Shown here: positions 1-64,000 of the stretch, in pieces | Layout of the letters: each line of letters begins with the position of its first letter | Position numbering within the stretch: the first letter of the stretch is position 1 | DNA from: Alphaproteobacteria bacterium | Lineage (GTDB): Bacteria > Pseudomonadota > Alphaproteobacteria > RF32 > CAG-239 | Direction of reading: 5' to 3' | DNA: 64,000 nucleotides | NCBI GenBank assembly: GCA_015062345.1 | Contig: SUUV01000005.1 | Span: forward strand, 5,175-69,174 | Program-made: the position numbers and the translations under genes | The notes under the pieces: generated by a model | Databases searched by the model: none | What the model saw: the letters and a program-made list of their open reading frames with translations, nothing else | Told to the model about the DNA's origin: nothing

Positions 1-843
1 TTGGGAAGATACACCAGAACACTGCCTCCGGGGCTTCACATTTTGATACCGATAGTTGAAAAAATCGGGGCTAAGGTCAGTCGTATGGAGCAGGTTTTAG
101 ATGTGCCGTCACAAGATGTTATCACTAAAGACAATGCAATGGTCAGAGTTGACGGTGTTTTGTTTTATCAGGTACAAAAAACATCGTATGCAACCTATCA
201 GGTAAGTGATTTAACTTATGCTATTTTAAATTTGATTATGACCAACATCAGAACGGTTATCGGCTCTATGGAGATTGATGAACTTCTTTCACAAAGAGAT
301 GACATCAATCGCAGACTTTTATCGGTTGTTGATGAAGCAACCATTCCATGGGGTGTTAAGGTTACTCGTGTTGAAATTAAAGACATTACACCGCCGGCAG
401 ATTTGGTTGATTCCATGGCTCGTCAGATGAAAGCCGAACGCGATAAACGCGCCAATATTTTAGAGGCCGAAGGTATCAGACAATCGGAAATTTTAAAAGC
501 TGAAGGTGAAAAACAAGCCGCAATTTTAGCAGCCGAAGCGCAAAAGCAATCGGCCATTTTGGCAGCCGAAGCTCAAAAAGAAGCTGCTTTTAGAGAAGCT
601 GAGGCCAGAGAGCGTTTGGCTCATGCCGAGGCTCAGGCAACCAAGATGGTATCGGAAGCTATCAAAGAAGGCAATCCGCAAGCTCTTAACTACTTTTTGG
701 GCCAAAAATATATTGAAGCATTGCAAGGCATTGTAACATCTCCTAACCAAAAACTTTTAATGCTTCCGACCGATACAACCAATGTATCCGGTGCATTGGC
801 AGGTATCGCCGAGATTGCAAAAGAAGTTATGGATAAAAAATAA
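1..843 (+). CDS. SPFH/band-7 (stomatin-like, QmcA/YbbK-type) protein, 5'-truncated by the window edge
   Basis: The ORF runs from the window start to a stop at 843. It has a band-7 core followed by an Ala/Glu/Gln-rich coiled-coil tail (AEAQKQSAILAAEAQKEAA), typical of stomatin-family proteins. It is followed by an NfeD-like gene, the usual partner. Confidence 0.75.
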   Translation: MGRYTRTLPPGLHILIPIVEKIGAKVSRMEQVLDVPSQDVITKDNAMVRVDGVLFYQVQKTSYATYQVSDLTYAILNLIMTNIRTVIGSMEIDELLSQRDDINRRLLSVVDEATIPWGVKVTRVEIKDITPPADLVDSMARQMKAERDKRANILEAEGIRQSEILKAEGEKQAAILAAEAQKQSAILAAEAQKEAAFREAEARERLAHAEAQATKMVSEAIKEGNPQALNYFLGQKYIEALQGIVTSPNQKLLMLPTDTTNVSGALAGIAEIAKEVMDKK

Positions 844-857
844 GAGTTTGAGAGGAT

Positions 858-1334
858 ATGATGGAGCTTTTTAACTGGATTACGGAGCTTGATTATTTAG
901 CTTGGTTTACAATCGGACTTATTTTTGCCATATCCGAGTTGTTTGTTCCGGGAGTATATTTGTTATGGTTCGGACTTGCCTCGTTTACGATGGGTATTTT
1001 AGTTCATTTTATGACATTTACCCCCATTGAAACCTGTGTTATATTTGCGCTTTTGGGTGCTCTTTATTCTGCTTTGGGGTGGTGGACTTATGCCAAAGTT
1101 TTGAAAAAAACATCGGGTAATAACAAATATTTAAACGATATGGCCGGTGCTCACATCGGCAAGGTCTATAACCTAAGTCAAGATGTTGTTGACGGTAGAG
1201 CCAAAGCCAAGGTCGGTGATTCGTTTTGGCTTATTCAAACCGAAAACGATGATTTGAAAAAAGGTGACAAAGTTAAAGTTATCGGAGTTGAAGACGGGGT
1301 AATCTTAAAGGTTGAAAAATATGAAAAAAAATAA
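858..1334 (+). CDS. NfeD-like (YbbJ-type) membrane protein, partner of the stomatin gene
   Basis: 158 aa, with two N-terminal TM helices and a C-terminal OB-fold-like segment (GKVYNLSQDVVDGRAKAKVGDSFW...VIGVEDGVILKVE). It lies immediately downstream of the SPFH gene. Confidence 0.65.
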   Translation: MMELFNWITELDYLAWFTIGLIFAISELFVPGVYLLWFGLASFTMGILVHFMTFTPIETCVIFALLGALYSALGWWTYAKVLKKTSGNNKYLNDMAGAHIGKVYNLSQDVVDGRAKAKVGDSFWLIQTENDDLKKGDKVKVIGVEDGVILKVEKYEKK

Positions 1335-1872
1335 AATTTTATATACATTTATAGCCATATTTTTTGCCATTGATGCTTTATTGGGCTGGTGGGTTGCTTC
1401 GTATTATTTCCCAAAATTTGCCTTACCTGAAGACCAATCGACAATCGTGGACCGAATTGTGGTGGAAAAAGCCATCCGAAAAATGACTTTATTGGCAAAA
1501 AACAAGGTTGTAGCGGTGTATGATATCGGTTTAGGTTTTAATCCGATTGGTGACAAAGTGGAACAGGGCGACGGAAGAACTCCGGAGGGCAGGTATGCAA
1601 TTGCGGCAAAAAATCATAAGAGCAAATATCATTTATCGCTTAAAATTTCGTATCCGGACAAGCAAGATATTTTAACTGCCCGAAAAAAACAGCTTAATCC
1701 CGGAGGTGATATTATGATTCACGGTTATCCCAATGCCATGCCGGTTTGGCTTGGCGATTTGATGCTTAAAGGCAAAGACTGGACGCAAGGTTGCATTGCC
1801 GTAACCAATGAGGAAATCGAAAAAATTTGGAGTTATACCCGCATCGGAACAATCATTGATATTTTGCCTTAA
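1312..1872 (+). CDS. L,D-transpeptidase (YkuD/ErfK catalytic domain) protein
   Basis: Signal/TM N-terminus. It carries a motif resembling the L,D-transpeptidase active-site region (IMIHGYPN...DWTQGCIAVTNEEIEKIW), with a Cys I read as catalytic. Confidence 0.7.
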   Translation: MKNMKKNKILYTFIAIFFAIDALLGWWVASYYFPKFALPEDQSTIVDRIVVEKAIRKMTLLAKNKVVAVYDIGLGFNPIGDKVEQGDGRTPEGRYAIAAKNHKSKYHLSLKISYPDKQDILTARKKQLNPGGDIMIHGYPNAMPVWLGDLMLKGKDWTQGCIAVTNEEIEKIWSYTRIGTIIDILP

Positions 1873-1956
1873 AAAAATAGACCATTTGCTAATTGAATTT
1901 TAACAATATTACTGTAATATAATCCAAACTGTGTTTTAAAATTTTAAGGTGTTAAT

Positions 1957-3279
1957 ATGAAAATTAAAAATTTGATAGTTGCTATTTTGTGTTTGTTGAC
2001 AACTCCGGCTTATGCTGAACTTGAAATTGATGTTGTCGGCGCCACAAGAGAACCCATGCCGGTTGCATTTCCTGCAATGATAGATAATACCACAAGTCGT
2101 CAGTGGTTTGGTACATATGCTAGTAAAATCAGAGATGTTATTGTGGCTGATTTGGATAGGAGCGGATTGTTTCGCATTATTGATGAAAACAGCTATATTG
2201 AAGATTTGACTTCAATTAATCAAAAGCCTACATTTACTGACTGGCAGGCCATAAATTCGCATGCGCTTGTTCAAAGTTCGGTAAATGAAAATACGGACGG
2301 CAAACTTAAGGTTGAATTTAGGCTTTGGGATATTGTTTCCGGGGCACAACTGCATGGTCAATCATATACAACATCTAAAGATAATTGGCGCCGCATTGCT
2401 CATGTAATTGCCGATGATATTTATGAGCGCTTAACCGGTGAAAAAGGCTATTTTGATACTCGTGTGGTTTATATTTCTGAAAGCGGACCTGCTACAAAAA
2501 GAGTTAAACGATTGGCGATTATGGATCAAGACGGTGAAAACCACAAGTTTTTAACATCAGGTGCTGCCATGGCTCTCACTCCGAGATTTTCGCCAAACTT
2601 ACAAAAAGTAACTTATTTATCGTTTTCGGGAACAGCTCCGAAAGTTTATGTGATGGATGTTGAAACCGGTAAACAAGAACTTTTGGGAAATTTTCCGGGT
2701 ATGACCTTTGCTCCTGTGTTTTCCCCCGATAGCTCAAAGATTTTGTTATCATTTGCGGCAAACGGAAACACCGAAATTTATGAGATGGATTTGAAAAGAA
2801 AAAGCAGTCGTCAGTTGACCAAACATCCGGCAATTGACACATCTCCGAGCTATTCTCCGGACGGTAAAAAAATTGTGTTTAACTCTGACAGAGGTGGAAA
2901 CCAACAATTGTATATTATGAATGCAGATGGCTCAAATGTTGAACGCATCAGTTTCGGTAAAGGCCGTTATGCCACTCCGGTTTGGTCACCCAGAGGTGAT
3001 TATATTGCATTTACAAAAATGGCCGGCGGACAGTTTTATATCGGGGTTATGCATCCGGACGGAACAGGCGAGAGATTGCTTGCAAGCGGATATTTGGTTG
3101 AGGGACCGACTTGGTCACCAAACGGTCGTGTGTTGATGTACTTTAAACAAGGACAAGGAACAAGATTAAAAAATGCGCCCGTTCATTTGTATACCATTGA
3201 TGTCAGCGGATATAACGAGCGCCGAGTTGTAACACCGGCTGAAGCCTCAGACCCTGCTTGGTCTCCTTTGTTACCGTAA
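1957..3279 (+). CDS. tolB: Tol-Pal system periplasmic protein TolB
   Basis: 440 aa with a signal peptide, a TolB N-terminal domain and C-terminal beta-propeller repeats. Repeated SP(D/N)G(K/R) motifs occur ([36 protein letters not shown]). Confidence 0.85.
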
Positions 3280-3284
3280 TCGGT

Positions 3285-3317
3285 TAGGGCTCTGTATTAA
3301 CAGAGCCCTAAAATTTA
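3285..3317 (+). terminator. Rho-independent terminator after tolB
   Basis: Hairpin agggctctgt-attaa-cagagccct followed by aaaattt; it sits between convergent genes. Confidence 0.5.
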
Positions 3318-3353
3318 TATCTACTTTCTCTTAGTAAGATTGATTTGTAGAAA

Positions 3354-3833
3354 TTAGTAAGTTACGGTTAAACTAATTGTTGTATCGAGTGTTGCTGTCG
3401 GAAAATTGGCAGGTATATGCAAATCCGCCCATATATAACCGTCAGAGTTTATACTGATATTATCAATATAAGCATATTCCTCATCGGAATTACCGGTAAG
3501 AAAATAAAATTTTCCACTTTGATCATCCATTCCTTCTGTTCTTCCCCATCCGACAATGTTTACTCCATCTTCACTTGATATACCGGAACAATATCCTGCA
3601 CTTCCACCAAATACACTTATAATATCACCACTTGGAGTGAAATCAGATGCACTTAATACTGATTCGGCATTATTTTTTTTAAGATAAATTGTACCAAAAT
3701 CCAAAGGAGAACAAGTAATTTGATTTACATGTTCTATTTTTGCATATACTTCGGCAGTTAGCGATGCGTTATCAGCATTTGCGGTGCCTGAAATCATCAA
3801 AGCAACAGCGCTTAAAAGAAAATATTTTCTCAT
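3354..3833 (-). CDS. Secreted SCPU-domain (Csu/archaic pilin-like) family protein, paralog 1
   Basis: Signal peptide MRKYFLLSAVALMISGTANA. Mature N-terminal motif A.V.A.I......CSPLDFGTIYLKK and C-terminal LHIPANFP...TISLTVTY, matching the SCPU pattern (Cys...FG.Y near the N-terminus; IPA...G.Y....T.TVTY at the C-terminus). One of 7 paralogs in the window. Confidence 0.6.
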   Translation of the reverse strand: MRKYFLLSAVALMISGTANADNASLTAEVYAKIEHVNQITCSPLDFGTIYLKKNNAESVLSASDFTPSGDIISVFGGSAGYCSGISSEDGVNIVGWGRTEGMDDQSGKFYFLTGNSDEEYAYIDNISINSDGYIWADLHIPANFPTATLDTTISLTVTY

Positions 3834-3966
3834 ATGTTTTAATCCTTAAAAATAGTTAAACTTAATTTGAAAGGCAAAAATTTACCTTACAATACGCATC
3901 ATAAACCGTTTTTTTTTTGCAAGTAAAAAGAGTCGTTTAAAGAATTTAAATCAAATTTGAGGTAAA
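3834..3966 (-). promoter_or_regulatory. Conserved family promoter/leader cassette (copy A) with T10 homopolymer (3909-3918)
   Basis: Near-identical to cassettes at 9733-9866, 44814-44953, 45863-45993 and 57547-57694. On the gene strand it reads TTGCAA-(A)n-CGGTT-TATGAT...AAGGA-ATG. The tract is 10 here and 12 in the other four copies. Confidence 0.6.
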
Positions 3967-4045
3967 AAATCATTTGTAAAAAACTTGCTTTTTTAAATCA
4001 ATGTGGTATAGAAAAATAAATTAAAATTTGCTTTAAGGAATTTAT

Positions 4046-6310
4046 ATGAAACAAGAACTCTTGGCGCCGGCAGGTGATATTGAAGCCGGATATGCGGCTC
4101 TGTATTATGGTGCAGATGCGGTTTATTTGGGCTTGCAAAAATTTTCGGCTCGTGCAACTGCTACAAACTTTGATGAACATAATTTAAATCAGTTTACGGC
4201 CTATGCACATCATTTGGGGCGAAAAGTATATGCCGCAATCAATACGGTTGTACAAGAAGATGAACTGCCTGATTTATTAAAAATATTAGATGTTTGTTCA
4301 AAATGCAACATAGATGCGGTTATATTGCAAGATTTGGGCGTGGCCCGTGTCATTAAACAATCGTATCCCGAACTTGAGTTGCACGCCAGTACACAAATGG
4401 CTGTTCATAACAAAGAAGGTGCGTTGTTTTTACAAAGTGTGGGCTTTTCCAGAGTTGTTTTGGCTCGTGAACTGACTTTGCCCGAAATTAAAGAAATCGC
4501 CTCAATTGAAGGTCTGGAAACCGAAGCCTTTATTCATGGTGCGTTGTGCTATTCTTATAGCGGATTATGTCAGTTTTCGGCTCTTGAAATCGGACGCAGT
4601 GCCAACAGGGGAAAATGTTTGTACCCTTGCAGAGCATGTTTTGAAAAAAACGGCATCAACAAACATTTCTTTTCAATGAAAGATATGGCTCTCGGTATTG
4701 ATGTCTTAAAAATGCCGGTTACTTCGCTTAAAATTGAAGGTCGTAAAAAAAGCGCACTTTATGTTGCCGCCGTAACCGATTATTACAGGCATATTTTAGA
4801 CGGCAAGGGGGCAGATTATCAAAAAGAAGAACGCATTAAACAAATTTTTTCTCGTCCGTGGTGTAAGTTTCATTTTAACGGAAAATCAAAAGATATTATC
4901 GACAGAGAGTTTGTCGGACACAGAGGATTAAAAATCGGTAAAATCGGCCGAATTTCAAAACAAGGCATTGAGATAAAGCTAAATCATAAAATCGGTCGGT
5001 TTGACGGTTTGCAAATTGATGTCAAAGGCAATGAAAAACCTTTCGGGTTTTCGATACAGAACATTAAACTGAACTCTAAAAATGTTTTTGAGGCCGCAAC
5101 CGGTGATGTCGTTCAAATCGAACTGCCGAAAAAATATCCAAATCTTGAAAAAGGGCTTGATGTATATCTGGCCTCATCAACCGAAGTTAAGGCATCTTAT
5201 CCGTATAAAAAGCCGAAACAAAATGAGTTTATCAATGGTATCAATCTTGATGTAAAGGTTGAGGTTTATCAAGATAACATATTGGCAAAATGTGATAATT
5301 TTGTTTCAAGTGTTGGCGGAAGCTTTGATAAGGCGCAAGATTTATCAAAAGTAACCTTGGCTTTTAAACAAGCATTTGAGAAAACCGGCGGAACTGAATT
5401 TTCATTAAAATCCATAAGTGTAGAAAACTCAGGTAGACTTTTTGTGCCTGTATCAAAAATCAATGAACTGAGGCGAGATTTATACTCTAAAATTGTGCCT
5501 TGCCACAAAAAGGGAACATTACCGACAATCAGCAAAAAAGAAAATGCCGGCTTTAAGGGGTGGATAATTAAAACCGATGATATAAAATGTTTAGAACAAT
5601 TAAATTTGGCCGATTTTGCAGAAATTGTTTATTTGATAAATCCAAAATCTGATGTTTCCGAACTTAAAAAATTGCCCAAAAACAAAGTGCGTATTGCTTT
5701 ACCTGAAGTTTGCCGTAAACCGAAAGTTTTTGAGCCGATTATAAATTCGCTCATCGAGTGCGGATATAAAAAATGGGAAATCGGCAATTATTGGGGGTTT
5801 AGTGCTTTGCCGACCGAAAAACTTGATATTTCGCTTTCATCATCTGTGTATATGCTAAACTCACAAGCTGTTGAACATGCAAAAGAAATGAAAGTTAAAA
5901 GAGTTTGTTTTTCCATTGAAGATACTTTAAGTAATATTAATCTGTTAAATGAAAAAATTTCCTTAACATCTTGTTTTATCGTATATCAAGATGCACCGCT
6001 GTTTATCAGTGCAGGTTGTATCAGAGATTATGATTGTAAAAACTGCAAAGGCGGGGTTGAAATTGCAGAGCTTAAAAAAGATGGCAGAATATATACGGCC
6101 ATATCCCAAAATTGTCAGTTAATGATGTTTAATGACAAGCCGTTATGTTTTGCTGATGAAGCAAAAAATGTTAAGGCAGATTTTTATCGTATGGACTTTT
6201 GCCATAAAAAATATGATGCGTTTAGGGTAAAACAAATTGCCGATAAGTTGATGAATTTTACAGATATTAACGGTTGTGTAAAAGCCAATATTAACAGTCA
6301 AAAAATTTGA
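4046..6310 (+). CDS. U32 family peptidase (long form with C-terminal extension)
   Basis: 754 aa. N-terminal region typical of U32 peptidases (LLAPAGD...AGADAVYLG...; conserved E..H..C.SYSG.C motif EAFIHGALCYSYSGLC). Confidence 0.75.
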   Translation: MKQELLAPAGDIEAGYAALYYGADAVYLGLQKFSARATATNFDEHNLNQFTAYAHHLGRKVYAAINTVVQEDELPDLLKILDVCSKCNIDAVILQDLGVARVIKQSYPELELHASTQMAVHNKEGALFLQSVGFSRVVLARELTLPEIKEIASIEGLETEAFIHGALCYSYSGLCQFSALEIGRSANRGKCLYPCRACFEKNGINKHFFSMKDMALGIDVLKMPVTSLKIEGRKKSALYVAAVTDYYRHILDGKGADYQKEERIKQIFSRPWCKFHFNGKSKDIIDREFVGHRGLKIGKIGRISKQGIEIKLNHKIGRFDGLQIDVKGNEKPFGFSIQNIKLNSKNVFEAATGDVVQIELPKKYPNLEKGLDVYLASSTEVKASYPYKKPKQNEFINGINLDVKVEVYQDNILAKCDNFVSSVGGSFDKAQDLSKVTLAFKQAFEKTGGTEFSLKSISVENSGRLFVPVSKINELRRDLYSKIVPCHKKGTLPTISKKENAGFKGWIIKTDDIKCLEQLNLADFAEIVYLINPKSDVSELKKLPKNKVRIALPEVCRKPKVFEPIINSLIECGYKKWEIGNYWGFSALPTEKLDISLSSSVYMLNSQAVEHAKEMKVKRVCFSIEDTLSNINLLNEKISLTSCFIVYQDAPLFISAGCIRDYDCKNCKGGVEIAELKKDGRIYTAISQNCQLMMFNDKPLCFADEAKNVKADFYRMDFCHKKYDAFRVKQIADKLMNFTDINGCVKANINSQKI

Positions 6311-6383
6311 TAAAAAGCTTGATATAAAAAAATAAAAGTATAATATGAAACCAATTTTGTAACATTAAAAAAGAAGAGAAAAA

Positions 6384-7124
6384 ATGAAAGAAGAAAAGAA
6401 AAAAGAAACTTTTGGTGAAACCATTAAAACAGTTTTTTTTGCAGTATTGATTGCGGTTGTTATCAGAAGTTTGTTGATTGAGCCGTTCAGAATTCCGTCA
6501 GGGTCCATGTACCCGACTTTGGAAGTGGGAGATTATTTGTTTGTTACCAAATACACATACGGCTACTCAAAACACTCATTTCCGGCAAGTTTGATGCCGA
6601 TTAAGGGCAGAATTTGGGTCTCGGAACCCAAACGCGGTGATATTGTGGTGTTTAAGTTTCCGGTTGATAACAAAACTGATTTTATCAAAAGAGTTGTGGG
6701 GCTTCCCGGTGATACCGTTGAGGTAAGACGAGGAGTTTTATATATAAACGACAAACCGGTTGAGCGAGAAAAAATCGGTGAATATACACTTGATGAGTTT
6801 GTTGTGCGTCCCGAAACATATACCGAATATGAGGAAACTTTGCCCAACGGCGTAAAACACCGCATATTAGAAATTTCGGATTTTGAGCGAAAAGTTGATA
6901 ATACTACAAAAGTTACCGTACCGGAGGGGCACTATTTTGTGATGGGTGACAATCGTGACCGCTCTGATGACAGCAGAGTTAGTGTCGGTTTTGTACCGCT
7001 TGAAAATTTGGTCGGCAAAGCCAGATTTTTGTTCTATTCGCATAACGACAAAGGAGCTTGGTACAAGCCTTGGACTTGGCCGAAGATGGTTCGCTGGTCC
7101 AAAATTTTTGATACATTAAAATAG
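6384..7124 (+). CDS. lepB: Signal peptidase I
   Basis: TM anchor, catalytic Ser box (IPSGSMYPTL), KRVVGLPGDTV and GDNRDRSDDSR motifs. Conserved position upstream of rnc-era. Confidence 0.9.
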   Translation: MKEEKKKETFGETIKTVFFAVLIAVVIRSLLIEPFRIPSGSMYPTLEVGDYLFVTKYTYGYSKHSFPASLMPIKGRIWVSEPKRGDIVVFKFPVDNKTDFIKRVVGLPGDTVEVRRGVLYINDKPVEREKIGEYTLDEFVVRPETYTEYEETLPNGVKHRILEISDFERKVDNTTKVTVPEGHYFVMGDNRDRSDDSRVSVGFVPLENLVGKARFLFYSHNDKGAWYKPWTWPKMVRWSKIFDTLK

Positions 7125-7134
7125 GGCTTAAAAA

Positions 7135-7800
7135 ATGGATAAACTGGAGCAAATTTTAGGCTATCGTTTCAAAAACAAAGCACTTTTAAGGCAAGCGCTT
7201 ACTCATAGCAGTATCACCGGTAATGTGGCAAAAAACTACGAAAGACTTGAGTTTGTCGGTGACAGAGTTTTGGGTATGGCTATGGCGCATTTGCTGTATA
7301 AAATTTTTGATAAAGATGCGGAAGGCTGTTTATCACCGAGACACACTCGTTTGGTCAGGAAAGAAACGGTTGCCGAAGTTGCCTTAAAATTAGGGCTCAA
7401 CGAATATATATCGGCCGAGCCCAAAGAACTTTGCTTTAATGAAAATGTGCTTTGCGATGTAGCCGAAGCCATAATCGGAGCCATTTGTATGGACAGCAAT
7501 TTTGAAACCGCCATAGAATTTGTTGACAGACATTGGAAATATTTGATTAATTCTTCTCAAAGCCCGCTTAAAGATAATAAAACAGCCTTGCAAGAACTTG
7601 CTCATCGCCACAAAGCCGGCAATCCGACTTATGAGACAATCAGAAAAGAGGGAACGGAACACGAACCGTACTTTTTTGTTAAAGTTGTGGTCTCCGAGCT
7701 GGGTGAGGCGGTAGGAAGCGGTAAAAACAAAAAACTTGCCGAACAAGATGCCGCATTGAGAATGATTAAAAAATTGGAAGGTGAATATGCAAAAAAATAA
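7135..7800 (+). CDS. rnc: Ribonuclease III
   Basis: RNase III signature ERLEFVGDRVLG, plus a C-terminal dsRBD (GSGKNKKLAEQDAA). Confidence 0.9.
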   Translation: MDKLEQILGYRFKNKALLRQALTHSSITGNVAKNYERLEFVGDRVLGMAMAHLLYKIFDKDAEGCLSPRHTRLVRKETVAEVALKLGLNEYISAEPKELCFNENVLCDVAEAIIGAICMDSNFETAIEFVDRHWKYLINSSQSPLKDNKTALQELAHRHKAGNPTYETIRKEGTEHEPYFFVKVVVSELGEAVGSGKNKKLAEQDAALRMIKKLEGEYAKK

Positions 7801-8692
7801 ACCTTCAAGAGCCGGATTTGTCAGTCTTATCGGTGCACCCAATGCCGGAAAATCTACCATAACCAACAATTTTGTCGGGTCTAAGGTTTCAATTGTGTCA
7901 CCAAAGGCACAAACCACCAGAACAATTGTCAAAGGTATCGGCATTTATGATAACACACAAATTGTGTTTTTGGACACACCGGGGGTATTTAAGCCCAAGC
8001 GCAGGTTTGACCGAGCTATGGTAGCATCGGCTTGGAGCGGTGTCAATGATGCCGATATTGTAGTTTTGGTTGTTGATGCCAAAAGAGGTTTTGATGATGA
8101 AACCAAAGCGATTGTAAACAAGCTTAACAAAAACAAAATTGAAGCGGTGTTGGTCTTAAATAAGGTAGATTTAATTCAAAAAGAAAAACTGCTTGGCTTA
8201 AGTGCCGAAATTAATCAATCCGGAAATTTTGTTGAAACTTTTATGGTGTCGGCTTTAACGGGACAAAACATTGAAGATTTTTATCAATATCTGGGAGATA
8301 ATTTACCTGAAAGTCCTTGGTATTATCCTGAGGACCAAATATCTGATATGCCGTTAAAACTTTTAACCGCCGAAGTGGTAAGAGAAAAGTTGTTCTTATA
8401 CTTAAGACAAGAATTGCCGTATTCCATTACCGTTGAGCCGGAATTGTGGGAAAGAAGAGAAGACAATTCGGTCAGAGCCGAGATGACAATTTATGTTGAA
8501 AGAGACAGCCAAAAAATTATTGTTTTGGGAAAAGGCGGCTCTATGATTAAAAAAATCGGGCAATCGGCAAGGCATGAATTGGAAGAAATGCTCGAGGACA
8601 GAATACATCTGTTTTTGTTTGTCAAAGTGCGTGAAAATTGGAGCGAAGACCCCGCACGATATGCCGATTGGGGGTTAAATTTTAATAGCTGA
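7781..8692 (+). CDS. era: GTPase Era
   Basis: G1 motif GAPNAGKST, G3 DTPG, NKVD, and a C-terminal KH domain. Overlaps the rnc stop by 20 nt, consistent with the lepB-rnc-era operon. Confidence 0.9.
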   Translation: MNMQKNKPSRAGFVSLIGAPNAGKSTITNNFVGSKVSIVSPKAQTTRTIVKGIGIYDNTQIVFLDTPGVFKPKRRFDRAMVASAWSGVNDADIVVLVVDAKRGFDDETKAIVNKLNKNKIEAVLVLNKVDLIQKEKLLGLSAEINQSGNFVETFMVSALTGQNIEDFYQYLGDNLPESPWYYPEDQISDMPLKLLTAEVVREKLFLYLRQELPYSITVEPELWERREDNSVRAEMTIYVERDSQKIIVLGKGGSMIKKIGQSARHELEEMLEDRIHLFLFVKVRENWSEDPARYADWGLNFNS

Positions 8693-8699
8693 TATGAAA

Positions 8700-8732
8700 A
8701 CCCCCAAGGCCTGATAACAAGCCTTGGGGTAA
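8700..8732. terminator. Bidirectional hairpin terminator between era (+) and an SCPU gene (-)
   Basis: cccaaggc-ctgataacaa-gccttggg. On the minus strand it is followed by GGGGGTTTTCAT. Confidence 0.5.
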
Positions 8733-8752
8733 ACCTTAAAAACATTTAACTC

Positions 8753-9223
8753 TTAGTAAGTAAATGTGATATATGCTGTTCCGTATAAAGCAGAGCCGCT
8801 GCTTATGACAGCATCAGGAGTGATGTTAAGTGAGCCGGTTAATTTTCCGTCAGCATATTTTATGTTGTCAACATAAACACTGTCACCACCTCCTAATTTG
8901 ATTACACTATCAGCATTAAAAGTGGTACCTTCTGGGATATCAGAACAGGTTGACGGAGTTGCAGTCGTTCCATCAAAAACCAACTCATAAGCACCGGCGG
9001 TATCCATTGTAACTGTGCCATTGCTGTTCATTGTGGCGGTCATAGTGCCGGTGTTCTCGGTTTTTTTAACATATAATTTGCCAAATACGAGGCTTGTGCA
9101 ACTAACTTCGGTCGGCAGAATAAATCTGCCTTTGGCAGAGAACTCAGCCGCGGCTTTAGTTGCGGCATTTGCGGTATTTGTTGCCAAGAGGGCTACACAA
9201 GATAAAATAAAATATTTTTTCAT
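8753..9223 (-). CDS. Secreted SCPU-domain family protein, paralog 2 (second gene of a tandem pair)
   Basis: Signal peptide MKKYFILSCVALLATNTANA. Motifs CTSLVFGKLYVKK and C-terminal AYITFTY. It lies 24 nt downstream of paralog 3 with no separate cassette, so it is probably co-transcribed. Confidence 0.55.
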   Translation of the reverse strand: MKKYFILSCVALLATNTANAATKAAAEFSAKGRFILPTEVSCTSLVFGKLYVKKTENTGTMTATMNSNGTVTMDTAGAYELVFDGTTATPSTCSDIPEGTTFNADSVIKLGGGDSVYVDNIKYADGKLTGSLNITPDAVISSGSALYGTAYITFTY

Positions 9224-9246
9224 CAGTTTATCCTTTCATATCTTAA

Positions 9247-9732
9247 TTATTCATAGGTAAATTGCACAACAGCAGTACCTGTTAATTCAGAGCCGTCTAA
9301 GACAGTATCATCACCATCATAATAGATGCTAAGTTTTCCGGTTAATTTACCGTCGGCATATTTTATGCTATTAACAAAAATTTTTTCTGCCTCATCGAGA
9401 TAAATCTTGTTATCATCACCAACTGTAAAAGTAGCACCATCAGGTAAACCTGTACAAGTTCCCGGAGTGCCTTGACCATCAAATAGCAAGGAATACTTAC
9501 TAGGCGAGGTGTTTGTAATTGTGCCGTTCACGTCCATCATAAAATAGGAAACACCAGAATAAGTACTATCAGTCATTCCAAAATACAAAGTACCAAAATC
9601 GATAGGCGTGCATTCAATAATGGTTGGTTCAATGATGGTAGCAGAAGCTTTAAGGTTGCTTGTTCCATCGGTGGCATTGGCTGTGGAGGCAGCCATCAAA
9701 GCCACAGCGCTCAAAAGAAAATATTTTCTCAT
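9247..9732 (-). CDS. Secreted SCPU-domain family protein, paralog 3
   Basis: MRKYFLLSAVALMAASTANA signal; CTPIDFGTLYFG; IKYADGKLTGKL; C-terminal AVVQFTYE. Confidence 0.6.
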   Translation of the reverse strand: MRKYFLLSAVALMAASTANATDGTSNLKASATIIEPTIIECTPIDFGTLYFGMTDSTYSGVSYFMMDVNGTITNTSPSKYSLLFDGQGTPGTCTGLPDGATFTVGDDNKIYLDEAEKIFVNSIKYADGKLTGKLSIYYDGDDTVLDGSELTGTAVVQFTYE

Positions 9733-9866
9733 ATGTTTTAATCCTTAAAAAAAGTTAAACTTAATTTGAAAGGTGCAAAAATTTACCTTTCACATCACAT
9801 CATAAACCGTTTTTTTTTTTTGCAAGTAAAAAGAGTCGTTTAAAGAATTTAAATCAAATTTGAGGT
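9733..9866 (-). promoter_or_regulatory. Conserved family promoter/leader cassette (copy B) with T12 homopolymer (9810-9821)
   Basis: Same cassette as copy A; the tract is 12 nt. Confidence 0.6.
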
Positions 9867-9870
9867 AGAG

Positions 9871-10140
9871 GTGCTGTCTCCTTTACTATCATACCGGTGC
9901 CCAAGCTTTAGCTTGGAATAGACACCGGTATTTAAGGGAACAATTTAGCTATATTACCACCTGGACTCCGGCATCAAGTGCCGGAGTGACAGTGAGGAGT
10001 CGGACTCCGGTATCTTCGTATCGGAGTGACAGTTAGGAGGTATGTTGCAAAGTATGAGGCTAAAAACAAATATTTTCCGATTTTAAATAAAAGTCATTTT
10101 TCGTCCTGCACTGCGTGTCAGGTCGAAAACGCATCTGATT
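9871..10140. repeat. Structured ~270-bp repeat element, left copy of an inverted pair (partner 45595-45850)
   Basis: Reverse-complement match to 45595-45850 over roughly 250-270 bp with few mismatches. It contains nested hairpins (accggtg[cccaagc-ttta-gcttgg]aatagacaccggt) and two CCGGCATCAAGTGCCGG-AGTGACAGTGAGGAG units. Confidence 0.7.
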
Positions 10141-10228
10141 TTGAAATGCGTTAGCAATGCTTCTGATTATTACTAATTCAAAGTCCCCTTTTTGCATAAA
10201 AGGGGACAGGTCAAAGAGAAATACAATT

Positions 10229-13200
10229 TTATTTTTGTTTTGTTATAGTACCGCCTGAGGATATATCTTCACCGGTTAGCGGTTTTAACAAACCGGAAGA
10301 AACATTATCATCAGTAACCGTCGGCTTCTTATTTTTTCTGTTGGCCGATTTTGGCTTAACGATTGTACCGCTTGGTGCAATTTTCGGACGATAAGAAACG
10401 GTATTGCTGTCAGACTTGGTGTTTGCTGTCGGCTTTTCCAATATAACATTTGGCGCATCAGCCGCATTTACTTCTTCATCTGTCGAATCTGCAACGGTAA
10501 ACTTACTTCTTTTTGCCGGTTGTTCCGTGTTGTCTTTTAAGATTAATAACGGTTTTGAAGCATCTTGTATCGGCGCGGATTTTGGCAAAATTTGAGAAAT
10601 TTCTCCTTCTTCCAAGATAATAATTTTTGAGTCTTGTTTATCATTATCTTTTAGTAAATTTTCATCTTCTTGCTCGTTTTCCTGAGATTCTTCTTTTTCT
10701 TTTTGAGCTGCTTTCAAGGCTTCTTGCTTTTTGATATTTTCATCTTCTTCTTTACGAACAATATCTTTGGCATAATCAAACAAATCTTGCATTGCTTGGT
10801 TAAGAGTTTGCATTTCGGTTTCAATTTTTGCAGATGTCTCTTTGAGCAAATCAAATTGCAATTCCATATGCGAAATGTCTTCTTTAAGTTCAATTTCGTT
10901 TTTGTTGTTTAAGGCCTTATTATGCAAATCGGCAATATCTCTCAATGAGGTTTCAATTTTGTTTTTATAATCGGCCACTTTGGGCTCGTTATCCAAAATA
11001 ACCAGCGAATTAATGTCAATTAATCTTTTAACATATGCGTTTAATGTGTCTTGATAATTAAGACCTTTATTAAGCGAGTTATCATAAGTGTTTTTAACCA
11101 ATGCATAATTTTCATTTGCCAAATTCTTAATGTCAGTAATATGGTGAGCTTCAATTTCTCTTTTCATATTATTAAGTTCAGATTCGAAAACTTCTGTTTT
11201 TGCATTAATTTGCGTTATCTGTTCATCAGCAAACTCTTGCTTAGCCAGATTTTGCATTTTCAACAATTCAGACAACATATCTTCGGCAATTTTTAACGAA
11301 CTGTCAAATTTGTTTTTAGATGCTACATTAGAACTTATTTTCGCATACTTTTTAATATTTGGTAACATTTCTTTTTCAAGATTGTTTTTGAGCTTTTCAA
11401 CCATATCTTGAGCTGAGTTCATTCTGTTATTAAGGTCTTCAATTCGAGCCTTTTCGGCTGCCTCTTGCTCCAGACGAACTTTTTCCCAGTAGGTATCATA
11501 TTTGTCTTTCAATGCAGAGCTGTTAATCACTAAATTCGGATTATTAAGCGAATCTGTCCACTTATACTCAATCGGAACAATTTTCTCTTTTAACTGATTG
11601 TATGTTAAGGCAAAATCTAAATTAACATTCCAATCGGTTAAATCTGCACTTCCTTTTGCGGTAACAATGGCGCGGTTTGAGTCCATATGAGCATTTTTGA
11701 TTGATATATTACCATTTTTGATGTCAAAATCAGCTTTTATATTGTAAAAGTTTGTTTCACCGCTTTGCAAGTTTGTTCTTAACATTTCATACAAACCGTC
11801 AGAGTGAGTTCTGCTTTTAACATCTTTTTCAATTGCATCTAAATCCCAACCCTTAAAGGCAGAATCTGCTATTTCAACAAAGGCTGAGCCGTTCAAACCT
11901 TTCACAAAGTTTTCTTCCGAAGTAACCGGTGCTATAAACTCAACCGTTGCATTTAGCAATCCGTCGGTAAACTCATATTTTTTACCGCCGAAATCGGATA
12001 TGTCGGCATCTTTTATATCAAATTTTGCTTTTATGCTCGGGGTGGCATTTATATCAATAGCAATGTCGGCATTATATTTTGCATTATCTTGTGTTGCCGA
12101 TATGTTTTTGATGTCAATTAAGCCTTGTTTTATGCTGATATCTGCTTTGGTGTTTTCAAAATTATGCCCGTTTATACTGAAATTATCGGCCGAAAATTTG
12201 CCGTCAAGTTCAAAAGTTTTATAAAATCCGTAATCAATTTTGACATTTTCATAAGTCGGTCTTTTCAAAAAGTTTAATGAAGTGTCAATGGTTTTTGATT
12301 TTTTGACTTGCTTAATGTTTAAATTTTCCGGATTGTAAATAAAACGGTTAAATTCAAACTTATTGGCATGCAAATTGGCCATAATTTTAGGAAAATCATT
12401 GATTGTAACCGAAAAATCACCGGCAAAATTGTTTGAACCGATAAAAGCATCAACATTATTTACCGACCAATTGTTATTATTTCCTTTAAGGTCGGCTTTA
12501 AATGTAAATATGTTTGCAGCCATCTGTTGCGGGTTATATTTATATCCGATACGATTAACAAAATCAACAAAATCAGGATATCTGAACTCAATATTGCCTC
12601 GATAATTTACCATTCCGTCCGCATTAAATATTTGTCCCGCATAAACCGAACTTAATTTATCAAGTGTAGTAATGGCTTTGATGTTAATATTATTAATATT
12701 GCCGCTGAAAATTCCTTTTGCATTAATATTTTGAGCGTCGGCAATAAGCTTTACTTTAGGAAGCGGTAAAGAAAATTTTTCAACAAAATCTTTAAACTTG
12801 GCAGTCTTGAAATTGTATTTTATGTTTTTAAAGTGTGGCATATCGGCGATATTATCCACATTGCCCGATAAGGACAAAACAGAATTGTTGATATTTTCAA
12901 TATTAAATTTTTCTATTTTAATATTTTCTTCGTCGGTAGTAAATTTTAAGGCAGATTTTTCAAATGCGATGCCGTTATAAACACCTAAATCTAAACTTGT
13001 ATTTACATTAAAATCAAAATTGTTCAAAAATTTAAACTTGTTTAATACCAATTTAAGTCTTTCGTTAAACGGAAGTTTCTTCTCATCTTCGTTTAAGTGC
13101 GGTATATAATTATCAAAGTTAATGCTATCGGCTTTTAACGATATAAACACATTGTTTCTTTTATCTCTTGCAATTCCGATTAAACCTTCAATCGAGGTTT

Positions 13201-14629
13201 TATCCATTTTAAAATCAATCGGAGCAATTTTGACTTGTTTTAAGTTTCCTTCCATAACAAAGTTTGCTGAAGCATTGCGATAAGTAGATTGAGCGTATGT
13301 GTCGGGTTTTAATTTTATATGATCTAAAAACTTTAGAAAATCTTGGCTGAGCATATTAACATTGAAACGATAGGATAACATTTTTTCATTTTCAAAAATA
13401 TCACCATTAACATTTATATCGGTGTCGCCCGAAAACAATCCGGACAGAGCCTTAATGGTGAAAACATCGTTTATTAAATCGGCACTGAAGTTAAAATTGC
13501 GCACAGGTTGATTGTTAAAAGTTGCTTTTACGGCCTTAATGTCGGTAATTAGGTCAAAATCATAATATGGTGCATATTCGGCATTATCAGCGTCAAGCTT
13601 TTTAAGTTGTTCCTTTATAATTCCGATGATGGGCATTAAATCTAAATCGGTCATTTCAAAAAAGGCTTCTATTTTTCTTTTTTCTTCATTCGGATTTGGC
13701 TTTAACGGAATTAAAACATTTCCGGCACCGGCGGTGTTATCGCCATATTTAATGATAAAGCTTGATAAATCAATTTGTCTTTCGTTGGTAATCAGCTCAA
13801 TGGACGAGGCTAAAGGATAATTAAATTCTGCGGGCAATATAACCTGATTGGTTAAACTGTTGATAAAATCAGACGGTTTTTTCGATTCTACTATAAAATT
13901 ACCCTTAATTTCTTTGTTGCTTGAAAGCATGGAGCCGTCAAAACGAGCATAACTTTCGGTTGTAGGATGTGTTAACACCAAGTTTAACGATGTGGCAAAA
14001 CTTTCCGACAATGTACCCAAGTTTAAGGCAAATCCGGCCGGATTGCCGTCTTTTATAAAGTTACCGTCAATTCGATACGGACCGAACAAACTTTCGGCAG
14101 TAACTTCGGCATTTAAGTTCTGTAAAGTAATGTCAAGACCTAAACCATCGTTTAATATTTCAACGGAAGCATTTTTTAACAAAACACTGTTTAAGGCTAC
14201 ATCAACGGTATCAAGTTTGTCTTTTTGAAAATCACTGATTTTTGAATACCAGTTTATTTTACCGTCAGAAAGAAAAGCGATTAAAATTTTGGCATCAAGC
14301 AAAGTCATATTTTCAATGACAAAATTACCCTTAATTAAAGGAACTAAAGCAAGGTCTGTAACCATCTCATCAATAACGGCAAGAGGTTTGTCAGAGCTTT
14401 CACCGGAGTTGTTATAAATTTTTATATCTTTTGCCGACAAGTACGGTGACGGTAAAAACGAAAGTGATACCGGCCCTTCAAAGACAATTTTTTTGCCCGA
14501 TATTTCTTCAAATTGCTCGGCAATTTTACTTTTATGCAAATTCCAGTCAATGGTAGATACATACACCGATAAACCGCCAAATGCCAATGCTACAACGAGT
14601 ACCAAAATGAAGAATATTTTTTTAATCAC
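10229..14629 (-). CDS. AsmA-family giant envelope protein (1466 aa) with C-terminal coiled-coil and low-complexity tail
   Basis: N-terminal TM helix plus AsmA-like start (IFFILVLVVALAFGGLSVYVSTIDWNL...). Long beta-rich middle. Acidic coiled-coil (KEKEESQENEQEDENLL) and a Ser/Thr/Pro/Lys-rich C-terminus. Confidence 0.6.
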   Translation of the reverse strand: MIKKIFFILVLVVALAFGGLSVYVSTIDWNLHKSKIAEQFEEISGKKIVFEGPVSLSFLPSPYLSAKDIKIYNNSGESSDKPLAVIDEMVTDLALVPLIKGNFVIENMTLLDAKILIAFLSDGKINWYSKISDFQKDKLDTVDVALNSVLLKNASVEILNDGLGLDITLQNLNAEVTAESLFGPYRIDGNFIKDGNPAGFALNLGTLSESFATSLNLVLTHPTTESYARFDGSMLSSNKEIKGNFIVESKKPSDFINSLTNQVILPAEFNYPLASSIELITNERQIDLSSFIIKYGDNTAGAGNVLIPLKPNPNEEKRKIEAFFEMTDLDLMPIIGIIKEQLKKLDADNAEYAPYYDFDLITDIKAVKATFNNQPVRNFNFSADLINDVFTIKALSGLFSGDTDINVNGDIFENEKMLSYRFNVNMLSQDFLKFLDHIKLKPDTYAQSTYRNASANFVMEGNLKQVKIAPIDFKMDKTSIEGLIGIARDKRNNVFISLKADSINFDNYIPHLNEDEKKLPFNERLKLVLNKFKFLNNFDFNVNTSLDLGVYNGIAFEKSALKFTTDEENIKIEKFNIENINNSVLSLSGNVDNIADMPHFKNIKYNFKTAKFKDFVEKFSLPLPKVKLIADAQNINAKGIFSGNINNINIKAITTLDKLSSVYAGQIFNADGMVNYRGNIEFRYPDFVDFVNRIGYKYNPQQMAANIFTFKADLKGNNNNWSVNNVDAFIGSNNFAGDFSVTINDFPKIMANLHANKFEFNRFIYNPENLNIKQVKKSKTIDTSLNFLKRPTYENVKIDYGFYKTFELDGKFSADNFSINGHNFENTKADISIKQGLIDIKNISATQDNAKYNADIAIDINATPSIKAKFDIKDADISDFGGKKYEFTDGLLNATVEFIAPVTSEENFVKGLNGSAFVEIADSAFKGWDLDAIEKDVKSRTHSDGLYEMLRTNLQSGETNFYNIKADFDIKNGNISIKNAHMDSNRAIVTAKGSADLTDWNVNLDFALTYNQLKEKIVPIEYKWTDSLNNPNLVINSSALKDKYDTYWEKVRLEQEAAEKARIEDLNNRMNSAQDMVEKLKNNLEKEMLPNIKKYAKISSNVASKNKFDSSLKIAEDMLSELLKMQNLAKQEFADEQITQINAKTEVFESELNNMKREIEAHHITDIKNLANENYALVKNTYDNSLNKGLNYQDTLNAYVKRLIDINSLVILDNEPKVADYKNKIETSLRDIADLHNKALNNKNEIELKEDISHMELQFDLLKETSAKIETEMQTLNQAMQDLFDYAKDIVRKEEDENIKKQEALKAAQKEKEESQENEQEDENLLKDNDKQDSKIIILEEGEISQILPKSAPIQDASKPLLILKDNTEQPAKRSKFTVADSTDEEVNAADAPNVILEKPTANTKSDSNTVSYRPKIAPSGTIVKPKSANRKNKKPTVTDDNVSSGLLKPLTGEDISSGGTITKQK

Positions 14630-14733
14630 CTTTAAATCTCCTGTTATAAATGCAAAAAGTCTTTGCCAAACATAAATATACTGTATAGAATATTAAACAT
14701 AAATCAACTGTTTTTTAACAAAGGACACAGGAA

Positions 14734-15135
14734 ATGTCAGATTTAATTTCACTTTTTAACAAGGCGCTTCAAATCAGGCAAAATGCCTATGCGCCATATT
14801 CAAAATTTTGTGTCGGAGCAGCCGTTCTTTCGTCAAATGATAATGTATATTCAGGTTGTAATGTGGAAAATGTTTCTTATCCTAACGGAACTTGTGCAGA
14901 AACCGGCGCAATTGCCGCCATGGTTGCAGGTGGTGATGTTTTGATAAAAGACATTGTTGTAGTTGCCGATTCTAAAGTTTTAATAAAACCTTGCGGAGCT
15001 TGTCTGCAAAGGATTTTTGAATTTGCCGATAATAACACCAAAGTTCATCTTGCCGATTTGGAAGGCATTAAAAAAACCTACCTGATTTCGGAGCTTTTAC
15101 CGCTTGCCTTTAATGAGGAGGAGTTAAAACAATGA
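14734..15135 (+). CDS. cdd: Cytidine deaminase
   Basis: 133 aa. Zinc-binding motifs CAETGAI and PCGACLQ. Confidence 0.85.
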   Translation: MSDLISLFNKALQIRQNAYAPYSKFCVGAAVLSSNDNVYSGCNVENVSYPNGTCAETGAIAAMVAGGDVLIKDIVVVADSKVLIKPCGACLQRIFEFADNNTKVHLADLEGIKKTYLISELLPLAFNEEELKQ

Positions 15136-15932
15136 TACAAACATATGCTGAAAATATATTAAACGAACTCAAAGGCAAAAAACCTGAAGTTTTGATGATT
15201 TTGGGCTCAGGTTTAGGCTCTCTTGCCAATCAAATTGAAGATAAAACGGTTATTCCGTATGAAAAAATCGGCTTTCCGAAAAGCGGTGTTTCGGGGCATG
15301 CCGGATGTTTGGTTGTCGGCAAAATGGGAAAACATGAAGTTGTTTGTATGCAAGGGCGCTTTCATCTTTATGAAGGGCATAATCCGGAGCTGATTAAAAA
15401 TGTGATGTGTGCATTTAAAACCATCGGGGTTAAAACATTGATAGTAACCAATGCCGCCGGCTCATTAAATGCGGATATGCCGGCAGGAAGTCTGATGCTT
15501 ATCAATGACCACATAAATTTTAGCGGTAAAAATCCTTTGCTCGGCGCCAATGATGAAAAATACGGCCCTCGTTTTGTTGATTTAAGTTCTGTTTATGATT
15601 CTGATTTGCAAAACAAATTAAAAAATATTGCTTTGCAAAAAGGCATCAAACTGTATGAAGGTGTATATCTTATGGTTTTAGGCCCGAATTTTGAAACCGC
15701 CGCCGAAATCAGAGCATTTAAAATTTTGGGTGCCGATGCGGTCGGAATGTCAACCGTTCCGGAAGTTATGTCGGCAGTTTATACCGGTATGAAAGTTTTG
15801 GGCGTTTCGGTAATTACCAATTTGGGAACAGGGTTAAAAACCTCTGTACAAAGTCATGCCGAAACTTTAGAACAAGCTCAAAAAGCTACGCAAAAACTTT
15901 CGGATTTATTAAAAGCATATATGGAGGAATGA
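15132..15932 (+). CDS. punA: Purine nucleoside phosphorylase (PNP family I, trimeric type)
   Basis: 266 aa, with an N-terminal Gly-rich motif (MILGSGLGSL) and ...GHAGCLVVG...HLYEG. Overlaps the cdd stop in an ATGA arrangement, so operonic. Confidence 0.8.
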   Translation: MIQTYAENILNELKGKKPEVLMILGSGLGSLANQIEDKTVIPYEKIGFPKSGVSGHAGCLVVGKMGKHEVVCMQGRFHLYEGHNPELIKNVMCAFKTIGVKTLIVTNAAGSLNADMPAGSLMLINDHINFSGKNPLLGANDEKYGPRFVDLSSVYDSDLQNKLKNIALQKGIKLYEGVYLMVLGPNFETAAEIRAFKILGADAVGMSTVPEVMSAVYTGMKVLGVSVITNLGTGLKTSVQSHAETLEQAQKATQKLSDLLKAYMEE

Positions 15933-15933
15933 T

Positions 15934-17238
15934 ATGTTTCCGCAGGAGATAATCAGAAAAAAAAGAAACGGTGAAAAGCTTTCATCTCAAGAGATTAGTT
16001 TTTTTGTAAAAGGCATAACCGACGGCTCAATTGCCGATGCGCAAACCGCAGCACTAACCATGGCCATCTTCTTAAACGGCTTTAGCAAAGAAGAAACGGT
16101 TGATTTAACCCTGTCTATGCGCGATTCGGGAGATGTTTTGAATTGGGATTTAAATGGCCCCGTAATTGACAAGCATTCAAGCGGTGGAGTGGGGGACAAA
16201 GTAAGCCTTATGTTAGCTCCCGTTTTAGCCGCTTGCGGTGGTTTTGTGCCTATGATTTCCGGTCGTGGATTGGGACACACCGGAGGAACGCTTGATAAGT
16301 TTGATTCCATTAAAGGATATAACACTTTGCCCTCCAATGAATTATTTGTAAAAACGGTTAAAGAGGTTGGTTGTGCCATCATCGGACAAACCGGCAATTT
16401 GGCACCGGCAGATAAAAAAATTTATGCCATCAGAGATGTTTGCGCCACCGTTGAGTCGATAAACCTGATAACCGCCTCAATTTTATCGAAAAAGCTTGCT
16501 GCCGGCCTTGACCATTTGGTTATGGATCTAAAATGCGGGAACGGAGCATTTATGGATAATATTGACAATGCCAAAGCACTAGCTCGTTCAATTGTTGATG
16601 TTGCAAACGGAGCCGGAACAAAAACAACGGCTCTTGTGACCAATATGAGCGAAGTTTTGGGCTTTACGGTGGGCAATGCTTTAGAGGTTAAGGAAGCAGT
16701 TGATTATTTGAAAAATCAAAATGTAAACACTCGTTTGGATATTGTAACCAAAGAACTTTGTGCCGAGCTTTTGGTATCTTGCGGATTGTATAAAACCAAA
16801 GATGATGCAAACACCAAAATTTGTAAGGTTTTATCAAGCGGAGAGGCTTTGGAAAAGTTTGCTAGAATGGTTTATATGCTTGGCGGTCCGATAGATTTTG
16901 TTGAAAAACCCGAAGCATATATGCCAAAAGCTCACATTGTAAGACCTGTATTTGCCGATAAACAAGGTTATGTTGCATCTATGCATACAAGAGATATCGG
17001 AATGCTTATCGTGGGCTTAAAAGGAGGTCGTGTGCATCCTGAACAACAGCTTGATTATGCAACCGGATTTAGTGGTTTTTGCCAAGTCGGAGATTATGTT
17101 GATGAAAAAACACCGCTTGCATATATTCATGCTCAAACGGAGGATGATTATCAAAAAACCGCTGATGAACTTAAAAAATTGATTGCGGTTGAAAAAACCT
17201 TTGAGTCTAAACCGGTAATATTAGATTTAGTTAAATAA
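15934..17238 (+). CDS. deoA: Thymidine / pyrimidine-nucleoside phosphorylase
   Basis: 434 aa. Glycosyltransferase family 3 fold: DKHSSGGVGDKVSL and GRGLGHTGGTLDKF motifs. Confidence 0.85.
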   Translation: MFPQEIIRKKRNGEKLSSQEISFFVKGITDGSIADAQTAALTMAIFLNGFSKEETVDLTLSMRDSGDVLNWDLNGPVIDKHSSGGVGDKVSLMLAPVLAACGGFVPMISGRGLGHTGGTLDKFDSIKGYNTLPSNELFVKTVKEVGCAIIGQTGNLAPADKKIYAIRDVCATVESINLITASILSKKLAAGLDHLVMDLKCGNGAFMDNIDNAKALARSIVDVANGAGTKTTALVTNMSEVLGFTVGNALEVKEAVDYLKNQNVNTRLDIVTKELCAELLVSCGLYKTKDDANTKICKVLSSGEALEKFARMVYMLGGPIDFVEKPEAYMPKAHIVRPVFADKQGYVASMHTRDIGMLIVGLKGGRVHPEQQLDYATGFSGFCQVGDYVDEKTPLAYIHAQTEDDYQKTADELKKLIAVEKTFESKPVILDLVK

Positions 17239-17239
17239 T

Positions 17240-17695
17240 CTAATATGTGTATGTGATGGTAAACGAGCCGGTATAAATGCCGGCTTGCACTTTTTCGGGA
17301 ATATCTAATGTGCCGTTGATTTGTGCGTTGTCGGCTGAAATTTCGGATAAAGTAAGAGATGTTTCTCCGGTTTCATTTTTTAAAATCACCGTTTGCGGAA
17401 ACTTAATCGATTGTGCACTTGAAGTATCGGATATATTTTCGCATAGTGAATTTTTGTAACCGTTTACCGATACAATATCCGGATTGTCATAATCGGCATT
17501 GCCGTTTGTAAGTCTGATGGAAGCTTTAGAGTTATTTTCTTTTAGGGTGATGGTGCCAAAATCAAGCTCATTACATTCAAACCGATTGGCAAAGACAATG
17601 GTTGCTTTTACTTTTATCTCGGCATACGATTTTATTTTTGCGTTTACCGAATCTGCCAGCAATATTAAAAAAAGTGCCCAAAAAAATGTCTTCAT
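17240..17695 (-). CDS. Divergent SCPU-like family member (paralog 4)
   Basis: Signal MKTFFWALFLILLADSVNA; CNELDFGTITLKEN; C-terminal IYTGSFTITYTY. The upstream region is only partly similar to the family cassette and its homopolymer is A6. Confidence 0.5.
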   Translation of the reverse strand: MKTFFWALFLILLADSVNAKIKSYAEIKVKATIVFANRFECNELDFGTITLKENNSKASIRLTNGNADYDNPDIVSVNGYKNSLCENISDTSSAQSIKFPQTVILKNETGETSLTLSEISADNAQINGTLDIPEKVQAGIYTGSFTITYTY

Positions 17696-17869
17696 AAATT
17701 ACCTGCCATAAATGTGTTTAAGATGCAAACATATTTAATGACAGGTAACTTGTTTTAAAGTATCGGTTTATATACCAAATGGAATAGGTTGAAAACGAAA
17801 AAACTTACTTTTAACATCGTATTATAAAATGTTTTTTAAGTAAAAAGAATCTGTTTACATATTTAAATC

Positions 17870-17905
17870 AAAAAATAGATATCCCCAGTAGACTGGGGAT
17901 ATCTA
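17870..17905 (-). terminator. Rho-independent terminator after the small membrane-protein gene
   Basis: Perfect hairpin agatatcccc-agtagac-ggggatatct, followed on the minus strand by TTTTTTGATTT. Confidence 0.6.
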
Positions 17906-17920
17906 TAACATTCTTATTTG

Positions 17921-18139
17921 TTAATTATTATCTTTTATGGCATCTGCGCCATCTTCAATAGTTTCTTTTGTGGCTTGATATCCGTCTTTTATAATATTTT
18001 TAGTACCTTGTGTAACATCTGATGCAACTTCACCGACAGTAGAATCTTTGTTAATTGTACCTTCATAAAAGCCGACACCTAAAAGGTATATTACAATTAT
18101 CACAAAGATATAAAACAAATATTTCAACAATGTTCCCAT
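17921..18139 (-). CDS. Small membrane protein (72 aa), unknown function
   Basis: AAGGAG lies 8 nt upstream of the ATG. One TM helix then a hydrophilic tail; a strong terminator follows. Confidence 0.5.
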   Translation of the reverse strand: MGTLLKYLFYIFVIIVIYLLGVGFYEGTINKDSTVGEVASDVTQGTKNIIKDGYQATKETIEDGADAIKDNN

Positions 18140-18218
18140 TTGATAACTCCTTTTTATAAAAAAACTTCCTTAAATGAAATAATCAAATAAAGGAAGTTTT
18201 CAAGAAGTTGAATTTGTT

Positions 18219-18713
18219 TTAATTAATATTTTCGTGTTCATATACTCCGAACAATATTTTTTTAGGCACCCAACCTTCAACAGAATCAAATTTTATCAGG
18301 CAAAAATCATTGTTTTTGGTGCACTTAACCACTTCACCGACGACACCGTCTTCAACTTTTGCAATTATGTCAGAATGATAACTGTTACTGTTATATATGT
18401 TATTTTCGCCCAAAGTTATAACTTTAACAAACCTCTTGCCGGTAAGCATGGTTTTATGCACCCAAGAAACTGAGCCTTCCCAATCTTTTATTTCGCGCCA
18501 TCCGTCATATTCGCTGATAATTTCAACCGGTGCGCCTTTTTGTTGATATACCCATTCAATGGGATATTTTTTTCCCGGTCCCGAACGCACATTTACCGGT
18601 TCTGTTCTAAATGATACCATACGAGGTAAATTAAATCCGCTTTCACCTTCATTGGCTAATGCTGAACAAATCGGTAAAAAAGCAGCAATTATTGTTAAAA
18701 ATAATGCTTTCAT
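18219..18713 (-). CDS. Secreted SH3b-domain protein (probable start at MKALFL)
   Basis: Signal peptide followed by two segments reading like bacterial SH3 domains (VNVRSGPGKKYPIEWVY...GWREI; VKCTKNNDFCLIKFDSVEGWVPKKIL). Confidence 0.55.
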   Translation of the reverse strand: MKALFLTIIAAFLPICSALANEGESGFNLPRMVSFRTEPVNVRSGPGKKYPIEWVYQQKGAPVEIISEYDGWREIKDWEGSVSWVHKTMLTGKRFVKVITLGENNIYNSNSYHSDIIAKVEDGVVGEVVKCTKNNDFCLIKFDSVEGWVPKKILFGVYEHENIN

Positions 18714-18790
18714 ATTGAGTATCCTTTTTTGCACTGTTATATTTACTAACAACAAGACTACATTAATATAATAAAAAAAAGGTAAAAATT

Positions 18791-19903
18791 ATGAATTTAA
18801 TTGAAACAATTACCGATTTAATCGGTTTTAAAAGTGTGACGGGCAACAGCTCCGAAATTGATAATTGCTTACATTATATCTATGATAAAGCGACCAAATT
18901 CGGTGCTGATGTGAATATATATCGGTTTGAAGATGCTTCTCCGGTAATTATGGCAACAAATACTTATGCTCAAAATTTTGATGTGTTGATATTAGGGCAT
19001 ATTGATGTTGTTCCGGCAGATGAAAATATGTTCAAACCGATTATTAAAGAAAACAAAATGTTCGGCAGGGGAACTTTAGATATGAAATCTTTTGCCGCCG
19101 TTGCCTTAAACTCTTTAGAATATGTAATAAAAAACAAGTTGGATTTAAAATTCGGTTTTGTGCTTTCAACCGATGAAGAAACCGGAAGTAAAAGCACTAA
19201 GGCATTTTTAGAAAAATTCCCCAATATCAGTGCAAAAATTGTTTTAGATAACGATGTCGGAGGGGATATCACAAAAATTGTGGCAAGATGTAAAAATCCG
19301 GTATTTGTTAAGCTAATATCCAAAGGCAAAGCTGCCCACGGTTCAACACCGTGGAATGGTATTGATGCCAATGAAAATTTGTTTCAAACTTGGCAAAATA
19401 TCAGAAAATTTTATCCTTATTATTCAATCGATACCAATGAACCGACTGATAAATGGATAGATACCGTTCATTTTGCAACAATTAACGGAGGAGGCGTTTC
19501 TAATATAATTGCCGATTCGGCCTGCGCACTTTTAGATTTTCGTTTAACCGAAAATTCGAGTGTGGACAATTTATGCATTACATTAGATAAATGCATGGAA
19601 AATCAAGTCGGTTATGAAATTGTCTCAGCTTCAACACCGGTAGTTATGGATGAAAACAACAAATATATCAGAGCTTATAAAGAATATGCTCAAAGCATAT
19701 TAGGTAAAACAATTGATTTTGAATATATCGGCGGGGCAACCGACTCGAGAGAATTTGCGCAAAAAGGCTCAATTGTGATTATGCATTCGGGCACGGGAGA
19801 CGGTATGCACGCAAATAACGAATATGTTGATCTTACATCTGTTGAACAAATTGCTAAAATACAAATCGGCTTTTTGGAGAAACTTGCAAATCAGAAAATT
19901 TAA
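18791..19903 (+). CDS. M20-family metallopeptidase/deacylase (ArgE/DapE-like)
   Basis: GHIDVVPA metal-binding motif, GRGTLDMK, and a dimerisation-domain-like middle region. Confidence 0.75.
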   Translation: MNLIETITDLIGFKSVTGNSSEIDNCLHYIYDKATKFGADVNIYRFEDASPVIMATNTYAQNFDVLILGHIDVVPADENMFKPIIKENKMFGRGTLDMKSFAAVALNSLEYVIKNKLDLKFGFVLSTDEETGSKSTKAFLEKFPNISAKIVLDNDVGGDITKIVARCKNPVFVKLISKGKAAHGSTPWNGIDANENLFQTWQNIRKFYPYYSIDTNEPTDKWIDTVHFATINGGGVSNIIADSACALLDFRLTENSSVDNLCITLDKCMENQVGYEIVSASTPVVMDENNKYIRAYKEYAQSILGKTIDFEYIGGATDSREFAQKGSIVIMHSGTGDGMHANNEYVDLTSVEQIAKIQIGFLEKLANQKI

Positions 19904-19970
19904 ATATTACTTGCCAAATTTGTAAAGCAAGTATACAATAAAGTACAGATTTTAATAAGGAGAACTATAA

Positions 19971-20297
19971 ATGAAAAAACTTATATTTACCGTTTTATTA
20001 GCTTCTGGTGTTACATTTGCCGCAAATGCCGGTGTCACTTTTTTACCCAACGCATCAGGAAATGTCGGAACAAGTGTGAAAAATAATCAATTAAGCAGTG
20101 AGCAAAAATGTAAAAATGCCGGATACAAACAATCAAACTGCCCGTCATCTCAAAAAGGAATTTCCCAATGTCCGTACAACAATTCATATTATAAATATTG
20201 TTGTCCGAAAGAATATCAATTCACGGTTAAAGAGTGTGTTAAAAACGGCTTAAGAGCATCTCGCAACAGTTGTGGCGGATTGTATAAATGTTTGTAA
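19971..20297 (+). CDS. Small secreted cysteine-rich protein (108 aa; 10 Cys in the mature part)
   Basis: Signal peptide MKKLIFTVLLASGVTFAANA, then a Cys-rich domain. Hairpin terminator at 20326-20356. Confidence 0.5.
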   Translation: MKKLIFTVLLASGVTFAANAGVTFLPNASGNVGTSVKNNQLSSEQKCKNAGYKQSNCPSSQKGISQCPYNNSYYKYCCPKEYQFTVKECVKNGLRASRNSCGGLYKCL

Positions 20298-20325
20298 ATT
20301 AAAAAAGTTATCAACAATCGTTAAG

Positions 20326-20356
20326 AAGCTCCGAGAAAAACGGAGCTTATTTTATA
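20326..20356 (+). terminator. Rho-independent terminator
   Basis: gctccg-agaaaaa-cggagc followed by TTATTTTAT. Confidence 0.55.
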
Positions 20357-20473
20357 TCTTATTTGAAAGATTTTCTTGACACATTGTAAACTTAATGCTA
20401 ATTGAAAAACCCTAATGTGTGGATTTAACCAACTTGTCCGGCACTATAAACGGACTAAAAAGGAGAACTTAAA

Positions 20474-21484
20474 ATGCTAAAAACTGCTGAATTTGTGTCT
20501 TTGGGACACCCTGATAAAACTGCCGATTATATTTCATCTTACATACTTGACTGCTTAATCAAACAAGATGCTTTTGTTCGTTATGCCGTTGAAGTTATGA
20601 TAAAAGACAATATCGTAATTTTAGGTGGTGAAGTATGCGGCAAAACAGATTTAACCGATATTGACAATATGGTTAAAGAAGCTTTGCGTCAAATCGGTTA
20701 TGATGAGCAATATGCTCTTATTTGGGGCGATAATGCCCTTAATATCAACAAAATTAAGGTGATTAATCTTATCGGCTGTCAATCTTGTGAAATTTCACAA
20801 GGTATCACTTCGGGCGGGTGGGGTGACCAAGGTGTTTTTGCCGGATATGCCTGTAAAGGTGAGGGCGCTTTACCAAAAGAGCTTTATCTGGCAAAAAAAC
20901 TAAATCGTGAACTCTACAATATGGCGCTTAAAAGTAATAATTTTGGGCTTGATATAAAAACTCAAATCACTATTGATAACAATGGAATTATTCAAACAGC
21001 AATTGTTGCCATACCGATGTTAAATAAGGTTGACTTATCTGAAACTATAACATCAATTTTGCAAGAAAAACCTAAGCAACTTATCGTCAATGGTACCGGA
21101 ATTTATAAATGTCATTCATCGGTGGCCGATTGCGGAGTTACGGGCCGTAAGCTTGCTTGTGATTTTTATTCGTTATCTTGTCCCGTGGGAGGTGGCTCAC
21201 CTTGGGCAAAAGATGCCACTAAAGCTGATGTTTCGTTAAATATTCTGGCTCGTAAATTGGCGGTTGAAAATCTGCAAGACAATGATGAAGTTTTTGTATA
21301 TTTATCATCTTGTATAGGTAAAGAAAAATTGCCCAGTGCAGTTGTGAAAACTATTAAAGATGGTGTTTGTACACAAAAATCACTGGACGGAGATTTTTCT
21401 CCTAAAACCGTAATTTCAAGTTTAGGTCTTAATAAACCCGTATTTGCTAAGCTTTGTCGCAATGGTATCGTAAACATAGATTAG
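20474..21484 (+). CDS. Divergent, short MetK-like protein (S-adenosylmethionine synthetase homolog)
   Basis: The N-terminus aligns with the MetK N-terminal region (SLGHPDKTADYISSYILDCLIKQD...VMIKDNIVILGGEV). Recognisable G.GDQG.FAGYA and GGGSPWAKDATKADVS motifs are present. At 336 aa it is about 50 aa shorter than canonical MetK. Confidence 0.55.
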   Translation: MLKTAEFVSLGHPDKTADYISSYILDCLIKQDAFVRYAVEVMIKDNIVILGGEVCGKTDLTDIDNMVKEALRQIGYDEQYALIWGDNALNINKIKVINLIGCQSCEISQGITSGGWGDQGVFAGYACKGEGALPKELYLAKKLNRELYNMALKSNNFGLDIKTQITIDNNGIIQTAIVAIPMLNKVDLSETITSILQEKPKQLIVNGTGIYKCHSSVADCGVTGRKLACDFYSLSCPVGGGSPWAKDATKADVSLNILARKLAVENLQDNDEVFVYLSSCIGKEKLPSAVVKTIKDGVCTQKSLDGDFSPKTVISSLGLNKPVFAKLCRNGIVNID

Positions 21485-21489
21485 CTTAA

Positions 21490-21524
21490 AGGCTCTCTTT
21501 TTTACGGAGAGCCTTTATATTTAT
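21490..21524 (+). terminator. Rho-independent terminator after the metK-like gene
   Basis: aggctctc-ttttttac-ggagagcct followed by TTATATTT. Confidence 0.55.
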
Positions 21525-22114
21525 ACATATTTTATCAGGTAAAAACCGCCAATCAGTAACAATAAAAACAAAACCGAAAGCCAACCCAAGTTTTTTTCGA
21601 TAAAGACTTTCATCGGTTCGCCATATTTTTTTAACAGCCAAGCAATAAAATAAAACCTGATACCTCTTGCCAACACGGAAGCAACGGTAAATACAAACAA
21701 ATTAAGATGAACGGCTCCGCTTGCTATGGTAATTATTTTGTATGGGAAAGGTGTAATTCCGGCACCAAACACAATCCAAGCGCCATATTCGTGATAATAG
21801 TTTTCAAATTCTATAAACTTGTCCATGGCATTGTACATATTCAAAATCGGCTCAGCAATCAGCTCAAAAAATCCGGCACCGATTAAATATCCGAAATAAC
21901 CGCCGACAACACTGGCGACTGTGCAAAGACCGGCAATTTTGAAAGCATTTTTCGGCATTGCCAACACCATCGGTATCAACATAATATCCGGCGGTATCGG
22001 AAAAAATGAGCTCTCGGCAAAAGCCACCAAAAACAAAAACCTCATTGCATTTTTGCTTGCGGATAATTTGAGCATATAATCATATATGCTATGAACAAAT
22101 TTATTAAACGACAT
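21521..22114 (-). CDS. DedA/YqaA-family membrane protein
   Basis: Family hallmark ESSFFPIPPD, plus 4-5 TM helices. Confidence 0.7.
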   Translation of the reverse strand: MSFNKFVHSIYDYMLKLSASKNAMRFLFLVAFAESSFFPIPPDIMLIPMVLAMPKNAFKIAGLCTVASVVGGYFGYLIGAGFFELIAEPILNMYNAMDKFIEFENYYHEYGAWIVFGAGITPFPYKIITIASGAVHLNLFVFTVASVLARGIRFYFIAWLLKKYGEPMKVFIEKNLGWLSVLFLLLLIGGFYLIKYV

Positions 22115-22140
22115 TTTTATCTCACTTCACGGATTATATT

Positions 22141-22193
22141 TTTTGTGATATAAAAATAAAAGCCTGCTGTCAAGCTTAAATCTTAACAGCAGG
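22141..22193 (-). terminator. Rho-independent terminator after the lipoprotein gene
   Basis: cctgctgt-caagcttaaatcttaa-acagcagg, with a T-run on the minus strand. Confidence 0.55.
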
Positions 22194-22210
22194 ACAATAA
22201 AAAAACTTAA

Positions 22211-22657
22211 TTAATATGCAATTAAACGAGCCGGATTACCAAACAACAACATACATCTTTGCCCCGGTGTCAATAATGTATCAGAGCCTTGAGTTAAGGT
22301 CATAACTTGTCCGTTGTTAAGCTTTACGACATACTCATAACCGCCTTGAGAAGACAAAGCACCTTGCGCTGCATTTCCTGCCATACCTCCCAAAACAGCA
22401 CCGCCGATTGCACCCAAATTGTGTGCGGTTGACCCGCTACCGATAGAATATCCGGCGACACCGCCTGCGACACTGCCGATAATTGTTCCCAATCCGTTTT
22501 CCGTTTTAACACTAACCGGACGGACACTTAAAACCGAGCATTCTGAGGCTGCATTTGCTCGACCTACCGAACTTGTTGCATATTGATTTGAGTTAATGTC
22601 AGCTTGACATCCTGCCAACATTACCACACCTAAAAATGCACCCAAACTTTTTTTCAT
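22211..22657 (-). CDS. Glycine-zipper outer-membrane lipoprotein (SlyB / 17-kDa-antigen-like)
   Basis: Lipobox LAGC. Gly-zipper segment GTIIGSVAGGVAGYSIGSG...GAIGGAVLGGMAGNAAQG. Confidence 0.65.
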   Translation of the reverse strand: MKKSLGAFLGVVMLAGCQADINSNQYATSSVGRANAASECSVLSVRPVSVKTENGLGTIIGSVAGGVAGYSIGSGSTAHNLGAIGGAVLGGMAGNAAQGALSSQGGYEYVVKLNNGQVMTLTQGSDTLLTPGQRCMLLFGNPARLIAY

Positions 22658-22835
22658 ATACTTTTCTCCTTTGCAATAAATATCTGATAAATAATTTATA
22701 CGATTATTTTATCTTGTCAATGGTAGCTTTAAATTTTTGAATTGTTTTTTGCTTATAAAAGCATAAGCATTGTTTACAAATCAAATAAAAAACCTTATCT
22801 TTTACCAAAGAAAAACATATTTGAAAGGAAAAACA

Positions 22836-23387
22836 ATGTTACATCCCTGGCACGGTGTTTCAAGAGGTGAAAATCCGCCGGAAATTATAACCGCAATTAT
22901 CGAAGTCCCAAAAGGTTCTCAAACAAAATATGAGCTTGATAAATTAAGCGGTTTATTAAAAGTTGACCGCATATTGTACAGTGCTGTTCATTATCCGGCA
23001 AATTACGGTTTCATTCCGCAAAGCTACTGCGAAGATAACGACCCGTTAGATGTTTTGGTCTTATGCCAAGAATCTGTTTTACCGCTTTCGTTGATGCGTG
23101 TTCGTCCGATTGGCGTGATGAAAATGGTTGACCAAGGCGAGGCTGATGATAAAATTATTGCCGTTCATGTAGATGACCCTGAATTTGCGCATTATAAATC
23201 AATTGACGAATTGCCTCCGCACAGTTTAAAGATATTAAGAAGATTTTTTGAAGATTATAAGCTTCTTGAAAACAAAGAAGTCAGAATTGAACAGTTTTTG
23301 GGTGTTGAAGAAGCCTTAAAAGTTATAAAAGACTCTTTTAAATTGTACGATTTAAACAAAGAAAATTTAATCGGCTACGAAGAATAA
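22836..23387 (+). CDS. ppa: Inorganic pyrophosphatase (family I)
   Basis: Motifs [32 protein letters not shown] and [12 protein letters not shown]. The start is set at the Met with AAAGGA 6 nt upstream; the six-frame ORF begins earlier, at 22770. Confidence 0.9.
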
Positions 23388-23392
23388 TTAAG

Positions 23393-23426
23393 CAATAAAA
23401 AAACCTACCGCAATTTAATCGGTAGG
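23393..23426 (-). terminator. Hairpin terminator (serves the minus-strand gene; weak for ppa)
   Basis: cctaccg-caatttaat-cggtagg, with TTTTTTT on the minus strand. Confidence 0.5.
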
Positions 23427-23473
23427 TTAGGGCTTATAAGAGAAATTTGCCGCTAAAATATAGCAAAACGCCG

Positions 23474-23875
23474 TTATGGATTTAGATTATACACAAGTTC
23501 GGAAATCTCATTTTCCCATACAGTGCCGATTTGCCCCTTAAAACGCAAATACAACTCCTTAAAACTGCAAGGGATTTTTTGCCTTGCAATAACTTCATCA
23601 GTACTGAGATTGGTCATTTTGCAATCTATCCATATTGATGTATGAAGTCTGTTTTCCTTTAATGCCCCAGAGGCACAATATTTGGCACGAGTAAGCAGGC
23701 ACATATCAACCGTGGCTGCAAACTCTTTTACCTTCGGGGTTATATCAAAAGCAATTTTCTCTACATATATGCGCTGTTTTTTCTTTTTATCAAAGATTTC
23801 TAAGCGCAAAAACGCATTTTTGTCTTCAGTTAGCGAACAAATGCGTGCGCAAAAATTTTTACTTTCCTTTTTCAT
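23474..23875 (-). CDS. Hypothetical protein (133 aa)
   Basis: Intact ORF with a terminator downstream; no recognisable motif. Confidence 0.35.
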   Translation of the reverse strand: MKKESKNFCARICSLTEDKNAFLRLEIFDKKKKQRIYVEKIAFDITPKVKEFAATVDMCLLTRAKYCASGALKENRLHTSIWIDCKMTNLSTDEVIARQKIPCSFKELYLRFKGQIGTVWENEISELVYNLNP

Positions 23876-23965
23876 AATAGTACAATTTTAAAACACAAAA
23901 ATATTAACCAGAAGGCTGAATATAGTTATCTTAAAGTACTTTGTCAAGAAATTTATATTTGTCGG

Positions 23966-24796
23966 TTATAGATTTTCTGCCATTAAATAATATTGCAAAG
24001 GGCTTATTTCCTCTGCTCTCATGGTCATTGTAACACCTGCTTTTTGGCATACGGTTTCAATATTAGGAATTGATTTTAAACTCTGTCTTATCATCTTTCT
24101 GCGTTGCCCAAATGCTTTTTCAGTTAACATTTCAACCTTTTCCAATATCTTTTCATCAAGAGGATTTTTCAGCGGTTGAAATAATAACACTGTTGACCAA
24201 ATTTTGGGAGCCGGAACAAAACATTGCGGATTGATATCAAACAATTTTTCGATTTTTGCACTTAATTGCGCCAACACCGATATCCTTCCATAATCTTTGC
24301 TCTTTATATCAGCCATAATTCTTTGAGCTACTTCTTTTTGAAACATTAAAGTAAGCCCTTGATAATGTTTCATTTTCTTAAGCCACCCGATAAGCAGCGG
24401 AACAGAAATGTTATATGGTAAATTGCTGATTATTTGTTTTTGCAAACCTTTTTGACTTAAAAAGTCAAACTTTAAGGCATCGGTGTTTATAATATCCATA
24501 TCGGATTTGGTTTCGTCTTTTAAATCTTGCATAATGTTAATGCATCGTTCGTCCATCTCGATTACGGTAAGTTTTTTAGGTTTAAAACTCAAAATTGCTC
24601 GGGTAAGACCTCCCGGACCGGGGCCGACTTCAAACACTTCGCATTTTTCAAAATCAGGTATTCCTTGTTTTTCAAGTGATAATCTGATTATTTTATCCGG
24701 AATATCCTGATTGAGTAAAAAATTTTGCCCTAAAGACTTTTTTGCCATCAGGCCATAACTTTCCACAACTTCTCGCAACGATAACTTAAAATCCAT
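23966..24796 (-). CDS. rsmA: 16S rRNA (adenine1518/1519-N6)-dimethyltransferase
   Basis: SAM-binding motif VFEVGPGPGGLT and KsgA-like length (276 aa). Directly downstream of surA, as in many proteobacteria. Confidence 0.85.
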   Translation of the reverse strand: MDFKLSLREVVESYGLMAKKSLGQNFLLNQDIPDKIIRLSLEKQGIPDFEKCEVFEVGPGPGGLTRAILSFKPKKLTVIEMDERCINIMQDLKDETKSDMDIINTDALKFDFLSQKGLQKQIISNLPYNISVPLLIGWLKKMKHYQGLTLMFQKEVAQRIMADIKSKDYGRISVLAQLSAKIEKLFDINPQCFVPAPKIWSTVLLFQPLKNPLDEKILEKVEMLTEKAFGQRRKMIRQSLKSIPNIETVCQKAGVTMTMRAEEISPLQYYLMAENL

Positions 24797-24797
24797 T

Positions 24798-25943
24798 TTA
24801 TGCCTTACGATTTATAATTGCTTTGTTTCTCAAATCACGAATATATTTTTCCGCAATTTCTTCAAGCTTCTTGTTTTCAAGCATTTTTCTGATTTCATCT
24901 TCGTTGGGAATAGGGGCTTTATCAACTCCGGGAGTGTATATTTTTTCTAACCTTAAAATGTAATAGTCCGCACCATATAAAACCGGATTTGAAATTTCGC
25001 CTTCTTTCATCTTCAAAATGGCTTTTTCAAGCGGCAATGCCAGTTGTCCTTTGTTTATCCACCCCAAACGACCACCGTTTTTAGCACTTAAACTTTCGGA
25101 AAATTGCATTGCATACAATTCAAATCTGGGATCATAGCGCAAATTTTCTACCAAAAGCTCAATATCTTTAGCCTTTTTCTTGGGAATTACAATTTCCGAA
25201 ACCATAAATTTTTGTTGCTGAACATCTTTTTTAATACTTTCAATTGCGTCATCTATATCGGTTTGAGAAATGGTTGTGTTTTGCGCGGCTTTCTTTTGTA
25301 CCAGACGCACCCAAGCCATTTCTGCTTTCATTTGTGAACGAAAGACTGCTTCGTTTACTTGCGCTTTTCTTAACATTCTTTTCAGCTCAGGAACACTGAT
25401 TTTGTTGGCATCGGCAAAGTTTTGTACACCTTTATCAAGCTCTGCCTCCGAAATTACAACCGAATTTTTATATGCTTCCTGCAACTTTATCTTTTCATCA
25501 ATTGCTGCTTCTAACACTTTGTTTATTATCATATTTTTTGTTTGCTCATTTACCGGAATTTGGGTTGTAACCACAAAAGCATTAACTCTTTCTTGCATAT
25601 CTTGACTGGTGATAATTTCACCGTTAACTTCGGCAAAAATCTTCAAACTGTTACCAAACAAATTAACCGGTCTTAAAGCTTCTTCTCGTCTTTTCATTTC
25701 TTCTTCATAAGCTCGTCTTTGCATCTCTTGTTCATATTCGGCTCGTCTTTTCATTTCTTCTTCATAAGCTTGTCTTTGTATTTGCTCCTCAGGTGTTGAC
25801 GACCTAAACATAATGGAATTTGATTTTGCCGCTCTGACTGAGGCATCAATTTCATCAGCGTTAATATTTTGTGCCGTGACAGGCAATGAGCTAACTAAAA
25901 TCGCCAAAACACCGCAAATATATGTTATATGTTTTTTATTCAT
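24798..25943 (-). CDS. surA: SurA-like periplasmic chaperone / parvulin PPIase
   Basis: Signal peptide, SurA N-terminal chaperone domain, and a single parvulin-like domain (SAKNGGRLGWINKGQL). Located downstream of lptD. Confidence 0.65.
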   Translation of the reverse strand: MNKKHITYICGVLAILVSSLPVTAQNINADEIDASVRAAKSNSIMFRSSTPEEQIQRQAYEEEMKRRAEYEQEMQRRAYEEEMKRREEALRPVNLFGNSLKIFAEVNGEIITSQDMQERVNAFVVTTQIPVNEQTKNMIINKVLEAAIDEKIKLQEAYKNSVVISEAELDKGVQNFADANKISVPELKRMLRKAQVNEAVFRSQMKAEMAWVRLVQKKAAQNTTISQTDIDDAIESIKKDVQQQKFMVSEIVIPKKKAKDIELLVENLRYDPRFELYAMQFSESLSAKNGGRLGWINKGQLALPLEKAILKMKEGEISNPVLYGADYYILRLEKIYTPGVDKAPIPNEDEIRKMLENKKLEEIAEKYIRDLRNKAIINRKA

Positions 25944-25947
25944 AATT

Positions 25948-28215
25948 TTATGCTCCTATACCGCCCAAGGTTTTAAGATAAAATGTAAAATTAAACTCAT
26001 AATCATTATCCAAACTGGGGTCATTTGAATTATATTTTTTAATTGTAGTTATAAACTTGAAACACTCGTCTTCATATATCAAGTTACCGCCATGTTCCAA
26101 AGAACCGCCGTGATCTGCCAAATCTTGCCTGTTATACACACTCAACGACCAATCACGAGTTAATGATGCGTGAATTGATGTATAAAGTTCTCGTCGTTCA
26201 TCAAACAGTTCGGTCGCATTGTTATTTTTTTGTAAATATATGTATGAAACATACATATTCAACAAATCTGTTCCAAATCGAGCTCCGAGTTCGCTATATT
26301 TAAGCTTATAACTGTCTTTATCCAATCTGAAACGATAATTTAAGTCCAAATAATCAGCCGGAGCCGCATACACTCTACCTACATAATCGGAAAAGTGTCC
26401 GTCATTTTCAATGCTGTTTGTAAAACTGCTGTCTTTATTAAACTGATATGTCTGTGCCACAAAAGCCGATGTTCTTCCCATTATATTTCCGTAAGAGCTC
26501 CAGTTTAATCCGTAGCTGATACGACTTCCGGTATCATTTCTGTCATAACCGGAATATCTGTCCAAATCAAGTACATTGGTATCATCAAGTTCAACATCTT
26601 CACTATCTTCATTAGGTATCTTGTTCGCCTTATTTCCACCGTTTGGAGCTAAAACACCAACAATTATCGGCTCAATTATTTGTCTTGAGTTTTCGGTAGC
26701 TTTTACCAAAGGCAACTTCCATTCAATACCCAACTGCGGAAAAGCCCTGAAAACATCACCGCTATATTCGTTTGATGTTCCGAGCTGTGAATAACTGTCT
26801 ATATAATATGCATCTGATTTTAATGATGCCACAATTTTGTATCTTTCACCAAACGGACTTATCCATGGTAAATTCCACGAATTTATCATCGTCATACGAT
26901 GTGATAGAGTGTTTCCTTCGTGATATACGGATGCAAAATTGAAAGTGTTTTTCCAATATGCACCGATTTTGGATACATCACTTATCATTTCATATTCGGC
27001 CAAAGGCGCAACCAACGGCTTATTATATTTCATTCTGGCATATTCAGACGCATTATTTTCTCTTAAATCATAACTTATAAGCTTATAATAGTATGCCTCC
27101 AATAACGCATAATTACGGTTTTCAAAACCTTGTAACCTCACATTTGAGGTAAGCCAAGCATCATCTTCACCATCTAAATCAAGCTCTTTTAAATATAAAC
27201 TGTCCGAAGCATAATTAATATCGGCATTTGCAACCCAAAAATCATTTATTTCATAACGAGTCTTGGCAAAAATATTTCCACGATTTTTCGGCCTGTTATC
27301 CTCATTATCGGTAAGATATGTTCCTTGAAGGCTTAAATATCCCTGATTGAAAAATTTTCTGTATCGACCACCCCATACAATATCTTTGTCTGATGTGAAA
27401 ATAGGCGAAAACAATATATCCGAATGCGGATTAATATCCCAAAAATATTTTATTTGCATGGTTGCGCCTAAATAGTTTGTACTTCCTATATTTGGAGTTA
27501 AAAAGCCTGAACGGCGTTTTACCGTCGGGTCCGGATGTGATAAAAACGGAGTGTATAAAATCGGCACACCCTTAATGTCTAAAAACGCATCATTATAATT
27601 TATATCATTTCGTTTTGCATCATGCGTAATTTTGCGAGCCCTGATTTGCCACAAAGGTTTGTTGACTGTTTCGCAAAAATCACAAGGTGTATAAAGTGCA
27701 TTGCGCATAATTTTATTGTTATTTGCTTTTTTGCGAAATTGTTCTGCCCAAATCTTGGTCTCATCACTTAATATAACTTTTATCTTGTTCATCTCGGCTC
27801 TGGACATTTTATCAGCCAAATTAACTCTGTCTGCATATACTATATGCCCGCTTTCTTCTTCCAACCTGACATTGCCGATTGCGGTTATATTATCAGTTAA
27901 TTGCTCATAAATCAAACTATCGGTATATAATGTCAAGTTTGCTCGACGAATTACAACATTGCCTTTTGCTTCCAAAGTTTTTTGTTTGTCATTACTTATC
28001 AGTTCGTCGGCAACAAAGTATATATCCGGTTCTTCTTCTGTTGCCGGTGTTGTCGGCATTACATCGGTAAGGTTGCGTTTGGGCTCAACTTCAATATAAG
28101 GAATATTATCTTGTCGTTTTATCATTTCACCGGCAACGGGCTCAGATGCATTTGCTGATAGACAAAGCATATTAACAATTGCTGAAACAAAAAATATTAT
28201 TTTCTTATTGTACAT
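25948..28215 (-). CDS. lptD: LPS-assembly outer-membrane protein LptD
   Basis: About 750 aa, with a signal peptide (MYNKKIIFFVSAIVNMLCLSANA at the internal Met) and a large beta-barrel rich in aromatic residues. Conserved lptD-surA-rsmA order. Confidence 0.8.
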   Translation of the reverse strand: MYNKKIIFFVSAIVNMLCLSANASEPVAGEMIKRQDNIPYIEVEPKRNLTDVMPTTPATEEEPDIYFVADELISNDKQKTLEAKGNVVIRRANLTLYTDSLIYEQLTDNITAIGNVRLEEESGHIVYADRVNLADKMSRAEMNKIKVILSDETKIWAEQFRKKANNNKIMRNALYTPCDFCETVNKPLWQIRARKITHDAKRNDINYNDAFLDIKGVPILYTPFLSHPDPTVKRRSGFLTPNIGSTNYLGATMQIKYFWDINPHSDILFSPIFTSDKDIVWGGRYRKFFNQGYLSLQGTYLTDNEDNRPKNRGNIFAKTRYEINDFWVANADINYASDSLYLKELDLDGEDDAWLTSNVRLQGFENRNYALLEAYYYKLISYDLRENNASEYARMKYNKPLVAPLAEYEMISDVSKIGAYWKNTFNFASVYHEGNTLSHRMTMINSWNLPWISPFGERYKIVASLKSDAYYIDSYSQLGTSNEYSGDVFRAFPQLGIEWKLPLVKATENSRQIIEPIIVGVLAPNGGNKANKIPNEDSEDVELDDTNVLDLDRYSGYDRNDTGSRISYGLNWSSYGNIMGRTSAFVAQTYQFNKDSSFTNSIENDGHFSDYVGRVYAAPADYLDLNYRFRLDKDSYKLKYSELGARFGTDLLNMYVSYIYLQKNNNATELFDERRELYTSIHASLTRDWSLSVYNRQDLADHGGSLEHGGNLIYEDECFKFITTIKKYNSNDPSLDNDYEFNFTFYLKTLGGIGA

Positions 28216-29353
28216 CACATACAGCCTTATTCTTATGATATCTAATCCAAAAAAACGGATTGTAAAACAGCAACAAATAAACACATACAGCAAGAGGGAA
28301 CAAACAGTTGGCATACAGTAGAGGTAAAAAATATAACGAACGGCCGGCCAAATTTGTGATAATCAAGTCTCCGCCTTGAACTAAAATCATCGCCGTAACC
28401 GAAACAAACACAATTTTTCCTTGACCACGACGATTAAAATTACCGATTAATAATCCGGTACAGGCAAGCAAAGCAAAAACCAAATTATACCAAGGTGTAA
28501 TCAGTCTTCTGTGTCCTTCAACAATATATTTTCTAACATCTTTATCGCTTAAAGTTTTGTCAGTGTCGGCATTTAACAATTGCCACAGTGTTTTTTCTCT
28601 TGCCGATGCCGGTTTAATTGCTTTTCCGCCCATAATGCCAAAATCTACCGAATATCGTTCAAATTGTAATGAAGAAAACTGACCGCCCGATTTACTGATT
28701 TCTTGTCTTTCGCCCTTAATCAACAAAATTTTAGGTCCGCTTTGTGTGTATATAATACGACCTTTTTCGGCCGATAATGTTACTTTTCTTTCCGGATTTG
28801 TTTCATCATGAACCAAAATACCCGAAACCGAACCGTCATCTTCGTGCTTTGAAATAAACACCGTCATATTGTTTTTTAAATTATTAAATTCACCTTCACG
28901 GAACATTAAATGCGATACATTATTTCTGATTTCCCATTCCAGGTTTCTAAAAGAATTCTCAGCCGCCGGTATTCCCACATTTTGAACATAAACACTAAAC
29001 AGTGTTAATATCAGACCAACATATACCGCAGCTTTTGCATTTTTCCACGGACTTATACCTGCCGCTTGCATAATTACCAGTTCTCTGTCAGCCAGCATAC
29101 GATTATATACAAACATAACTGATGCAAATAAAGCAATCGGCGATAAAATAGAAAACAATCGAGGCATTAACAATGAGGTTAATTCAACAAAAAGTCTTAA
29201 CGGCAAGCCTTTATTGGTTACCATTTCAACAAACCTTAATGATTGCGTCAGCCACAACATAGACAGCAAAGAAAACGCAACCAAGAAAAAACCGACCCAA
29301 ATCTGGCGGAATATGTAAGAATTTAATTTTTTCATAGAGCAGAGTATAAACAA
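28205..29353 (-). CDS. LptF/LptG-family LPS export permease
   Basis: 382 aa with 6 TM segments and a periplasmic beta-jellyroll insertion between TM3 and TM4. N-terminus MKKLNSYIFRQIW is typical of LptF/LptG. Confidence 0.7.
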   Translation of the reverse strand: MFILCSMKKLNSYIFRQIWVGFFLVAFSLLSMLWLTQSLRFVEMVTNKGLPLRLFVELTSLLMPRLFSILSPIALFASVMFVYNRMLADRELVIMQAAGISPWKNAKAAVYVGLILTLFSVYVQNVGIPAAENSFRNLEWEIRNNVSHLMFREGEFNNLKNNMTVFISKHEDDGSVSGILVHDETNPERKVTLSAEKGRIIYTQSGPKILLIKGERQEISKSGGQFSSLQFERYSVDFGIMGGKAIKPASAREKTLWQLLNADTDKTLSDKDVRKYIVEGHRRLITPWYNLVFALLACTGLLIGNFNRRGQGKIVFVSVTAMILVQGGDLIITNLAGRSLYFLPLLYANCLFPLAVCVYLLLFYNPFFWIRYHKNKAVCDVQ

Positions 29354-29472
29354 ATTATTAAAATATTAAAACTATATTTTAAAGATACTTCACAGAATTG
29401 TTCATAAATTCTCAATTTTTTATTATATATCAGTCAAACTTCATTTTTGGCTTTGTAAAGTATAAAATATCC

Positions 29473-30315
29473 TTAAATAATTTCGTTGTATCTAAGTAAA
29501 ATATGATTAAACCATTTTTCTTGAAATTCGACCTCTTGCTCAATTGTTTTATCATCTAAATCATAGGCTTGAGGTACCACAATTAATTTATCATCGTCAT
29601 CATCTGTGCGCCGAATAACACCAATGCATCTGCCGACATATTTTTCAAGCGGTATGTCTTCCATCAAAACATAAGCATCTAATTCTTCACCGTCACCGGA
29701 TTCTGTAAACGGCAGATATCCGTAATTTACCGGATATTCATATCCGTATTTAGGATGTTTACTTGATTTCGGACGGTCAATAGTGACCATAACCTGATTA
29801 CCGATATAATGTGTCGTTGATAAATTATGCAAAACAACCGGATAATCATCCATATCGTTCCATTGTTCATATTGCTGTGCCAAAGTATCAAAGGTGTTTT
29901 CATCAATCATTAATGCCGACAAATCGTTTTTTGAGCGCTCCAAAGTTCTTTGTTTGGCAATATCCATATCGCAGTGAATATAATGAAACACAACATCATC
30001 GGTTAAGGTTTTTGCCCAATCGTAATATTCTTGTCGTTTTCGATATGTCCAAAAACCATAATCTAAAATTACATCTTTTCCGGCTTTGATAAATTCGACG
30101 GTTTGTTTTTTAATTTGCTCATCGATTATTTTGTATTTGGTTTGGAAATCATCAGGATTTCTGCCAAAATTTGCCATCATCAGTTCATCATGTGTAAAGC
30201 GCACCGCCAAAATTTCTTTTTCTAACTTTTTAGCAATTGTTGTTTTACCAAAGCCCATAAAACCGACCATTAAATGTATTGTTGCCATATCTGCTCTCCG
30301 TATTTGTGTTACCAA
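29473..30315 (-). CDS. Fusion protein: P-loop small-molecule-kinase-like (AAA_33/zeta-like) domain plus truncated family-I pyrophosphatase-like domain
   Basis: Walker A GFMGFGKTT is followed by DYGFW. The C-terminal ~110 aa aligns with family-I PPase (YPVNYGYLPFTESGDGEELDAYVL...GVIRRTDDDDDKLIVVP), but the VDR/Lys region is missing. Confidence 0.5.
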   Translation of the reverse strand: MVTQIRRADMATIHLMVGFMGFGKTTIAKKLEKEILAVRFTHDELMMANFGRNPDDFQTKYKIIDEQIKKQTVEFIKAGKDVILDYGFWTYRKRQEYYDWAKTLTDDVVFHYIHCDMDIAKQRTLERSKNDLSALMIDENTFDTLAQQYEQWNDMDDYPVVLHNLSTTHYIGNQVMVTIDRPKSSKHPKYGYEYPVNYGYLPFTESGDGEELDAYVLMEDIPLEKYVGRCIGVIRRTDDDDDKLIVVPQAYDLDDKTIEQEVEFQEKWFNHILLRYNEII

Positions 30316-30400
30316 AACAGATTAGCATATAAAATTTTAAATACAAACGAATAATTATTTTTTTAAATTTCATTAAAATCCTGCGCCCGATGTTCAGACG

Positions 30401-30431
30401 CAAAAAAACCACCCTAAAGGTGGCTTTTTTG
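30401..30431 (-). terminator. Hairpin terminator just 3' of tRNA-Pro
   Basis: aaaaaaccaccc-taa-aggtggctttttt. Confidence 0.55.
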
Positions 30432-30435
30432 TATC

Positions 30436-30512
30436 TGGTCGGGACGAGAGGATTTGAACCTCCGACTTCTTGCACCCCATGCAAGCGCTCTACCAGGCTG
30501 AACTACGTCCCG
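30436..30512 (-). tRNA. tRNA-Pro (anticodon GGG)
   Basis: The reverse complement gives a 77-nt cloverleaf: CGGGACG acceptor, GGTTCAAATCC T-arm, anticodon loop AUGGGGU, encoded CCA end. Confidence 0.8.
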
Positions 30513-30728
30513 TTATTATAACATAAATATACTTTTATCTCTTGGTGCAAGAAGTCTCCGACTTCTTGTCTTGCTTCGTAAAATTCGCTTTTATAAAAAG
30601 CTCATTAACTCCGCTTCGGTCAAAGAACTTATAACATTCGCTTCGTTCGCTTCTCGCTTCTCGCTCATTAACAAGTTCTTTCTTGAAATTAGATAAACTA
30701 TCCGTTGGGAAACTTTATCTAATTTCAA

Positions 30729-30778
30729 CCCCATGCAAGCGCTCTACCAGGCTGAACTACGTCCCGTTATTATAACAT
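30729..30778 (-). repeat. Duplicated fragment of tRNA-Pro (5' 38 nt of the tRNA plus 12 nt of flank)
   Basis: Exact copy of 30475-30524. Further direct repeats of aacattcgcttcgttcgcttctcgct...caagttcttt lie at ~30613-30670 and ~30774-30815. An inverted tRNA-derived palindrome lies at 30545-30572. Confidence 0.7.
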
Positions 30779-30848
30779 TCGCTTCGTTCGCTTCTCGCTC
30801 ATTACAAGTTCTTTAAGTTAAAAGCACCAATCACGGTGCTTCAAACAG

Positions 30849-30936
30849 TGGCGGAGCGTATAGGACTCGAACCTATGCATCGCTATTCACGATGACGGAT
30901 TAGCAATCCGCTGCATTACCACTCTGCCAACGCTCC
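30849..30936 (-). tRNA. tRNA-Ser (anticodon GCU), class II with long variable arm
   Basis: The reverse complement gives GGAGCGU...anticodon loop UUGCUAA...long extra arm...GGTTCGAGTCC...CGCUCCGCCA (88 nt). Confidence 0.75.
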
Positions 30937-31142
30937 ATGCTAACGAAAAGTATATTTATATTATCTTTTTGCTCCCGTCAACACATTTTTTTAGTTTTTT
31001 GCATAATTCTTTCGTAACAAGGTATAATTTTAAAATTTATACCATATTTTCTATATCTTCACACTCAATGATTATTCACCACCATCGTATTGATGTCAAT
31101 AGGAAAGGGGGTGAAAGACTTAATTTTATAACTGCTATTTTT

Positions 31143-31982
31143 TCATCTGGAACTTCTGCAATTACTTAAATAACGACACGCAAGCCTTTGATTGTAAGCG
31201 GTTTTATACAAATCGGATAATACTTTTTTTACATCGTTATCTAAAAACTTCATACCTTGTCTTGCAATCTTATAAGGTATGCCGAATTTTGCTTCAGCAA
31301 CGGCACCGGCAATGCAGGCGAGGGTATCTGTATCACCGCCTAATGATACCGCATTTCGAACTGCATCTTCATATGAGTTGGCATTTAATACACTTACAAT
31401 TGCAGGGACAAAAGTTTTTTTGCAAGTATAATAAAATTTATCCATTTTTTCTCGTTCTTGCTCAACAGTGGTAGTAAAATCGTATCCGTGTTGATTTCCG
31501 ATTTCGATAATTCTATCATTAAAGTTATAATGACCCGATAGGGCACAATGTATAATTTTTACATAAGCAGATACCGCATTGATACTGTCTTCATGATTAT
31601 GGGTTACACAAGTGAATTCAATGGCTTTATCAAGAGCCATTTTAGTATTCCTTTCAACAAACGGAATAGGGCTCACACGCATCAAACAACCATTTGTTTT
31701 GGCTTGATAAGGTTGTCTGTTTTCATTATTTACCCAAGCCATAAATCCGGAAGAAAAGGCAGCGTGTCCTGATGGATTTGTATTGTTAATATATTTTTTT
31801 GCCCAAAGCACAAGTTTTTCTTCGGCACTTCCGCCATTTATAACCCAATCGGCAGCAGCACAAGTCAAAATTGTATCATCTGTGAACTGACATTTATCAT
31901 CAAATAATTCAAAATTTTTCGACTTAATGTTATTAAACTCGAATCTGGAACCGATTATATCACCTAAAATTGCACCGTACAT
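31143..31982 (-). CDS. ADP-ribosylglycohydrolase-family protein
   Basis: N-terminal MYGAILGDIIGSRFEF and FTDDTILT motifs of the DraG/ARH family; 279 aa. Confidence 0.7.
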   Translation of the reverse strand: MYGAILGDIIGSRFEFNNIKSKNFELFDDKCQFTDDTILTCAAADWVINGGSAEEKLVLWAKKYINNTNPSGHAAFSSGFMAWVNNENRQPYQAKTNGCLMRVSPIPFVERNTKMALDKAIEFTCVTHNHEDSINAVSAYVKIIHCALSGHYNFNDRIIEIGNQHGYDFTTTVEQEREKMDKFYYTCKKTFVPAIVSVLNANSYEDAVRNAVSLGGDTDTLACIAGAVAEAKFGIPYKIARQGMKFLDNDVKKVLSDLYKTAYNQRLACRYLSNCRSSR

Positions 31983-32187
31983 ATTGTTTTCCTTTCGTGT
32001 TTTGCTTTAATATATGATATTTGCTAATTCAACACAAGATTTTTTTCATATATTGTGAATTACAATTCATATTTTGTATAATTTTCGATGAGGGGATATG
32101 TTTTTGTAAATTATATCATTTGTCGCATAATGTATATTATGTGGTTTTAATTACTAGCAGTGAGGGGATATGCCTCATTATTTTAGT

Positions 32188-33765
32188 TTATACCAATGAT
32201 GCTCTGATTAGTTCTTTTGTATATTTCTTTTGCGGGTTTTGTAAAATATCGGAAGCTTTTGACATTTCAACAATTTTACCATCTTTCATTACGGCAATTC
32301 TATCTGAAATAGATTTTATGGCTCGCATATCATGTGATATAAAAATATATGTCATATTATACTTATTCTGCAATTTTTTCAGCATCTCGACAATTTGTGC
32401 TTGCACTGTTACATCTAAAGCCGATGTCGGCTCATCAAGAACTACAATCTCCGGATTTAATATCAATGCTCTGGCTATGGCAATTCGTTGTCGTTGACCT
32501 CCTGAAAATTCGTGCGGATATTTATACAGATCGGCTTCTGACATACCGACTTCTTTTAACATTGCCACAGTTTTTTCCTGATATTCCTTTTCGCTTAAAC
32601 CATCAAAATGAACTCTTAAGCCTTCAGAGACAATTTCAAACACATTAAAACGCGGATTTAATGAATTATACGGGTCTTGAAAAACTATCTGTACCGTTTT
32701 TCTAAATTCTTTTTCATCTAATTCTTTGTATATGCTTATTTTTCCTTCATATCTGATTAAATCGGCAAAACACATTCCTAAGGTTGTTTTTCCCGAACCG
32801 CTTTCACCGACAACACCCAAAGTTTCACCTTTATACAAGCTCAAACTCACATTATCTAAGGCTTTTAAGGTTTGTATGGCTTTTCCGAAAAAGTTTTTCT
32901 TTAATACATATTCAACAGTTAGTTTTTTTATCGACGCAACCATTCTTTTGTTTTGTTTTTCTTGCTTTTTCAATGATAAAGAAGATGAAATTAATTTTTT
33001 AGTGTAGCTATGTTGAGGCCTTAAAAACAATTTATCCGCATTGTTTGTTTCTACCACCTCACCTTGATACATAACAACAATTCGGTCGGCAATTTTTTTA
33101 ATCAGTTGTAAATCATGACTGATAAACAAAACTGCCATATTAAATCGTTGTTTTAAATCAAGTATAAGGTTAATGATTTGCTCTTGCACCGTAACATCTA
33201 AGGCTGTTGTCGGTTCATCTGCTATCAAAATATCCGGTTTGTTAGCTATTGCCATTGCTATCATCACTCTTTGACGCTGACCTCCAGAAAGTTCAAACGG
33301 ATACGCATTGTACCTTTGCTTTGCATTGTTTATACCGACAATTTTTAACAATTCAACGGTTTCTTTTTTAGCCTCATCGTAATTTTTTTTCTGATGTCTT
33401 AATATATTTTCGGCAATTTGGTCACCGATTTTATGTAACGGATTTAGTGATGACATCGGCTCTTGAAATATAAACCCTATTTTTCCGCCCCTAACCTCAT
33501 TTAACACACTTTCATTTGCGCCGATAAGTTCTTGATTATTCAATTTTATTGAACTTTTGGCGCCATAAACAGCCTTATTTTTTTGCAACAATGACAATAT
33601 CGACAAGGCGGTAACCGATTTTCCCGAACCGCTTTCACCGACAATTCCCAACACCTCTCCCGTGTACAAATCAAAACTGATATCTTTAACTGCATCAAAC
33701 AACAATGCCTGATTTTCTGATTTAAAGCTTACTGATAAATTTTTGATTTTTAATATTTTTTTCAT
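32188..33765 (-). CDS. ABC transporter ATP-binding protein with two fused ATPase domains (YejF-like)
   Basis: Two Walker A motifs (GESGSGKS; GESGSGKT), two LSGGQRQR signatures and two Walker B motifs (ILIADEPTTALD; VVLDEPTSALD). Confidence 0.85.
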   Translation of the reverse strand: MKKILKIKNLSVSFKSENQALLFDAVKDISFDLYTGEVLGIVGESGSGKSVTALSILSLLQKNKAVYGAKSSIKLNNQELIGANESVLNEVRGGKIGFIFQEPMSSLNPLHKIGDQIAENILRHQKKNYDEAKKETVELLKIVGINNAKQRYNAYPFELSGGQRQRVMIAMAIANKPDILIADEPTTALDVTVQEQIINLILDLKQRFNMAVLFISHDLQLIKKIADRIVVMYQGEVVETNNADKLFLRPQHSYTKKLISSSLSLKKQEKQNKRMVASIKKLTVEYVLKKNFFGKAIQTLKALDNVSLSLYKGETLGVVGESGSGKTTLGMCFADLIRYEGKISIYKELDEKEFRKTVQIVFQDPYNSLNPRFNVFEIVSEGLRVHFDGLSEKEYQEKTVAMLKEVGMSEADLYKYPHEFSGGQRQRIAIARALILNPEIVVLDEPTSALDVTVQAQIVEMLKKLQNKYNMTYIFISHDMRAIKSISDRIAVMKDGKIVEMSKASDILQNPQKKYTKELIRASLV

Positions 33766-34778
33766 TTTGCTTTCCTTGTGTCAAAAGCATCTCTAACACC
33801 CTCACCTATAAAAATCAGCATACTTAACAAACTTGACAATACAATAAAAATCGTTACCCCAATCCATGGAGCTTGTAAGTTGTCTTTTCCTTGTCTGACC
33901 AAATCACCAAGTGAGGGATAATCTCCGGATAAGCCCAAACCCAAAAAATCGAGCGAAGTTAAAGCTACTATCGATTCTGATAAAATAAACGGAATAAATG
34001 TAACACTGGTTACCAATGCATTAGGTAATATATGCTTAAATATAATTCTAAAGTTGCTCACACCTAAGGCTTTTGCGGCTTTTACATATTCAAAATTGCG
34101 AGTTCGTAAAAACTCGGCTCTTACCATAGAAGTTAAAGAAGTCCATGAAAAAAGCATCAAAATTATCAACAAAGTCCAAAAGTTAGGTAAAAAGACACTT
34201 GCAATGATAATTAAGATAAAAAGTTGTGGTAAAGACTCCCACACTTCAATGAATCGTTGCAAAATTATATCGGTTTTACCGCCGAAATATCCCTGAACAG
34301 CGCCAATAACAATACCGATAAGCGATGACACAAATGTCAATATAAAAGCAAATACAACCGACAATCTGATACCATACAGGATGCGAGCCACAATATCCCT
34401 TCCCTCATCATCGGTACCGAGCCAATGCGTTTTATCTGGTTTGGTCGGAGCCGGAGCATCAATTTCGTAGTCAACCGTATTGTAAGAAAATGGTATAATC
34501 GGCATTATCATCCAACCGTTATTTTGTATATTTGATACAATCAGCGGGTCTTTATAATCGGCAGGTGTAGGAAAATCACCACCGAAAAACTCGTCTGTAT
34601 ATTCGGTAAATATCGGAAAATACAGCTCATTTTCATATTTTATCACCAATGGTTTATCATTGGCTAAAAGTTCGGAAAATAACGATAAAATAAAAACAAT
34701 CATAAACAAGACCAAAGCCGTAAGTGCCCGTTTATTATTTTTAAATGATGCTATTTTTCTTTTTAATACCGGATTCAT
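33762..34778 (-). CDS. ABC transporter permease (OppC/YejE-like)
   Basis: 338 aa with 6 TM segments and an N-terminal periplasmic loop. Overlaps the ATPase gene start by 4 nt. Confidence 0.75.
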   Translation of the reverse strand: MNPVLKRKIASFKNNKRALTALVLFMIVFILSLFSELLANDKPLVIKYENELYFPIFTEYTDEFFGGDFPTPADYKDPLIVSNIQNNGWMIMPIIPFSYNTVDYEIDAPAPTKPDKTHWLGTDDEGRDIVARILYGIRLSVVFAFILTFVSSLIGIVIGAVQGYFGGKTDIILQRFIEVWESLPQLFILIIIASVFLPNFWTLLIILMLFSWTSLTSMVRAEFLRTRNFEYVKAAKALGVSNFRIIFKHILPNALVTSVTFIPFILSESIVALTSLDFLGLGLSGDYPSLGDLVRQGKDNLQAPWIGVTIFIVLSSLLSMLIFIGEGVRDAFDTRKAK

Positions 34779-36769
34779 TAATTTTCCTTATTTTGCATCA
34801 AATTGTGGTTTTTTAAGGTCGGAATATGGTACTCAAATGTATCATTGGCTTTTTTATCGGTTTTTTCCTTTATAATATCAACCTTGTTCATATCATTTTT
34901 GTTCAACGAGAGCCAGTTTTGATACCATTTATTAAATATATTAATATTGTTTTTTATTTCATTAGGTTTAATTTCTCTTTGCTTAAGTTCTTTAACGATT
35001 TTGTTTCTGATACTTGTGCTAAAACCAAGTTCGCTTAAATTATCACATACATTAGCATTATACAAAAAATTATTTACGACATCGGTTGATGTGCATATCT
35101 TGTTATTTACCGTAAATTTTTTAATCTGAGGTGATTTAATTGCCAGAGCAACCATTTTATCATAGATAAATCTTTGAGAAAAATTTGTATTTTTGGTGTC
35201 GGCAAAATTATGATTTGCTCCGACACCGCTTATAATCAGAACTGTTTTATCCGAAAGATTAGCAGCTTCGAGCTTATCAACAAATTCTTGCAATTTGCCG
35301 TATAAACATCTTGTTTGCTCGGTATAAGATTTGTATTTAAGCTCATTTTTATTATCTGCAATCCACGGCAGATTGTCCATATTAACCCATTTTTCACGAG
35401 GTTTAATGCGGCAAAATTCATCATATATAAACATATCTGACGGAATGTCCGCATATACAAAATATGCTTTTCGTCCGGTATCGGATAGTATGTTTTCAGC
35501 TAGGACATCAAATGTTTTTATCGAATTAATCACATACAAATTGTTATAATTTATGCCAACCAGAGGAAGCTTTTCAGGCTCGGAAAATATCTTTAAAAAT
35601 CTGTATAAAGGAGCCAAATTTGAAATATTCATACTGGCCACCCATTCCGCAAACAAAAGTTGTGTACGACTTATTACCGAAATTCCGCTATCATATACAT
35701 TTACGGGACGATTTATTTTTTCCACACATCGGTCCACATTAAATTTATGATTTTTGTGGCATATGTCAATCCCTCTTGATTTGTATGCCGAAACATTATA
35801 TCCGGCTTGTTTGAAACTATCAAACAATTGATTATTTTGTAAGAAAATATGCTCATCATTGGTGTTAAAAAACTTCCAGTACCTGCTTAACAACATTGTG
35901 TTAAGTATGTGTTTTTTCGGTTCTTGATTGCTGTTGGTGTTAACCAGTTGAACAACATCTAAAAATTGGTCATCTTGTTTTGCATATGTATTTGGAAAAA
36001 TCTCAAATTTATTTTTAGCTAAAAATCCGGTAGCAACATTGAATGTACTTTTAGATAACAAGCTATCATCATTGGCAAAATATTTGTACGAGGCAAAATT
36101 CGGTAGCATAATATAGATGAACTTATTATCATGTTTAATATTAGGTTTGTTTTCTTGCAAATTGTTTTGCTCAATAAAATCGTGTTGTAATTTATATTCC
36201 GAATAATCGTGGCCGATAATTCCGATAAAAGCAATTAAAAATAAAAAAACATATATCGAAAATATTTTTAACGATGCCTTAAAAGCAATCCAAATAAACA
36301 AAATTGTTATAATCAGAGCCAAGACAACCACAGAAGATGTGTATAAAAATGTGGGCGTAAATTTGCCTAAATAAGAGCCCAAAAAATTGCCTATAAAACT
36401 TTTTGAATCCGATTGATAAAACTGATTAAAAAGTGTAATTACAAACCAATAAGTCAGCAATGCACAAACAATGTTTTGTAATGTCGGACACTTATAAAAA
36501 AACCCGATTACAACAACGGAAAACAAGCAAATAAAGAACAAAAGCAACAAAATTTCATAAAACACCATACCGTTATGAGTAAAAAGTGCCATATTTCCCG
36601 ATGTTGCAAACAAAACCATATTTATTGACAGCAACAAAAAAACATACAGGCTTTTTAGTATAAAGCCGATAGTTGCTTTTGATATTTTAATTTTTTCAGG
36701 AACTTTACAAGCTCTTGAAAATTTTTCGGAATCAAAAGTGAGCGGAGCTCTAAAGCGTCGTCTTTGCAT
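34778..36769 (-). CDS. Polytopic membrane protein with large C-terminal extracytoplasmic domain (possibly phosphotransferase/sulfatase-like)
   Basis: 663 aa. About 5 N-terminal TM helices, then a ~450-aa hydrophilic domain. I could not place a confident family motif. Confidence 0.35.
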   Translation of the reverse strand: MQRRRFRAPLTFDSEKFSRACKVPEKIKISKATIGFILKSLYVFLLLSINMVLFATSGNMALFTHNGMVFYEILLLLFFICLFSVVVIGFFYKCPTLQNIVCALLTYWFVITLFNQFYQSDSKSFIGNFLGSYLGKFTPTFLYTSSVVVLALIITILFIWIAFKASLKIFSIYVFLFLIAFIGIIGHDYSEYKLQHDFIEQNNLQENKPNIKHDNKFIYIMLPNFASYKYFANDDSLLSKSTFNVATGFLAKNKFEIFPNTYAKQDDQFLDVVQLVNTNSNQEPKKHILNTMLLSRYWKFFNTNDEHIFLQNNQLFDSFKQAGYNVSAYKSRGIDICHKNHKFNVDRCVEKINRPVNVYDSGISVISRTQLLFAEWVASMNISNLAPLYRFLKIFSEPEKLPLVGINYNNLYVINSIKTFDVLAENILSDTGRKAYFVYADIPSDMFIYDEFCRIKPREKWVNMDNLPWIADNKNELKYKSYTEQTRCLYGKLQEFVDKLEAANLSDKTVLIISGVGANHNFADTKNTNFSQRFIYDKMVALAIKSPQIKKFTVNNKICTSTDVVNNFLYNANVCDNLSELGFSTSIRNKIVKELKQREIKPNEIKNNINIFNKWYQNWLSLNKNDMNKVDIIKEKTDKKANDTFEYHIPTLKNHNLMQNKEN

Positions 36770-36833
36770 AGTTTTTCCTTTGGTTATAAACTAATGCTAT
36801 TTTATAAAAATAAGTCTGTATCACAAGTTTTTA

Positions 36834-37490
36834 TTACTGCCTATCCACAAATCCGACCACATTTTTCACAATTTGATTTATAACCTCGTTTATATTGACA
36901 TTTTCATCACGGTCCTTAACGGCAATTCTTGTCGCAAACGCATCACCTGTTTTCAAAAGAGAATATGCTTTTAAGCAAGATACCGCAACAATTGCCTGTT
37001 CTAAGGTTGTTGCCTTCATCTCAATTTTTTCGGTTTTATCATTTAATGTCATTAAAATAAGTTTGTTTTCATAGTCTTTTTTAATATCAATACCCAGATA
37101 TGACATATTGGCTATTTCTTTATATGCTTGCTTAAGCGGAAGATTATATAATCTTATGGCATATTTTAAGGCTATGGTTAAAGCCACATAAGGCTTGTAA
37201 GATTTTAACTCGCTTTCATAATTTTTAGTTTTAAACACCACACATTCTGTTTTGGTCTCCGTCAAGCAAGATTGCACAAATAAGGCAACCGCAAACAAAT
37301 TTGATGAAAAAAGCTTGCAATTGTTTTTAATCAATACAATTTGCTCATCAGAATATTTTTCCAAAACTTCAACGGCAAAATTGCGATACTCACAAAAAGA
37401 TTGCGGATTTTGGTTTAAAATCTCAACCACCGGTCTTTTTTGGTTTAAAAATTCATCATTGTCATTTTTATCAAAAGCAATTTCAAGCAT
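36834..37490 (-). CDS. Hypothetical protein (start placed at internal Met with AAGGGA upstream; the ORF extends to 37595)
   Basis: Intact ORF; no recognised motif. Confidence 0.35.
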   Translation of the reverse strand: MLEIAFDKNDNDEFLNQKRPVVEILNQNPQSFCEYRNFAVEVLEKYSDEQIVLIKNNCKLFSSNLFAVALFVQSCLTETKTECVVFKTKNYESELKSYKPYVALTIALKYAIRLYNLPLKQAYKEIANMSYLGIDIKKDYENKLILMTLNDKTEKIEMKATTLEQAIVAVSCLKAYSLLKTGDAFATRIAVKDRDENVNINEVINQIVKNVVGFVDRQ

Positions 37491-37629
37491 ACAACATAGT
37501 CCCTTGTTATTATAATTGATAATTTTAGCCGTTAAAAATCTTATGTCAAGAACTAAAACTCTTGATTTTGTGTAAACAAAGTTATATCGTCGCAAAAAAT
37601 TACTTGAACTAAAACAAAGGAACTGTCAA

Positions 37630-38412
37630 ATGTCGTACTATAACCCAAGCGAAATTGCTTCAATTTTTGCCGATGCATCTAAGGCTAAAGCTCAAACTCC
37701 GTTTATAAAATTTGCCTTAATGGCCATCATGGGTGGAATTTTTATTGCCTTAGGCGGACTTTTAACCGTGATTGTAGCCGGTGGAATGCCCGATGTTGCA
37801 ACCCATAATATCGGTTTGGTAAAATTTACCGCCGGTGCTTTGTTCCCTGTGGGACTTATTATGGTCTCAATTGCCGGAGCCGATTTGTTTACCAGTGATT
37901 GTGCCGGCATGGTGCTTTCCACTATGCAACAAAAGACCACAATAAAACAACTTATTAGAGTGTGGATATTAGCTTATTTATTTAATTTTATAGGTGCTCA
38001 ACTGGTAGCATATTTTATGGCACATAAAACCGGTATTATCACCCCTGCCCCATATGCCGACTACCTAACCTTGCTTGCAAGTTCAAAGCTTAAATATCCG
38101 TTTGCCACGGTTTTCTTAAAAGGCATAGGAGCCAATGCGCTTGTTTGCTTGGGCACTTGGATGGGATATGCCGGAAAAGATGTTGTCGGCAAAGCTTTGG
38201 GAATTTGGGTACCGGTGATGCTTTTTGTAACTTTGGGCTATGAACACTCCATTGCCAATATGTTTTTCATTCCGGCGGCAATTTATAACGGTGCCGATAT
38301 TTCATGGTGTCAGTTTGTGTTTGACAACCTGATACCGGCCACAATCGGAAATATTGTCGGCGGTGCCATCTTTATCGGTATGATATTCGGATATATTTAT
38401 AATAAAAAATAG
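37630..38412 (+). CDS. Formate/nitrite transporter (FNT) family channel
   Basis: 260 aa with 6 TM segments and an FNT-like topology (FLKGIGANALVCLGTWM...HSIANMFF). Confidence 0.75.
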   Translation: MSYYNPSEIASIFADASKAKAQTPFIKFALMAIMGGIFIALGGLLTVIVAGGMPDVATHNIGLVKFTAGALFPVGLIMVSIAGADLFTSDCAGMVLSTMQQKTTIKQLIRVWILAYLFNFIGAQLVAYFMAHKTGIITPAPYADYLTLLASSKLKYPFATVFLKGIGANALVCLGTWMGYAGKDVVGKALGIWVPVMLFVTLGYEHSIANMFFIPAAIYNGADISWCQFVFDNLIPATIGNIVGGAIFIGMIFGYIYNKK

Positions 38413-38416
38413 TTTT

Positions 38417-38446
38417 TTAAGCTCCGCAAAGGAGCTTATTTTTATA
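38417..38446 (+). terminator. Rho-independent terminator after the FNT gene
   Basis: aagctcc-gcaa-aggagctt followed by ATTTTTAT. Confidence 0.55.
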
Positions 38447-38523
38447 AATTAAGTAAAAATAAATCTTTTAAGCTTATAAGTATAAGCTATAAAATTACAA
38501 TGCGCTTATAAAGGAGAACTAAA

Positions 38524-39771
38524 ATGTCAATATTGTTAAAAAATGTAACCTTAAACAACCAAACTACCGATGTTTTTATCTCCGAAAACAAGTTCAAAAA
38601 AATTGCTCCAAACCAAAGTGTTAATGCCGATAAGGTGATAGATTGCTCACATTTTGCCATTTTACCGGCTTTTTACAACTGTCACTCACATGCACCGATG
38701 AGCATTTTCAGAGGCATAAGCGATGATAAAAATTTGTTTGATTGGCTCAATAATGACATTTGGCCCAGAGAAGCAAAACTTACTGACGAGATGATTTATA
38801 CTGCCACAAAATTTTCCGTTATGGAAATGATAAAAACCGGTACAGTTTTCTTTTCTGATATGTATTTTGGTATGAAACCATTGCTTAAAGCCGTTGCGGA
38901 TATGGGTATCAGAGCTGCTCTTTCTTTTGGTGCCTGCGATTTGTTTGATACTGAAAAATGCAAAGTCGAAATTGAAAAGATAAACGATTTTGTTGACACA
39001 CAAAATCCGAATTCCGAGCTGATACAAAAAGTTTTGGCTATTCATGCGGTTTATACGGTTTCGCCGGAGCTTATCAAGTTTAATGTTGACTTAGCAAAAG
39101 AACATAATATGCGCATTCATATCCACGCATGCGAGACCAAAAAAGAAGTTGATGATTGTGTTGAAAAATATGGCATAACGCCAATTGCTTTTTTTGACAA
39201 ACACAATGCACTAAGCGATAAAACCACCTTGGCACATTCGGTATGGCTTGATGATAACGACATAAAAATTTTGGCCGACAAAGGTGTATGGCTTTGCACA
39301 AACCCCTCATCTAATTTTAAATTATGTTCCGGAATGTTTATGTTGCAAAAACTTCTTGATAGCGGTTGCAACATCACATTAGGCACTGACGGCATGGCTT
39401 CAAACAATGAGCTTAGTATGTTAAGCGAAATGAAACTTTGTGCTCTTTCGGCCAAGATACAAGCACAAAATCCGACAGCAGGTTCGGCCGAAGATGTGTT
39501 CAAAATTGCCACCGTTAACGGAGCAAAATCCTTTGGAATTGATGCCGGCGAAATTAAAGAAGGAAAACTTGCCGACTGCATTTTGGTAAATTTAGACAAT
39601 CATTTCTTGGTACCAAACTACAATTTGATATCAAATATGGTATATTCGGCTGACAGCTCCGTAATTGACACCGTCATTTGTAATGGTAAAATATTGATGC
39701 AAAATCATCATATCGAGGGTGAAGAACAAATTATTGATGAAATGAAAAAATTGAGCGAGTTTTTCAGATAG
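38524..39771 (+). CDS. Amidohydrolase-superfamily deaminase (MTA/SAH-deaminase or cytosine/guanine-deaminase-like)
   Basis: HxH metal motif (NCHSHAPMS), HIHACET, TLAHSVW and GTDGMASNN, characteristic of the ATZ/TRZ-MtaD subgroup. Confidence 0.7.
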   Translation: MSILLKNVTLNNQTTDVFISENKFKKIAPNQSVNADKVIDCSHFAILPAFYNCHSHAPMSIFRGISDDKNLFDWLNNDIWPREAKLTDEMIYTATKFSVMEMIKTGTVFFSDMYFGMKPLLKAVADMGIRAALSFGACDLFDTEKCKVEIEKINDFVDTQNPNSELIQKVLAIHAVYTVSPELIKFNVDLAKEHNMRIHIHACETKKEVDDCVEKYGITPIAFFDKHNALSDKTTLAHSVWLDDNDIKILADKGVWLCTNPSSNFKLCSGMFMLQKLLDSGCNITLGTDGMASNNELSMLSEMKLCALSAKIQAQNPTAGSAEDVFKIATVNGAKSFGIDAGEIKEGKLADCILVNLDNHFLVPNYNLISNMVYSADSSVIDTVICNGKILMQNHHIEGEEQIIDEMKKLSEFFR

Positions 39772-39837
39772 AATATTGACAAAACCCATAAATGTTGTTA
39801 CATTGGCAATATCGAAAAATTTTTAAGCAATTATCAT

Positions 39838-40353
39838 ATGAAAGAATTATCAAGAAAAATCAGTGAACTGCAACTGTTTGCTGACATTATGGCTACAAAA
39901 GATGATATGTGGCTTGTCCGTTTTAAACGGTGGTTTAATTGTACACTTAGTTCTTATTGTCGGGTTTATACATTGTTTTTGTTGGCTGAGAGTGACTTTG
40001 CCTACAAATATCGAGATATGACTGTTGACGATTTTACACAAGCCCTGTTTAACAACTATGTTGCAGAAATTTTCAAATCTGCACGGTATAGGAGAGAAAA
40101 GCTTGAATGGTGGAATGAAGTTTACACAGACTATCAAAATGCTTTACTTATATACGACAGATTGAAAAGACAAAGAGCTTTTTATATCGCATCTCATCTT
40201 AGAAAACTCAAAAATTGTTCGTATAGGATTCAGGTAAAAGACATCAAGCTTAGTATGACGGATATTGTTGAAATTGCATTTGCCCGCTATGCGGCCGAAG
40301 CTAAAGGAAACTATTTGAGTTTTGAAAAATTTATGCAAGAAAAGGAGGGTTAA
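39838..40353 (+). CDS. Hypothetical protein (171 aa)
   Basis: Intact ORF; a terminator hairpin overlaps the stop (40343-40368). Confidence 0.4.
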   Translation: MKELSRKISELQLFADIMATKDDMWLVRFKRWFNCTLSSYCRVYTLFLLAESDFAYKYRDMTVDDFTQALFNNYVAEIFKSARYRREKLEWWNEVYTDYQNALLIYDRLKRQRAFYIASHLRKLKNCSYRIQVKDIKLSMTDIVEIAFARYAAEAKGNYLSFEKFMQEKEG

Positions 40354-40426
40354 AAACCTCCTTTTCTTAATTAAATTTAAACCATCTTAATGTAAAAAAA
40401 CAACATTATAATCAGAGGATTTTTTA

Positions 40427-41113
40427 GTGACGGATTTTTCTTATCAATATTATTCCAATTGCGACAAGCCGAAAAAATGGTTGTTTTTCTTGCACGGTTA
40501 CAACAATTCGCAAGAAGAAATGGAACATATTTATAACAATCTGTTGGCTAAAACTAATCAATTGGGCATAATCGCTCCCATAGGTAGCCAAGTTGCATCT
40601 GCCGATAACAAACGGCACAGTTGGTGGAAAATATCCGGTTTCGACACCGAAGGTAAAAGACTAAGACCTGAAACATCAATTGAAGAAATTGTTTTAATAT
40701 ACAATCAGATTGGGCAAATTTCACTTGAAACCGCCGACAAAATGAATGCTTTTATTGATAAAATGCAACAAATTTACAATTTTGACAACAACCAAACATA
40801 CATTGCCGGTTTTTCTCAAGGCGCAATGCTCGGAATATGGACTGCTCTAACCCGCAAATCACCGATACAAGCTTGTTTTTCATGTTCTGGATTAGTTGTT
40901 GCCGACAATTTGTTGGCTAAAAAAATTGTATCTAAACCGAAAATTTATCTGATGCACGGAAAACAAGACAAACAAGTGATGTATAAATGCCTTGAATATA
41001 GCTTTAACACCTTAAAAAACTTAGAAGTTGATACCGAAGCAATTTCGTTTGAAAATTTAACCCATGAAGTAAATATAAAAGAAACCGAGTTTATGGTTTC
41101 TAAAATAAAATAG
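40427..41113 (+). CDS. Phospholipase/carboxylesterase-family alpha/beta hydrolase
   Basis: FFLHGYNNS; nucleophile elbow GFSQGA; C-terminal MHGKQD with His. This matches the PF02230-type esterase layout. Confidence 0.65.
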   Translation: MTDFSYQYYSNCDKPKKWLFFLHGYNNSQEEMEHIYNNLLAKTNQLGIIAPIGSQVASADNKRHSWWKISGFDTEGKRLRPETSIEEIVLIYNQIGQISLETADKMNAFIDKMQQIYNFDNNQTYIAGFSQGAMLGIWTALTRKSPIQACFSCSGLVVADNLLAKKIVSKPKIYLMHGKQDKQVMYKCLEYSFNTLKNLEVDTEAISFENLTHEVNIKETEFMVSKIK

Positions 41114-41188
41114 TGTTATTAAGTGCTAAAAGCAATTGAGATTTTTATAGGCTCTTGGTATGCTTGGTCATTAATAAGGAGATAAGTT

Positions 41189-41770
41189 ATGACTAAAGTT
41201 GCCGTGTGGTGCCGTCATCAAAATGATAACATAATCGGAATAGGCCCTCATATTCCGTGGCATATATCATCAGATTTTAAGCGTTTCAGAAGAATTACCG
41301 AAGGACAAAACATTGTTGCCGGCGAAAAAACATATGAAAGTTTCCCGAACAGAACTTTGCCGAACAGAAAAATTTATGTTTTGACCTTAAACAAAAATTA
41401 TGAAGTATCAGATAAAGAAAATCATTTTGTGGTGAGTGATATCAATAATTTTCAAGAATTTGAACAAGATCTATACATTTCCGGCGGCGCCACGATATAT
41501 AAACTTTTTATGAACAAACATGAAAAATTGATGCCGGACATTGTGGTTGACAGTATGTATAAAGGTGAAATTAATCCTGATTTAAAGGGTGATAAAATTG
41601 ATATTTCCGAATGTATTGAAATTATGAGTAAAAAATATTTCAAAATTTCATCAGATTATGAAGAAGATAATATCACAACCACCGTTTGGGTTAAAAAAGG
41701 TGATTTTGTTGAACAATCGGTCTTAAAAAGAATCATTTTAGCAATTGAAAATAAAGGAGCTGTAAGATGA
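41189..41770 (+). CDS. folA: Dihydrofolate reductase-like protein (with ~35-aa C-terminal extension)
   Basis: Aligns with E. coli DHFR: IGIGPHIPWHISSDFKRF (PW...D motif), NIVAGEKTYESF, LPNRKIYVLT, LYISGGATIYKLF. Confidence 0.65.
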   Translation: MTKVAVWCRHQNDNIIGIGPHIPWHISSDFKRFRRITEGQNIVAGEKTYESFPNRTLPNRKIYVLTLNKNYEVSDKENHFVVSDINNFQEFEQDLYISGGATIYKLFMNKHEKLMPDIVVDSMYKGEINPDLKGDKIDISECIEIMSKKYFKISSDYEEDNITTTVWVKKGDFVEQSVLKRIILAIENKGAVR

Positions 41771-42222
41771 AAGAATTAATAAAGTCATATAAAGACAAAG
41801 ACGAGATTTTAAGCGATTATGAAAGTTTTAAGAACAACTGGCAATATGATATTGAAAATGAAAAAGGCGAGCATTTAAGCGGATTAAAGATTGAGAAAAA
41901 TATAAACTCAATAAAATATGTCAATTTGCAAGAATGGGCAGGAAATATGCACGATAAGGAACATTTGACAAGCGAAGAAATTGAAAATTTCCGAATTTGC
42001 TTAAAAAACCAGTTTATCATCATCAACACCAAGAATCCGGCTCCCGAGCCTGTGCTTGACTATGAAACCGAAAAACAAAGATATATTGCAAGAAATAAAC
42101 GCATGGTTAATGCAGCAAGAGAAAACGGCAGAGATGAAACATATCTTAAACAAATGGAGCAAGATTTAAACCATATGATGTATGAATATCTTGAAAGGGT
42201 ATTTGGTGGAAAAGGCAGATAA
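41767..42222 (+). CDS. Hypothetical protein (151 aa), first gene of a module inserted between folA and thyA
   Basis: Its start overlaps the folA stop (ATGA). No recognisable motif. Confidence 0.4.
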   Translation: MKELIKSYKDKDEILSDYESFKNNWQYDIENEKGEHLSGLKIEKNINSIKYVNLQEWAGNMHDKEHLTSEEIENFRICLKNQFIIINTKNPAPEPVLDYETEKQRYIARNKRMVNAARENGRDETYLKQMEQDLNHMMYEYLERVFGGKGR

Positions 42223-43498
42223 TTACATCGAAAGTTTTTTGGATAATGCAACTTTTAAAAATATAAACGAGCCGGTTGCATTGTTCTTTTCGTATGTAGA
42301 TACTGAATTTTTTGAATATTATAAGACCGACAAAAAAGAGCTTATAAATATTAACAGTGTTCGTAAGAACCAGTTGATTGATTTTTTGGAGGGAGCAAAA
42401 TATTTAGTGGTTGCGGAAGATAATATTTTAGCCTCACATCCGGCAACAATTGTGGTTAGCAACCGAGGCATTCAAACTCCTTTTTTAGAACCCGATAAAG
42501 CCAAAGACTTTGCTTATGATATGCTATCATATATAGAAAGCACCGGTTTTGTTAAAGTAATGAGCAAAGTTTTGGCGATTCGCTTAAGTCAACTTCCGGC
42601 ACCCGAATTAGAAAAAGGCGGACAACCGATTGTATATTCTCACTTAAAACACCCTGATAAAAAAGTTGTCGATTACATTAATTATCGTTACGGAAAAGAT
42701 TTTATCAATCAACAATATAAATATGCTTGGTCACAAGGACTTGATACTGCGCAAAAGAAAAAACAAATTCCAGATATTGCTGATTTGAGTCAAGATTTAT
42801 ATTCAGGACGCAAATTTACCGTTCATCCGTATTATTCATATGCAAACAAAGACTTAGAATCGAGATATCATACTTATGCCACCCCTCATTATGTACATGC
42901 GGCAAAGTTTTGCGGGCAAAAATATGCCCCATTCGGCCTTATCCACCATTATCAAAAATCTGAAAATCAGGTCTATTATGATGATTATGCCATAGAATAT
43001 AACGGAAAACCGGAAACTACTGTTGATAAACAACTTGAAACTATTGTTGTACCAAAGGACAACGAATATAACGGACTCGAAATGTATATGGATACTCGTT
43101 ACTATATGATACCTGACGATGAAGAAAGTTGGATAGCCTTTAAAGAAAATTTAAGAGCTTCATATATACCGTTAAATGAATATTTAAAAAACCGAAGAAT
43201 AAACATCTTAAAAGAAGCCAAAGATAATGGAAACAGAGCTAAAACTTATTTTCCCATAGGTTTGGATTTACAAAATCTATTGCTTGAAAATTATCATCCA
43301 CAAAATGCAACATTAGATGATGTTTTAATTGATAATAATGTCATTTTAAAGCATTATAAAAGCAATGCTGATTTTGAAGCCTCAATTAAACAAATGCAAC
43401 AAAAAGTTAATCAGGCAAAACAAATTGATAATTCAAAAGAAATTAAACAAACGGCAAAAGTAATAAATACAATTGAAAATAAAGGAGCTGTAAGATGA
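42182..43498 (+). CDS. Hypothetical His/Tyr-rich protein (438 aa), second gene of the inserted module
   Basis: Overlaps the previous ORF by 41 nt in a different frame, with no clear RBS at the annotated ATG. Its C-terminus IENKGAVR is encoded by the duplicated folA/thyA junction. Confidence 0.4.
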
Positions 43499-44280
43499 AA
43501 CAATATCTTGATTTATTGCAGGACATTTTAGATAACGGAGTTGATAAACTCGACCGTACCGGTGTCGGTACTCGCTCGGTGTTCGGTCGGCAAATGCGTT
43601 TTGATTTAAGCAAGGGTTTTCCGCTTGTCACAACCAAAAAAGTTCACTTAAAAAGCATTATACATGAGCTTTTGTGGTTTATAAAAGGCGACACTAATAT
43701 CAAATATTTGCAAGATAACGGTGTGCGCATCTGGAATGAGTGGGCTGATGAAAACGGCGATTTAGGTCCGGTTTACGGCTCACAATGGCGCAATTGGAAC
43801 GGAGACGGTATCGACCAATTATCTGATGTAATTGAGCGCTTAAAGACCAATCCCAATGATAGAAGAATGATTGTTTCGGCTTGGAATGTGAGCAAAATTT
43901 CAAAGATGAAATTACCGCCCTGTCATATGATGTTTCAGTTTTATGTAGCAAACAACAAGCTTTCTTGTATGTTGTACCAAAGGTCATGCGATATGTTCTT
44001 AGGTGTTCCGTTTAACATTGCATCATATGCGCTTTTAACAATGATGATTGCGCAAGTTTGCGGCCTTGAAGTCGGTGAATTTGTGCACACTTTGGGTGAT
44101 ACACACATTTATCACAACCATTTTGAGCAAGTAAAAGAACAACTTTCACACACTCCGCTTAAATTACCGACAATGAAAATCAATCCGTCGGTTAAAGATA
44201 TAAATGACTTTAAGTTTGAAGATTTTGAACTTGTCGGATATGAAAGCTACGGAGTTATAAAAGGAAAAGTAGCCGTATAA
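43495..44280 (+). CDS. thyA: Thymidylate synthase (ThyA type)
   Basis: Near-colinear with E. coli ThyA: MKQYL..L...DRTGTGT, catalytic PCH, SAWN, DTHIY. 261 aa. Confidence 0.95.
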
Positions 44281-44291
44281 CGGTTTTATAA

Positions 44292-44326
44292 AACACCGCC
44301 TCTTTCATAAGAGGCGGTGGGTTTGT
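44292..44326 (+). terminator. Rho-independent terminator after thyA
   Basis: caccgcctct-ttcata-agaggcggtg followed by GGTTTGT. Confidence 0.5.
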
Positions 44327-44378
44327 AACTTATGTCTACTTTTTGAAAATATCAAACAGTAATACAAGTTAAGATATA

Positions 44379-44813
44379 TTAATAAGTCCTTGTTAATGTA
44401 AATGAACCTTCGTATACTCCTGCTGCAACATTAGCGGGGATATGTAATGCTGTAAACAAGCTGTTCATCTCGTTTGAAGCACCATATACAAGTGTCAAAA
44501 CATCATCACTGGTTGAAGATAAAAGGTCTAGAGTATTCTCTATATCATCATTACCAAAATCGTTCACATTGCACACAACATCTCCGCTTCCACTCATGGA
44601 TATAAAATCTTCACTTTCACTCATATTATCTTCAATTACCATATCTTCATTGTCTTGTTTAACAACAATAGTACCATAATCAAGGTTGTTACAAGTAAAA
44701 GTGCCTGCTACTTGAATTGTTGCCTTAGCGGTTACTTCTGCGTAGTCGGTGGTTGCGTTGGCGGTGCTTGTGAGCATTAAAGCCACAGCTGATAAAAGAA
44801 AATATTTTCTCAT
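44379..44813 (-). CDS. Secreted SCPU-domain family protein, paralog 5 (acidic, Asp/Glu/Ser-rich)
   Basis: MRKYFLLSAVALMLTSTANA; CNNLDYGTIVVKQDN; LHIPANVAAGVYEGSFTLTRTY. Confidence 0.6.
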   Translation of the reverse strand: MRKYFLLSAVALMLTSTANATTDYAEVTAKATIQVAGTFTCNNLDYGTIVVKQDNEDMVIEDNMSESEDFISMSGSGDVVCNVNDFGNDDIENTLDLLSSTSDDVLTLVYGASNEMNSLFTALHIPANVAAGVYEGSFTLTRTY

Positions 44814-44953
44814 TTTTAAAATTCCTTTACAAAAATAGTTAAACTTAATTTGAAAGGCAAAAATTTACCTTTCACATCGCATCATAAACCGTTTTTTTTT
44901 TTTGCAAGTAAAAAGAGTCTAATTGTGGATTTAAATCAAAAATGAGGTAAAAA
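44814..44953 (-). promoter_or_regulatory. Conserved family promoter/leader cassette (copy C) with T12 (44892-44903)
   Basis: Same cassette. Confidence 0.6.
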
Positions 44954-45594
44954 CATATTGACTTTGATGCTTTTTTTTATAATTCTTAATAAGGGGGATG
45001 CGGATTATGATTGAAATGAAAGAAAAATTGACCGGTACACGCATATATTTGCAAAAGCCTGAGGTGAGTTTTGAGTTTGCAAAAAAAATGTTTGCGGTTG
45101 TTGATGCCAACAGAGATATCATTATGCCATGGTTAGAGTGGGCACTGCCAACTATTACAAAATCTGCGGAAGATGATTTTGCATTTGCCTATGAGGCTGA
45201 TAAGGCTTGGAAAACAGGTGAGCGTTTTGAATATCCGATATACGATATTAATAACGATGAATTTTTGGGTATAATTGGTGTGATAAAAAGAGGGAAAGAC
45301 CGAAATTTGGCATTTGAGCTTGGCTATTGGCTCAAAAAAGATGCTTGGAAAAAAGGATATATCCAAGAGGCAATCAAATTGGTTGAAGATGAGCTCTTTG
45401 CCCAAGGTATTGTGCGGATTACCATAAGAGCTGATGTGGAAAATGAAAATTCAAACAAAACAGCCCAAAAAGCCGGATATACTTTTGAAGGCACATTGAA
45501 AAAAAGTCACTATAATATGTGTTTGCATCAGTTTAGGGACCTGAATTTGTATTCTAAAACAAAAGCATAAATTCTAAATATTTCTAAAAGCGAA

Positions 45595-45850
45595 GATGTT
45601 TTTCTGACCTACCGCACAGCGCAGGTCGAAACATAACTTTTATTTAAAATCGGAAAATATTTGTTTTTTATCCTCATACTTTGAAACCGCCTCCTAACTG
45701 TCACTCCGGCACTTGATGCCAGAGTCCGCCTCCTCACTGTCACTCCGGCACTTGATGCCGGAGTCCAGGTGGTAATATAGCTAAATTATTCCCTGGATAC
45801 CGGTGTCTATTCCAAGCTAAAGCTTGGGCACCAGTATGACGGTGATGAGA
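45595..45850. repeat. Structured ~270-bp repeat element, right copy (inverted relative to 9871-10140)
   Basis: Reverse-complement match to the left copy. Contains two tandem ~36-bp units (ctgtcactccggcacttgatgcc[a/g]gagtcc), each with a CCGGCA...TGCCGG hairpin. Confidence 0.7.
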
Positions 45851-45862
45851 GAGACACCTCTA

Positions 45863-45993
45863 CATCAAATTTGATTTAAATCCACAAATAGACTCTTTTT
45901 ACTTGCAAAAAAAAAAAACGGTTTATGATGTGATGTGAAAGGGCATTTTTGCACCTTTCAAATTAAGTTTAACTATTTTTAAGGATTAAAATT
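45863..45993 (+). promoter_or_regulatory. Conserved family promoter/leader cassette (copy D) with A12 (45907-45918)
   Basis: Same cassette on the + strand: cTTGCAA(A)10CGGTT-TATGAT...AAGGATTAAAATT-ATG. Confidence 0.6.
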
Positions 45994-46470
45994 ATGAGAA
46001 AATATTTTCTTTTATCTGCCGTTGCTCTCTTGGCTGCAACATCTGCAAATGCAACCACCGATTACGCTGAAGTAACAGCTCGTGCTACCATTGAAGTGGC
46101 TGGTAAAATAAGTTGTACTGATATGAACTTCGGCACTATCGTTGTTAAAAAAGACAATGCAGAATCTGTTGTAGATATGAACTATATCTTTAATGACGAG
46201 TCTTATTGGGATGTATCTACTCAAGGTGATATTATATCCATAACAGGATACGATTTAACAAAATGTGAAAATGGCTTTCTTGCTATGGGTGACCCATATC
46301 ATCCGGAATTTCCGAGCGAAATTACTTTATCTAACGGTACAAGCAAGATTACTGTAACCGATGTGTATTATGATGGAGAAAAAGTATCTTCAGCCAAATT
46401 ACACATTCCGGCAAAGGTAACCGGTGGAGAATATACAACATCATTTACTATCCAACAGGTAATGCCATAA
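45994..46470 (+). CDS. Secreted SCPU-domain family protein, paralog 6
   Basis: MRKYFLLSAVALLAATSANA; CTDMNFGTIVVKKDN; KLHIPAKVTGGEYTTSFTIQQV. Confidence 0.6.
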   Translation: MRKYFLLSAVALLAATSANATTDYAEVTARATIEVAGKISCTDMNFGTIVVKKDNAESVVDMNYIFNDESYWDVSTQGDIISITGYDLTKCENGFLAMGDPYHPEFPSEITLSNGTSKITVTDVYYDGEKVSSAKLHIPAKVTGGEYTTSFTIQQVMP

Positions 46471-46484
46471 TTTACTAAACACAA

Positions 46485-46524
46485 CAAAACCCCGTTGATT
46501 TTCATCAACGGGGTTTTTATATTT
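46485..46524. terminator. Bidirectional terminator between convergent genes
   Basis: aaaaccccgttgat-tttc-atcaacggggtttt, with T-runs on both strands. Confidence 0.6.
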
Positions 46525-48662
46525 TACTTTCTTTCTTCAACCGTCATTTCTTCGGGTGCTTTCGGTTCAGACTTTAAGATAAGTTCTGTGACCGGTTTAT
46601 AAACGGTTTGTTGCCATGGGCTTACCTTTTCGTAAAGTTTTTCACAAATTGATAAGCCTAAGCTTCTTAAAGCCGTTTCGGTCGGCAAATATAAATCCGT
46701 TCCGCTATCGGTCTTTTTGCCGGTATGTGCCATACCGTTAATTGTACCGTTTGCATCAATCAAAACTCCACCGATGGTCACATCTTGTACATATGTATCA
46801 AGCATAATTTCCGAGCCTTTATCTTCGCTATAACGATAACCTGTAACTTTACCGTTGTTATCAAGATAGTTTTCACCGTCCTCAAAGTTTTCAACATCTA
46901 ACATACCCAAAGTCATAAAACCGCCCTGACCTACTTTCGGCAAGTCTAGATTTAACGACAACGGAGTATATTTTGTTTCTTCATCAAGCATAATCAGGGC
47001 TGTGTTTTTGCTCAAATTCACCCTTACGGCTTTACCTGACAACTCTTTGCCGTTGATGGTTTTGAGTTTGTACACATTGTTGTTTTTATCTACCAAATTT
47101 GCCGATGTTAAAACAAAGTTTTCCGATACGATAAGTCCGGCACCTTTTTTACCGCTCATATTACTAATTTCAACTACCGAGGCTCTTACTTTGTACAAGT
47201 TTTGAGCATCTAAAGTTTCATAAGGAGGTCTGTCAACAATGCAAAGACTGTCAAAAACTTTATCACCATTTTTCATATCCACCCAAGTGTCATCAACAAC
47301 CTGACAATCACCACCTGAGATAACTCCTCCATTTTGGTCAATACAATTATCAAAAATTGCATTATCAACGACAACTCCTTGGTTTACAACAACTTCAGGC
47401 ACGCAATCTAACACATTGCACTCATCACAAGTCGGGCATACATTGCACACTTCGCATCTATCAACAACAATTGTTTGCTCAACAACCGCCGGACATTGCA
47501 TTATATTAATGTCCTGACGACTTATTTGACATTGTTTAACCAAATTTTGTTCTTCTTTTAGTTGGCATTTTGCCGGATTTAAGGCAATTTCTTCATCAAT
47601 CAAAGCCTGTCTCTGATTTGACAATTCTTCAGGTGTCAAGCGTACCATAAGTTGTTCTTCAAAACCGCTCATATTACGCAAATTAACAGCCGCATCGGCA
47701 AAAGCTTTTTCAACAAGTTCAATTTCACCGTTTTCTTGTCCGCTTAATACATCACTGTAACCTGTTGTCTGACCTTCCCACAACACTTTGGTTTTGGTTA
47801 AATCAGTGAGGCGCCATGTAACCGTAATTTCGGCCGAACCGCTGCGACTGTCGGTTTTTTTGATATCTTTATAGTCATATCCGTCACAAACATTCATATA
47901 AAAATCAGTAATCTCGGCTGATAAAACATATTCTGGCATAGCAGACGGTGTATCTTGCAAGCACAAATCTTCAGGCATTTTTACCAAATTGTAGCAATCA
48001 CCGGTTACATCTTCAAACACTTTAGAAAAATTCATATTCTTTTCTAAAATTCTGCCTTGATTTAAGATGGCTTCTTTATCAAAACGACGACATCCAAAAA
48101 TGCGGAAACGATAATTTCCGAGTTTGTTGCCGTATGCAGAAGACGATTCGACGTCCGAAAGCCTAAAATCAACATGGTCTAAATACAACGGTGCCATGGA
48201 ACAACAATCACGAGCCACTGCCTGATGTATGAAGTCATTATATTCCACAACATAGTTTGCAATTTTCGGTTGCGGTTTGGCAACAGGAGCCGGTGCCTTG
48301 CATTTTTTGCACGGTCCGGTATCAAAAATCGGTCCGCTTTTATGGTTTGTCGAACAAGAACCCGTATCAAAAATCGGCCCGCTGTTAAAATTAAACCAAC
48401 TGTTTTCAGATGATAAAGTTTGCTCAGTAGCTGTTTCTTCTTTGTATTCGTTATAAACAGGAGCACTTTTAGCAACAGCGCTTGAACTATGTCCGGATAC
48501 TTTGGCTTGCGGTTTTAATCCGTTTCTTCGTCTGTTCATCATTTCTTTTATCGAATTGTTATCGGCATTTTTGTAGGCTGCCACATCATTTGAAACGACA
48601 ACTGATGTAACGGCCGCAACGGCAATTGCGAAACATAGTTTGTATAATTTTGAAATTTTCAT
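46524..48662 (-). CDS. Large secreted multidomain protein: tandem 14-aa repeats, Cys-rich module, C-terminal trypsin-like (possibly inactive) domain
   Basis: Signal peptide. SGPIFDTGSCSTNHK / SGPIFDTGPCKKCK repeat. CEVCNVCPTCDECNVLDC cluster. C-terminal ~220 aa resemble a chymotrypsin-fold peptidase (GAGLIVSENFVLTSANLV...GGVLIDANGTINGMA) but lack an obvious His and GDSGG Ser. Confidence 0.4.
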   Translation of the reverse strand: MKISKLYKLCFAIAVAAVTSVVVSNDVAAYKNADNNSIKEMMNRRRNGLKPQAKVSGHSSSAVAKSAPVYNEYKEETATEQTLSSENSWFNFNSGPIFDTGSCSTNHKSGPIFDTGPCKKCKAPAPVAKPQPKIANYVVEYNDFIHQAVARDCCSMAPLYLDHVDFRLSDVESSSAYGNKLGNYRFRIFGCRRFDKEAILNQGRILEKNMNFSKVFEDVTGDCYNLVKMPEDLCLQDTPSAMPEYVLSAEITDFYMNVCDGYDYKDIKKTDSRSGSAEITVTWRLTDLTKTKVLWEGQTTGYSDVLSGQENGEIELVEKAFADAAVNLRNMSGFEEQLMVRLTPEELSNQRQALIDEEIALNPAKCQLKEEQNLVKQCQISRQDINIMQCPAVVEQTIVVDRCEVCNVCPTCDECNVLDCVPEVVVNQGVVVDNAIFDNCIDQNGGVISGGDCQVVDDTWVDMKNGDKVFDSLCIVDRPPYETLDAQNLYKVRASVVEISNMSGKKGAGLIVSENFVLTSANLVDKNNNVYKLKTINGKELSGKAVRVNLSKNTALIMLDEETKYTPLSLNLDLPKVGQGGFMTLGMLDVENFEDGENYLDNNGKVTGYRYSEDKGSEIMLDTYVQDVTIGGVLIDANGTINGMAHTGKKTDSGTDLYLPTETALRSLGLSICEKLYEKVSPWQQTVYKPVTELILKSEPKAPEEMTVEERK

Positions 48663-48681
48663 TTTTATTCTCCTGTTTTAT

Positions 48682-50196
48682 TTATGCCGGAATTGTTCGG
48701 CGATAATTTAATGCTTCAGCGATGTGTATTTTAAGCACATTTTTTTCATTTTGCAAGTCTGCAATTGTTCTTGCTAACCTTAATGTACGATGATAACCTC
48801 TGGCCGAGAGATTATATTTATCGGAACTCTTGATAATAAAGTCTTTTGCACCATCTTCCATTTGCACGGCTTTTTCAAGAATATCCGCCCCAAGTTGTGA
48901 ATTTGTATTAAGCTCCGGACGGCCTAATTCGATAAATCGTTCTTTTTGAATTTTTCTGGCTTTTACGACTCTTTCAAGAACAACTGCAGAAGTCTCGCCT
49001 TTTTCTTTTTCAAAAATATCCCAAGGACTGACTTGCGGAACTTTGATATGTATATCGATTCTGTCAAGCAACGGTCCTGATATTTTCGATTGATATTCAA
49101 GAGCACATTTTGGCGCTTTTGTACATTCATGCCCGGGCATGGAATAATATCCGCAACGACACGGATTCATCGCAGCTATGAGCTGAAAACGAGCCGGATA
49201 TGTATGATGATATTCTGCTCTTGAAACCGTAATTTTACCGTTTTCCAAAGGTTGACGCAACGATTCTAATGTTGCCCGATTAAATTCGGGTAACTCATCT
49301 AAAAACAATACTCCGTTGTGTGCTAAAGATATTTCCCCAGGTTTTGCTCTTTTGCCTCCGCCTACCAAAGCAGGTGTGGAAGCATTGTGATGCGGGTCTC
49401 GATACGGGCGGTTAAAATCAAGCTCACCGTTTTTTAATTCACCTGCAATCGAATGTATAATGCATGTTTCCAAAGCCTCATCGGCGTTCAAAGGCGGCAA
49501 AATGGAAGTAAGCCTTGATGCAAGCATAGATTTACCGGCTCCGGGCGGTCCTACCATAAGCATATTATGTGAGCCGGCAGCAGCAATTTCCAAAGCTCTC
49601 TTTGCACTTTCCTGTCCTTTAATATCCGATAAATCAAGTTTGTTTTTAAGCGGTTTTCCTTGTTTTGCCACCGGTTGCGGTAAAATTTGATTACCCTTAA
49701 AATGATTTATCATCGCAATTAAGCTCGGAGTGGCAACAATGTTTTTCAACCCGCCCCAAACTGCTTCACTTCCCTGCTCTAACGGACAAACAATGCCTTT
49801 GCCGTCACGATTTGCCTTAATGGCAACCGGCAACACACCGTTTATCGGCATAACCGAATTATCCAATCCCAATTCACCTAATATGATATAATCTGAAAGT
49901 TCTTCCTGAGGCAAAATTTTCATACAAGCCAAAATACCCGTTGCAATAGCCAAGTCGAAATGAGAGCCTTCTTTAAGCAAATTAGCCGGCGCCAAATTTA
50001 TGGTAATTCTTTCACTTGGGAAACTGATACCCACAGCCGAAAAAGCAGCTCTTACCCGCTCTTTGCTTTCAGCAACGGCTTTATCGGGTAGTCCCACAAT
50101 ATTAAACGCAGGCATACCGGAAGAAATTTGCACTTGCAAATCGACATCTAAAACCTCCAAACCGCTAAAAGCAATTGTATTGATACGAGCCTGCAT
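48682..50196 (-). CDS. comM: Mg-chelatase-like AAA+ ATPase YifB/ComM
   Basis: N-terminal Lon-like/ChlI domain; Walker A GPPGAGKS; Walker B LFLDELPEF; C-terminal Mg-chelatase ChlI domain. Confidence 0.85.
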   Translation of the reverse strand: MQARINTIAFSGLEVLDVDLQVQISSGMPAFNIVGLPDKAVAESKERVRAAFSAVGISFPSERITINLAPANLLKEGSHFDLAIATGILACMKILPQEELSDYIILGELGLDNSVMPINGVLPVAIKANRDGKGIVCPLEQGSEAVWGGLKNIVATPSLIAMINHFKGNQILPQPVAKQGKPLKNKLDLSDIKGQESAKRALEIAAAGSHNMLMVGPPGAGKSMLASRLTSILPPLNADEALETCIIHSIAGELKNGELDFNRPYRDPHHNASTPALVGGGKRAKPGEISLAHNGVLFLDELPEFNRATLESLRQPLENGKITVSRAEYHHTYPARFQLIAAMNPCRCGYYSMPGHECTKAPKCALEYQSKISGPLLDRIDIHIKVPQVSPWDIFEKEKGETSAVVLERVVKARKIQKERFIELGRPELNTNSQLGADILEKAVQMEDGAKDFIIKSSDKYNLSARGYHRTLRLARTIADLQNEKNVLKIHIAEALNYRRTIPA

Positions 50197-50202
50197 AAAA
50201 AC

Positions 50203-50532
50203 CTACCACCTCGGAATTCGTTCATCCTTGCGCCAACGACGAGTCGGATATGTATCGGCTTTTAAGCTATCATATTCAGCCGTAAATTTAGGTATGTCGT
50301 TTAAGCGAATAAAGTCCATATTTTCAAAATAGTCGGCGCATTGCTCGGCAGTGTATGTATCTGAGTGATAACAATATACCACAACCCTATTTTGCAAGTT
50401 TTGCAGACCAATCATACTTTCCTGATAAGGTAACACCTCATATACAGGCTCATGATTTTTATTATATGCGCATCCGGTTGCAACAAGCATAAGCGCAAGC
50501 ACGGACAGTTTTTTCATTTTTTTCATTAGCAT
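50203..50532 (-). CDS. Small lipoprotein (109 aa)
   Basis: Signal plus lipobox (LVATGC). Confidence 0.4.
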   Translation of the reverse strand: MLMKKMKKLSVLALMLVATGCAYNKNHEPVYEVLPYQESMIGLQNLQNRVVVYCYHSDTYTAEQCADYFENMDFIRLNDIPKFTAEYDSLKADTYPTRRWRKDERIPRW

Positions 50533-50602
50533 AAATCCTTTAAATAAACATATCCTAAATGATATACCAAATTTATTAAAATAATCTTTATAAAAAAAAC
50601 AC

Positions 50603-50630
50603 TTGCATAATTAAAGTTTTTGTGTATATT
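50603..50630 (+). promoter_or_regulatory. Candidate sigma70 promoter of the rpsF-rpsR-rplI operon
   Basis: TTGCAT (50603-50608), 16 bp, TATATT (50625-50630). About 100 nt upstream of the rpsF ATG. Confidence 0.4.
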
Positions 50631-50733
50631 AGCGCTTGTCCCTTGCCGTAAAGTTTCATTTTGCGGCTATACATTTAACCGGACATTTGATGAAAATGTC
50701 TATTTGTTGAGAATCCATAAGGAGATAAATAAA

Positions 50734-51075
50734 ATGGCAAATTACGAGAGCGTGCTTATCGCACGTCAAGACCTCGGCGCCTCACAAGTTAACACTTTGG
50801 TAGATAGCTTGAGTGAAGTTCTTAAAAAAGAAGGCGGCGAAGTTGTTAAAATTGATAACTGGGGTTTGAAAAACCTTGCTTATCGTATCAAAAAAAACCG
50901 CAAAGGTCATTATGTTTTGTTAAACATTGTGGCTCCCGCAAAAGCAATTTTCGAATATGAACGCTTGATGAGATTGAACGAAGATGTAATTCGTTATATG
51001 ACCATCAAAGTTGATGAATTCAACAATGAGATGACTTCTGATGAAGAAATCGCAGCAGTTGAAGAACAGGCTTAA
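50734..51075 (+). CDS. rpsF: 30S ribosomal protein S6
   Basis: Start at [13 protein letters not shown] with GGAGA upstream. S6-like, with an acidic C-terminus. Confidence 0.9.
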
Positions 51076-51087
51076 AGGAGAACAAAA

Positions 51088-51312
51088 ATGGCAAAACAAT
51101 CATTTTTTAAAAGAAAAAGCTGTCCTTTTTCCGGCGAAAACGGATTAAGAATTGACTATAAAGATGTTAAGCTTCTTTCCAGATTCATTTCCGAAAAAGG
51201 TAAAATCATTCCGAGTCGTATCACTTCTGTTTCTGCAAAAAAACAAAGAGAATTGGCTCGTGCAATCAAACGCGCTCGTTACATCGGCTTGTTGCCGTAT
51301 GTGGCTAATTAA
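51088..51312 (+). CDS. rpsR: 30S ribosomal protein S18
   Basis: 74 aa. CPF..., [14 protein letters not shown], and a conserved basic C-terminus. Confidence 0.9.
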
Positions 51313-51326
51313 GGGAGGGTGAAATT

Positions 51327-51812
51327 ATGGAAATCATTCTTCTCGAACATGTAGAAAAATTGGGTAAAATGGGCGACAAGGTAACTGTTAAAAACGGTTA
51401 TGCTCGTAACTACCTCTTGCCTCAAAACAAAGCTTTGCGTGCAACCGAAGCTAATGTTGCATATTTTGAAAAACAAAAAGCCGAATTGGAAGCCAGAAAC
51501 CAAGCATTGTTTGATGAAGCTACCAAAAAAGCCGAAGCTTTGAAAGGCTTTAAGACTGTTCTTATTCGTCAAGCTGCCGAAACCGGTCAACTTTACGGTT
51601 CTGTTACCATTCGTGACATTGCCGTTGCCGTTAAAGAAGCAGGTTTTGATGTAGAGCGTCGCTTGGTATATTTAGAAAAACCCATTAAAGATTTGGGTAT
51701 ATATCAAGTAAGAATCAATTTACACCCTGAAGTTTCACAAACAATTTTGGTAAATGTTGCCAGAACTGCCGATGAAGCTAAAAAACAGGAAAAAGCTTTT
51801 TCACAAGAATAA
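51327..51812 (+). CDS. rplI: 50S ribosomal protein L9
   Basis: MEIILLEHVEKLGKMGDKVTVKNGYARNYLLPQ is a classic L9 N-terminus. Confidence 0.9.
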   Translation: MEIILLEHVEKLGKMGDKVTVKNGYARNYLLPQNKALRATEANVAYFEKQKAELEARNQALFDEATKKAEALKGFKTVLIRQAAETGQLYGSVTIRDIAVAVKEAGFDVERRLVYLEKPIKDLGIYQVRINLHPEVSQTILVNVARTADEAKKQEKAFSQE

Positions 51813-51834
51813 GTTTTTTAACTCCAAAAAGGGT

Positions 51835-51866
51835 CCGATTTTATTAAAAATCGGGCTCTTTTTTTT
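51835..51866 (+). terminator. Rho-independent terminator after rplI
   Basis: ccgatttt-atta-aaaatcgg followed by GCTCTTTTTTTTTG. Confidence 0.5.
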
Positions 51867-51867
51867 G

Positions 51868-52230
51868 TTATAGTAATATAATTGACCACACACCGACAAA
51901 CATAATTACGGATAATAAAACCAAAAACGAGCCTAAATCTTTGGCCATTTCGGATAACGGGTGTTTTTGCGTAGAAATTCTGTTTATAATAACTTCTATG
52001 GCCGTGTTTACGGTTTCGGCAATCGGTATAAAAAGCAAAGTCATAAACAAAAGAGATTTTTGCACATCTGAAACATTAACAAACCACAATACAATTAGGC
52101 CGATTACAAGTAAAAGCATTTCTTGTCTGAATGCAATTTCGCTTTTATACATTGCCTTTGCACCGGCAATTGAATATAAAAACGCATTTTTTATTCGTTT
52201 GCACATATGTTTAAGTGTTCTTATTTTCAT
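51868..52230 (-). CDS. dgkA: Diacylglycerol kinase
   Basis: 120 aa with three TM helices. AFRQE and NTAIE motifs matching E. coli DgkA. Confidence 0.8.
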   Translation of the reverse strand: MKIRTLKHMCKRIKNAFLYSIAGAKAMYKSEIAFRQEMLLLVIGLIVLWFVNVSDVQKSLLFMTLLFIPIAETVNTAIEVIINRISTQKHPLSEMAKDLGSFLVLLSVIMFVGVWSIILL

Positions 52231-52364
52231 CTTGATAGCCCCTGAACAATCTTATAGTTATATATTTATAATCAGGCTCAAGAACAAGCTCCATAAAGAT
52301 ATTTTTTATATTGACTAAAATATGGCAAAGGTGTACAACTCAAACAACAAAAAATTATGTTGTC

Positions 52365-52898
52365 ATGAAAAAATATTATATTATAATTATTTTGCTTTTT
52401 ATATCCGTTTTTTCTCTATTGGCTCAATCATATGAAGATAAACAGATAAATGATGTTAAGTATGATTTTTCGCTTAATCTCGGATATAATATAACCGGCA
52501 AATGTCCTATCATCGGATTTAAAGTCGGTTTTGAAATTTTCTTTTTGCGTGCCGATATTGATATAGGGACAACTTATCTCAATCATCCGTTAACCGATGA
52601 GAAAATTACTACATTTTCACCGTCAGCCGGTTTTTTTTATGGGAAAAAGCATAAAATTTATGCCCTTATCGGGGTACAAAATTATGCTTTAATCAAAACT
52701 CCGGATATCAGCGGATTAAACAAAAATCAGATTCGGTATGACCATATTTACGGTATAACAAAAGTTGGATATCAGCACTGTATTAAAGAGAGATTTTTTC
52801 TCTGTGTTGAAGCTCAACATTTGTTTTGTGCACTTAAAAAAGGTGCAACACACTTGCCGAATACAAATATTCGCCTTGCTGTCGGTTACAGATTTTAA
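52365..52898 (+). CDS. Small beta-barrel outer-membrane protein (tandem paralog 1)
   Basis: Signal peptide, alternating hydrophobic beta-strands, C-terminal ...AVGYRF (aromatic BAM signal). Start set at MKKYYIII; the ORF opens at 52311. Confidence 0.6.
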   Translation: MKKYYIIIILLFISVFSLLAQSYEDKQINDVKYDFSLNLGYNITGKCPIIGFKVGFEIFFLRADIDIGTTYLNHPLTDEKITTFSPSAGFFYGKKHKIYALIGVQNYALIKTPDISGLNKNQIRYDHIYGITKVGYQHCIKERFFLCVEAQHLFCALKKGATHLPNTNIRLAVGYRF

Positions 52899-52932
52899 AA
52901 GGGTGTTTTCTTATTGAAACACCCTTTTTTTG
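52897..52932 (+). terminator. Rho-independent terminator
   Basis: aagggtgttt-cttattg-aaacaccctt followed by TTTTTTG. Confidence 0.55.
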
Positions 52933-52995
52933 CGCGCAAATATTGAATTTGTTTTCATGCGGTATAAATAGTACAAACTTAAATATTATGCTGTC

Positions 52996-53526
52996 ATGAA
53001 AAAAATTATGCTGTTATTATTGGCAATTTTTACTTTACAAATTGCTAAAGCCGGCGGTTATAAGCCTAAAACCGCAGAAGATTTGAATGTAGATTTATCA
53101 ATCTTAACAGGCTACAATTTTACAGGCTTAAAACCTGTTGCCTTAATTAACTTAGGGTTTGAGACTTTTTTTATCAGAGCCGATATAAACATAGGGATAA
53201 CCTCGGTTAATCATCTGCTTGATAAAAAGTCTTTTACTGTTTTTAGCCCTTCCATCGGTGTATTTTACGGCAATAAACACAAAATATACCTTATGGGCGG
53301 ATTTCAAAACCATGCTTACATTGCCACAACTGATGTTACAAATTGTAAAACAGATGTATTTTGTACAGATGGCTTATTTGGAAAAATTAAAATCGGTTAT
53401 CAACTGTTGATATTCAAAAATATGTTTATAACCGCAGAGATTTCACATCTTTTTACACAAAAAAATAATGGAGTGACATATTTTCCGAATACAAACATCT
53501 GCATGGGTTTAGGTTACAAATTTTAG
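52996..53526 (+). CDS. Small beta-barrel outer-membrane protein (tandem paralog 2)
   Basis: Homologous to the preceding gene (shared GF(K/E)(V/T)FF(L/I)RADI(D/N)IG, FSPS.G.FYG.KHKIY, C-terminal GYKF). Confidence 0.6.
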   Translation: MKKIMLLLLAIFTLQIAKAGGYKPKTAEDLNVDLSILTGYNFTGLKPVALINLGFETFFIRADINIGITSVNHLLDKKSFTVFSPSIGVFYGNKHKIYLMGGFQNHAYIATTDVTNCKTDVFCTDGLFGKIKIGYQLLIFKNMFITAEISHLFTQKNNGVTYFPNTNICMGLGYKF

Positions 53527-53565
53527 AAAATGCTTTAAGATTTTTCTTAAAGCATTTTTATAATA

Positions 53566-53597
53566 CAAAAAAGCAGGGAAAAAACCCTGCTTTTTTA
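53566..53597. terminator. Bidirectional terminator between the OMP gene (+) and rpsD (-)
   Basis: aaaaaagcaggg-aaaaaa-ccctgctttttt. Confidence 0.6.
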
Positions 53598-53612
53598 TCC
53601 GTTTTAAAAAAA

Positions 53613-54227
53613 CTATCTTGAGTAAAACTCGATAACAAGGTTCGGTTCCATCATGCAAGCATAAGGAACATCTTCATATTTTGGTACAAAAGTATATTTT
53701 GCAGACAACTTTTTGTTGTCAACTTCCAAATATGAAGCAACTTCTCTGGTTTGAGACTCAACTGCTGCCACAACCATTGCCATAGATTTAGATTTTTCTC
53801 TAACTTCAATAACATCACCAACTTTAACCATATATGAAGGGATGTTAACTTTTTTACCGTTTACGGTAACATGACCATGGTTTACAAACTGACGAGCAGC
53901 AAACACTGTCGGAACAAACTTTGCTTTATAAACCAAGTTGTCCAAACGAGATTCCAACAAACCGATTAAGTTTTCGGCAGCATCGCCGGAACGACGAATT
54001 GCTTCAACATAATATTTGTGGAATTGTTTTTCGGAAATGTTACCATAATAGGTTTTCAACTTTTGTTTAGCAGAAAGTTGTGTACCATAGTCGGTAGCTT
54101 TTTTTCTTCTTTGACCATGTTGACCCGGAGCATAGCTTCTTTTTTCAAATGGGCTGTTCGGATCACCCCATAAATTTACCACATATTTGCGGCTAACTTT
54201 TTTCTTTGCAGAAATGATACTTTTCAT
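53613..54227 (-). CDS. rpsD: 30S ribosomal protein S4
   Basis: 204 aa. PGQHG, an S4 domain ([11 protein letters not shown]...) and YLEVD motifs. Confidence 0.9.
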
Positions 54228-54442
54228 TATATTAAATCCTTTTTGTTAAATTTTATTATTGTCCCGATAGTCTTGAACATAAATCCAAAACGGGATAGCA
54301 AACTATCCGCCTTCTCGGAAGTAGGTGCAATTTACCACAAAAATTTTATTTTTCAAGCAAAAAATGATATATTTTTTATCAGCCTTGAAACTTTGAATAT
54401 TTTTCATAAATCTTGTCTAACCTTAACAGATGAAGAAAAATT

Positions 54443-56740
54443 ATGAAAAAGCTCATTTTAATTGTGTTTTGTTTGTTCTCGTTTGGCGTTTTTGCTCAAG
54501 AAATTGCCCACATTGATGTTACAAAAATCAACAAACAACTTGATTTAATAGAAAACAATATCAATCAGGGAAAAAGTTCGGCCGATTATTTGACCGAGCA
54601 ACTAAAAAATATCAATGCAATACAGGCCGATATAAATCAGGCAAAAATTCAATATCAGCAAAAAAGAGAAAATGTACAAAAGAAAATTGATGCTTTAGGC
54701 GAATTGCCGCAAGATGCAACTTCTCAAAATTCTGACATTGCCGATAAGCGCAAAGAATTTGTTGCTCAAGAAGATATGCACAAAGCACAAATTGCGCAAA
54801 TAGATTTAATCAATACCAAAATTGATGAAATTAATGCCCTGATTTTAAAAGTTCGCAATCAATCTTTATTAAATAAAATCCTCATTCGTGATGCCTCTGT
54901 TTTTCAAGTCGGCAATTTGAAAAACTCGGTTTTGCAATTAAGCATTTTTTCTTACAATATTTTAAAAACACCTTATGACTGGTACACAAATCTGGCATCA
55001 AGCGACAAACAAATTGTTGATAAAAACATCTGGTTGGTTACTACAATTTTTACACTCATTTTGTTTTTTGCATTTTATCTAAGCTTGTATATCAGAAAAA
55101 AATTCGGCTACAAACAATGTTTGGACGCTCCGTCTTATATGCAAAAAATTCGTTCCAATATTGCCATGATTATCGCTTTTGGCATAATTCCGACAATTGT
55201 GTTCGGGGCATTTTTACTTTGGCTTAATGCAAATCCCATTGTTTTAGGCAACAATTTCGGACTTTTATTGCAACTTGCTACCAAATATTTGCTCATTTTT
55301 TTCATCATACGAGCAGCCGTAAAAGTGATATTTGTGCCCAAATGTGCCTATTGGCGCATTATAAAAATTGATGATTACAAAGCCAAAACCGCCAGTCGAA
55401 CTGTTTTGTTTTGGAGTCTAATAGCCTTAGCAACCGAGTTTTTTTATCATTTAGCCCTAAAACAAAACGCATTAACCGAAGTGATTTATATTTTGCAAAT
55501 TATAACCGTTGTTGCAAAATCTTTGGGCATTATCTTTATTTCTCGTTCCATATTACACAATACCGCTGATGATATTGAACCTGATGTTCAAAAACCGGAA
55601 TATCATTTAAGCATGGAAGCAAAAATTTCGCTTTTTATTACAATTATGATGTTTTTGACAATTATCGTTGCTCTTGTCGGCTATGTGAGGTTGGCCGATT
55701 ATGTCGTAAACTGTTTTATATTAAGCATTGCGACAATTGTGGCATTTCAGAGCATTAATTTATTGTTGCGATACATAATCAGACAATTTTTAAAACTAAA
55801 ATTTTTAACTCAAAAATTGCATATCAACCCCAGAACATTGATAAAAACCGAATTTTGGATAACTCTTTTGTTAAATCCGATTGTATGGATTGTTGCCATT
55901 ATTACCATTTTAGGAATTTGGGGCTTTTCGGTCGATATTATGCTTCATGATATCAAAAACTTTTTGCTCGGATTTAATATCGGCGGAATGCACATATCCA
56001 TCACTTCGGCGCTAACCGGATTATTGAGTTTTTTTGTATCAATGTTTTTGTTCAAAAGCTTAAAACAAAGTTTATTATACGGAAATTTGAGCAAAATTGA
56101 TATGGAGCAAGGGTCAAGAAGCTCTCTTGCATCATCAATCAGCCTTATCGGTTTTATAGTATCGGTCATTGTGGCGGTAACGGTTATGGGCGGAAGTTTA
56201 AGCAATATCACCTTAATTGCCGGTGCTTTATCATTTGGTATCGGTTTGGGTTTGCAAAACATCGTAAACAATTTTGTATCCGGCATTATTATCATCTTTG
56301 AAAAACCTATCAAAATCGGCGATTGGGTTATTATCAAAGGACAAGAAGGAATTGTCAAAACCATCAGTATGCGGGCAACCCTTTTAGAAGCTTTTGACAA
56401 GTCAAACATCATTATTCCAAACTCGGAAATTTTATCAAGCAGTCTGGTAAATCGAACATATTCGGCTCGTGTGGGTTTAATCGAAATCAGCTTAAACATA
56501 AAATATGATGCCGATATCAAATATTTGGAAGATACCTTAATCGAAATTGCCTCAAAAACCATGGGCGTTTTAACCACTCCTGCACCAACGGTTTCTTTTG
56601 CCGATATGACGGAAAAATATTTGATATTCAAATTAAATTGCTATACCGAAAATATATATTCTCGTCAAACCATAACCAATCTCCTTAGAACAAAAATATT
56701 GCAAGAATTTAAGCAAAATAATGTGCTATGGATTGGATAA
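54443..56740 (+). CDS. MscS-family mechanosensitive channel (MscK/KefA-like long form)
   Basis: 765 aa. Signal plus periplasmic coiled-coil N-domain, about 10 TM helices, and a C-terminal MscS core (GALSFGIGLGLQNIVNNFVSGIIIIFEKPIKIGDWV). Confidence 0.8.
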   Translation: MKKLILIVFCLFSFGVFAQEIAHIDVTKINKQLDLIENNINQGKSSADYLTEQLKNINAIQADINQAKIQYQQKRENVQKKIDALGELPQDATSQNSDIADKRKEFVAQEDMHKAQIAQIDLINTKIDEINALILKVRNQSLLNKILIRDASVFQVGNLKNSVLQLSIFSYNILKTPYDWYTNLASSDKQIVDKNIWLVTTIFTLILFFAFYLSLYIRKKFGYKQCLDAPSYMQKIRSNIAMIIAFGIIPTIVFGAFLLWLNANPIVLGNNFGLLLQLATKYLLIFFIIRAAVKVIFVPKCAYWRIIKIDDYKAKTASRTVLFWSLIALATEFFYHLALKQNALTEVIYILQIITVVAKSLGIIFISRSILHNTADDIEPDVQKPEYHLSMEAKISLFITIMMFLTIIVALVGYVRLADYVVNCFILSIATIVAFQSINLLLRYIIRQFLKLKFLTQKLHINPRTLIKTEFWITLLLNPIVWIVAIITILGIWGFSVDIMLHDIKNFLLGFNIGGMHISITSALTGLLSFFVSMFLFKSLKQSLLYGNLSKIDMEQGSRSSLASSISLIGFIVSVIVAVTVMGGSLSNITLIAGALSFGIGLGLQNIVNNFVSGIIIIFEKPIKIGDWVIIKGQEGIVKTISMRATLLEAFDKSNIIIPNSEILSSSLVNRTYSARVGLIEISLNIKYDADIKYLEDTLIEIASKTMGVLTTPAPTVSFADMTEKYLIFKLNCYTENIYSRQTITNLLRTKILQEFKQNNVLWIG

Positions 56741-56821
56741 AAAACCGCCCTTTAGAAAGAAAAGAGCGGTTAAATTTATTTTAAAAAAAATACAGCCCCG
56801 CTTATATGCAGGGCTATAAAA

Positions 56822-57487
56822 TCAAACTTCAACTTCGATTTCGGGATTTCCTCCCTTCCAGTCTTCGATGATTATACCGAAACCGGCACCGATGCTTAAA
56901 TTTTCATAATACTTAATTTCACTTGATGATTGTTGTACAAACTCCGATTCTCCGCTTTTGAGCAAAACAGCATATTCAACCGTCCAAACTTTGTATTCGG
57001 TATTATCAATATTTTCATCAGCTAACTGTTTAACTCTTGTTTCTTCAAGAACAGTTGCGCTCACTTCAGGCACCGGCATTAAATGTGAATCATTGCCTAC
57101 CTTGTAATAAGCCCTTTCCTGTTGATAATAGCAAGGAACTTCCAATCCGTAACTTTCTAGGATAACCGTATATTGCCATGTCTCATATCGAAATTTGCGG
57201 TCTTCTCTGCTGCTGACAACTTTGTCGGGAGCAATTTTTTTAACCGTAAATTTTCTTTCCGGTACAAAAGTACTTACAAGCACGGGTATGTTTTTGGTAT
57301 GAACTGCCTTAACCGGCGAAAGCTTGGCAGTAACCGTATACCCATTAATTTGAGCCTTACTGTATACCGCATCTTCGGTAACTTCATAGCCCAAATTTTC
57401 AACATCATCAGCCGACATAAAGTCTACCAGTGTACAGCTTGTCATCAAAAACAATGCCATAACAACATAATAAATAATATTTTTCAT
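56822..57487 (-). CDS. Lipoprotein of unknown function (221 aa)
   Basis: Signal plus lipobox (LMTSC). Confidence 0.4.
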   Translation of the reverse strand: MKNIIYYVVMALFLMTSCTLVDFMSADDVENLGYEVTEDAVYSKAQINGYTVTAKLSPVKAVHTKNIPVLVSTFVPERKFTVKKIAPDKVVSSREDRKFRYETWQYTVILESYGLEVPCYYQQERAYYKVGNDSHLMPVPEVSATVLEETRVKQLADENIDNTEYKVWTVEYAVLLKSGESEFVQQSSSEIKYYENLSIGAGFGIIIEDWKGGNPEIEVEV

Positions 57488-57546
57488 AATTTTAAAAAAA
57501 TTGGTTTATACCTAGGATGTACAACAAATAACCATTTTTGTCAACA

Positions 57547-57694
57547 AAATATTTTACCTCATTTTTGATTTAAATCATTTAAACGACTCTTTTTACTTGC
57601 AAAAAAAAAAAACGGTTTATGATGCGTCTTGAAAGGTAAATTTTTGCACCTTTCAAATTAAGTTAAACTATTTTTTATGTAAGGAATTAAAAAA
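57547..57694 (+). promoter_or_regulatory. Conserved family promoter/leader cassette (copy E) with A12 (57601-57612)
   Basis: Same cassette. Confidence 0.6.
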
Positions 57695-58201
57695 ATGAGA
57701 AAATATTTTCTACTTTCTGCTGTGGCAGTATTAATGGCAACAAATGTAAATGCTGAAACTGGAACAGCATTTGCGGAGATAAATACATATGCTGAAATAG
57801 AATATGCATACGAAGTATCTTGTAGTGAGATGAATTTTGGTAAAATAATATTAAAAAACAATAAACAAGACAGTTGGGTAACCGCAACAGGTACTTATAG
57901 CGAAAATGTTTTATCTGTTACAGGTAATACAATAGCTCTCTGCAGTTCAGACGATGAAGAACTTATAGAGGCTATGGTAGAAGCTCTAAATCACCCTGAA
58001 GCAAATGGTTATACCTTAACAACATCTGATTTTGACCCTGAAAATGGTGTTGGTGGTATGATAAATATAGGCGAATATGTGGCAAAATCACATGTGGGTC
58101 CAAATGACTCCGATGCCGGAATAAGTGCCACAATATATATTCCTGAAGGAGCTCCTGCCGGTATATATACCGGTTATGTTCCAGTTAGCATAGTTTACTA
58201 G
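57695..58201 (+). CDS. Secreted SCPU-domain family protein, paralog 7
   Basis: MRKYFLLSAVAVLMATNVNA; CSEMNFGKIILKNN; IYIPEGAPAGIYTGYVPVSIVY. Confidence 0.6.
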   Translation: MRKYFLLSAVAVLMATNVNAETGTAFAEINTYAEIEYAYEVSCSEMNFGKIILKNNKQDSWVTATGTYSENVLSVTGNTIALCSSDDEELIEAMVEALNHPEANGYTLTTSDFDPENGVGGMINIGEYVAKSHVGPNDSDAGISATIYIPEGAPAGIYTGYVPVSIVY

Positions 58202-58213
58202 TCATCAAACTTT

Positions 58214-58243
58214 AAAAGCCCTCAAGGTTTCTTGAGGGCTTTT
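58214..58243. terminator. Bidirectional terminator between the SCPU gene (+) and the RND pump gene (-)
   Basis: aaaagccctcaag-gtttc-ttgagggctttt. Confidence 0.6.
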
Positions 58244-58254
58244 AGCTTACGGGT

Positions 58255-61200
58255 TTATTTTTTCTTTTTGCGTTTGGGGGCATATTTTTCATAAATTGTT
58301 TGCACCCAAACATACATCAGCGGAATGATAAATAAACCTACAATTGTGCTTACAATCATTCCGTAAAACACCGGAACACCGATTGCTCGTCTGCTTTGCG
58401 CAGCTGCCCCGCTTGCAATTACCATCGGCCACACACCCAAAATGAACGAAAACGCAGTCATCAATACGGCTCTGAAACGCTCTTTTAAGCCTTTTATGGC
58501 CGCATTTACAATGGTGGCTCCGTTTGTTCTTTCTTCTTTGGCAAATTCAACCACCAAAATTGCATTTTTCGAGGCTAAACCAATCAGCAATATTAAACCA
58601 AGCTGGGCATAAATGCTCAGCGGTAAGCCTGTAAAGAACAGTCCGAGCATGGCACCGTTGATAGCTACAACCAATGATAACAATACCGGTAGCGGAACAA
58701 TAAAGCTTTCATATTGAGCCACCAAAAACAAATATGCAAAGACAATGGCAAGAGCAATTAAATAGCCGATTTGTCCGTGAGAATTTTTTTCCTGAAAACT
58801 CATTGACGACCATTCAATATTAAATCCTTTTGGAAGTTCTTTAACCAAATTTTCAACAGCTTTCATGGCATTGCCGGTTGAGGAGCCCTCCACCTGAACA
58901 GCCGTTACTGCCGCTGCCGGATATTGATTGTATCTTTCAACAACACGAGGAGCCAAAACTTTTGAAAGCTCAACCATTGAGCGCATCGGTACCATGGTAG
59001 AACTCATATTGGCAATGTACAAATCATTAATATCATCAATATCTTGGCGATGTTGCCAGTCTGATTGTATCATAACCTTATTAACCTGCGTACCCAAATT
59101 GATATCATTTACATAGGCCGAACCCAAATAACTTTCCAAAGTTTTAAATATATTTGCCACCGGCACTTTCATACTTTCGGCCTTTGTACGGTCTATTTTT
59201 AAGAAAATGTTGGGAGTTTTGGCATTAAAGGTTGAATACGCATAAGCAATTTGCGGCAATTGATTTAACTTTTGCAAAAAACTCTTTAATGCAGCATCAA
59301 GCTTTTGATAATCTACCACTTGTCGAGATTGTAACCTGATATCTAAACCGTTTGCCAATCCGAGCCCCGGAATTGCCGGCATTTCAAACATTTGAAATTC
59401 GGCCTCGGGAAAGGCGCTTAATTTACCTCTTATTCGATTTAAAATTGCCGTAGAGCTTTGATAAAAGCCTTTTCTTTCGGACCAAGGTTTTAACACAATA
59501 AAGGACATTGAAACATTTTCGCCTCGTCCGCCCATTAATGAATATCCGATAACACTTGAAACACCTTCAACGGCTTTTTCGGATCTTATTACTTCGTTTA
59601 CCTTATTTACAAGTTCATGCGTACGCTTTTTGGCAGCACCTTCGGGAAGTTGTAAAGATAAGACCATCACACCTTGGTCTTCATCAGGGATAAATGAGGT
59701 TTGAGCAGTTGAAAACAACGCATAAGCCAACACCATCAAAAGTGTAAAAATGCTCGCAATTACCGGAATTTTTTTGGCCACAACCGAAACCGACACCACA
59801 TATGCGTGTATGGTTTTTTCAATACTTTTATTTACCCTGCCCCAAAAACCTTTTGTTTTAGGTTTAATTTTGCTAATCAGTATTGAGCAAAGTGCCGGAG
59901 ACAAAGTTAAGGCATTTAGAAGCGAGAACATAATGGCGGTAGCAATGGTTACGGAAAATTGCTGATAAATTTTACCGGTAATACCATCTAAAAATCCGAC
60001 CGGAATAAAAATTGCAAGCAACACACATGATGTTGCAACCAAAGCGCCCGAAATTTCGCTCATAGCTTTCCATGTGGCTTCATAAGCATTCATTTTGGTC
60101 GTTTGCATCAAATATACCACTCGTTCAACCACTACAATTGCATCATCAACCACCGTTCCGATTGCCAATAAAAGCGCAAATAAGGTAAACATATTGATAC
60201 TGTAACCCAATGCTAACATTACCGCAAATGTTCCCAATATTGAAACCGGAATTGTAAGAGTAGGAATTAAAGTTGAATAAAAATCTTGCAAAAAGAAGTA
60301 ACAAACACCAACCACCAAAACCAGTGTCATCAAAAGGGTAATCACCACTTCTTCAACCGACGCATCAATATATTTGGTTGAGTCATAACAAATAACATAA
60401 TCCAAACCTTGAGGGAAAAATTCTTTCAATTCAGCCAGAGTTTTTTTCACATTTTCCATTGTTTCAAGAGCATTTGCGCCTGATGATAAAGCCAAAGCAA
60501 CCGTAATGGCGGTTTGCCCGTTATATTCGCCGGAAATGGAATATTCTTCTTGGCCTATTTCTATTTTTGCAACATCTTTTAAGCGCACCAAACCACCCTG
60601 CTCGGCTGTTCGAACAATAATGTTTTCAAACTCTTGCGCCGTTTCCATACGACCATCGGTTTGAAGTGTATACACCATAGGGTTTGAACTTTGGGTGGGT
60701 TGCGCTCCGACTTTTCCTAAGCTTGGCTGATAGTTTTGTCCCGAAATGGCGGTATATACATCATTTACCGTAATTTTTAAGGCTGCCAACTTGTCGGCAT
60801 TTAACCAAACACGCATAGAAAGTCTTGAGCCATATACATTTAAGTTTCCTACACCGTTGATACGAGAAAGCGGACGCTCAATGTTGTTATAAACATAATC
60901 GCTGATTTGCATATCATTTAGCGAATTGTCAGGCGACATAAAAGCGATAAAACCTAAAATATTTGAAGATTCACGATTAACCGAAATACCTTGTCTTGTA
61001 ACCTCTTGCGGCAATTTTGAGGTTGCCTGACTGATACGATTTTGCACTTTCACTTGCGCCATATCGGGATCAACACCGGTTTTAAAAGTTACATTTAAAG
61101 TATATGACGAATCTTCGGAGGTTGAGTTCATATAAAGCATGTCTTCAACTCCGTTCATCTCGTCTTCCAACGGAATTCCGACCGTTCGGGCAATTACTTC

Positions 61201-61365
61201 GGCACTTGCTCCCGGATATATGGCTCTGACCGAAATTTGCGGCGGAGTAACCTCAGGATATAATGCAACCGGAAGTTTTAAAAGTGCAATAGCCCCGATA
61301 AGCACAATTACAATCGAAATCACAAACGAAAAACGAGGCCTTTTGATAAAAAATCCTGCAAACAT
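58255..61365 (-). CDS. RND multidrug efflux transporter (AcrB/HAE1 family)
   Basis: 1036 aa with 12 TM segments and two large periplasmic loops. Typical AcrB N-terminus [28 protein letters not shown]. Confidence 0.9.
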
Positions 61366-61376
61366 ATGCTTGTCTC

Positions 61377-62492
61377 CTAATTGATTGAACTCTCAAAGTT
61401 AACTTTCGTCGGATTAACTTTCATTCCGGATTGAACTTTTTGCAAACCTTGAATGATAACTTTTTCATCGCCGTTAAGTCCGCTTAAAACCACTTGCATA
61501 TCTTCAACCACATCACCCAACGACAGATATCTTTGTTCAACAATGTTATCATCTTTAACAATCATAACATAAGAGCCGTTAACATCGGCCGACAAAGCCA
61601 CTTGCGGTACCAATACCTTGTTTTGACCGTCATTGAAGCGAATGTTTATATCAACATAGTTTCCGGGTACCAACAAATTTTCCTCGTTTTCCAAATCGAT
61701 ATAAACCGGAATTGTAGCCGTCTGCGGATTTACTTCGTTGCCAAAGAACAAGTTTTTTACATTAACGGTTTTAATTTTGCCGTTTGGCATTACGACATCA
61801 ACAAACACATCTTTAGCCTCATTGGCCTGTTGCATAAATTTTGAGCGCTCCTTATCGGTAACCGAAAAAACAACCCTGATAGGCTGAGTTTGAACAACTC
61901 TTGCCAGTTTTAACGCATTAGGACTTACCAAGTTGCCTTTGGTTACAAGAGTTTTACCGATATATCCCGAAATGGGCGATTTGATTTGAGTATATTCCAA
62001 ATTTAATTTTGCCAAATCAAGTGCAGCTTCGGCTTGTTCCAAATTGCTTTGAGCCACATCTAACTCTTTGTCGGAAACAAACTTTTTTTGATGAAGTGAA
62101 GATATGCGCTTATATTCGCTTTTAAGTTGTTTAACTGCCGCCGATGCAGCTTTTAGGTCAGCTTTATATTTTCTTTGTTCAATTAAGAAAATATCATCTC
62201 CTTGGTTTACAAAAGCCCCGTCATCAAACAAAATCTGCTCCAAATAGCCTGAAACTTGCGGCATAATATCCACACTGTTAATCGGTTCAACTTGGGCAAT
62301 ATATTTCTTCTTTGCCGAAACATCGGCAATTTTCAATCCTTTTACCAAAACATGAGGCGGCTCGTTGTTGTGCATAAATGCACCCATATCCTGATTAAAT
62401 TTACCGTGCAGATACCAACCTAAGGTCACACACAAAACCGAATAGACTACCTTGTACCAAATACCGGAAGTCTTTATTTTCTTAACATACAT
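61377..62492 (-). CDS. RND efflux membrane-fusion (periplasmic adaptor) protein, AcrA-like
   Basis: 371 aa: N-terminal anchor, coiled-coil hairpin, lipoyl/beta-barrel domains. Its stop lies 11 nt upstream of the pump start. Confidence 0.8.
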
Positions 62493-62592
62493 TAACTTTT
62501 ACCTTTCAATAAATTTAAAATTGAAGGCAAAGTACATAAGCAAAAAATCTATTTCAAGGCAAAAAAAATTTTTGTAACTTTAATAATGATAT

Positions 62593-63009
62593 TTATTTTT
62601 TTGGAGGCAACTGTACAACAATGTTAAATTTTGCGCCCGAGGGTAAAACTCTTGAAGAAACATAAAAATCATCTGTTTGAGTGATGCTTAAACAATCAAG
62701 CAATGTGTTGATATCTGCCTTATATAAAGTTTCATATTTTCCGATTTCGGACATATAAGCTCCATGCCATTTTTTTATCCATCTGGAAACCGATTGTGCC
62801 GAAACACCGACAATAGACGCAATTTCACGCATGGAAAGTCCGGATATGTGCAGCAAATGTACCAAAAGCTTTAATGACAAGGGTTTTCCTGCCGGCGCCT
62901 GCTTTGTAAACTGATATTTACAGTTTTTGCATTTATATCTTTGCCAACCGAACACCTGACCGTTTTTAACAATTTTATCATCGGCACATTTCGGACACTT
63001 AATTTGCAT
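62593..63009 (-). mobile_element. Orphan IS1-type InsA-like zinc-ribbon + HTH protein (no transposase catalytic partner)
   Basis: CPKC...CKNC zinc ribbon, then the HTH SMREIASIVGVSAQSVSRWIKKW. Only ~100 bp separate it from the MFP gene, so there is no room for an InsB/DDE ORF. Confidence 0.5.
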
Positions 63010-63144
63010 TTTGTTTTCTCCTTTTGCCTAAAAAATATCATTAAAAAAGTTACATTGCAAGAAAATTTTCCCCAAACTGTTGCACATTTAAAAGAATGCT
63101 TTAAATCAACAAAAAATCAGCTATTATCAAAACAGGAGAAAATA

Positions 63145-64000
63145 TGTCGTACGATTTGATGTTTAAACAAGCCAATGATTTATATTCGGCAGGACAACTT
63201 GATAGAGCCGAACAACTTTATCGTGCCGTTTTGGAGGCTGTTCCCGAAAACCCAGATGTTCTTAATATGCTCGGACTTACGGCTCAAACTAAAGGCTTAC
63301 ACCAAGAAGCAATATCATATTTTTTGCAAGCCGTAAAGTCGGCGCCCAACCATATTGCACTATATTTTAATTTGGCAGTGTCGTACCAAGCCGTTCAAAA
63401 ATTTGCTCAAGCCATCAGCGCTTATGAAAAAGTTATATCCTTAAATCCGAACATAAAAGAAACTTATAACAACTTAGGCGCAATATACGAATGCTTAAAT
63501 CAACCTCAAATTGCCCTGCAAATGTACCAAAACGCGCTTAAATCAGATGCCGATTATGTTGATGCCAAAGTTAATATTGCAGTCCTAAATAAAGACCTTA
63601 ATGAACTTGAAAATTTGTGCAAAAAATATCCTTTTTCAGAGCTTGCATTTTATTATACCGCTTTGCATCATTTTGAACAAAAAGATTTTAATAAAGCTTA
63701 TGAATATATTTTAAAAGCCGATGAAATATGCAACAATTCACCTGATATCAAACTGTTAAAAGCCAAAATCAATCTATTACTTAACAATAAACAATCTGCT
63801 GTTGAAGATTTTTCAAGTTGCATAAATCTAAATCCAAAGTGCGTTGAAGCTTGGGTAAATTTGGCCGATTGTGAACAAAACGAACAATATTACTTAAAAG
63901 CTCTCGATTTAGACCCCGATAACATTGTGGCACATTCAAATTATGCCAATTGGCTATATCGAAACAACCGCACCTTAGAGGCTTTGGAAGAATATCGCAA
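63145..64000 (+). CDS. TPR-repeat protein, 3'-truncated by the window edge
   Basis: ATG at 63145 with GGAGAA upstream. Repeated 34-aa TPR-like units (A..Y..AL...P....A..NL...Y). Runs off the window end, so it is absent from the ORF track. Confidence 0.55.

Follow-up and report, generated by a model that had tools for sequence, protein, structure and literature searches.

A dispersed family of small secreted DUF4402 proteins with a shared upstream cassette in an uncultured gut alphaproteobacterium

Seven homologous genes scattered among housekeeping genes

The stretch of DNA analysed here (the window) is a 64-kb segment of a MAG with locus tags E7016_*, derived from an uncultured gut alphaproteobacterium. 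It contains seven genes, F1 to F7, that belong to one family of secreted proteins. Encoded on the minus strand are F1 (3354..3833; 159 aa; E7016_01840, identical to P0001), F2 (8753..9223; 156 aa), F3 (9247..9732; 161 aa; E7016_01870, identical to P0002), the divergent member F4 (17240..17695; 151 aa), and F5 (44379..44813; 144 aa); F6 (45994..46470; 158 aa) and F7 (57695..58201; 168 aa) are located on the plus strand. When a six-frame translation of the window was searched with a family HMM, with or without the signal peptide, exactly these seven genes were recovered (200 bits for F1) and the next match had an E value above 1. The same seven ORFs, which are the only copies in the window, had been singled out in a previous reading of this DNA, referred to below as the sequence-only reading.

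The copies are scattered among housekeeping genes, as that reading had described, and are monocistronic with the exception of F3 and F2. These two genes, previously taken for a simple tandem pair, form a bicistronic unit in which F2 lacks a promoter and a cassette of its own and is separated from the F3 stop codon by a gap of 23 nt that holds a ribosome-binding site (GAAAGGA). Most family units are closed by a terminator hairpin. Terminators are located at 44288-44319 behind F5 and at 46486-46520 behind F6, and terminator-like hairpins at 8696-8729 (F2) and 58216-58246 (F7).

Homology among the seven proteins extends beyond the signal peptide. Pairwise BLASTP comparison after removal of this segment yielded E values of 3e-28 for F2 and F3, of 1e-18 to 1e-22 among F4, F5, and F6, and of 1e-8 to 1e-11 for F1 and F7 against the latter group; the F2/F3 pair is linked weakly to the remaining family genes (1e-4 to 1e-5). 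The proteins start with a Sec-type signal peptide (MRKYFLLSAVAL...ANA), which is followed by a conserved amphipathic N-terminal strand (TDYAEVTAKATIEVA) and the N-proximal motif C..(L/M)(D/N)FGT(I/L). A hypervariable core, closed by two cysteines of which the second is likewise conserved, leads to the C-terminal motif (L)xIPxxxxxGxYTGxFTxTxTY with the conserved strand IPAxVxAGxYTGSFTVTxTY. Exactly two cysteines are present in the mature protein of 105 of the 119 members compared. Mean pairwise column identity amounts to 0.76 in the signal peptide, 0.56 in the N-terminal strand, 0.48 in the C..FGT segment, and 0.46 at the C-terminus, and drops to 0.20 in the core; both the motifs and the hypervariable centre recognised earlier are real.

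The family as a whole is far larger than these seven ORFs. At least 31 distinct E7016_* locus tags among the family matches represent copies in the source MAG, and 29 full-length copies are found within 345 kb of RGIG4267, a related MAG from roe deer colon. A total of 171 family cluster representatives was retrieved from 1.84 billion proteins, nearly all with the MRKYFLL signal peptide.

A conserved upstream cassette with a poly(A) tract

Essentially every copy in both the source MAG and RGIG4267 is preceded by a cassette that occupies the 130-139 nt upstream of the gene. It consists of a box, TTGCAA, a poly(A) tract, CGGTT, TATGAT, a 5'-UTR stem-loop of 6-7 bp, and a ribosome-binding site (AAGGA), in this order. 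The box carries the palindrome GATTTAAAT(C) about 22 nt upstream of TTGCAA. Assigned from sequence alone, TTGCAA and TATGAT are putative -35 and -10 hexamers, respectively.

On the minus strand, the cassette of F1 (3834..3963) comprises the box at 3944-3963, TTGCAA at 3917-3922, a poly(A) tract of 10 nt at 3909-3918, TATGAT at 3898-3903, and the hairpin at 3869-3890. The same elements are present upstream of F3 (9733..9866) at 9847-9866, 9820-9825, 9810-9821 (12 nt), 9799-9804, and 9768-9791, and upstream of F5 (44814..44948) at 44929-44948, 44902-44907, 44892-44903 (12 nt), 44881-44886, and 44852-44873. On the plus strand, they are located at 45862-45881, 45903-45908, 45907-45918 (12 nt), 45924-45929, and 45937-45959 in the F6 cassette (45862..45993), and at 57556-57575, 57597-57602, 57601-57612 (12 nt), 57618-57623, and 57631-57654 in the F7 cassette (57556..57694). 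F4 is preceded by a degenerate version (17821..17872, minus strand) that retains the box and has an A run of 6 nt only, TATAAT as the -10 element, and a longer leader; it is identical in three other samples. In one sample, TTTC replaces TTGC in the -35 hexamer of the F5 cassette.

Five exact matches to the cassette core were observed in the window, compared with 0 expected by chance. The arrangement TTGC-A(n)-CGGTTTA(T/A)GAT is retained in both of two cassette variants that differ in their upstream halves, and the 5'-UTR hairpin remains paired where its sequence varies, by way of G-U changes and, in a few cases, compensatory ones. Between copies, the cassette has a nucleotide identity of 0.82; the corresponding values are 0.56 for third codon positions in the signal peptide, 0.40 for the core, and 0.37 for the DNA further upstream. 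The cassette is more conserved than the coding sequence, a pattern that points to constraint on non-coding DNA rather than to recent duplication.

In all cassettes counted apart from the degenerate one of F4, the A tract between TTGCAA and TATGAT measures 8-14 nt. As read from assemblies, which report the majority allele only, it is 12 nt long in 24 of 32 copies and 8, 8, 9, 10, 10, 11, 11, and 14 nt in the others, all of which have intact hexamers; at A12 the hexamers are spaced by 15 bp. Comparison of the same loci across samples revealed A10 in both other samples for F1, and A12 in four of four other samples for F3, in all five loci spanning the tract for F5, and in two of two samples for F6. 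For F7, seven loci from other samples extend to the tract and have A12, and ERZ27248446 has A11 in a recombinant cassette with a different upstream flank. F3 and F7 are preceded by different upstream DNA in other samples, and the point of divergence lies at the cassette or within it; cassettes coincide with strain-to-strain rearrangement breakpoints. The sharp peak at 12 nt in two species, together with the near-constancy at individual loci, is as compatible with a fixed spacer under selection as with a switch.

Family identity and candidate assembly machinery

The sequence-only reading had assigned the seven proteins to the SCPU domain of archaic, Csu-type pilins and had expected a match to PF05229. 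In our Pfam searches, neither the seven window proteins nor any of 119 relatives matched this domain even at E values up to 1. What was found instead is DUF4402 (PF14352), which is matched by 100 of the 119 family members with a best E value of 2e-14. F4 is the top DUF4402 match of the window (32.4 bits with a curated cut-off of 25.2; E 1.7e-7; profile positions 7-129 of 129), and F7 (19 bits) and F5 (16.8 bits) score below the cut-off. F1, F2, F3, and F6 individually gave no DUF4402 match in Pfam, and their membership therefore rests on homology to other members of the family. Other weak Pfam matches, to generic β-sandwich domains, arise through the C-terminal motif (GH123_N, 33 members; MG2, 11 members).

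An hhalign comparison of the 119-sequence family profile with CsuA/B, whose sequence was confirmed to be identical to PDB 7ZL4_A, returned a probability of 0.1% (E 0.46), and the family profile matched no PDB sequence at E values up to 10. AlphaFold models of F4 (pLDDT 88.5) and F5 (pLDDT 85) both have a confident core, preceded by about 20 N-terminal mature residues which are devoid of secondary structure and have no place in the monomer (pLDDT 65-74 or 66-81). CsuA/B was not among the top 60 structural matches of the F5 model, and the Caf1 and CS6 subunits scored as high as or higher than CsuA/B-type pilins. Most likely, the seven ORFs belong to a group of small secreted DUF4402 proteins that has expanded in this lineage and whose members are predicted to adopt the incomplete Ig-like fold of chaperone-usher subunits. 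They may be called pilin-like in a looser sense than the one first proposed. DUF4402 is an unstudied family; the literature that we searched contains no mention of DUF4402 or PF14352.

The statement that the window harbours no chaperone or usher held when its 8 largest and 10 mid-sized ORFs were compared with Pfam. Sixteen of these 18 fall into families with housekeeping roles (TolB, U32 peptidase, LepB, RNase III, Era, AsmA, LptD, thymidylate synthase, AcrB, and others), whereas the remaining pair matched nothing in Pfam. No assembly machinery, and specifically no CsuC-type chaperone or CsuD-type usher, was detected in the 64-kb window or in the ~345 kb around the 29 copies of RGIG4267 by a Pfam scan that covered ORFs of at least 600 aa and ten ORFs of 214-299 aa that encode a signal peptide.

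Canonical DUF4402 operons from four unrelated lineages comprise 1-3 DUF4402 genes along with genes for a protein of 271-279 aa and one of 875-1026 aa. The 279-aa protein of the Telluria operon is a PapD_N protein (27.8 bits; Pfam cut-off, 23). The large protein cannot be recognised as an usher: with the Usher profile PF00577, one of 13 members gave a match (E 0.17), and no PDB usher was matched. Canonical DUF4402 proteins resemble those described here in size, signal peptide, C..FG motif, and the C-terminus G.Y.G..T.T..Y, features that are shared by the high-GC members in L071 and L073. By contrast, the genes of the present family occur as at least 30 unlinked, monocistronic copies, each with a conserved cassette, and their signal peptide is near-invariant. 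The window copies also lack the typical operon context, that is, a PapD_N-like protein and a protein of ~900-1000 aa. A candidate for the latter is encoded in L086, from the same lineage, by a gene that is convergent with an adjoining family copy. The C-terminal part of its 1090-aa product matches an HMM of the DUF4402-operon large proteins with an E value of 1.3e-15, and this HMM found no match among ~1300 other ORFs. The candidate is characterised from its last 307 residues, and the match, which covers a common β-sandwich domain (CarboxypepD_reg/SdrD_B), could be one at the domain level only. Because of this resemblance, the absence of a chaperone and usher probably does not extend to the whole genome.

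Possible function and relation to known systems

Most likely, the family provides interchangeable fibre or surface subunits whose expression is controlled copy by copy; function, polymerisation, and phase switching are what we infer here. After Sec export, the subunits would be passed to an assembly system whose genes lie elsewhere in the genome, a candidate being the DUF4402-type combination of a PapD_N chaperone and a ~1000-aa protein. Polymerisation may proceed by donor-strand exchange, with the conserved N-terminal strand filling the conserved A/F-strand groove of the next subunit. Since donor strand and groove are shared, any paralogue could join the same fibre or surface layer, within which the exposed variable core would differ from copy to copy. 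The cassette would determine, for each copy, whether it is expressed and at what strength. Through slippage in the poly(A) tract, the distance separating the -35 and -10 hexamers might change within the range of 11 to 17 bp, and the DNA flanking the genes could be reshuffled by recombination between cassettes. The outcome would be a repertoire of surface subunits that differ in antigenic or adhesive properties, of plausible use in the ruminant gut for evading phage or host antibody or for changing binding specificity. To this explanation as a whole, from the DUF4402 expansion and the donor-strand fibre to per-copy control and recombining flanks, we assign a probability of roughly 0.5. The variable surface-antigen repertoire envisaged in the sequence-only reading is plausible, and copy number, the conserved cassette, and the poly(A) tract strengthen it.

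A different, possible though doubtful view is that the proteins do not polymerise and are soluble or surface-attached β-sandwich proteins, acting for instance in ligand binding or as decoys, which are all expressed from one strong promoter design. The poly(A) tract would then be a fixed spacer or a bent-DNA element, and length differences would mark decaying or down-tuned copies. A tract of 12 nt in 75% of the copies in two species, stable by locus across samples, speaks for such a model, as do the weak matches to GH123_N and MG2 and the lack of machinery adjoining any of the ~36 copies examined. The model does not, however, account well for an N-terminal amphipathic strand that is conserved (0.56) and yet placeless in both monomer models, for the PapD_N chaperone tied to canonical DUF4402 genes, or for the candidate partner in L086.

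The lack of a chaperone or usher near any copy examined would also be expected if donor-strand polymerisation took place without dedicated helpers and the subunits reached the surface by another route. The type V pili of Bacteroidota are one chaperone-free donor-strand system. A further precedent has been published for archaeal cannulae (PMC12518558). We nevertheless regard this model as improbable because DUF4402 genes elsewhere occur together with genes for a PapD_N protein and a large partner, L086 from this lineage encodes a possible partner, and the machinery search covered part of the genome. Least probable of all, and already disfavoured, is that the proteins build an archaic (Csu/CupE-type) pilus as genuine SCPU-domain subunits, the genes for a CsuC/CsuD-like chaperone and usher being located elsewhere. 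CsuA/B and CupE1 (SCPU, PF05229), whose structures have been determined (PMC4654587, PMC9452303, PMC10104325), do share the layout of a donor-strand-like N-terminal segment followed by a cysteine, a disulfide, and a C-terminal Gly/Tyr strand (...G.Y....T.T.Y). However, a sequence-level relationship was not detected, as reflected by the PF05229 and DUF4402 counts and the hhalign result, and the structural score is not above that of Caf1 or CS6. Moreover, the partners of canonical DUF4402 proteins are not Csu-like, the large one lacking an Usher domain, and Csu genes form a single csuA/B-A-B-C-D-E operon whereas the family genes are dispersed.

Returning to the preferred model of interchangeable subunits, it is tempting to speculate, although we hold this only tentatively, that DUF4402 proteins in general are the subunits of an undescribed class of donor-strand-exchange fibres. 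Its module would consist of a PapD_N-type chaperone and a non-usher-like protein of ~900-1100 aa, and one clade of ruminant-gut Alphaproteobacteria would have expanded the subunit genes to at least 30 dispersed copies, each made independently switchable by a shared cassette whose poly(A) is prone to slippage. If true, this would represent a pilin-based system of antigenic or phase variation, on the scale of mycoplasma surface proteins, in a small-genome commensal.

In Bordetella pertussis, a 'fim box' is common to the promoters of the serotype fimbrial subunit genes fim2, fim3, and fimX, as is a C-stretch by which transcription is controlled (PMC1891110). As in the family described here, several subunit genes each have a conserved box and a homopolymeric tract, the length of which sets transcription in Bordetella (PMC1891110). 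The Bordetella subunits are interchangeable on one assembly machine. The assembly operon, fimBCD, is not linked to fim2, fim3, or fimX. The two systems differ in that Bordetella has 3-4 genes with a C-stretch, as compared with at least 30 genes with poly(A), and in that its subunits are classical pilins of the Fimbrial family for which chaperone and usher are known, whereas DUF4402 proteins have at most candidate machinery. Switching was shown experimentally in Bordetella, while the present cassette is known from its sequence.

In the Vlp multigene family of variable surface lipoproteins of Mycoplasma hyorhinis, each gene is reportedly switched on and off by a poly(A) tract that lies between its -35 and -10 elements, and the members are said to combine a highly conserved 5' region (promoter and signal peptide) with divergent mature regions. 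Vlps are lipoproteins with repetitive C-termini, encoded at one clustered locus of a wall-less bacterium. By contrast, the proteins described here are non-lipoprotein, β-sandwich proteins whose genes are dispersed in a Gram-negative genome.

The DUF4402 family and its copies

Seven open reading frames, F1 (3354-3833, -), F2 (8753-9223, -), F3 (9247-9732, -), F4 (17240-17695, -), F5 (44379-44813, -), F6 (45994-46470, +) and F7 (57695-58201, +), lie precisely where the sequence-only reading had placed them, and their homology extends past the signal peptide, as it had proposed. In BLASTP comparisons with the first 22 residues removed, F2 and F3 were linked at 3e-28 and F4, F5 and F6 to one another at 1e-18 to 1e-22; F1 and F7 matched the latter group at 1e-8 to 1e-11, and the F2/F3 pair was weakly connected to the other members (1e-4 to 1e-5). 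Whether or not the signal peptide was included, an HMM of the family recovered exactly F1 to F7 from the six-frame translation of the window, where no further copy was found, the next match having an E value >1.

Conservation is unevenly distributed along the protein. In a comparison of 119 relatives, the columns of the signal peptide have a mean pairwise identity of 0.76 and those of the amphipathic strand that follows it (TDYAEVTAKATIEVA) one of 0.56; the value is 0.48 around C..DFGTI, 0.20 for the protein core and 0.46 for the C-terminal motif (L)xIPAxVxAGxYTGSFTVTxTY. Exactly two cysteines are present in the mature protein of 105 of these relatives. The protein is presumably exported, with cleavage of its signal peptide. 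The representative library also contains four large proteins, P0152 (1689 aa), P0189, P0201 and P0205, with six to eight tandem stretches matching the family profile, so the family module occurs as a repeat in giant proteins as well; in three of the four these stretches correspond to the N-terminal part of the profile (strand plus C..FGT).

In Pfam the family belongs to DUF4402 (PF14352): F4 exceeds the curated cut-off, and 100 of the 119 relatives match. The name SCPU/Csu-type pilin (PF05229), under which the proteins had first been proposed, is therefore wrong at the sequence level: the Pfam scan of the window proteins and the 119 relatives yielded zero SCPU matches, and hhalign against CsuA/B (a sequence identical to 7ZL4_A) was null. 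A PDB sequence search with the family profile gave no matches, Foldseek against PDB returned nothing below E 0.7, and no mention of DUF4402 was found in the literature searched. In AlphaFold models of full-length F5 (pLDDT 85) and mature F4 (pLDDT 88.5, pTM 0.79) the beta-sandwich core is confident, whereas the conserved N-terminal strand is unstructured in each. The models weakly suggest an incomplete Ig fold of the pilin type, without particular affinity for the archaic class.

The seven-member family is real, yet larger than seven. NCBI proteins E7016_01840, E7016_01865 and E7016_01870, from a metagenome-assembled genome (MAG) labelled 'Alphaproteobacteria bacterium', have exactly the sequences of F1, F2 and F3, and among the family matches listed there are at least 31 distinct E7016_* locus tags, spread over many contigs. 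Since F4 to F7 are absent from the listed identifiers, the real copy number in this MAG is probably at least 35. Its locus tags reach at least 07820 in steps of five, which points to about 1,560 genes and would assign about 2% of the gene set to the family. RGIG4267, a related MAG from roe-deer colon, is the only species-representative genome with the signal-peptide pattern and has about 29 full-length copies in the 345 kb analysed. Searching 1.84 billion cluster representatives with the family profile returned only 171 proteins at E values up to 1e-3, nearly all starting with MRKYFLL, which argues for a narrow, strongly expanded clade. A tblastn search of plasmids with F4 gave nothing meaningful.

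The putative promoter and leader cassette

A conserved block of 130-139 nt stands in front of each transcription unit, a new observation beyond the sequence-only reading. In order, it consists of ACCTCAAATTTGATTTAAAT, nine variable nucleotides, GACTCTTTTTAC, TTGCAA, a poly(A) run, CGGTT and TATGAT; these are followed by seven nucleotides, GAAAGG..loop..CCTTTC, AAATTAAGTTTAACTATTTTT, AAGGA and the ATG. The core of this cassette occurs five times in the window, with 0 occurrences expected by chance. The version at F4 is degenerate, and F2 follows F3 without a cassette of its own. Nucleotide identity among the five canonical window copies is 0.82 within the cassette, but 0.56 for third codon positions in the signal peptide, 0.40 for the core and 0.37 for the sequence farther upstream, which argues that the non-coding block is itself under constraint. 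We infer from the sequence that the cassette contains the promoter hexamers and the transcription start. Two cassette variants of RGIG4267 that diverge upstream of the -35 hexamer both retain TTGC-A(n)-CGGTTTA(T/A)GAT, and this supports the promoter assignment. The 27 metagenome loci recovered in a scan with a 20-nt cassette core were discarded as chance matches on unrelated, mostly human-gut contigs.

The leader stem-loop comprises 6-7 bp, and G-U changes, along with a few compensatory ones, leave its pairing intact. In F5 this 5'-UTR hairpin was flagged by a simple scan as an intrinsic terminator or attenuator, but the stem is not followed by a U-run, and we treat it as a putative leader element. 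An Rfam scan of the window found only two tRNAs and none of its matches fell in a cassette. Four of the six transcription units (the F3-F2 pair, F5, F6 and F7) end in a terminator-like hairpin; the hairpin downstream of F1 has no T-run, and downstream of F4 none was seen.

Counted after TTGC, the A run is 12 nt long (A12) in 24 of 32 copies and 8, 8, 9, 10, 10, 11, 11 and 14 nt long in the remaining eight, a spread that shifts the hexamer spacing from 11 to 17 bp. The spacer of 15 bp that results from A12 is suboptimal by the E. coli sigma-70 standard, yet it is the conserved modal state, and for this reason an assignment of tract lengths to 'on' and 'off' was dropped. Tract length is constant per locus in nearly all samples, the exception being F7, with A12 in seven samples and A11 in one. 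Phase variation may operate on the family. A different kind of change is seen in L077, a metagenome copy of the F5 locus (JGI 3300032167), where the -35 hexamer is TTTCAA instead of TTGCAA (window 44902-44907) while the poly(A) and the other cassette parts are unchanged; this is possibly a promoter-down allele. Poly(A) is also carried by the vlp promoters of mycoplasmas, which resemble the one-cassette-per-gene design found here. The same likeness is seen in Bordetella, where the fim2, fim3 and fimX promoters consist of a fim box and a C-stretch (PMC1891110).

Cassettes also mark sites at which flanks differ between samples. In L056 (F3 locus, JGI 3300018495) and L062 (F7 locus, ENA ERZ27248446) the coding sequence and the downstream flank are as in the window, whereas the upstream flanks differ (compared with 9733-9870 and 57556-57694, respectively), with breakpoints at or inside the cassette; the poly(A) of L062 is A11, not A12. 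Many metagenome contigs (L057, L064-67, L076, L078, L080) terminate within the cassette. Flank swaps and contig ends together suggest that the repeat acts as a recombination substrate; in practical terms, it causes metagenome assemblies to break up and flags the points of rearrangement. A REP-like nested hairpin (ATACCGGTGTCTATTCCAAGCTAAAGCTTGGGCACCrGTAT) is located directly upstream of the F3 cassette (9891-9931, -) and the F6 cassette (45797-45837, +), and several RGIG4267 copies have similar sequence on their upstream side. Tandem units of 39 nt containing CACTCCGGCACTTGATGCCGGAGT adjoin these hairpins in the window (45687-45764, +; 9965-9994, -).

Candidate assembly partners and proposed interchangeable subunits

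The earlier statement that the window holds no chaperone or usher is borne out by the 18 ORFs scanned with Pfam (the eight largest and ten mid-sized ones). Sixteen belong to housekeeping-type families, including TolB, U32 peptidase, LepB, RNase III, Era, AsmA, PNP, thymidine phosphorylase, LptD, SurA, thymidylate synthase, a GNAT, MscS and AcrB, and two have no Pfam match. Likewise, Pfam found no PapD_N or Usher match in the scanned ORFs of RGIG4267 (about 620 to 1970 aa, with incomplete coverage at 560-710 aa) or in ten signal-peptide ORFs of 214-299 aa.

DUF4402 genes do occur in operons elsewhere. A survey that began from P0215, an outlying high-GC match, revealed such operons in four unrelated lineages (L068; L069/L071/L072; L073/L074, Telluria; L084/L085, Thermoanaerobaculia). 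One to three DUF4402 genes are combined with a secreted protein of 271-279 aa and a protein of 875-1026 aa; in some operons a 212-aa gene and an additional DUF4402 gene are also present. The 279-aa protein of Telluria exceeds the Pfam PapD_N cut-off (27.8 bits versus 23, E 2.7e-6). In the large protein only sandwich domains of the CarboxypepD_reg/SdrD_B type were seen; one of 13 had a weak Usher (PF00577) match (E 0.17), and none matched an usher in PDB. Our impression is that its motifs recall the N-terminal, plug and C-terminal motifs of ushers. Operon co-occurrence and the PapD_N match thus tie DUF4402 subunits to a PapD-like chaperone and a large partner of unclassified kind, a combination that suggests a divergent branch of chaperone-assisted fibre assembly.

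HMMs of the two operon partner proteins found no matches in the window or the RGIG4267 loci. On L086 (contig Ga0318466_10003894, same lineage), a gene for a 1090-aa protein converges with a family copy whose A12 cassette is normal. All domain matches of this protein derive from its last 307 residues (19524-20447, -). A CarboxypepD_reg domain (38 bits) lies in this stretch, which also matches the large-partner HMM (positions 717-878 of 901, E 1.3e-15). We regard the protein as a candidate assembly partner, a lead rather than proof.

Taking these data together, we propose, with a probability of about one half, that these proteins form a repertoire of fibre or surface subunits that are interchangeable and whose expression is controlled copy by copy. 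The proteins would be subunits of one polymer formed by donor-strand exchange, in which the conserved N-terminal strand would be donor-like and the disulfide-closed variable core would be exposed. Conserved N-terminal, A and F strands together with a variable core are the pattern expected of such subunits.

Secreted sandwich proteins that do not polymerise and are expressed from a fixed strong promoter are the next most plausible explanation, although we consider it rather unlikely; the tract length that is constant at nearly all loci is compatible with it, and the strand conservation favours exchangeable subunits. Self-assembly without a chaperone has a precedent (PMC12518558) and appears improbable here, DUF4402 subunits being tied to a PapD-like chaperone in other lineages. 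Even less probable are true SCPU pilins, which are contradicted by the Pfam and hhalign results.

The proposed repertoire of interchangeable subunits is a variation on two known themes, multigene families for surface variation and orphan pilin genes whose promoters bear a homopolymer, here built on an uncharacterised protein family. If true, it would provide the first functional handle on DUF4402 and would mean that about 2% of a small genome's genes are given to one hypervariable secreted family with a conserved expression cassette. Large-scale surface variation, familiar in pathogens, would then also be at work in uncultured gut commensals. The cassette itself represents a ready-made, testable promoter and leader module.

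Other features of the window and RGIG4267

RGIG4267 contains a second dispersed family (L004-L025), nine type IVb-pilin-like genes with the N-terminus GRSMVEMLGVLAIIGVLS... (Pfam PilS_N, Bundlin), exemplified by L006 654-1295 (-) and L010 16457-17128 (+) and scattered across the same regions as the DUF4402 copies. It also encodes a protein of 1176 aa whose N-terminus is prepilin-like (L011 4244-7771). Neither these pilin-like genes nor the 1176-aa protein were found in the window.

A 221-aa ORF (56822-57487, -) that lacks a Pfam match and has a signal peptide of lipoprotein type (…LMTSC) by appearance is divergent from F7, and its homologue (L009 10942-11607, +) is located about 5 kb from an RGIG4267 family copy. 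Two further ORFs without Pfam match, of 663 aa (34778-36769, -) and 253 aa (36834-37595, -), adjoin genes for an ABC-type permease (33762-34778) and a duplicated ATPase (32188-33765). Between the two tRNA genes (30439-30512 and 30852-30936; region 30439-30936, -) there are exact direct repeats of 51 nt (30474-30524 = 30728-30778) and 30 nt (30629-30658 = 30770-30799), which suggests a partial tRNA duplication.

Follow-up and report, generated by a model that had tools for sequence, protein, structure and literature searches.

Results

Secreted-protein genes and their genomic setting

The window, by which we mean the whole 64-kb stretch of DNA analyzed here, contains five genes that encode secreted, DUF4402-like proteins of about 150 amino acids and are preceded by a common cassette of about 135 bp. 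Genes A (3354-3833; 159 amino acids), B (9247-9732; 161 amino acids), and C (44379-44813; 144 amino acids) lie on the minus strand; genes D (45994-46470; 158 amino acids; NCBI E7016_02055) and E (57695-58201; 168 amino acids) lie on the plus strand. The cassette copies are scattered among housekeeping genes that include those for U32 peptidase, AsmA, LptD, thyA, GNAT, MscS, and AcrB. The proteins encoded by the cassette genes (144-168 amino acids) combine a near-invariant Sec signal peptide (MRKYFLLSAVAL...ANA; MRKYFLLSAVALMISGTANA in protein A) with a divergent mature part that contains two invariant cysteines. Residues 1-33 are nearly invariant in the family alignment, and the remainder averages 34% column identity. 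The signal peptides end in TANA or NVNA followed by T, D, or E, and the first cysteine is found at about residue 41. Because these peptides are of the Sec type and end in ANA, and no lipobox cysteine is present at the cleavage site of the cassette-gene proteins, members of the family are predicted not to be lipoproteins.

Locus B harbors a second family gene (8753-9223, minus strand; 156 amino acids, MKKYFILSCVALLATNTANA), which is separated from gene B by 23 nt and has its own AAGGA without a cassette of its own. Thus, the two genes (8753-9732) probably constitute an operon in which one promoter serves two paralogs. A divergent member of the family (17240-17695, minus strand; 151 amino acids) passes the Pfam threshold for DUF4402 (PF14352) with a score of 32.4 bits against a cut-off of 25.2. 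The five cassette genes fall below this threshold or give no match. Across the family, 44 of 54 aligned members match DUF4402 at E ≤ 0.01 (best E value 4.5e-10), and source annotations label many members as DUF4402. AlphaFold2 models protein D as an all-beta sandwich. A structure search of the PDB (Foldseek) and a profile search of PDB sequences returned no significant match for the family; the model hints weakly at a fold of the chaperone-usher-pilin type. A Pfam scan of 10 ORFs that are larger or adjacent to a cassette found neither a chaperone nor an usher. Our survey of the literature found no paper on DUF4402 (PF14352).

Protein D is identical to E7016_02055, which is encoded on a 79.9-kb contig of an NCBI MAG designated "Alphaproteobacteria bacterium", and E7016_ tags are also found on at least 30 other paralogs. 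The cassette family comprises at least 30 genes per genome in this uncultured ruminant-gut alphaproteobacterium. Among the matches listed, the cassette pattern is also present in MAG RGIG4267 (JAFTYO01) from roe-deer colon, which originates from a catalogue of the ruminant gut (PMC8199421) and shares about 85-87% identity with the window in common housekeeping DNA. A third lineage (JAFQUK01 and ENA contigs) shows about 97.5% identity to the window.

An Rfam scan of the window returned only two tRNAs and no match in the cassette. The two tRNA genes (30439-30512 and 30852-30936, both within 30439-30936 on the minus strand) are accompanied by direct repeats of 51 nt (30474-30524 and 30728-30778) and 30 nt (30629-30658 and 30770-30799). 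These repeats are 100% identical and point to a tRNA copy, duplicated or decayed, between the two genes.

Organization of the upstream cassette

Read on the gene strand, the cassette consists of ACCTCAwwTTTGATTTAAAT, 9-10 variable nt, GACTCTTTTTACTTGC, (A)n, CGGTT, TATGAT, and G. Sequences 3' of TATGATG comprise 5 variable nt, a stem-loop, AAGGA, and ATG. In all five window cassettes, an upstream box (TTGATTTAAAT) is followed, after the 9-10 variable nt, by GACTCTTTTTACTTGC-(A)n-CGGTT-TATGAT-G. The ATG of the gene is located about 95-105 nt past each tract and opens a protein that begins with MRKYFLLSAVAL.

Cassette A, the putative promoter and 5' leader of gene A, spans 3834-3964 on the minus strand. 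It contains the box TTGATTTAAAT at 3944-3954, GACTCTTTTTACTTGC at 3919-3934, A10 at 3909-3918 (T10 on the forward strand), CGGTT at 3904-3908, TATGAT at 3898-3903, the leader hairpin at 3868-3891, and an AAGGA ribosome-binding site at 3843-3847. Cassette B (9733-9867, minus strand) has the box at 9847-9857, GACTCTTTTTACTTGC at 9822-9837, A12 at 9810-9821 (forward T12), CGGTT at 9805-9809, TATGAT at 9799-9804, and the hairpin at 9767-9792. In cassette C (44814-44949, minus strand), the corresponding elements are found at 44929-44939, 44904-44919, 44892-44903 (A12; forward T12), 44887-44891, 44881-44886, and 44851-44874. Those of cassette D (45861-45993, plus strand) are located at 45871-45881, 45891-45906, 45907-45918 (A12), 45919-45923, 45924-45929, and 45936-45960, and those of cassette E (57555-57694, plus strand) at 57565-57575, 57585-57600, 57601-57612 (A12), 57613-57617, 57618-57623, and 57630-57655. 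The divergent gene is preceded by a degenerate cassette (17696-17881, minus strand) of the form TTGATTTAAAT..GATTCTTTTTACTT-A6-CATTT-TATAAT, with the degenerate core TTTACTT-A6-CATTT-TATAAT. Its A6 corresponds to T6 at 17832-17837.

A full census of homopolymers in the 64 kb revealed runs of 9 nt or longer at the five cassette tracts only; all other runs are 8 nt or shorter. The box TTGATTTAAAT occurs six times in the window against 0.57 expected, in the five cassettes and in the degenerate copy at 17861-17871. The co-occurrence of cassette and tract is therefore far beyond chance. Our re-reading of the window agrees with the initial annotation, which had described five members with the same cassette of about 135 bp and had given all coordinates and tract lengths correctly, including the A6 of the divergent member at 17240.

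Two pairs of cassettes have additional relationships. Cassettes C and D (44860-44949 and 45861-45950) are divergent inverted copies that are 91% identical over 90 nt and lie 911 nt apart. A GNAT acetyltransferase gene (44998-45570) lies between them, an arrangement that is partly kept in RGIG4267 (L023). Copies B and D share a further repeat of about 280 bp located 5' of the cassette (9889-10136 and 45594-45839; 84-98% identical). This repeat contains 39-nt tandem palindromic units (CCGCCTCCTMACTGTCACTCCGGCACTTGATGCCRGAGT, 45687-45764), and its 3' part (GGGCACCGGTATGA...ACACC) is also found 5' of many RGIG4267 cassettes. The repeat may represent a REP- or MITE-like element.

Placement of the tract relative to transcription

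TATGAT agrees with the -10 consensus at five of six positions. The module also occurs in RGIG4267, with A11 or A12, 5' of genes with type-IV-prepilin-like N-termini (MRKICELGRSMVEMLGVLAIIGVLS). These genes match the module only up to TATGATGAGCT, after which 30 nt with AGGAG lead to the ATG. The part common to both gene families thus reaches through TATGAT and looks like a promoter. Pilin-like genes behind the module in RGIG4267 (L001, L003, L005, L006, L007, L012, L015, and L019; JAFTYO01) have the N-terminus MRKICELGRSMVEMLGVLAIIGVLSVGG, and several RGIG4267 pilin-like genes have altered or frameshifted N-termini.

In DUF4402-type copies, the leader stem-loop starts about 6 nt past TATGAT. 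The hairpin is 92% paired over 30 copies, and four of its eight pairs exhibit compensatory double changes. G-U accounts for 19 pair instances, counted at two pairs in 10 and 9 distinct copies. G-U pairing works only in sense-strand RNA. These compensatory changes and G-U pairs indicate that the region just 3' of TATGAT is transcribed and constrained at the level of RNA. The hairpin fits a 5'-terminal stem-loop of an mRNA that starts there, and we read it as such. A scan flags the hairpin of copy C as a terminator; we rejected this assignment on the basis of its weak stem (-8 to -14 kcal/mol) and the lack of a U-run directly behind it.

Sequences 5' of ACCTCA are locus-specific, which leaves no room for a common promoter further upstream. 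This finding, together with the boundary of the module shared with pilin-like genes and the hairpin that follows TATGAT, allows us to place the tract in the core promoter, 5' of the -10 element, with moderate confidence. The data indirectly support the view that the cassette behaves as a promoter plus leader.

A different placement has transcription starting upstream of the tract, such that the run is part of the leader, or makes the run a site for a nucleoid-associated protein or regulator; in either case, its length would have little effect on initiation. We consider this improbable. Conservation does extend about 55 nt 5' of the tract (ACCTCA..TTGATTTAAAT), and A12 puts neither sigma-70 hexamer at 16-18 bp, both of which speak for such an arrangement. 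It is at odds with the locus-specific sequence 5' of ACCTCA and with the match of TATGAT to the -10 consensus at five of six positions, with the hairpin starting 6 nt on. Moreover, the module shared with pilin-like genes stops just past TATGATG, where a normal short leader remains.

Tract length among copies and lineages

Grouping of the fetched cassettes by downstream gene yielded 51 distinct promoter copies from three lineages, those of RGIG4267 being drawn from among the matches listed. Tracts of 12 A's predominate (38 copies, 75%), followed by tracts of 11 (5), 10 (4), 9 (2), and 8 (2). The 10 E7016-type copies comprise eight A12, one A11, and one A10. Among the matches listed, the 37 RGIG4267 copies comprise 27 A12, three A11, three A10, two A9, and two A8; the four JAFQUK-type or other copies comprise three A12 and one A11.

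The sequences that surround the tract show little of this variation. No interrupted tract was found in 86 occurrences, and the tract is flanked throughout by TTGC and by CGGTT or CGATT, except for one TTTC variant. Over the 51 copies, the 16-nt flank GACTCTTTTTACTTGC and the 12-nt flank CGGTTTATGATG are all but invariant, which upholds the earlier description of a homopolymer between two conserved promoter blocks. Blocks beside this core (9-10 nt upstream and 5 nt past TATGATG) have diverged freely. With flanks all but invariant, tracts uninterrupted, and lengths that range from 8 to 12, length is the principal variable of this otherwise frozen core. Two sequence variants were observed in the flank itself. 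In L031 and L038 (JGI 3300032167), which represent locus C, TTGC is changed to TTTC by a G-to-T substitution in TTGCAA; the rest of 2.2 kb is identical and the tract is A12. In RGIG4267 (L074:9872; JAFTYO010000008), GACTCGTATAAATTGC replaces GACTCTTTTTACTTGC, a change that removes TTTACT but not TTGC; this cassette has an A12 tract and an intact gene of 154 amino acids.

ORFs are mostly intact in the short-tract copies, which argues against plain gene death. Signs of degeneration are seen in two of these copies: L012 (A10) has lost its ATG and L024 (A10) has a disrupted hairpin. Tracts of A14 or longer were not present among the loci compared, and all robust variants have fewer than 12 A's. 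The modal length is A12 in three lineages, down to about 85% genome identity, which argues for selection on length rather than free drift. Together with the purity of the runs, this conserved mode points to selection on the tract; such selection could target spacing, the physical properties of the A-tract, or its mutability.

Tract length at individual loci

Same-locus contigs were obtained from at least 15 JGI and ENA metagenome assemblies through exact-protein look-ups, and complete tracts were counted. In these near-clonal samples, the usual length was found in 37 of 41 contig observations at eight loci. Locus A was A10 in all three observations. Tracts of A12 were found in every observation at locus B (five), locus C (five), locus D (three), E7016_00950 (seven), and one further locus (two). 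Locus E was A12 eight times and A11 once, and E7016_02660 was A12 four times, A13 twice, and A10 once. A clean change of length at one locus was not found in the 41 contig observations at the eight loci. The same-locus contigs are mostly 99.9-100% identical to the window, which indicates that little evolutionary time has been sampled, and consensus assemblies contain majority alleles only. Contigs neighboring thyA, which were sought for more strains at loci C and D, were short and lacked cassettes. One sample (L049) differs from the window by a 1-nt deletion at 43357 that converts a 438-aa ORF (42182-43498) into ORFs of 391 and 34 amino acids.

The exceptions merit individual description. Both A13 alleles (L064 and L071) lie 5 nt from contig ends, and the sole other difference of the A13 contigs from the A12 reference consists of six substitutions over 10.6 kb of L064. 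These alleles could be real minority alleles that break the assembly graph, or error tips. The A11 cassette at locus E (L042) differs at other bases as well and has a different upstream flank. In the A10 contig L067, the upstream flank of locus A and the cassette of copy A are joined to the E7016_02660 gene and its HSP90-side downstream flank. Comparison of L029, L042, and L067 with the window (9867, 57556, and 3802-4398, respectively) revealed that a family gene meets a foreign upstream flank, and that the breakpoint coincides precisely with the cassette. These joins are either chimeric assemblies or products of homologous recombination between cassettes, which would shuffle genes or create inversions.

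Could the length differences simply have arisen as errors in sequencing long homopolymers or in assembling them from metagenomes? The position of both A13 alleles at contig ends and the frequent contig breaks inside or beside the cassette are what such artefacts would produce. Nevertheless, we judge this explanation very improbable. The A10 of copy A recurs in independent JGI and ENA assemblies (L025 and L026) and in the recombinant contig L067, and is thus not an assembly error. Likewise, A12 at loci B, C, D, and E was reproduced three to nine times each, and lengths of 8-11 occur within long MAG contigs of RGIG4267.

More distant comparisons revealed both retention and change. A12 is kept at the GNAT-adjacent locus C and its ortholog L023 in RGIG4267 (about 85% genome identity) and at a PMT_2-adjacent locus in L053 and L075-L077 (about 97.5% genome identity). 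Such retention would suit a fixed, required length no less than a switch. At an orthologous locus adjacent to a SPOUT methyltransferase gene, the tract is A11 in L053 versus A12 in L075; these strains are about 97.5% identical.

Spacer geometry

Where n is the number of A's after TTGC, the spacer between TTGCAA and TATGAT measures n+3, that between TTTACT and TATGAT n+8, and that between TTTAC and CGGTT n+4. Thus, for n = 8, 9, 10, 12, 13, and 14, the TTGCAA-TATGAT spacer is 11, 12, 13, 15, 16, and 17 bp; the TTTACT-TATGAT spacer is 16, 17, 18, 20, 21, and 22 bp; and the TTTAC-CGGTT spacer is 12, 13, 14, 16, 17, and 18 bp. In every reading, tract length would set the distance between conserved blocks.

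A scan for sigma-70 consensus promoters accepted copy A (A10) as TTTACT-18-TATGAT, the sole configuration to pass. Cassettes C and D, both A12, yielded no accepted site in the same scan; their spacers are 20 bp or 15 bp. Canonical promoters are present elsewhere in the window (TTGACA-17-AATAAT at 31099-31071 and TTGACG-17-TAAATA before a tRNA). Neither hexamer of C and D passes the scan; under standard sigma-70 rules, A12 would therefore be the worst-spaced state, and A8-A10 or A13-A15 would fall within range. Since A10 passes and A12 fails, in a genome with canonical 17-bp promoters, changes of 1-4 nt would be expected to matter. Because TTTACT gives spacers of 16-18 bp for A8-A10 and provides the only configuration that passes the scan, copy A may be closer to the optimal spacing than the A12 copies, not further from it. 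A sigma-54 reading with TTGCA as the -12 element was rejected by eye, as no GG is found 12 nt upstream.

These results modify several details of the initial annotation. Its arithmetic for TTGCAA-TATGAT (A10, 13 bp; A12, 15 bp) is correct; its choice of TTGCAA as the -35 element is not supported, TTTACT being a further candidate. Copy A, which had been placed one slip state away from the others, differs from them by two nucleotides, and the proposed +2 slip toward 17 bp has no counterpart in the robust variants among the loci compared, which are all shorter than 12 and include no A14. The annotation had also looked to tract heterogeneity across assemblies as the sign of a phase-variable promoter. 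Length was instead unchanged in 37 of 41 observations at eight loci, and the exceptions are contig-end or recombinant/chimeric cases.

CGGTT is all but invariant, although it would be mere spacer under a sigma-70 reading. If TTTAC-N16-CGGTT is the pair that is recognized, A12 would be the optimum. A spacing of 16 bp is typical of ECF-type promoters, and the match of TTTAC/CGGTT to known ECF motifs is loose.

The main rival to slipped-strand control of expression is an explanation in which A12 is a required structural part of a specialized promoter that uses an alternative sigma factor or activator (e.g., TTTAC-N16-CGGTT). The homopolymer would supply stiffness and a narrow minor groove, and other lengths would be rare, slow mutations that weaken or kill individual promoters, with no reversible switch for the organism to exploit. 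We hold this to be a real possibility, if a somewhat doubtful one. It accounts for the prevalence of A12 across three lineages and its retention at orthologous loci, the constancy of length in 37 of 41 same-locus observations, and the invariance of CGGTT and of the 16 nt 5' of the tract. Among the loci compared, the robust variants are all shorter than 12, as deletion-biased decay predicts, and the short-tract copies L012 and L024 are degenerate. The poly(A) of the Neisseria meningitidis nspA promoter provides a precedent for a tract that sets expression without phase variation (PMC6389960). On the other hand, most short-tract copies retain intact ORFs, signal peptides, and leaders, and about one quarter of the copies deviate from 12, which is much for a deleterious state. 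A pure 12-nt homopolymer is inherently prone to slippage, a fixed-length spacer of this kind would leave the conserved TATGAT without a role, and TTTAC/CGGTT resembles known ECF motifs only loosely.

Discussion

The cassette described here is, judging from its anatomy, a real and well-defined promoter-leader that is strongly conserved and contains a homopolymeric spacer. We favor the idea that slipped-strand events in this spacer control expression among the paralogs, a plausible reading to which we assign a probability of roughly one half. It is favored because a quarter of the copies, mostly with intact genes, deviate from 12, and because a 12-nt run slips and thereby alters spacing. The tracts are uninterrupted homopolymers of about 8-9 nt or more, the length at which repeats are regarded as slip-prone. 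A 12-nt homopolymer in a core promoter would slip unavoidably, and each slip would have to change the spacing. The gene family also supports this reading, being of a kind in which phase variation is typical: it comprises many secreted proteins of a host-associated organism, and these diverge in their mature parts behind a conserved signal peptide. The phase-variable promoter proposed in the initial annotation is supported in part, with respect to placement of the tract, variation in length from 8 to 12 between copies, and family setting; the clean same-locus change that it implies did not emerge.

We envision the following sequence of events for slipped-strand control. The cassette would serve as the common promoter and 5' leader of a very large family of secreted DUF4402-like paralogs, and its promoter part would also drive type-IV-pilin-like genes in the related MAG RGIG4267. 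Transcription would start a few nucleotides past TATGAT, such that the mRNA opens with the conserved stem-loop. The poly(A) would fill most of the space between GACTCTTTTTACTTGC, which holds the -35-like sequences TTTACT and TTGCAA, and CGGTT-TATGAT; its length would set the geometry of the promoter. Twelve A's would be the selected norm, from which replication slippage generates other lengths (8-11 as fixed states, perhaps 13). These lengths would raise or lower transcription of single paralogs. The predicted outcome is heritable and potentially reversible differences in the family members that are made, in the manner of a vlp- or fim-type contingency switch.

A bolder model extends slipped-strand control to a genome-wide combinatorial contingency system. 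At least 40 unlinked genes from two surface-protein families (DUF4402-like and type-IV-pilin-like) would use the same poly(A) promoter. A gene with A12 would be poised tightly OFF in a gap between two overlapping -35 hexamers, its tract being too long for TTTACT, whose range is A8-A10, and too short for TTGCAA, whose range is A13-A15. Loss or gain of A's would turn the gene ON, and recombination between cassettes would shuffle genes between loci. We regard this model as unlikely.

Promoter switches of this general type have been characterized in other bacteria. Indels in a homopolymer or repeat of the -35/-10 spacer switch vlp of Mycoplasma hyorhinis, maa2 of M. arthritidis, and vmm of M. mycoides ON and OFF (PMC2268961, citing Citti and Wise 1995). 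Like vlp, the cassette genes form a multigene family of variable surface or secreted proteins with poly(A) between putative -35 and -10 elements. Every gene carries a near-identical promoter, leader, and signal peptide of its own ahead of a divergent mature part, and the organism, like the mycoplasmas, is associated with a host and has a small genome rich in AT. Unlike the vlp products, the proteins described here have Sec-type signal peptides without a lipobox cysteine. Their genes do not form a cluster at one locus but lie dispersed between housekeeping genes, and at least 30 copies are present compared with three to seven vlp genes (PMC4198240). Furthermore, the host is a Gram-negative alphaproteobacterium, the modal length is strongly conserved, and switching is a proposal here.

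The Bordetella fim2, fim3, fimX, and fimN promoters combine a C-stretch with a conserved "fim box" at unlinked genes for fimbrial major subunits (PMC1891110). Tract length governs transcription of these genes and ranges between strains from 10 to 15 in fim2 and from 13 to 18 in fim3 (PMC1891110). The cassette genes resemble this system in that unlinked paralogs have a common promoter element composed of a homopolymer and a conserved box. They differ in the use of poly(A) rather than poly(C), and 37 of 41 same-locus observations are identical here, whereas fim tracts vary widely between strains. Among the 10 ORFs scanned with Pfam, no chaperone or usher gene was found beside the genes described here, another departure from Bordetella fim.

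A third comparison is provided by the nspA promoter of N. meningitidis, in which poly(A) occurs as A5 or A6 and was found not to phase-vary (PMC6389960). As predicted for our cassettes, the poly(A) lies in the promoter region of a surface protein; the nspA tract sets the level of expression, and its alleles remain constant within a lineage. Unlike this short tract, those reported here usually contain 12 A's, range from 8 to 12, and are found in dozens of paralogs.

If tract length controls these promoters, 2-3% of the genes of an uncultured ruminant-gut commensal would encode a repertoire of secreted or surface proteins that can be switched one by one. Most known repertoires of this kind belong to mycoplasmas and a few mucosal pathogens. 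The cassette would then extend a known kind of switch to a new taxon and a new protein family, at an unusually large scale, and would give DUF4402 a biological setting. If length is fixed instead, the cassette would constitute a sharply conserved, specialized promoter with a 12-A spacer for two families of surface proteins, and would be a useful marker of their regulon.

Follow-up and report, generated by a model that had tools for sequence, protein, structure and literature searches.

The stretch of DNA analysed here, hereafter the window, comprises 64,000 nucleotides of contig SUUV01000005.1 from assembly GCA_015062345.1 of an Alphaproteobacteria bacterium, and its G+C content is 36%. Two of its genes, A and B, belong to a family of small, secreted proteins with weak similarity to DUF4402. 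Each gene is preceded by a promoter/5′-UTR cassette of approximately 135 nt that is the same at every gene of the family and in which the poly-A tract usually has 12 residues. A profile search recovered 193 relatives of the family, nearly all from uncultured Alphaproteobacteria of animal-gut metagenomes, and about 30 among the family matches listed carry the NCBI locus-tag prefix E7016_ that is also found on the window proteins. Goat or ruminant gut samples, for example JGI 3300032167, 3300031555 and 3300029705, contain the organism. This family of DUF4402-like secreted proteins is very large and apparently phase-variable.

Directly upstream of the cassettes of genes A and B, which face outward, lies one copy each of the sequence studied here (copies A and B; Table 1). 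Copy A adjoins the 3′ end of a co-oriented AsmA gene, and copy B adjoins the 3′ end of a co-oriented GNAT acetyltransferase gene. An earlier note on this DNA had described 9871-10140 as the reverse complement of 45595-45850, had placed each copy ahead of a cassette whose family gene faces outward, and had estimated the inverted homology at approximately 0.45 kb; the reads, the repeat pairs, the alignment, BLAST and the gene map bear out these descriptions. Direct reading, a repeat-pair search and a pairwise alignment agree that 9865-10140 on the plus strand is the reverse complement of 45594-45863, and the repeat pairs I2, I6, I8 and I13 in the window all represent the inverted match between the two copies. 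In a BLAST comparison of the window with contig L001, which is identical to copy A, the inverted homology of element, cassette and first codons of the family gene extended over 441 nt with 87.8% identity (E=1e-143). For the element alone, BLAST gave 88% identity over 250 nt between copies A and B, and the longest uninterrupted identity in the inverted pair extends over 58 bp within the element and over 52 bp within the cassette.

Table 1. Coordinates of the features at the two loci of the window.
Feature	Position	Strand	Remarks
Family gene A	9247-9732	-	161-aa secreted DUF4402-like protein; P0003, NCBI locus tag E7016_01870
Promoter/5′-UTR cassette of gene A	9733-9866	-	TTGCAA, A12 tract, CGGTT-TATGAT, 5′-UTR hairpin, Shine-Dalgarno
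Left direct-repeat member, copy A (TGAGGT)	9861-9866	+	Last bases of cassette
Core, copy A	9867-10053	+ (antisense to family gene A)	187 nt, two-unit form; alignments, consensus fold, core-less cassettes
Leader, copy A	9867-9890	+	
Hairpin H1, copy A	9891-9931	+	
Central hairpin H2, copy A	9932-9964	+	
Unit 1, copy A	9965-9999	+	Hairpin 9965-9987, then GACAGTGAGGAG 9988-9999
Unit 2, copy A	10004-10040	+	Hairpin 10004-10027, then GACAGTTAGGAGG 10028-10040
Right end, copy A	10041-10053	+	
Right direct-repeat member, copy A (ATGAGG)	10054-10059	+	
A-rich tail and distal hairpin, copy A	Within 10054-10140	+	Tail 10054-10096, hairpin 10097-10129; upstream region of cassette
AsmA gene	10229-14629	-	
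GNAT acetyltransferase gene	44998-45570	+	
A-rich tail and distal hairpin, copy B	45594-45677	-	Hairpin about 45600-45633; just past GNAT gene stop codon
Right direct-repeat member, copy B	45672-45677	-	
Core, copy B	45678-45861	-	184 nt, two-unit form, inverted partner of copy A; model score 208.5 bits
Left-member equivalent, copy B (TGATGT)	45862-45867	-	
Promoter/5′-UTR cassette of gene B	45862-45993	+	
Family gene B	45994-46470	+	158-aa secreted DUF4402-like protein; P0001, NCBI locus tag E7016_02055

Boundaries of the inserted core

The 270-bp element of the earlier note is indeed a stretch shared by both loci. However, it is not a single unit but a composite, consisting of an inserted core of approximately 187 nt and approximately 85 nt of older cassette-upstream sequence. 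The boundaries of the core of copy A were set by comparison with cassettes that lack it. In core-less cassettes, GAGGT runs directly into A-rich sequence, whereas filled cassettes read TGAGGT, the core, ATGAGG(A/C)T and then A-rich sequence. Empty sites of the same species occur at 3964, 44949 and 57555 in the window and in contigs L079 and L047, and in the core-less cassettes of L079, L047/L048, L082 and L056:2447 homologous A-rich, ATGTCAT and hairpin modules directly follow GAGGT. In a cassette of a sister species (L067, about position 11750), both flanks abut, with GTAGAGGT joined immediately to ATGAGCAAAAAC and the right side beginning with ATGAGC. The comparison of empty with filled cassettes therefore defines the inserted cores of copies A and B as listed in Table 1.

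The tail and distal hairpin (10054-10140 and 45594-45677) are ordinary upstream sequence common to both cassettes and lie outside the core; the types of tail vary among core copies. A direct repeat, TGAGGT…ATGAGG, flanks the core, and all copies may descend from one insertion.

Anatomy of the core

In the alignments, the core consists of a pyrimidine-rich leader, hairpin H1, the central hairpin H2 and a unit hairpin, in this order. H1 is formed by ATACCGGTG…CACCGGTAT with an inner stem CCAAGC/GCTTGG, H2 is formed by CCAGG…CCTGG, and the unit hairpin is ACTCCGGCA-TCAAG-TGCCGGAGT followed by GACAGTKAGGAGG. Each module is a GC-rich stem-loop that ends in CCGG(A/T)(G/A)T and is followed by GAC-N-GT-N-A-N-GG-AG. 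The sequence CGGAGTGACAGTKAGGAG occurs four times in the window, exclusively in copies A and B, with 0 occurrences expected. When the right arm (GC hairpin and GACAGTKAGGAG) is reverse-complemented, the left arm of the core (leader and H1) proves homologous to it; the alignment of the arms contains 22 invariant columns, including GTCA, CCGG and TCC, and reaches the flanking TCCAGG. The core is therefore imperfectly palindromic, with two related stem-loop modules in inverted orientation around the central hairpin. The inverted similarity within the core is subterminal.

The number of tandem right-arm modules, each of 39-40 nt, is 0, 1 or 2. A twofold repeated unit had been reported in the earlier note at approximately 36 bp; the repeat itself is real, and its period is corrected here. 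Tandem Repeats Finder did not call it, because only two diverged unit copies are present. Two units are found in the window copies (winA and winB), L020, L044 and L081a, one unit is found in L056, L059, L060 and L063, and none is found in L081b, where the unit is reduced to its 3′ flank; the core ranges from 145 to 190 nt in length among copies. In contig L059, which holds the orthologue of the AsmA-gene A locus from another strain (98.8% identity in AsmA), there is one unit, compared with two in the window.

Distribution of the core

Contigs for the copy search were fetched via the family proteins and neighbouring proteins, which yielded 263 kb of related contigs, and these were searched by blastn and with a covariance model (R1) built from seven copies. 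The core was detected at at least 10 loci in same-species contigs; a BLAST search for further copies had been suggested in the earlier note. It lies upstream of genes A and B, of P0093 (L056/L057), P0115 (L060/L061/L063) and P0068 (L087/L088), and of family genes of 149 aa (L081:7186-7410) and 156 aa (L076:1-51), and it lies downstream of P0011 (L044/L045). A tandem core doublet occurs at the end of the GenBank MAG contig L020 (SUUR01000029.1), which may come from the MAG with the E7016_ locus tags. An orphan core (L081:5927-6088), flanked by a UvrD gene on one side and an unrelated ORF on the other, is accompanied by only approximately 38 nt of cassette and by no family gene, and it supplies the stop codon at the end of the UvrD gene. 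Except for this orphan, all cores in the 263 kb of related contigs occupy one cassette position, and approximately one-third of the inspectable cassettes carry a core.

In the window itself, blastn and the covariance-model search found no third core copy, and the other cassettes are without the element; its absence from the other three cassettes had been claimed before, together with the conclusion that the basic cassette does not need it, and both statements stand. A candidate degenerate third copy at 17.9-18.1 kb was rejected, since this region consists of a terminator hairpin and a small membrane-protein gene. At the sister-species loci (L067-L071), the cassettes are 82-87% identical and neither blastn nor model R1 found the core. 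Scans of a metagenome-contig collection with an H1 probe and a unit probe gave no match, although JGI contigs with exact matches exist and the collection is evidently without those samples. A scan of genome contigs with a two-unit pattern returned 37 stretches, and of the three examined, only L020 proved to be a relative. A viral collection gave no match, and plasmid and phage collections showed no similarity to the element.

Hairpin structure and covariation

Both strands of both window copies fold better than shuffled sequences, with z values from -5.1 to -6.1. For pair counts, we used a model-based alignment of 11 copies (A9) and a consensus fold from RNAalifold. In this alignment, 98.8% of the cells are paired, compared with 27-38% in slid-partner controls, H1 and the unit hairpin both form stem-loops, and helices 3, 4 and 6 are paired in 100% of the cells. 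Five pairs are doubly changed, a number that was reached by 7 of 500 shuffles; the number of doubly changed cells, 11, was reached by none of the 500 shuffles, and the same holds for the covariation score. The independent compensatory events are few because the copies are closely related. In H1, CCAAGC/GCTTGG is replaced by CCGAAC/GTTCGG in L060, L063, L081b and L087, and in the unit hairpin, CCGGCA/TGCCGG is replaced by CCGTGG/CCACGG in L020 and by CCGGTA/TATCGG in the second unit of winA. The hairpins of the core are under selection for pairing. A discrete element with nested hairpins, as first proposed from the sequence, is thus supported by folds of z -5 to -6 and by compensatory changes, and the recommended folding test showed the element to fold well beyond shuffled controls on both strands.

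Junctions with an IS110-family element

Two copies of the core, in L076/L077 and in L086, are interrupted and abutted by a gene fragment that ends in …KKMVAIIAVMRKIIITLNAILKPLCV and a stop. The fragment matches the C-terminus of an IS110 transposase (NCBIfam NF033542, "IS110 family RNA-guided transposase", E=2e-7); as the fragment has no more than 60 aa, the match falls short of the cut-off set for full-length proteins, and Pfam gave no match to the fragment. In L076/L077, the junction joins …GATGAC to AGTTAGGAGG directly after the unit hairpin, and in L086, it joins …GATGAC to CGTGATGGGAG on the opposite strand, directly after H1. The same end of the insertion sequence, …CTGGGTTGATGAC, is found at both junctions, each just 3′ of a GC stem-loop, and the junction sites in the core lie between CCGGAGTGAC and AGT and between CCGGTATGAC and CGT. 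In this respect the core arms are equivalent: each provides a "stem-loop plus TGAC" site, and one junction falls at each. The core as a non-autonomous derivative of IS110 was considered and rejected; by eye, the end of the insertion sequence (…ATCTGGGTTGATGAC) is unlike either terminus of the core. Elsewhere, an IS1 InsA-like ORF is located at the window's far end.

Discussion

On balance, we lean towards the view that the core is a small, palindromic, interspersed repeat that is specific to one lineage and of the same kind as REP/REPIN, BOX or MITE elements. The best reading is that it constitutes a new REPIN/BOX-like repeat family, although the kind of element is already known. This view is based on the palindromic doublet, the optional and variable modules, the tandem and orphan copies, the empty sites and the flanking direct repeat, and moreover on the restriction to one lineage, the compensatory maintenance of the hairpins and the use of the core as an IS110 landing site. 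The core is an insertion whose position is constant: it lies where the conserved promoter cassette of the DUF4402-like family ends distally (…TGAGGT). Its spread may reflect insertion in trans at a specific site; gene conversion between the near-identical cassettes, or their duplication, would be a simpler route. Maintenance of the hairpins by compensatory substitutions would be expected if a protein or a single-stranded intermediate recognises the stem-loops. A resident IS110-family RNA-guided insertion sequence lands at the "stem-loop plus TGAC" sites in both arms, and any effect on neighbouring genes would probably be a by-product of the hairpins.

Several observations count against the repeat reading. 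No mobilising enzyme, either RAYT or a matching insertion sequence, was found within the window, and the direct repeat at the boundaries may come from a single ancestral event. Classical REP, BOX and MITE families scatter over many unrelated intergenic sites. The core, in contrast, has a near-constant cassette position, and its spread may therefore have been purely cassette duplication or conversion rather than transposition.

The closest likeness is to the REPINs and BIMEs of Escherichia coli and Pseudomonas. Like them, the core consists of two related, inverted, imperfect palindromes with a short spacer, is extragenic and multi-copy, keeps its hairpins by compensatory changes, forms a BIME-like mosaic of optional modules and serves as a landing site of the IS110 family beside a GC stem-loop (PMC11208160). 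The insertion of IS110 elements into REP sequences has been described (PMC11208160), and for ISPpu10, a stem-loop encoded by the target beside the guide match adds specificity (bioRxiv 10.64898/2026.03.19.712850). However, the arms of the core are longer than REPs (about 60-70 nt), H1 has an inserted inner stem, and the core has been seen in about 10 copies instead of hundreds, nearly all at one cassette site. It has no sequence similarity to known REPs, and RAYT was not found among the approximately 57 window proteins.

The BOX elements of Streptococcus pneumoniae (boxA-boxB(n)-boxC) resemble the core in being composite, in having ends that pair with each other, and in containing a self-folding internal module of approximately 40 nt, the tandem number of which varies, also between strains. 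BOX elements can also provide the stop codon of a gene, and they likely affect co-transcribed genes through their structure (PMC3049150). The likeness is in behaviour only, as sequence and phylum are unrelated; furthermore, the core has 0-2 units compared with up to about 8 boxB copies, and it is tied to one cassette position, whereas BOX occupies more than 100 scattered sites. With the Correia elements and MITEs of Neisseria, the core shares a length of about 150-190 bp, a non-coding and highly base-paired sequence, a short direct repeat at the boundary and a location beside variable surface-protein genes. Correia elements have sharp 26-bp terminal repeats, whereas the inverted similarity of the core is subterminal and imperfect, its putative target duplication rests on what may be one ancestral event, and a cognate transposase is not known. 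The promoter, IHF-site and RNase III-site functions of Correia elements are without support in the core.

An unlikely alternative, although the one that survives best, is that the core is a structured noncoding RNA, transcribed divergently from the cassette and antisense to the family gene, which acts in trans as a regulator of the family or in cis, coupled to the phase-variable promoter. Helices backed by compensatory changes would suit such an RNA. Moreover, among changes that affect one side of a stem only, nearly all read C-to-T when the strand antisense to the family gene is considered (about 9 against 1), so that they leave G.U on this strand and A.C on the other, and winA and winB fold 11-16 kcal/mol better on the antisense strand (-99 vs -83 and -88). 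This asymmetry of wobble and stability favours the antisense strand in the window copies and, as a hint of a strand-specific single-stranded form such as a transcript, also counts against the repeat reading. However, the same excess of pyrimidine transitions is present in unpaired columns outside the stems, and a one-unit copy free of such changes folds equally on the two strands (-60.4 vs -61.7 kcal/mol), as expected of a DNA palindrome. We therefore rejected the G.U wobble as proof of an RNA strand. In addition, the number of modules, the tandem duplication and the palindromic homology of the arms are features seldom seen in sRNA genes.

Upstream of its leader, the orphan copy retains about 38 nt of distal cassette, and these could hold a promoter for such an RNA. 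However, scans for promoters and terminators revealed nothing that was above shuffled expectation and conserved between copies, and the antisense strand has no consensus promoter and no intrinsic terminator. At the gathering level, Rfam returned only two tRNAs in the window, and at E<=10 only chance matches far below threshold, so that the proposed check against Rfam assigned the element to no annotated noncoding RNA family. No conserved ORF was detected in the core, and candidate ORFs are frameshifted between copies. A small ORF in the tail was likewise rejected; its frame shifts with an A5/A6 run and its ATG is lost in L081a.

The A/U-rich sequence 3′ of the core is complementary to the starts of family mRNAs, which would suit action in trans. 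The tail has a 19-of-23-nt antisense match to AAAAUGAGAAAAUAUUUUCUUUU, and the predicted duplexes of tail B with five of seven family start regions reach -18.3 to -21.1 kcal/mol, compared with a mean of -12.8 for 50 other genes. Nevertheless, tail B is only weakly enriched for such pairing and tail A not at all, several unrelated genes reach scores as high, and core-less cassettes also have the tail, which hence does not belong to the core; antisense pairing of the tail with family starts was rejected on these grounds. A similar 17-nt match at 18108-18124 merely coincides with the beginning of a gene, itself unrelated, for a small membrane protein. Considering the results for Rfam, promoters, terminators and ORFs, the equal folding and the weak pairing of the tail, transcription of the core is possible but unproven. 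The earlier note had suggested a structured RNA or a protein-binding array; hairpins kept by selection agree with it, whereas a structured RNA remains unproven, with no match to Rfam, a consensus promoter or a terminator.

We give little credence to the bolder proposal that the core is a new structured RNA linking the ON/OFF state of one member to the control of at least 30 other DUF4402-like genes. If this were true, pairing could take place between the A/U-rich 3′ extension and the AUGAGAAAAUAUUUU start region, which is conserved, and the repeated AGGAG sites could titrate a factor. The circuit would then provide one-at-a-time expression in an uncultured gut alphaproteobacterium, with an IS110 element using an RNA gene as a safe harbour.

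It is also rather improbable that the core is a cis-regulatory or insulating module at the DNA level, with its hairpins and a cruciform or an array of protein sites isolating or tuning the phase-variable promoter with respect to a co-oriented upstream gene. Every cassette-linked copy with a readable upstream side does follow a co-oriented gene or ORF (AsmA, GNAT, the L056 lipoprotein ORF, the L060 HTH ORF, the L081 ATP_bind_3 gene and the P0011 gene), three window cassettes that face a divergent gene are without a core, and the insertion moves the A-rich upstream tract approximately 190 bp from the promoter. However, co-oriented contexts without a core exist at P0012 (L047), P0011 (L044), L003 and L083, and the orphan copy has no adjoining promoter. 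On the gene strand, no U-run comes after any of the hairpins, and the core hairpins are therefore not intrinsic terminators. Moreover, the compensatory changes keep the pairing yet alter the sequence, which argues against recognition of a double-stranded DNA sequence.

The inverted arrangement of copies A and B had been interpreted in the earlier note as bracketing a 35.5-kb segment that homologous recombination would invert. Neither part of this interpretation was borne out. The pair represents two of at least 10 dispersed copies, and because the same repeat occurs at so many loci, the pair in the window is not special. All nine contigs spanning the AsmA or the GNAT junction, from JGI and ENA samples of several metagenomes, have the arrangement of the window (AsmA-element-gene A in L001, L002 and L059; GNAT-element B in L005 and L072-L075), and no inversion was seen. 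We consider it very improbable that the pair is a functional substrate for inverting the segment from AsmA to thyA. The homology of 441 nt at 87.8% identity, with its exact runs of 58 and 52 bp, suffices for occasional RecA-dependent exchange, and cassettes elsewhere look like breakpoints between strains when contigs are compared: in L003, gene A follows a Toprim-domain gene and has a hybrid cassette, and P0068 has three distinct upstream contexts across samples. However, these alternative contexts could be assembly chimeras. Furthermore, the interval contains housekeeping genes (cdd, deoA, metK, ppa, ksgA, surA, lptD, lptF/G, an ABC transporter, folA and thyA), Pfam detected no invertase, recombinase, RAYT or IS110 among the approximately 57 window proteins, and the GC skew follows gene orientation without a breakpoint at 9.9 or 45.8 kb. 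In known invertible segments, such as those of Hin/Gin, FimB/E and the Mpi promoters of Bacteroides, inverted repeats also lie beside promoters of variable surface-protein genes. However, those repeats flank a promoter or tail-fibre cassette, whereas 35.5 kb of housekeeping genes is enclosed here, with no recombinase gene nearby and no flipped variant among the nine contigs. RecA-dependent inversion at this pair could happen on rare occasions, but the pair is no dedicated switch.

That the two loci merely share a longer duplicated upstream region with no discrete element, as might be gathered from the shared region continuing through tail and distal hairpin, both ordinary parts of the cassette's upstream sequence, is scarcely credible and largely refuted: the core stands out as a clean indel against cassettes of the same and the sister species that are without it, it exists without a family gene in the orphan copy, and it varies by whole modules and by compensatory substitutions.

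If the core is an interspersed palindromic repeat, as we favour, it would add a REPIN/BOX-like family from a low-GC lineage of animal-gut Alphaproteobacteria that is poorly known and represented by MAGs only, and this repeat would be associated with the promoter cassettes of secreted proteins whose very large family is apparently phase-variable. It would also provide a natural IS110 landing site that combines a stem-loop with a target, a new example for the target rules of bridge RNAs. The repeats and cassettes would also account for the breaks and variation that assemblies of this organism show at the family genes, and they mark places at which to look for strain-level rearrangements.

Variation in the promoter cassettes

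All of the family genes, both those behind the window cassettes and those of the related loci (contigs L047-L088), carry a poly-A tract located between the TTGCAA and CGGTT-TATGAT motifs of the cassette. The tract is usually 12 nt long, which gives a promoter spacer of 15 bp, and one window cassette has 10. The length also varies between samples for a single gene, taking values of 10, 12 or 13: the tracts measure 12/12/12/10/12 for the gene of family protein P0012, 12/12/10/12 for that of P0115, and 12/12/13 for that of P0093. Such variability resembles phase variation by slipped-strand mispairing in a family with at least 30 gene members, and homopolymer assembly error is a possible source of the same differences between samples.

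In the sister species, a different species-level MAG (contigs L067-L071, locus tags IJ019_), the promoter cassette has been kept at 82-87% identity, while the family genes have diverged strongly in their coding parts. The poly-A tract of one of these cassettes is only 8 nt long.

Coordinates of the features compared in the window and in related contigs
Feature	Position	Strand
Promoter cassette	window 3834-3964	
Poly-A tract of 10 nt in this cassette	window 3909-3918	
Promoter cassette	window 9733-9866	
Promoter cassette	window 44814-44949	
Promoter cassette	window 45862-45993	
Promoter cassette	window 57555-57694	
Regions compared for the extra stretch	window 10080-10165; L076:5735-5760; L081:6070-6090	
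A-rich tail	window 10054-10085 and 45645-45677	
Similar match where an unrelated small gene begins	window 18108-18124	
Tandem pair of elements	L020:1-340	
IS110-family transposase gene beside the element	L076:5795-5898; L077:3203-3306; L086:1-203	
tRNA-Pro(GGG), intact gene and partial copy	window 30436-30512 and 30728-30778	
IS1 InsA-like ORF (Zn_ribbon_InsA + HTH)	window 62593-63009	minus

The region upstream of the cassettes

Compared with two related copies, L076 and L081b, copy A of the element, which lies upstream of gene A, has an extra stretch of approximately 86 nt between TTTTCCGATT and ATTACTAATTC; this stretch is flanked by CCGATT/CTGATT and contains the distal hairpin. A different hairpin insert of approximately 60 nt occupies the same place in contig L044. 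Upstream of the cassette, hairpin modules are optional, and the region is a mosaic in its own right. In L020 (SUUR01000029.1), two elements are arranged in tandem: the tail of the first element is immediately followed by a second H1 module, and the pair is located at the extreme end of this 16.3-kb MAG contig.

A gene for an IS110-family RNA-guided transposase has inserted into two separate copies of the element, in opposite orientations, and in both cases the insertion lies at ...TGAC, directly 3′ of a GC stem-loop. The transposase was identified from its C-terminal 60 aa (NF033542, E=2e-7); the contigs stop inside the IS, and the bridge-RNA end lies beyond the sequence covered.

The upstream neighbours of the same family gene differ by sample. 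In L003 (L003:1-1100), gene A is preceded by a Toprim-domain gene, the cassette is a hybrid and the element is absent. The P0068 gene (L082/L085, L083 and L086-L088) has a conserved downstream neighbour, but what precedes it depends on the sample: a second family gene, a Fic gene or a copy of the element. We attribute these shifting contexts either to cassette-mediated rearrangement between strains or to assembly chimeras.

On the family-gene strand, the A-rich tail reads AAAATCGGAAAATATTTGTTTTT and is similar to the start region of the family, AAAATGAGAAAATATTTTCTTTT. This likeness could be left over from a former gene start, reflect antisense pairing potential or be an AT-rich coincidence; a comparable match also occurs where an unrelated small gene begins.

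Other features of the window

The interval separating tRNA-Pro from tRNA-Ser(GCT) contains 51 nt that exactly duplicate the 5′ portion of tRNA-Pro(GGG), at a distance of 254 bp from the intact gene; this partial copy may be an integration or excision scar at the tRNA. The IS1 InsA-like ORF is the only transposase-related gene of the window.

Follow-up and report, generated by a model that had tools for sequence, protein, structure and literature searches.

The kinase-PPase gene described here is a conserved two-part enzyme of gut Alphaproteobacteria. Its N-terminal half is a P-loop kinase and its C-terminal half is a shortened family-I inorganic pyrophosphatase (PPase), which we call the mini-PPase. 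The mini-PPase represents a very large and apparently unstudied family on a known PPase fold. We argue, tentatively and a little short of an even chance, that the gene makes a bifunctional cytoplasmic enzyme acting on a nucleotide-type substrate, and that it is neither a housekeeping PPase nor a toxin. It is only the domain partnerships that suggest the type of substrate. The initial annotation had offered a nucleotide- or metabolite-modifying enzyme, or else a toxin-like activity. The evidence points toward the first and away from the second. The window is the whole stretch of DNA that was analysed, 64,000 nucleotides of an alphaproteobacterial contig, and the features discussed are collected in Table 1.

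Table 1. Features of the kinase/mini-PPase gene and its surroundings, in window coordinates (residues numbered in the 271-aa protein).
Feature	Coordinates	Strand	Remarks
Kinase/mini-PPase CDS, 271 aa	29476..30288	-	Stop codon 29473-29475
GGAG, Shine-Dalgarno-like motif	30296..30299	-	7 nt 5' of the ATG; read from sequence
P-loop kinase domain, aa 1-156, AAA_33 / polynucleotide-kinase-like	29821..30288	-	Pfam, PHROGs, Foldseek, alignment
Walker A GFMGFGKT, aa 9-16	30241..30264	-	Sequence; G9, G14, K15, T16 invariant
Mini-PPase domain, aa ~160-266	29491..29811	-	Barrel of five strands plus a helix and a short strand
D171-R-P-K-S-S-K-H178-P-K180	29749..29778	-	Where beta1 ends and the shortened loop begins
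D199-G-E201-E-L-D204	29677..29694	-	Equivalent to PPase signature D65-G-D67-P-V-D70 (metal ligands, general base)
D229-D-D-D232-D233-K234	29587..29604	-	Equivalent to E. coli D97...D102-A-K104, with a 2-residue deletion
tRNA-Pro(ggg)	30436-30512	-	Next feature upstream of the kinase-PPase gene

The mechanical open reading frame (29473-30315, minus strand, 280 aa) opens at a TTG at 30315. The protein likely starts at the ATG at 30288 instead, giving 271 aa. Gene callers also report the 271-aa product on 7 metagenome contigs, and P0001, which is 98% identical to the window protein, has the same length and gene model. There are more than 1200 homologues of the kinase-PPase protein, so chance is ruled out. 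The joining of a kinase to a PPase fold, as first described from the sequence, is genuine according to Pfam on both halves, phmmer against the PDB, AF2, Foldseek and the homologues. The AF2 model of the whole protein is compact and has two domains (pLDDT 93.4, pTM 0.89). No well-characterised family claims the whole protein, as all NCBIfam equivalog cut-offs were missed and there is no member in the PDB. The PDB search found no solved structure of the mini-PPase family either, and full-text literature searches found no paper on it.

It is worth considering the C-terminal domain in detail. Pfam PF00719 matches residues 192-268 of the 280-aa ORF (E 2.1e-9, 37.8 bits against 23.5) and covers only positions 32-111 of the 153 in the profile. 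Family-I PPases are matched by the protein in a phmmer search of the PDB (E 1.6e-6). Foldseek with the C-domain returns 1ipw (E 1.1e-6), along with 1faj, 3eiz and others at about 1e-6, and hhalign aligns the domain to the E. coli PPase and to the PPase of the window with a probability of 97%. DSSP places strands of the AF2 model at 165-172, 188-196, 202-207, 216-227 and 234-238, and by AF2 and Foldseek the domain has the OB-type five-stranded barrel of family-I PPases. The initial annotation took this domain to be cut at its N-terminus, with the substrate-binding part gone. Substrate-binding residues are indeed missing, but the truncation lies elsewhere. MAFFT and hhalign show that beta1 is kept, that an internal deletion of 17 residues removes the beta2-beta3 hairpin, and that the C-terminal third is absent.

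The Asp-rich metal sites are kept, in line with the first reading, in MAFFT and hhalign alignments and across 80 mini-PPase sequences. D171, D199, D204, D229/D230 and D232 are equivalent to E. coli E20, D65, D70, D97 and D102, and they are found in 79-80 of the 80. Around the end of beta1, D171 (the E20 equivalent) is conserved in 79/80 while R172 and H178 are in all 80; K180 corresponds roughly to K29, a position that is mostly kept among mini-PPases. In the signature segment D199 is conserved in 79/80 and D204 in 80/80. In nearly all mini-PPases Glu (E201, 77/80) stands in for D67, the general base of E. coli, which is a conservative swap. This means that the PROSITE PPase signature, which we take to be D-[SGDN]-D-[PE]-[LIVMF]-D-[LIVMGAC], fails at its third position. 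The equivalents of D97...K104 supply metal ligands and the phosphate-binding Lys, and D230 and D232 (79/80 each), D233 and K234 (80/80 each) are all retained.

The 17 canonical residues that follow K180 (E31...M49, including E31 and R43) are deleted, the Y141/K142 positions are V/L, and nothing corresponds to the E. coli PPase after about residue 145 (global hhalign, MAFFT). E31, R43, Y141 and K142 are lost; Y189 and K234 are kept. In the E. coli enzyme R43, Y141 and K142 presumably hold the leaving-group (P1) phosphate, with E31 also in the leaving-group site, and we take Y55 and K104 to be the site for the attacked phosphate. R172, H178, R227 and an FQE motif are newly invariant in mini-PPases.

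One could argue that the mini-PPase is a minimal genuine inorganic pyrophosphatase. In the fusions it would remove PPi locally, and its link to a kinase would be a mere convenience of co-expression. We regard this as possible, though we lean against it. All of the metal ligands and the equivalents of Y55 and K104 are there, K29 mostly so, and the invariant basic residues (R172, H178, R227, K234) equal those of canonical PPases in number. The new basic residues R172, H178 and R227 could rebuild the PPi site, which keeps plain PPi hydrolysis in play. However, a true PPase would have to do without R43, Y141, K142 and E31, and D67 is systematically Glu. The domain also falls far under the NCBIfam cut-offs for inorganic diphosphatase equivalogs (PRK01250, 32 bits against 200; PRK02230, 27.7 against 246), and the stand-alone mini-PPase P0211 scores only 35.7-35.8 bits against these equivalogs. 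Moreover, the same genome has a full-length ppa at 22770/22836-23387 (plus strand), 6 kb away, which matches PF00719 over profile positions 1-152 (E 2.6e-59). This bears out the earlier identification of a separate, genuine ppa in the window. Given that ppa and the score of 32 bits against 200, the kinase-PPase is not the housekeeping enzyme, as had been proposed.

The kinase domain is matched by Pfam AAA_33 over residues 14-150 of the 280-aa ORF (E 4.4e-17, 63.2 bits, the cut-off being 27). The Walker A motif noticed at the outset, GFMGFGKTT, is present, and its G9-x4-G14-K15-T16 fits GxxxxGK[ST]. In an alignment of 75 fusion proteins these residues are invariant, and so are D34, D76, R85, R114 and R118. 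D34 follows strand 2 and is the putative catalytic base; R114 and R118 form the RxxxR of the lid. The domain carries the complete catalytic set expected of PNK/AAA_33-type kinases, namely K15/T16, D34, D76 and R114/R118. We take D34 to be equivalent to D35 of T4 Pnk, and R114/R118 to its R122/R126. There is weak similarity to dNK and deoxyguanosine kinases too, and a relative of the kinase is joined to an MTAP-like nucleoside phosphorylase.

The best viral-family match of the kinase in PHROGs is a polynucleotide kinase (phrog_505, E 5e-11, 1-142 on 1-142). Foldseek matches the N-domain to the kinase domains of PFKFB and mammalian PNKP (3zvl), and to many viral polynucleotide kinase (Pnk) proteins. 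From this it could be argued that the gene makes a polynucleotide end-healing enzyme like T4 Pnkp or mammalian PNKP, with the kinase working on 5'-OH RNA/DNA ends. We consider that improbable. The same goes for the rest of this scenario, in which the mini-PPase takes the place of the HAD phosphatase (on a 3'-phosphate or a 5'-di/triphosphate) and the NUDIX domain of relatives is an RppH-like 5' pyrophosphohydrolase. The layout, kinase first and phosphohydrolase second, is that of T4 Pnkp, the barrel of the PPase fold is of the OB type, and the NUDIX partner is similar to BdRppH. The acceptor site does not fit, however. Three residues past D34 there is an invariant Met (M37) in the 75 sequences and no Arg, where T4 Pnk has R38, which according to the T4/Cth Pnkp literature holds the polynucleotide acceptor. 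PFKFB, a sugar-phosphate kinase, scores as high as PNKP in Foldseek. About 95 loci yielded no RNA ligase, no Hen1 and no other repair partner, and most mini-PPases stand alone amid small-molecule enzymes. It must be noted that the absence of the R38 equivalent also goes against our own favoured view.

Grouped at 90% identity, the mini-PPase family comprises at least 8000 clusters, and in the GTDB species genomes that were scanned at least 474 stretches match it. Gut bacteria are among its carriers. Most members are stand-alone proteins of about 111 aa. They are found in Clostridia, Bacilli, CPR and DPANN, and on plasmids of cultured Firmicutes and Roseobacters. Examples are C. acetobutylicum pSOL1 (WP_010890780.1), Priestia megaterium (WP_053488509.1) and Phaeobacter inhibens (WP_102859924.1). 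The C-domain is about 41-51% identical to these three plasmid-borne proteins and 47-63% identical to those at the GTDB genome loci. NCBI and JGI label mini-PPases as inorganic diphosphatase, and in every entry seen the annotation comes from homology only. The label favours a true PPase, and so does the presence of the family in the reduced genomes of CPR and DPANN, where a core function is expected.

The fusion had been called unusual. That is true of the literature, but in nature the fusion is common: it occurs in 120 of the 120 clusters (90% identity) among the matches listed, 22 of which have an extra NUDIX domain. Across the family the partners of the mini-PPase by fusion are kinases (in either order), NUDIX, GNAT, VOC/glyoxalase and creatininase. 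The same kinase family is found in the permuted PPase-kinase order (P0117-P0120, L015, L018), and at L016 kinase and PPase are encoded by two genes within 500 nt of each other. Separate fusions join the mini-PPase to other P-loop kinases (the SKI-like L019, and L041). There are kinase-NUDIX proteins with no PPase (P0242, P0249), NUDIX-PPase proteins with no kinase (L027, L047, L061 and others), and triple fusions of kinase, PPase and NUDIX (AF2 pTM 0.84, with 2 of 5 models confident). Since the fusions occur in both orders, the split genes are adjacent, and each domain has its own fusions to NUDIX, the three activities form one functional module.

Structure comparison places the NUDIX partner closest to MutT, Ap4A hydrolase and RppH, including BdRppH. 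NUDIX enzymes of the MutT/RppH type release PPi, and this partnership would fit a true PPase. The other partners are harder to explain in that way, as P-loop kinases, GNAT, VOC and creatininase yield no PPi. The repeated origin of the kinase-PPase link, in either order, points to a shared task rather than to convenience.

A domain that fuses promiscuously to many unrelated enzyme families could also be non-catalytic. It might be an oligomerisation scaffold, as family-I PPases are obligate oligomers, or a PPi/phosphate-sensing regulator of the attached enzyme. This seems very improbable to us. The catalytic carboxylates, Tyr and Lys are conserved almost absolutely across phyla in the 80 sequences, as expected of an active enzyme. 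Furthermore, the stand-alone proteins that make up most of the family have nothing in cis to regulate.

Next to stand-alone mini-PPases the commonest immediate neighbour is a NUDIX gene (8/92), with GNAT (7/92) and methyltransferases (5/92) behind it, a mild enrichment. Mini-PPases also adjoin alpha/beta hydrolases. All-vs-all clustering of 915 neighbouring ORFs gave no conserved operon for the stand-alone proteins, and none pointing to a pathway was found around the fusion homologues. The GNAT, VOC and creatininase fusions, together with the GNAT, methyltransferase and hydrolase neighbours, misfit a purely nucleotide scheme. They may in part be accidents of neighbourhood, or reflect a broader detox/damage-control role.

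Several other pathways were considered and rejected. NAD salvage by an NR kinase and a NadM-type Nudix does not hold, as NadM-Nudix is matched only at E ~1e-6, far under the cut-offs, and structure favours MutT/Ap4A/RppH. Uptake and trapping by a SemiSWEET and the kinase is confined to L005/L006, a single lineage. The analogies to APS kinase in sulfate activation and to PPK2 and polyphosphate fail because Pfam gives no APS_kinase or PPK2 match.

We return to the bifunctional enzyme that we favour. The mini-PPase would be a Mg2+-dependent phosphoanhydride hydrolase whose leaving-group pocket may be open, or rebuilt by the invariant R172, H178 and R227. Such a pocket would imply either removal of the terminal phosphate from an organic di/triphosphate or clearance of the PPi of the partner NUDIX. 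For example, the mini-PPase might strip the terminal phosphate of an NDP/NTP or of a 5'-polyphosphate end, or else clear the PPi that NUDIX releases. The kinase would phosphorylate the matching free hydroxyl. In that case the kinase (from X-OH), the mini-PPase (from X-PP) and, in relatives, the NUDIX domain (from X-PPP or N-PP-X) would each arrive at the same 5'-monophosphate. The nucleotide flavour is suggested by the type of NUDIX, the MTAP-like fusion and the weak dNK/deoxyguanosine-kinase similarity. One can go further and make the mini-PPase no inorganic pyrophosphatase at all but a new class of PPase-fold terminal phosphohydrolase, its leaving-group pocket opened, on organic di/triphosphates (for example NDPs or 5'-diphosphorylated RNA). 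With a PNK-like kinase and a MutT/RppH-like NUDIX it would make up a module that turns the unphosphorylated, di- and triphosphorylated forms of a single nucleotide or 5' end into the monophosphate. Stated that specifically, we think it rather unlikely.

Genomic context is the remaining line of reasoning. The gene had been placed at a tRNA recombination hotspot with att-like scars. It does adjoin tRNA-Pro, but the relevance of this is doubtful. The tRNA was seen only in contigs with an identical protein, while around a 75%-identical homologue and at 10 further loci the neighbours differ and no tRNA adjoins. The tRNA neighbour is peculiar to this species. The repeat is an exact 51-nt duplicate of the 5' half of tRNA-Pro at 30728-30778, and that is not a 3'-end att. 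The GC content of the gene is similar to that of the surrounding DNA, and its flanks are core genes: lptF/G (downstream), lptD, surA, ksgA, ppa and metK. A tRNA-linked island was rejected on the grounds that the context is kept only with an identical protein, the GC is unremarkable and core genes lie on either side.

A kinase toxin resembling zeta toxin, or a defence component gained at a tRNA integration hotspot, is scarcely credible in this setting. It has in its favour a weak match to Zeta_toxin (PF06414, E 2.6e-4), which at 20.9 bits is below the gathering score of 22.3, and a weak match to VakA in PADLOC-DB (E 2.8e-4, 19.5 bits), which gave no significant defence-system match. The adjoining tRNA-Pro with its duplicated fragment and the variation of context between genomes could be read the same way. 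Yet no integrase was met among the neighbouring genes scanned, and no conserved small antitoxin-like partner ORF was found in the window or at the loci of homologues. The initial annotation had seen no obvious ORF of this kind, and rightly: a tRNA lies upstream, lptF/G lies downstream, and none recurs in homologous loci. An ADP-ribosylglycohydrolase neighbour was considered as a partner and rejected, ARH being absent in about 95 related loci. The GC, the core-gene flanks and the 5' origin of the tRNA duplicate all argue against a mobile toxin, as does a fusion family that is broad and stable across gut Alphaproteobacteria (55-98% identity). The kinase-PPase is an ordinary enzyme encoded in the chromosome.

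Fusions of the mini-PPase to a PNK-like kinase and to NUDIX recur regardless of order, and they define a three-component module whose substrate is within reach of simple enzymology. Cultured hosts include C. acetobutylicum, P. megaterium, Phaeobacter and Listeria. Should the substrate be something other than PPi, a widespread annotation would be in error (thousands of inorganic diphosphatase entries) and PPase-fold chemistry would gain a new branch. Should it be PPi, no smaller design of a soluble PPase is known than the mini-PPase.

Four known systems are worth comparing. The mini-PPase shares with E. coli Ppa (PF00719, 1ipw/1ino) the barrel fold, the NYG motif, the acidic cluster (with E20 as Asp) and the equivalents of Y51/Y55 and K104. 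It is about 105 aa against about 175 for Ppa, though, with no beta2-beta3 hairpin, a shortened helix A, and neither beta8 nor helix B. Y141/K142 have become hydrophobic, D67 has become Glu, and R172, H178, R227 and FQE are new. T4 Pnkp, PNKP and bacterial Pnkp also have an N-terminal P-loop kinase, with matching spacing of Lys/Thr, Asp and RxxxR, and they share the two-domain logic of kinase and phosphohydrolase. Their phosphohydrolase is HAD (DxDxT) or calcineurin-like, whereas here it is a PPase-fold barrel; the acceptor Arg is missing here (M37), and there are no ligase/Hen1 partners. PFKFB is among the top structural matches of the kinase domain (TM-score 0.43-0.46, normalised to the query), and it too is a kinase fused to a phosphohydrolase, whose halves act on the same metabolite. 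However, its phosphatase has the histidine-phosphatase fold, the identity is only 15-17%, and PFKFB is a eukaryotic regulatory enzyme. Finally, the stand-alone proteins of about 111 aa called inorganic diphosphatase lack the kinase domain and are annotated by homology only, but they belong to the same mini-PPase family and have identical invariant residues.

The initial annotation described an unusual fusion of a P-loop kinase to a PPase-like domain, and the fusion is real; the reading given with it holds in part. The same 271-aa gene model occurs on seven metagenome contigs with an identical protein, and P0001, a cluster representative 98% identical to ours, is likewise 271 aa. Pfam places both AAA_33 (E 4.4e-17, 63 bits) and PF00719 Pyrophosphatase (E 2.1e-9, 37.8 bits) above their curated cut-offs, the latter over profile positions 32-111 of 153 only. 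No NCBIfam equivalog cut-off was approached. PDB sequence searches with the protein and a 75-sequence profile found, apart from very weak kinase matches, canonical family-I PPases only (E ~1e-7 or weaker), and no solved structure of the subfamily. The AlphaFold2 model built from 75 homologues is confident (pLDDT 93.4, pTM 0.89). Foldseek pairs its C-terminal barrel with PPases from E. coli and elsewhere (E ~1e-6); this half has the PPase fold. Its N-terminal domain matches the kinase domains of PFKFB and mammalian PNKP as well as many viral polynucleotide kinases, and polynucleotide kinase is also the best PHROGs family (E 5e-11). The protein is a variant of known folds, a member of a large mini-PPase family fused to a PNK-like kinase.

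Coordinates of the genes, repeats and homologous loci discussed in the text
Feature	Sequence	Position	Strand	Remark
ORF of kinase/mini-PPase gene	window	29473-30315	-	real ORF
Its start ATG	window	30288	-	GGAG 7 nt upstream; product 271 aa
Full-length ppa	window	22770/22836-23387		PF00719 E 2.6e-59
Exact 51-nt direct repeat	window	30474-30524 and 30728-30778		tRNA-Pro(ggg) 5' half + 12 nt upstream; between tRNA-Ser and tRNA-Pro
Second exact 30-nt repeat	window	30629-30658 and 30770-30799		between tRNA-Ser and tRNA-Pro
ADP-ribosylglycohydrolase	window	31143-31982	-	PF03747 E 1.6e-29; just past the two tRNAs
S-adenosylmethionine synthetase ORF	window	20474-21484	+	336 aa
ORF without Pfam match at E <= 1e-5	window	34778-36769	-	663 aa
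ORF without Pfam match at E <= 1e-5	window	23474-23875	-	133 aa
ORF without Pfam match at E <= 1e-5	window	22211-22657	-	148 aa
SemiSWEET (MtN3_slv/PQ-loop)	L005	6717-6980		87 aa
SemiSWEET (MtN3_slv/PQ-loop)	L006	524-787		87 aa
Split mini-PPase	L016	5181-5519	-	112 aa
Split kinase	L016	6001-6477	+	158 aa
Relative with two NUDIX domains	L014	2513-4249		578 aa
Plasmid pP72_b locus	L099	1235-10312

The window is ordinary core chromosome of uniform GC content. AsmA, M20 peptidase, MetK, Ppa, KsgA, SurA, LptD and LptF/G lead up to the gene, and tRNA-Pro, tRNA-Ser, ADP-ribosylglycohydrolase and an oligopeptide ABC transporter lie past it. Directly past tRNA-Pro there is a hairpin and then a T run. 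The gene is probably transcribed from a promoter of its own. The adjacency to tRNA-Pro noted initially is present. The "att-like scars" reported with it are a small local duplication that left a tRNA pseudo-fragment, unlike the duplicated 3' end that an integrase leaves behind, and no integrase was met among the scanned neighbouring genes. The tRNA-adjacent arrangement recurs solely in contigs with the identical protein; around a 75%-identical homologue and at ten other loci the flanking genes differ and no tRNA lies next to the gene. No conserved operon emerged when 915 neighbouring ORFs from 80 loci were clustered. Immediate same-strand neighbours are only mildly enriched in NUDIX (8/92), GNAT (7/92) and methyltransferases (5/92), and the ADP-ribosylglycohydrolase is absent from every other locus examined. 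A toxin, which the initial annotation had entertained, or a defence component is hardly credible here. The gene is not mobile, not a toxin and, as that annotation rightly held from the genuine ppa elsewhere in the window, not a housekeeping PPase.

The S-adenosylmethionine synthetase ORF matches the central and C-terminal MetK domains weakly, and is shorter than a typical bacterial MetK of ~384 aa. Three further ORFs lack Pfam matches; the longest is the first gene of the oligopeptide-type ABC transporter operon and could encode a divergent substrate-binding protein.

The full-length protein has 1273 database relatives. All 120 among the matches listed have both domains at 54-98% identity; for the few whose source is named, it is a MAG under the label Alphaproteobacteria bacterium, and contig or record names indicate gut samples from humans and animals (Hadza, roe deer, goat, sheep, yak). 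Of these 120, 22 bear an additional C-terminal NUDIX and one an N-terminal GNAT; in four the two domains stand in reverse order, the kinase being of the same family. Loci L015 and L018 are also permuted. In L016 the two halves are separate genes on opposite strands less than 500 nt apart, the kinase being 49% identical to ours. L014 encodes a kinase, mini-PPase and two NUDIX domains in one protein; another NUDIX-containing ORF precedes it and a further P-loop ORF follows.

The mini-PPase itself is far more widespread. In GTDB, scanned at one genome per species, at least 474 stretches code for a relative. Where only the C-terminal ~110 aa matched (47-63% identity), the genomes belong to Clostridia, Bacilli, Saccharibacteria and other CPR, Latescibacterota, Chloroflexota, Gammaproteobacteria and one Woesearchaeote. 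Most of these genes are the module alone (110-125 aa). The rest are fusions to an N-terminal NUDIX, GNAT, VOC/glyoxalase or creatininase, or to other P-loop kinases (SKI-like in L019, AAA_33-like in L041). One stand-alone mini-PPase matched at least 8000 clusters. Plasmids of cultured bacteria carry the module as well (C. acetobutylicum pSOL1, Priestia megaterium, Phaeobacter inhibens, Listeria, Enterococcus, S. suis, L. plantarum), beside GNATs, alpha/beta hydrolases or a radical-SAM/MATE cluster. The last, in Phaeobacter inhibens (L099), places a stand-alone mini-PPase on the same strand as radical SAM, two hypothetical proteins, GNAT, MATE efflux, alcohol dehydrogenase and methyltransferase genes; the group resembles a gene cluster for making or exporting a small molecule. 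The two named clusters among the matches listed, and invariably the plasmid copies, carry the homology-based name inorganic diphosphatase/pyrophosphatase. Literature searches found nothing on this large family, which is uncharacterised as far as we could find. Although our gene is an ordinary one, it leads to an enzyme family that is widespread and probably over-annotated.

MAFFT and a global profile-profile alignment (hhalign probability 97%) agree on the layout of the mini-PPase. Strand beta1 is retained: 'VTIDRPKSSKHPKY' aligns with E. coli 'VVIEIPANADPIKY', so D171 equals E20 and K180 approximates K29. Seventeen residues are deleted (E. coli E31-M49), the beta2-beta3 hairpin bearing E31 and R43. 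Y185, Y189, D199, E201 and D204 correspond to Y51, Y55, D65, D67 and D70, and D229/D230, D232 and K234 to D97, D102 and K104. The domain stops past a shortened helix A, with nothing beyond ~E. coli residue 145, and the Y141/K142 positions are hydrophobic. The earlier statement that an N-terminal substrate-binding stretch is missing was thus only partly right: the E31/R43 hairpin is gone, but beta1 is kept and a C-terminal part is lost too. DSSP of the modelled C-domain gives five strands, one helix and one short strand, a pattern that fits an intact PPase barrel.

Across 80 mini-PPases from many phyla, D171, R172, H178, Y185, N188, Y189, G190, D199, D204, G219, R227, D230, D232, D233, K234, F255, Q256, E257 and F260 are conserved in 79-80, and E201 in 77. 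R172, H178 and R227 are invariant basic residues new to this family. From the E. coli and yeast literature we take the carboxylates to bind metal ions and activate water, K29/Y55/K104 presumably to form the attacked-phosphate site, and R43/Y141/K142, we assume, the leaving-group phosphate site. On these roles the catalytic engine appears to be kept and the canonical leaving-group site lost. That the PPase-like domain is a non-catalytic scaffold or sensor is very improbable beside this conservation. A stronger alternative, though we think it rather unlikely, is that the domain is a true PPase of minimal size whose only task is to remove PPi, as the database names imply.

Both domains have intact catalytic residues under strong purifying selection, and their repeated, order-independent fusion and split-gene arrangement couple them. 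Each has a small NUDIX as a further partner, which by predicted structure stands nearest MutT, Ap4A hydrolase CT771 and RppH. The best models of a three-domain relative form one compact unit (pLDDT 91, pTM 0.84), only 2 of 5 being confident. We suggest that the mini-PPase would hydrolyse phosphoanhydrides in a metal-dependent manner, its leaving-group pocket being either open or rebuilt, and that the kinase would phosphorylate the hydroxyl of a nucleoside-like or 5'-end acceptor. All three enzymes would converge on one 5'-monophosphate. The kinase would start from X-OH and NUDIX from X-PPP or N-PP-X, while the mini-PPase would either start from X-PP or clear PPi. We favour this scheme as a whole only tentatively. 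The GNAT, VOC, DJ-1 and creatininase fusions and the plasmid "detox-like" neighbourhoods are unaccounted for by any nucleotide-only scheme, and may indicate a broader metabolite damage-control role. In L005 and L006 the SemiSWEET gene precedes a kinase-PPase-NUDIX triple-fusion gene by 21 nt, and PRPP synthetase is divergent from it. A transporter and kinase "trapping" arrangement is possible there, although this neighbour was seen in that lineage only.

Searched alone, the kinase domain gave 215 matches at E < 1e-10 among 1.8 billion cluster representatives, most of them stand-alone proteins of 155-170 aa (one named, "ATP-binding protein"). Other relatives are fused to NUDIX without PPase (P0242, P0249), DJ-1/PfpI, GNAT or an MTAP-like nucleoside phosphorylase. 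G9, G14, K15, T16, D34, D76, R85, R114 and R118 are invariant in 75 fusion proteins. By sequence these are the usual PNK/AAA_33 catalytic set, made up of the P-loop, a general-base Asp that follows strand 2, and the RxxxR of the lid. Their counterparts in T4 Pnk are, we believe, K15/S16/D35/R122/R126. This likeness and the Foldseek matches bring to mind a Pnkp-like polynucleotide end-healing enzyme, a reading we consider improbable. T4 Pnk presumably binds its polynucleotide acceptor through R38, whereas our family has an invariant Met at that position.
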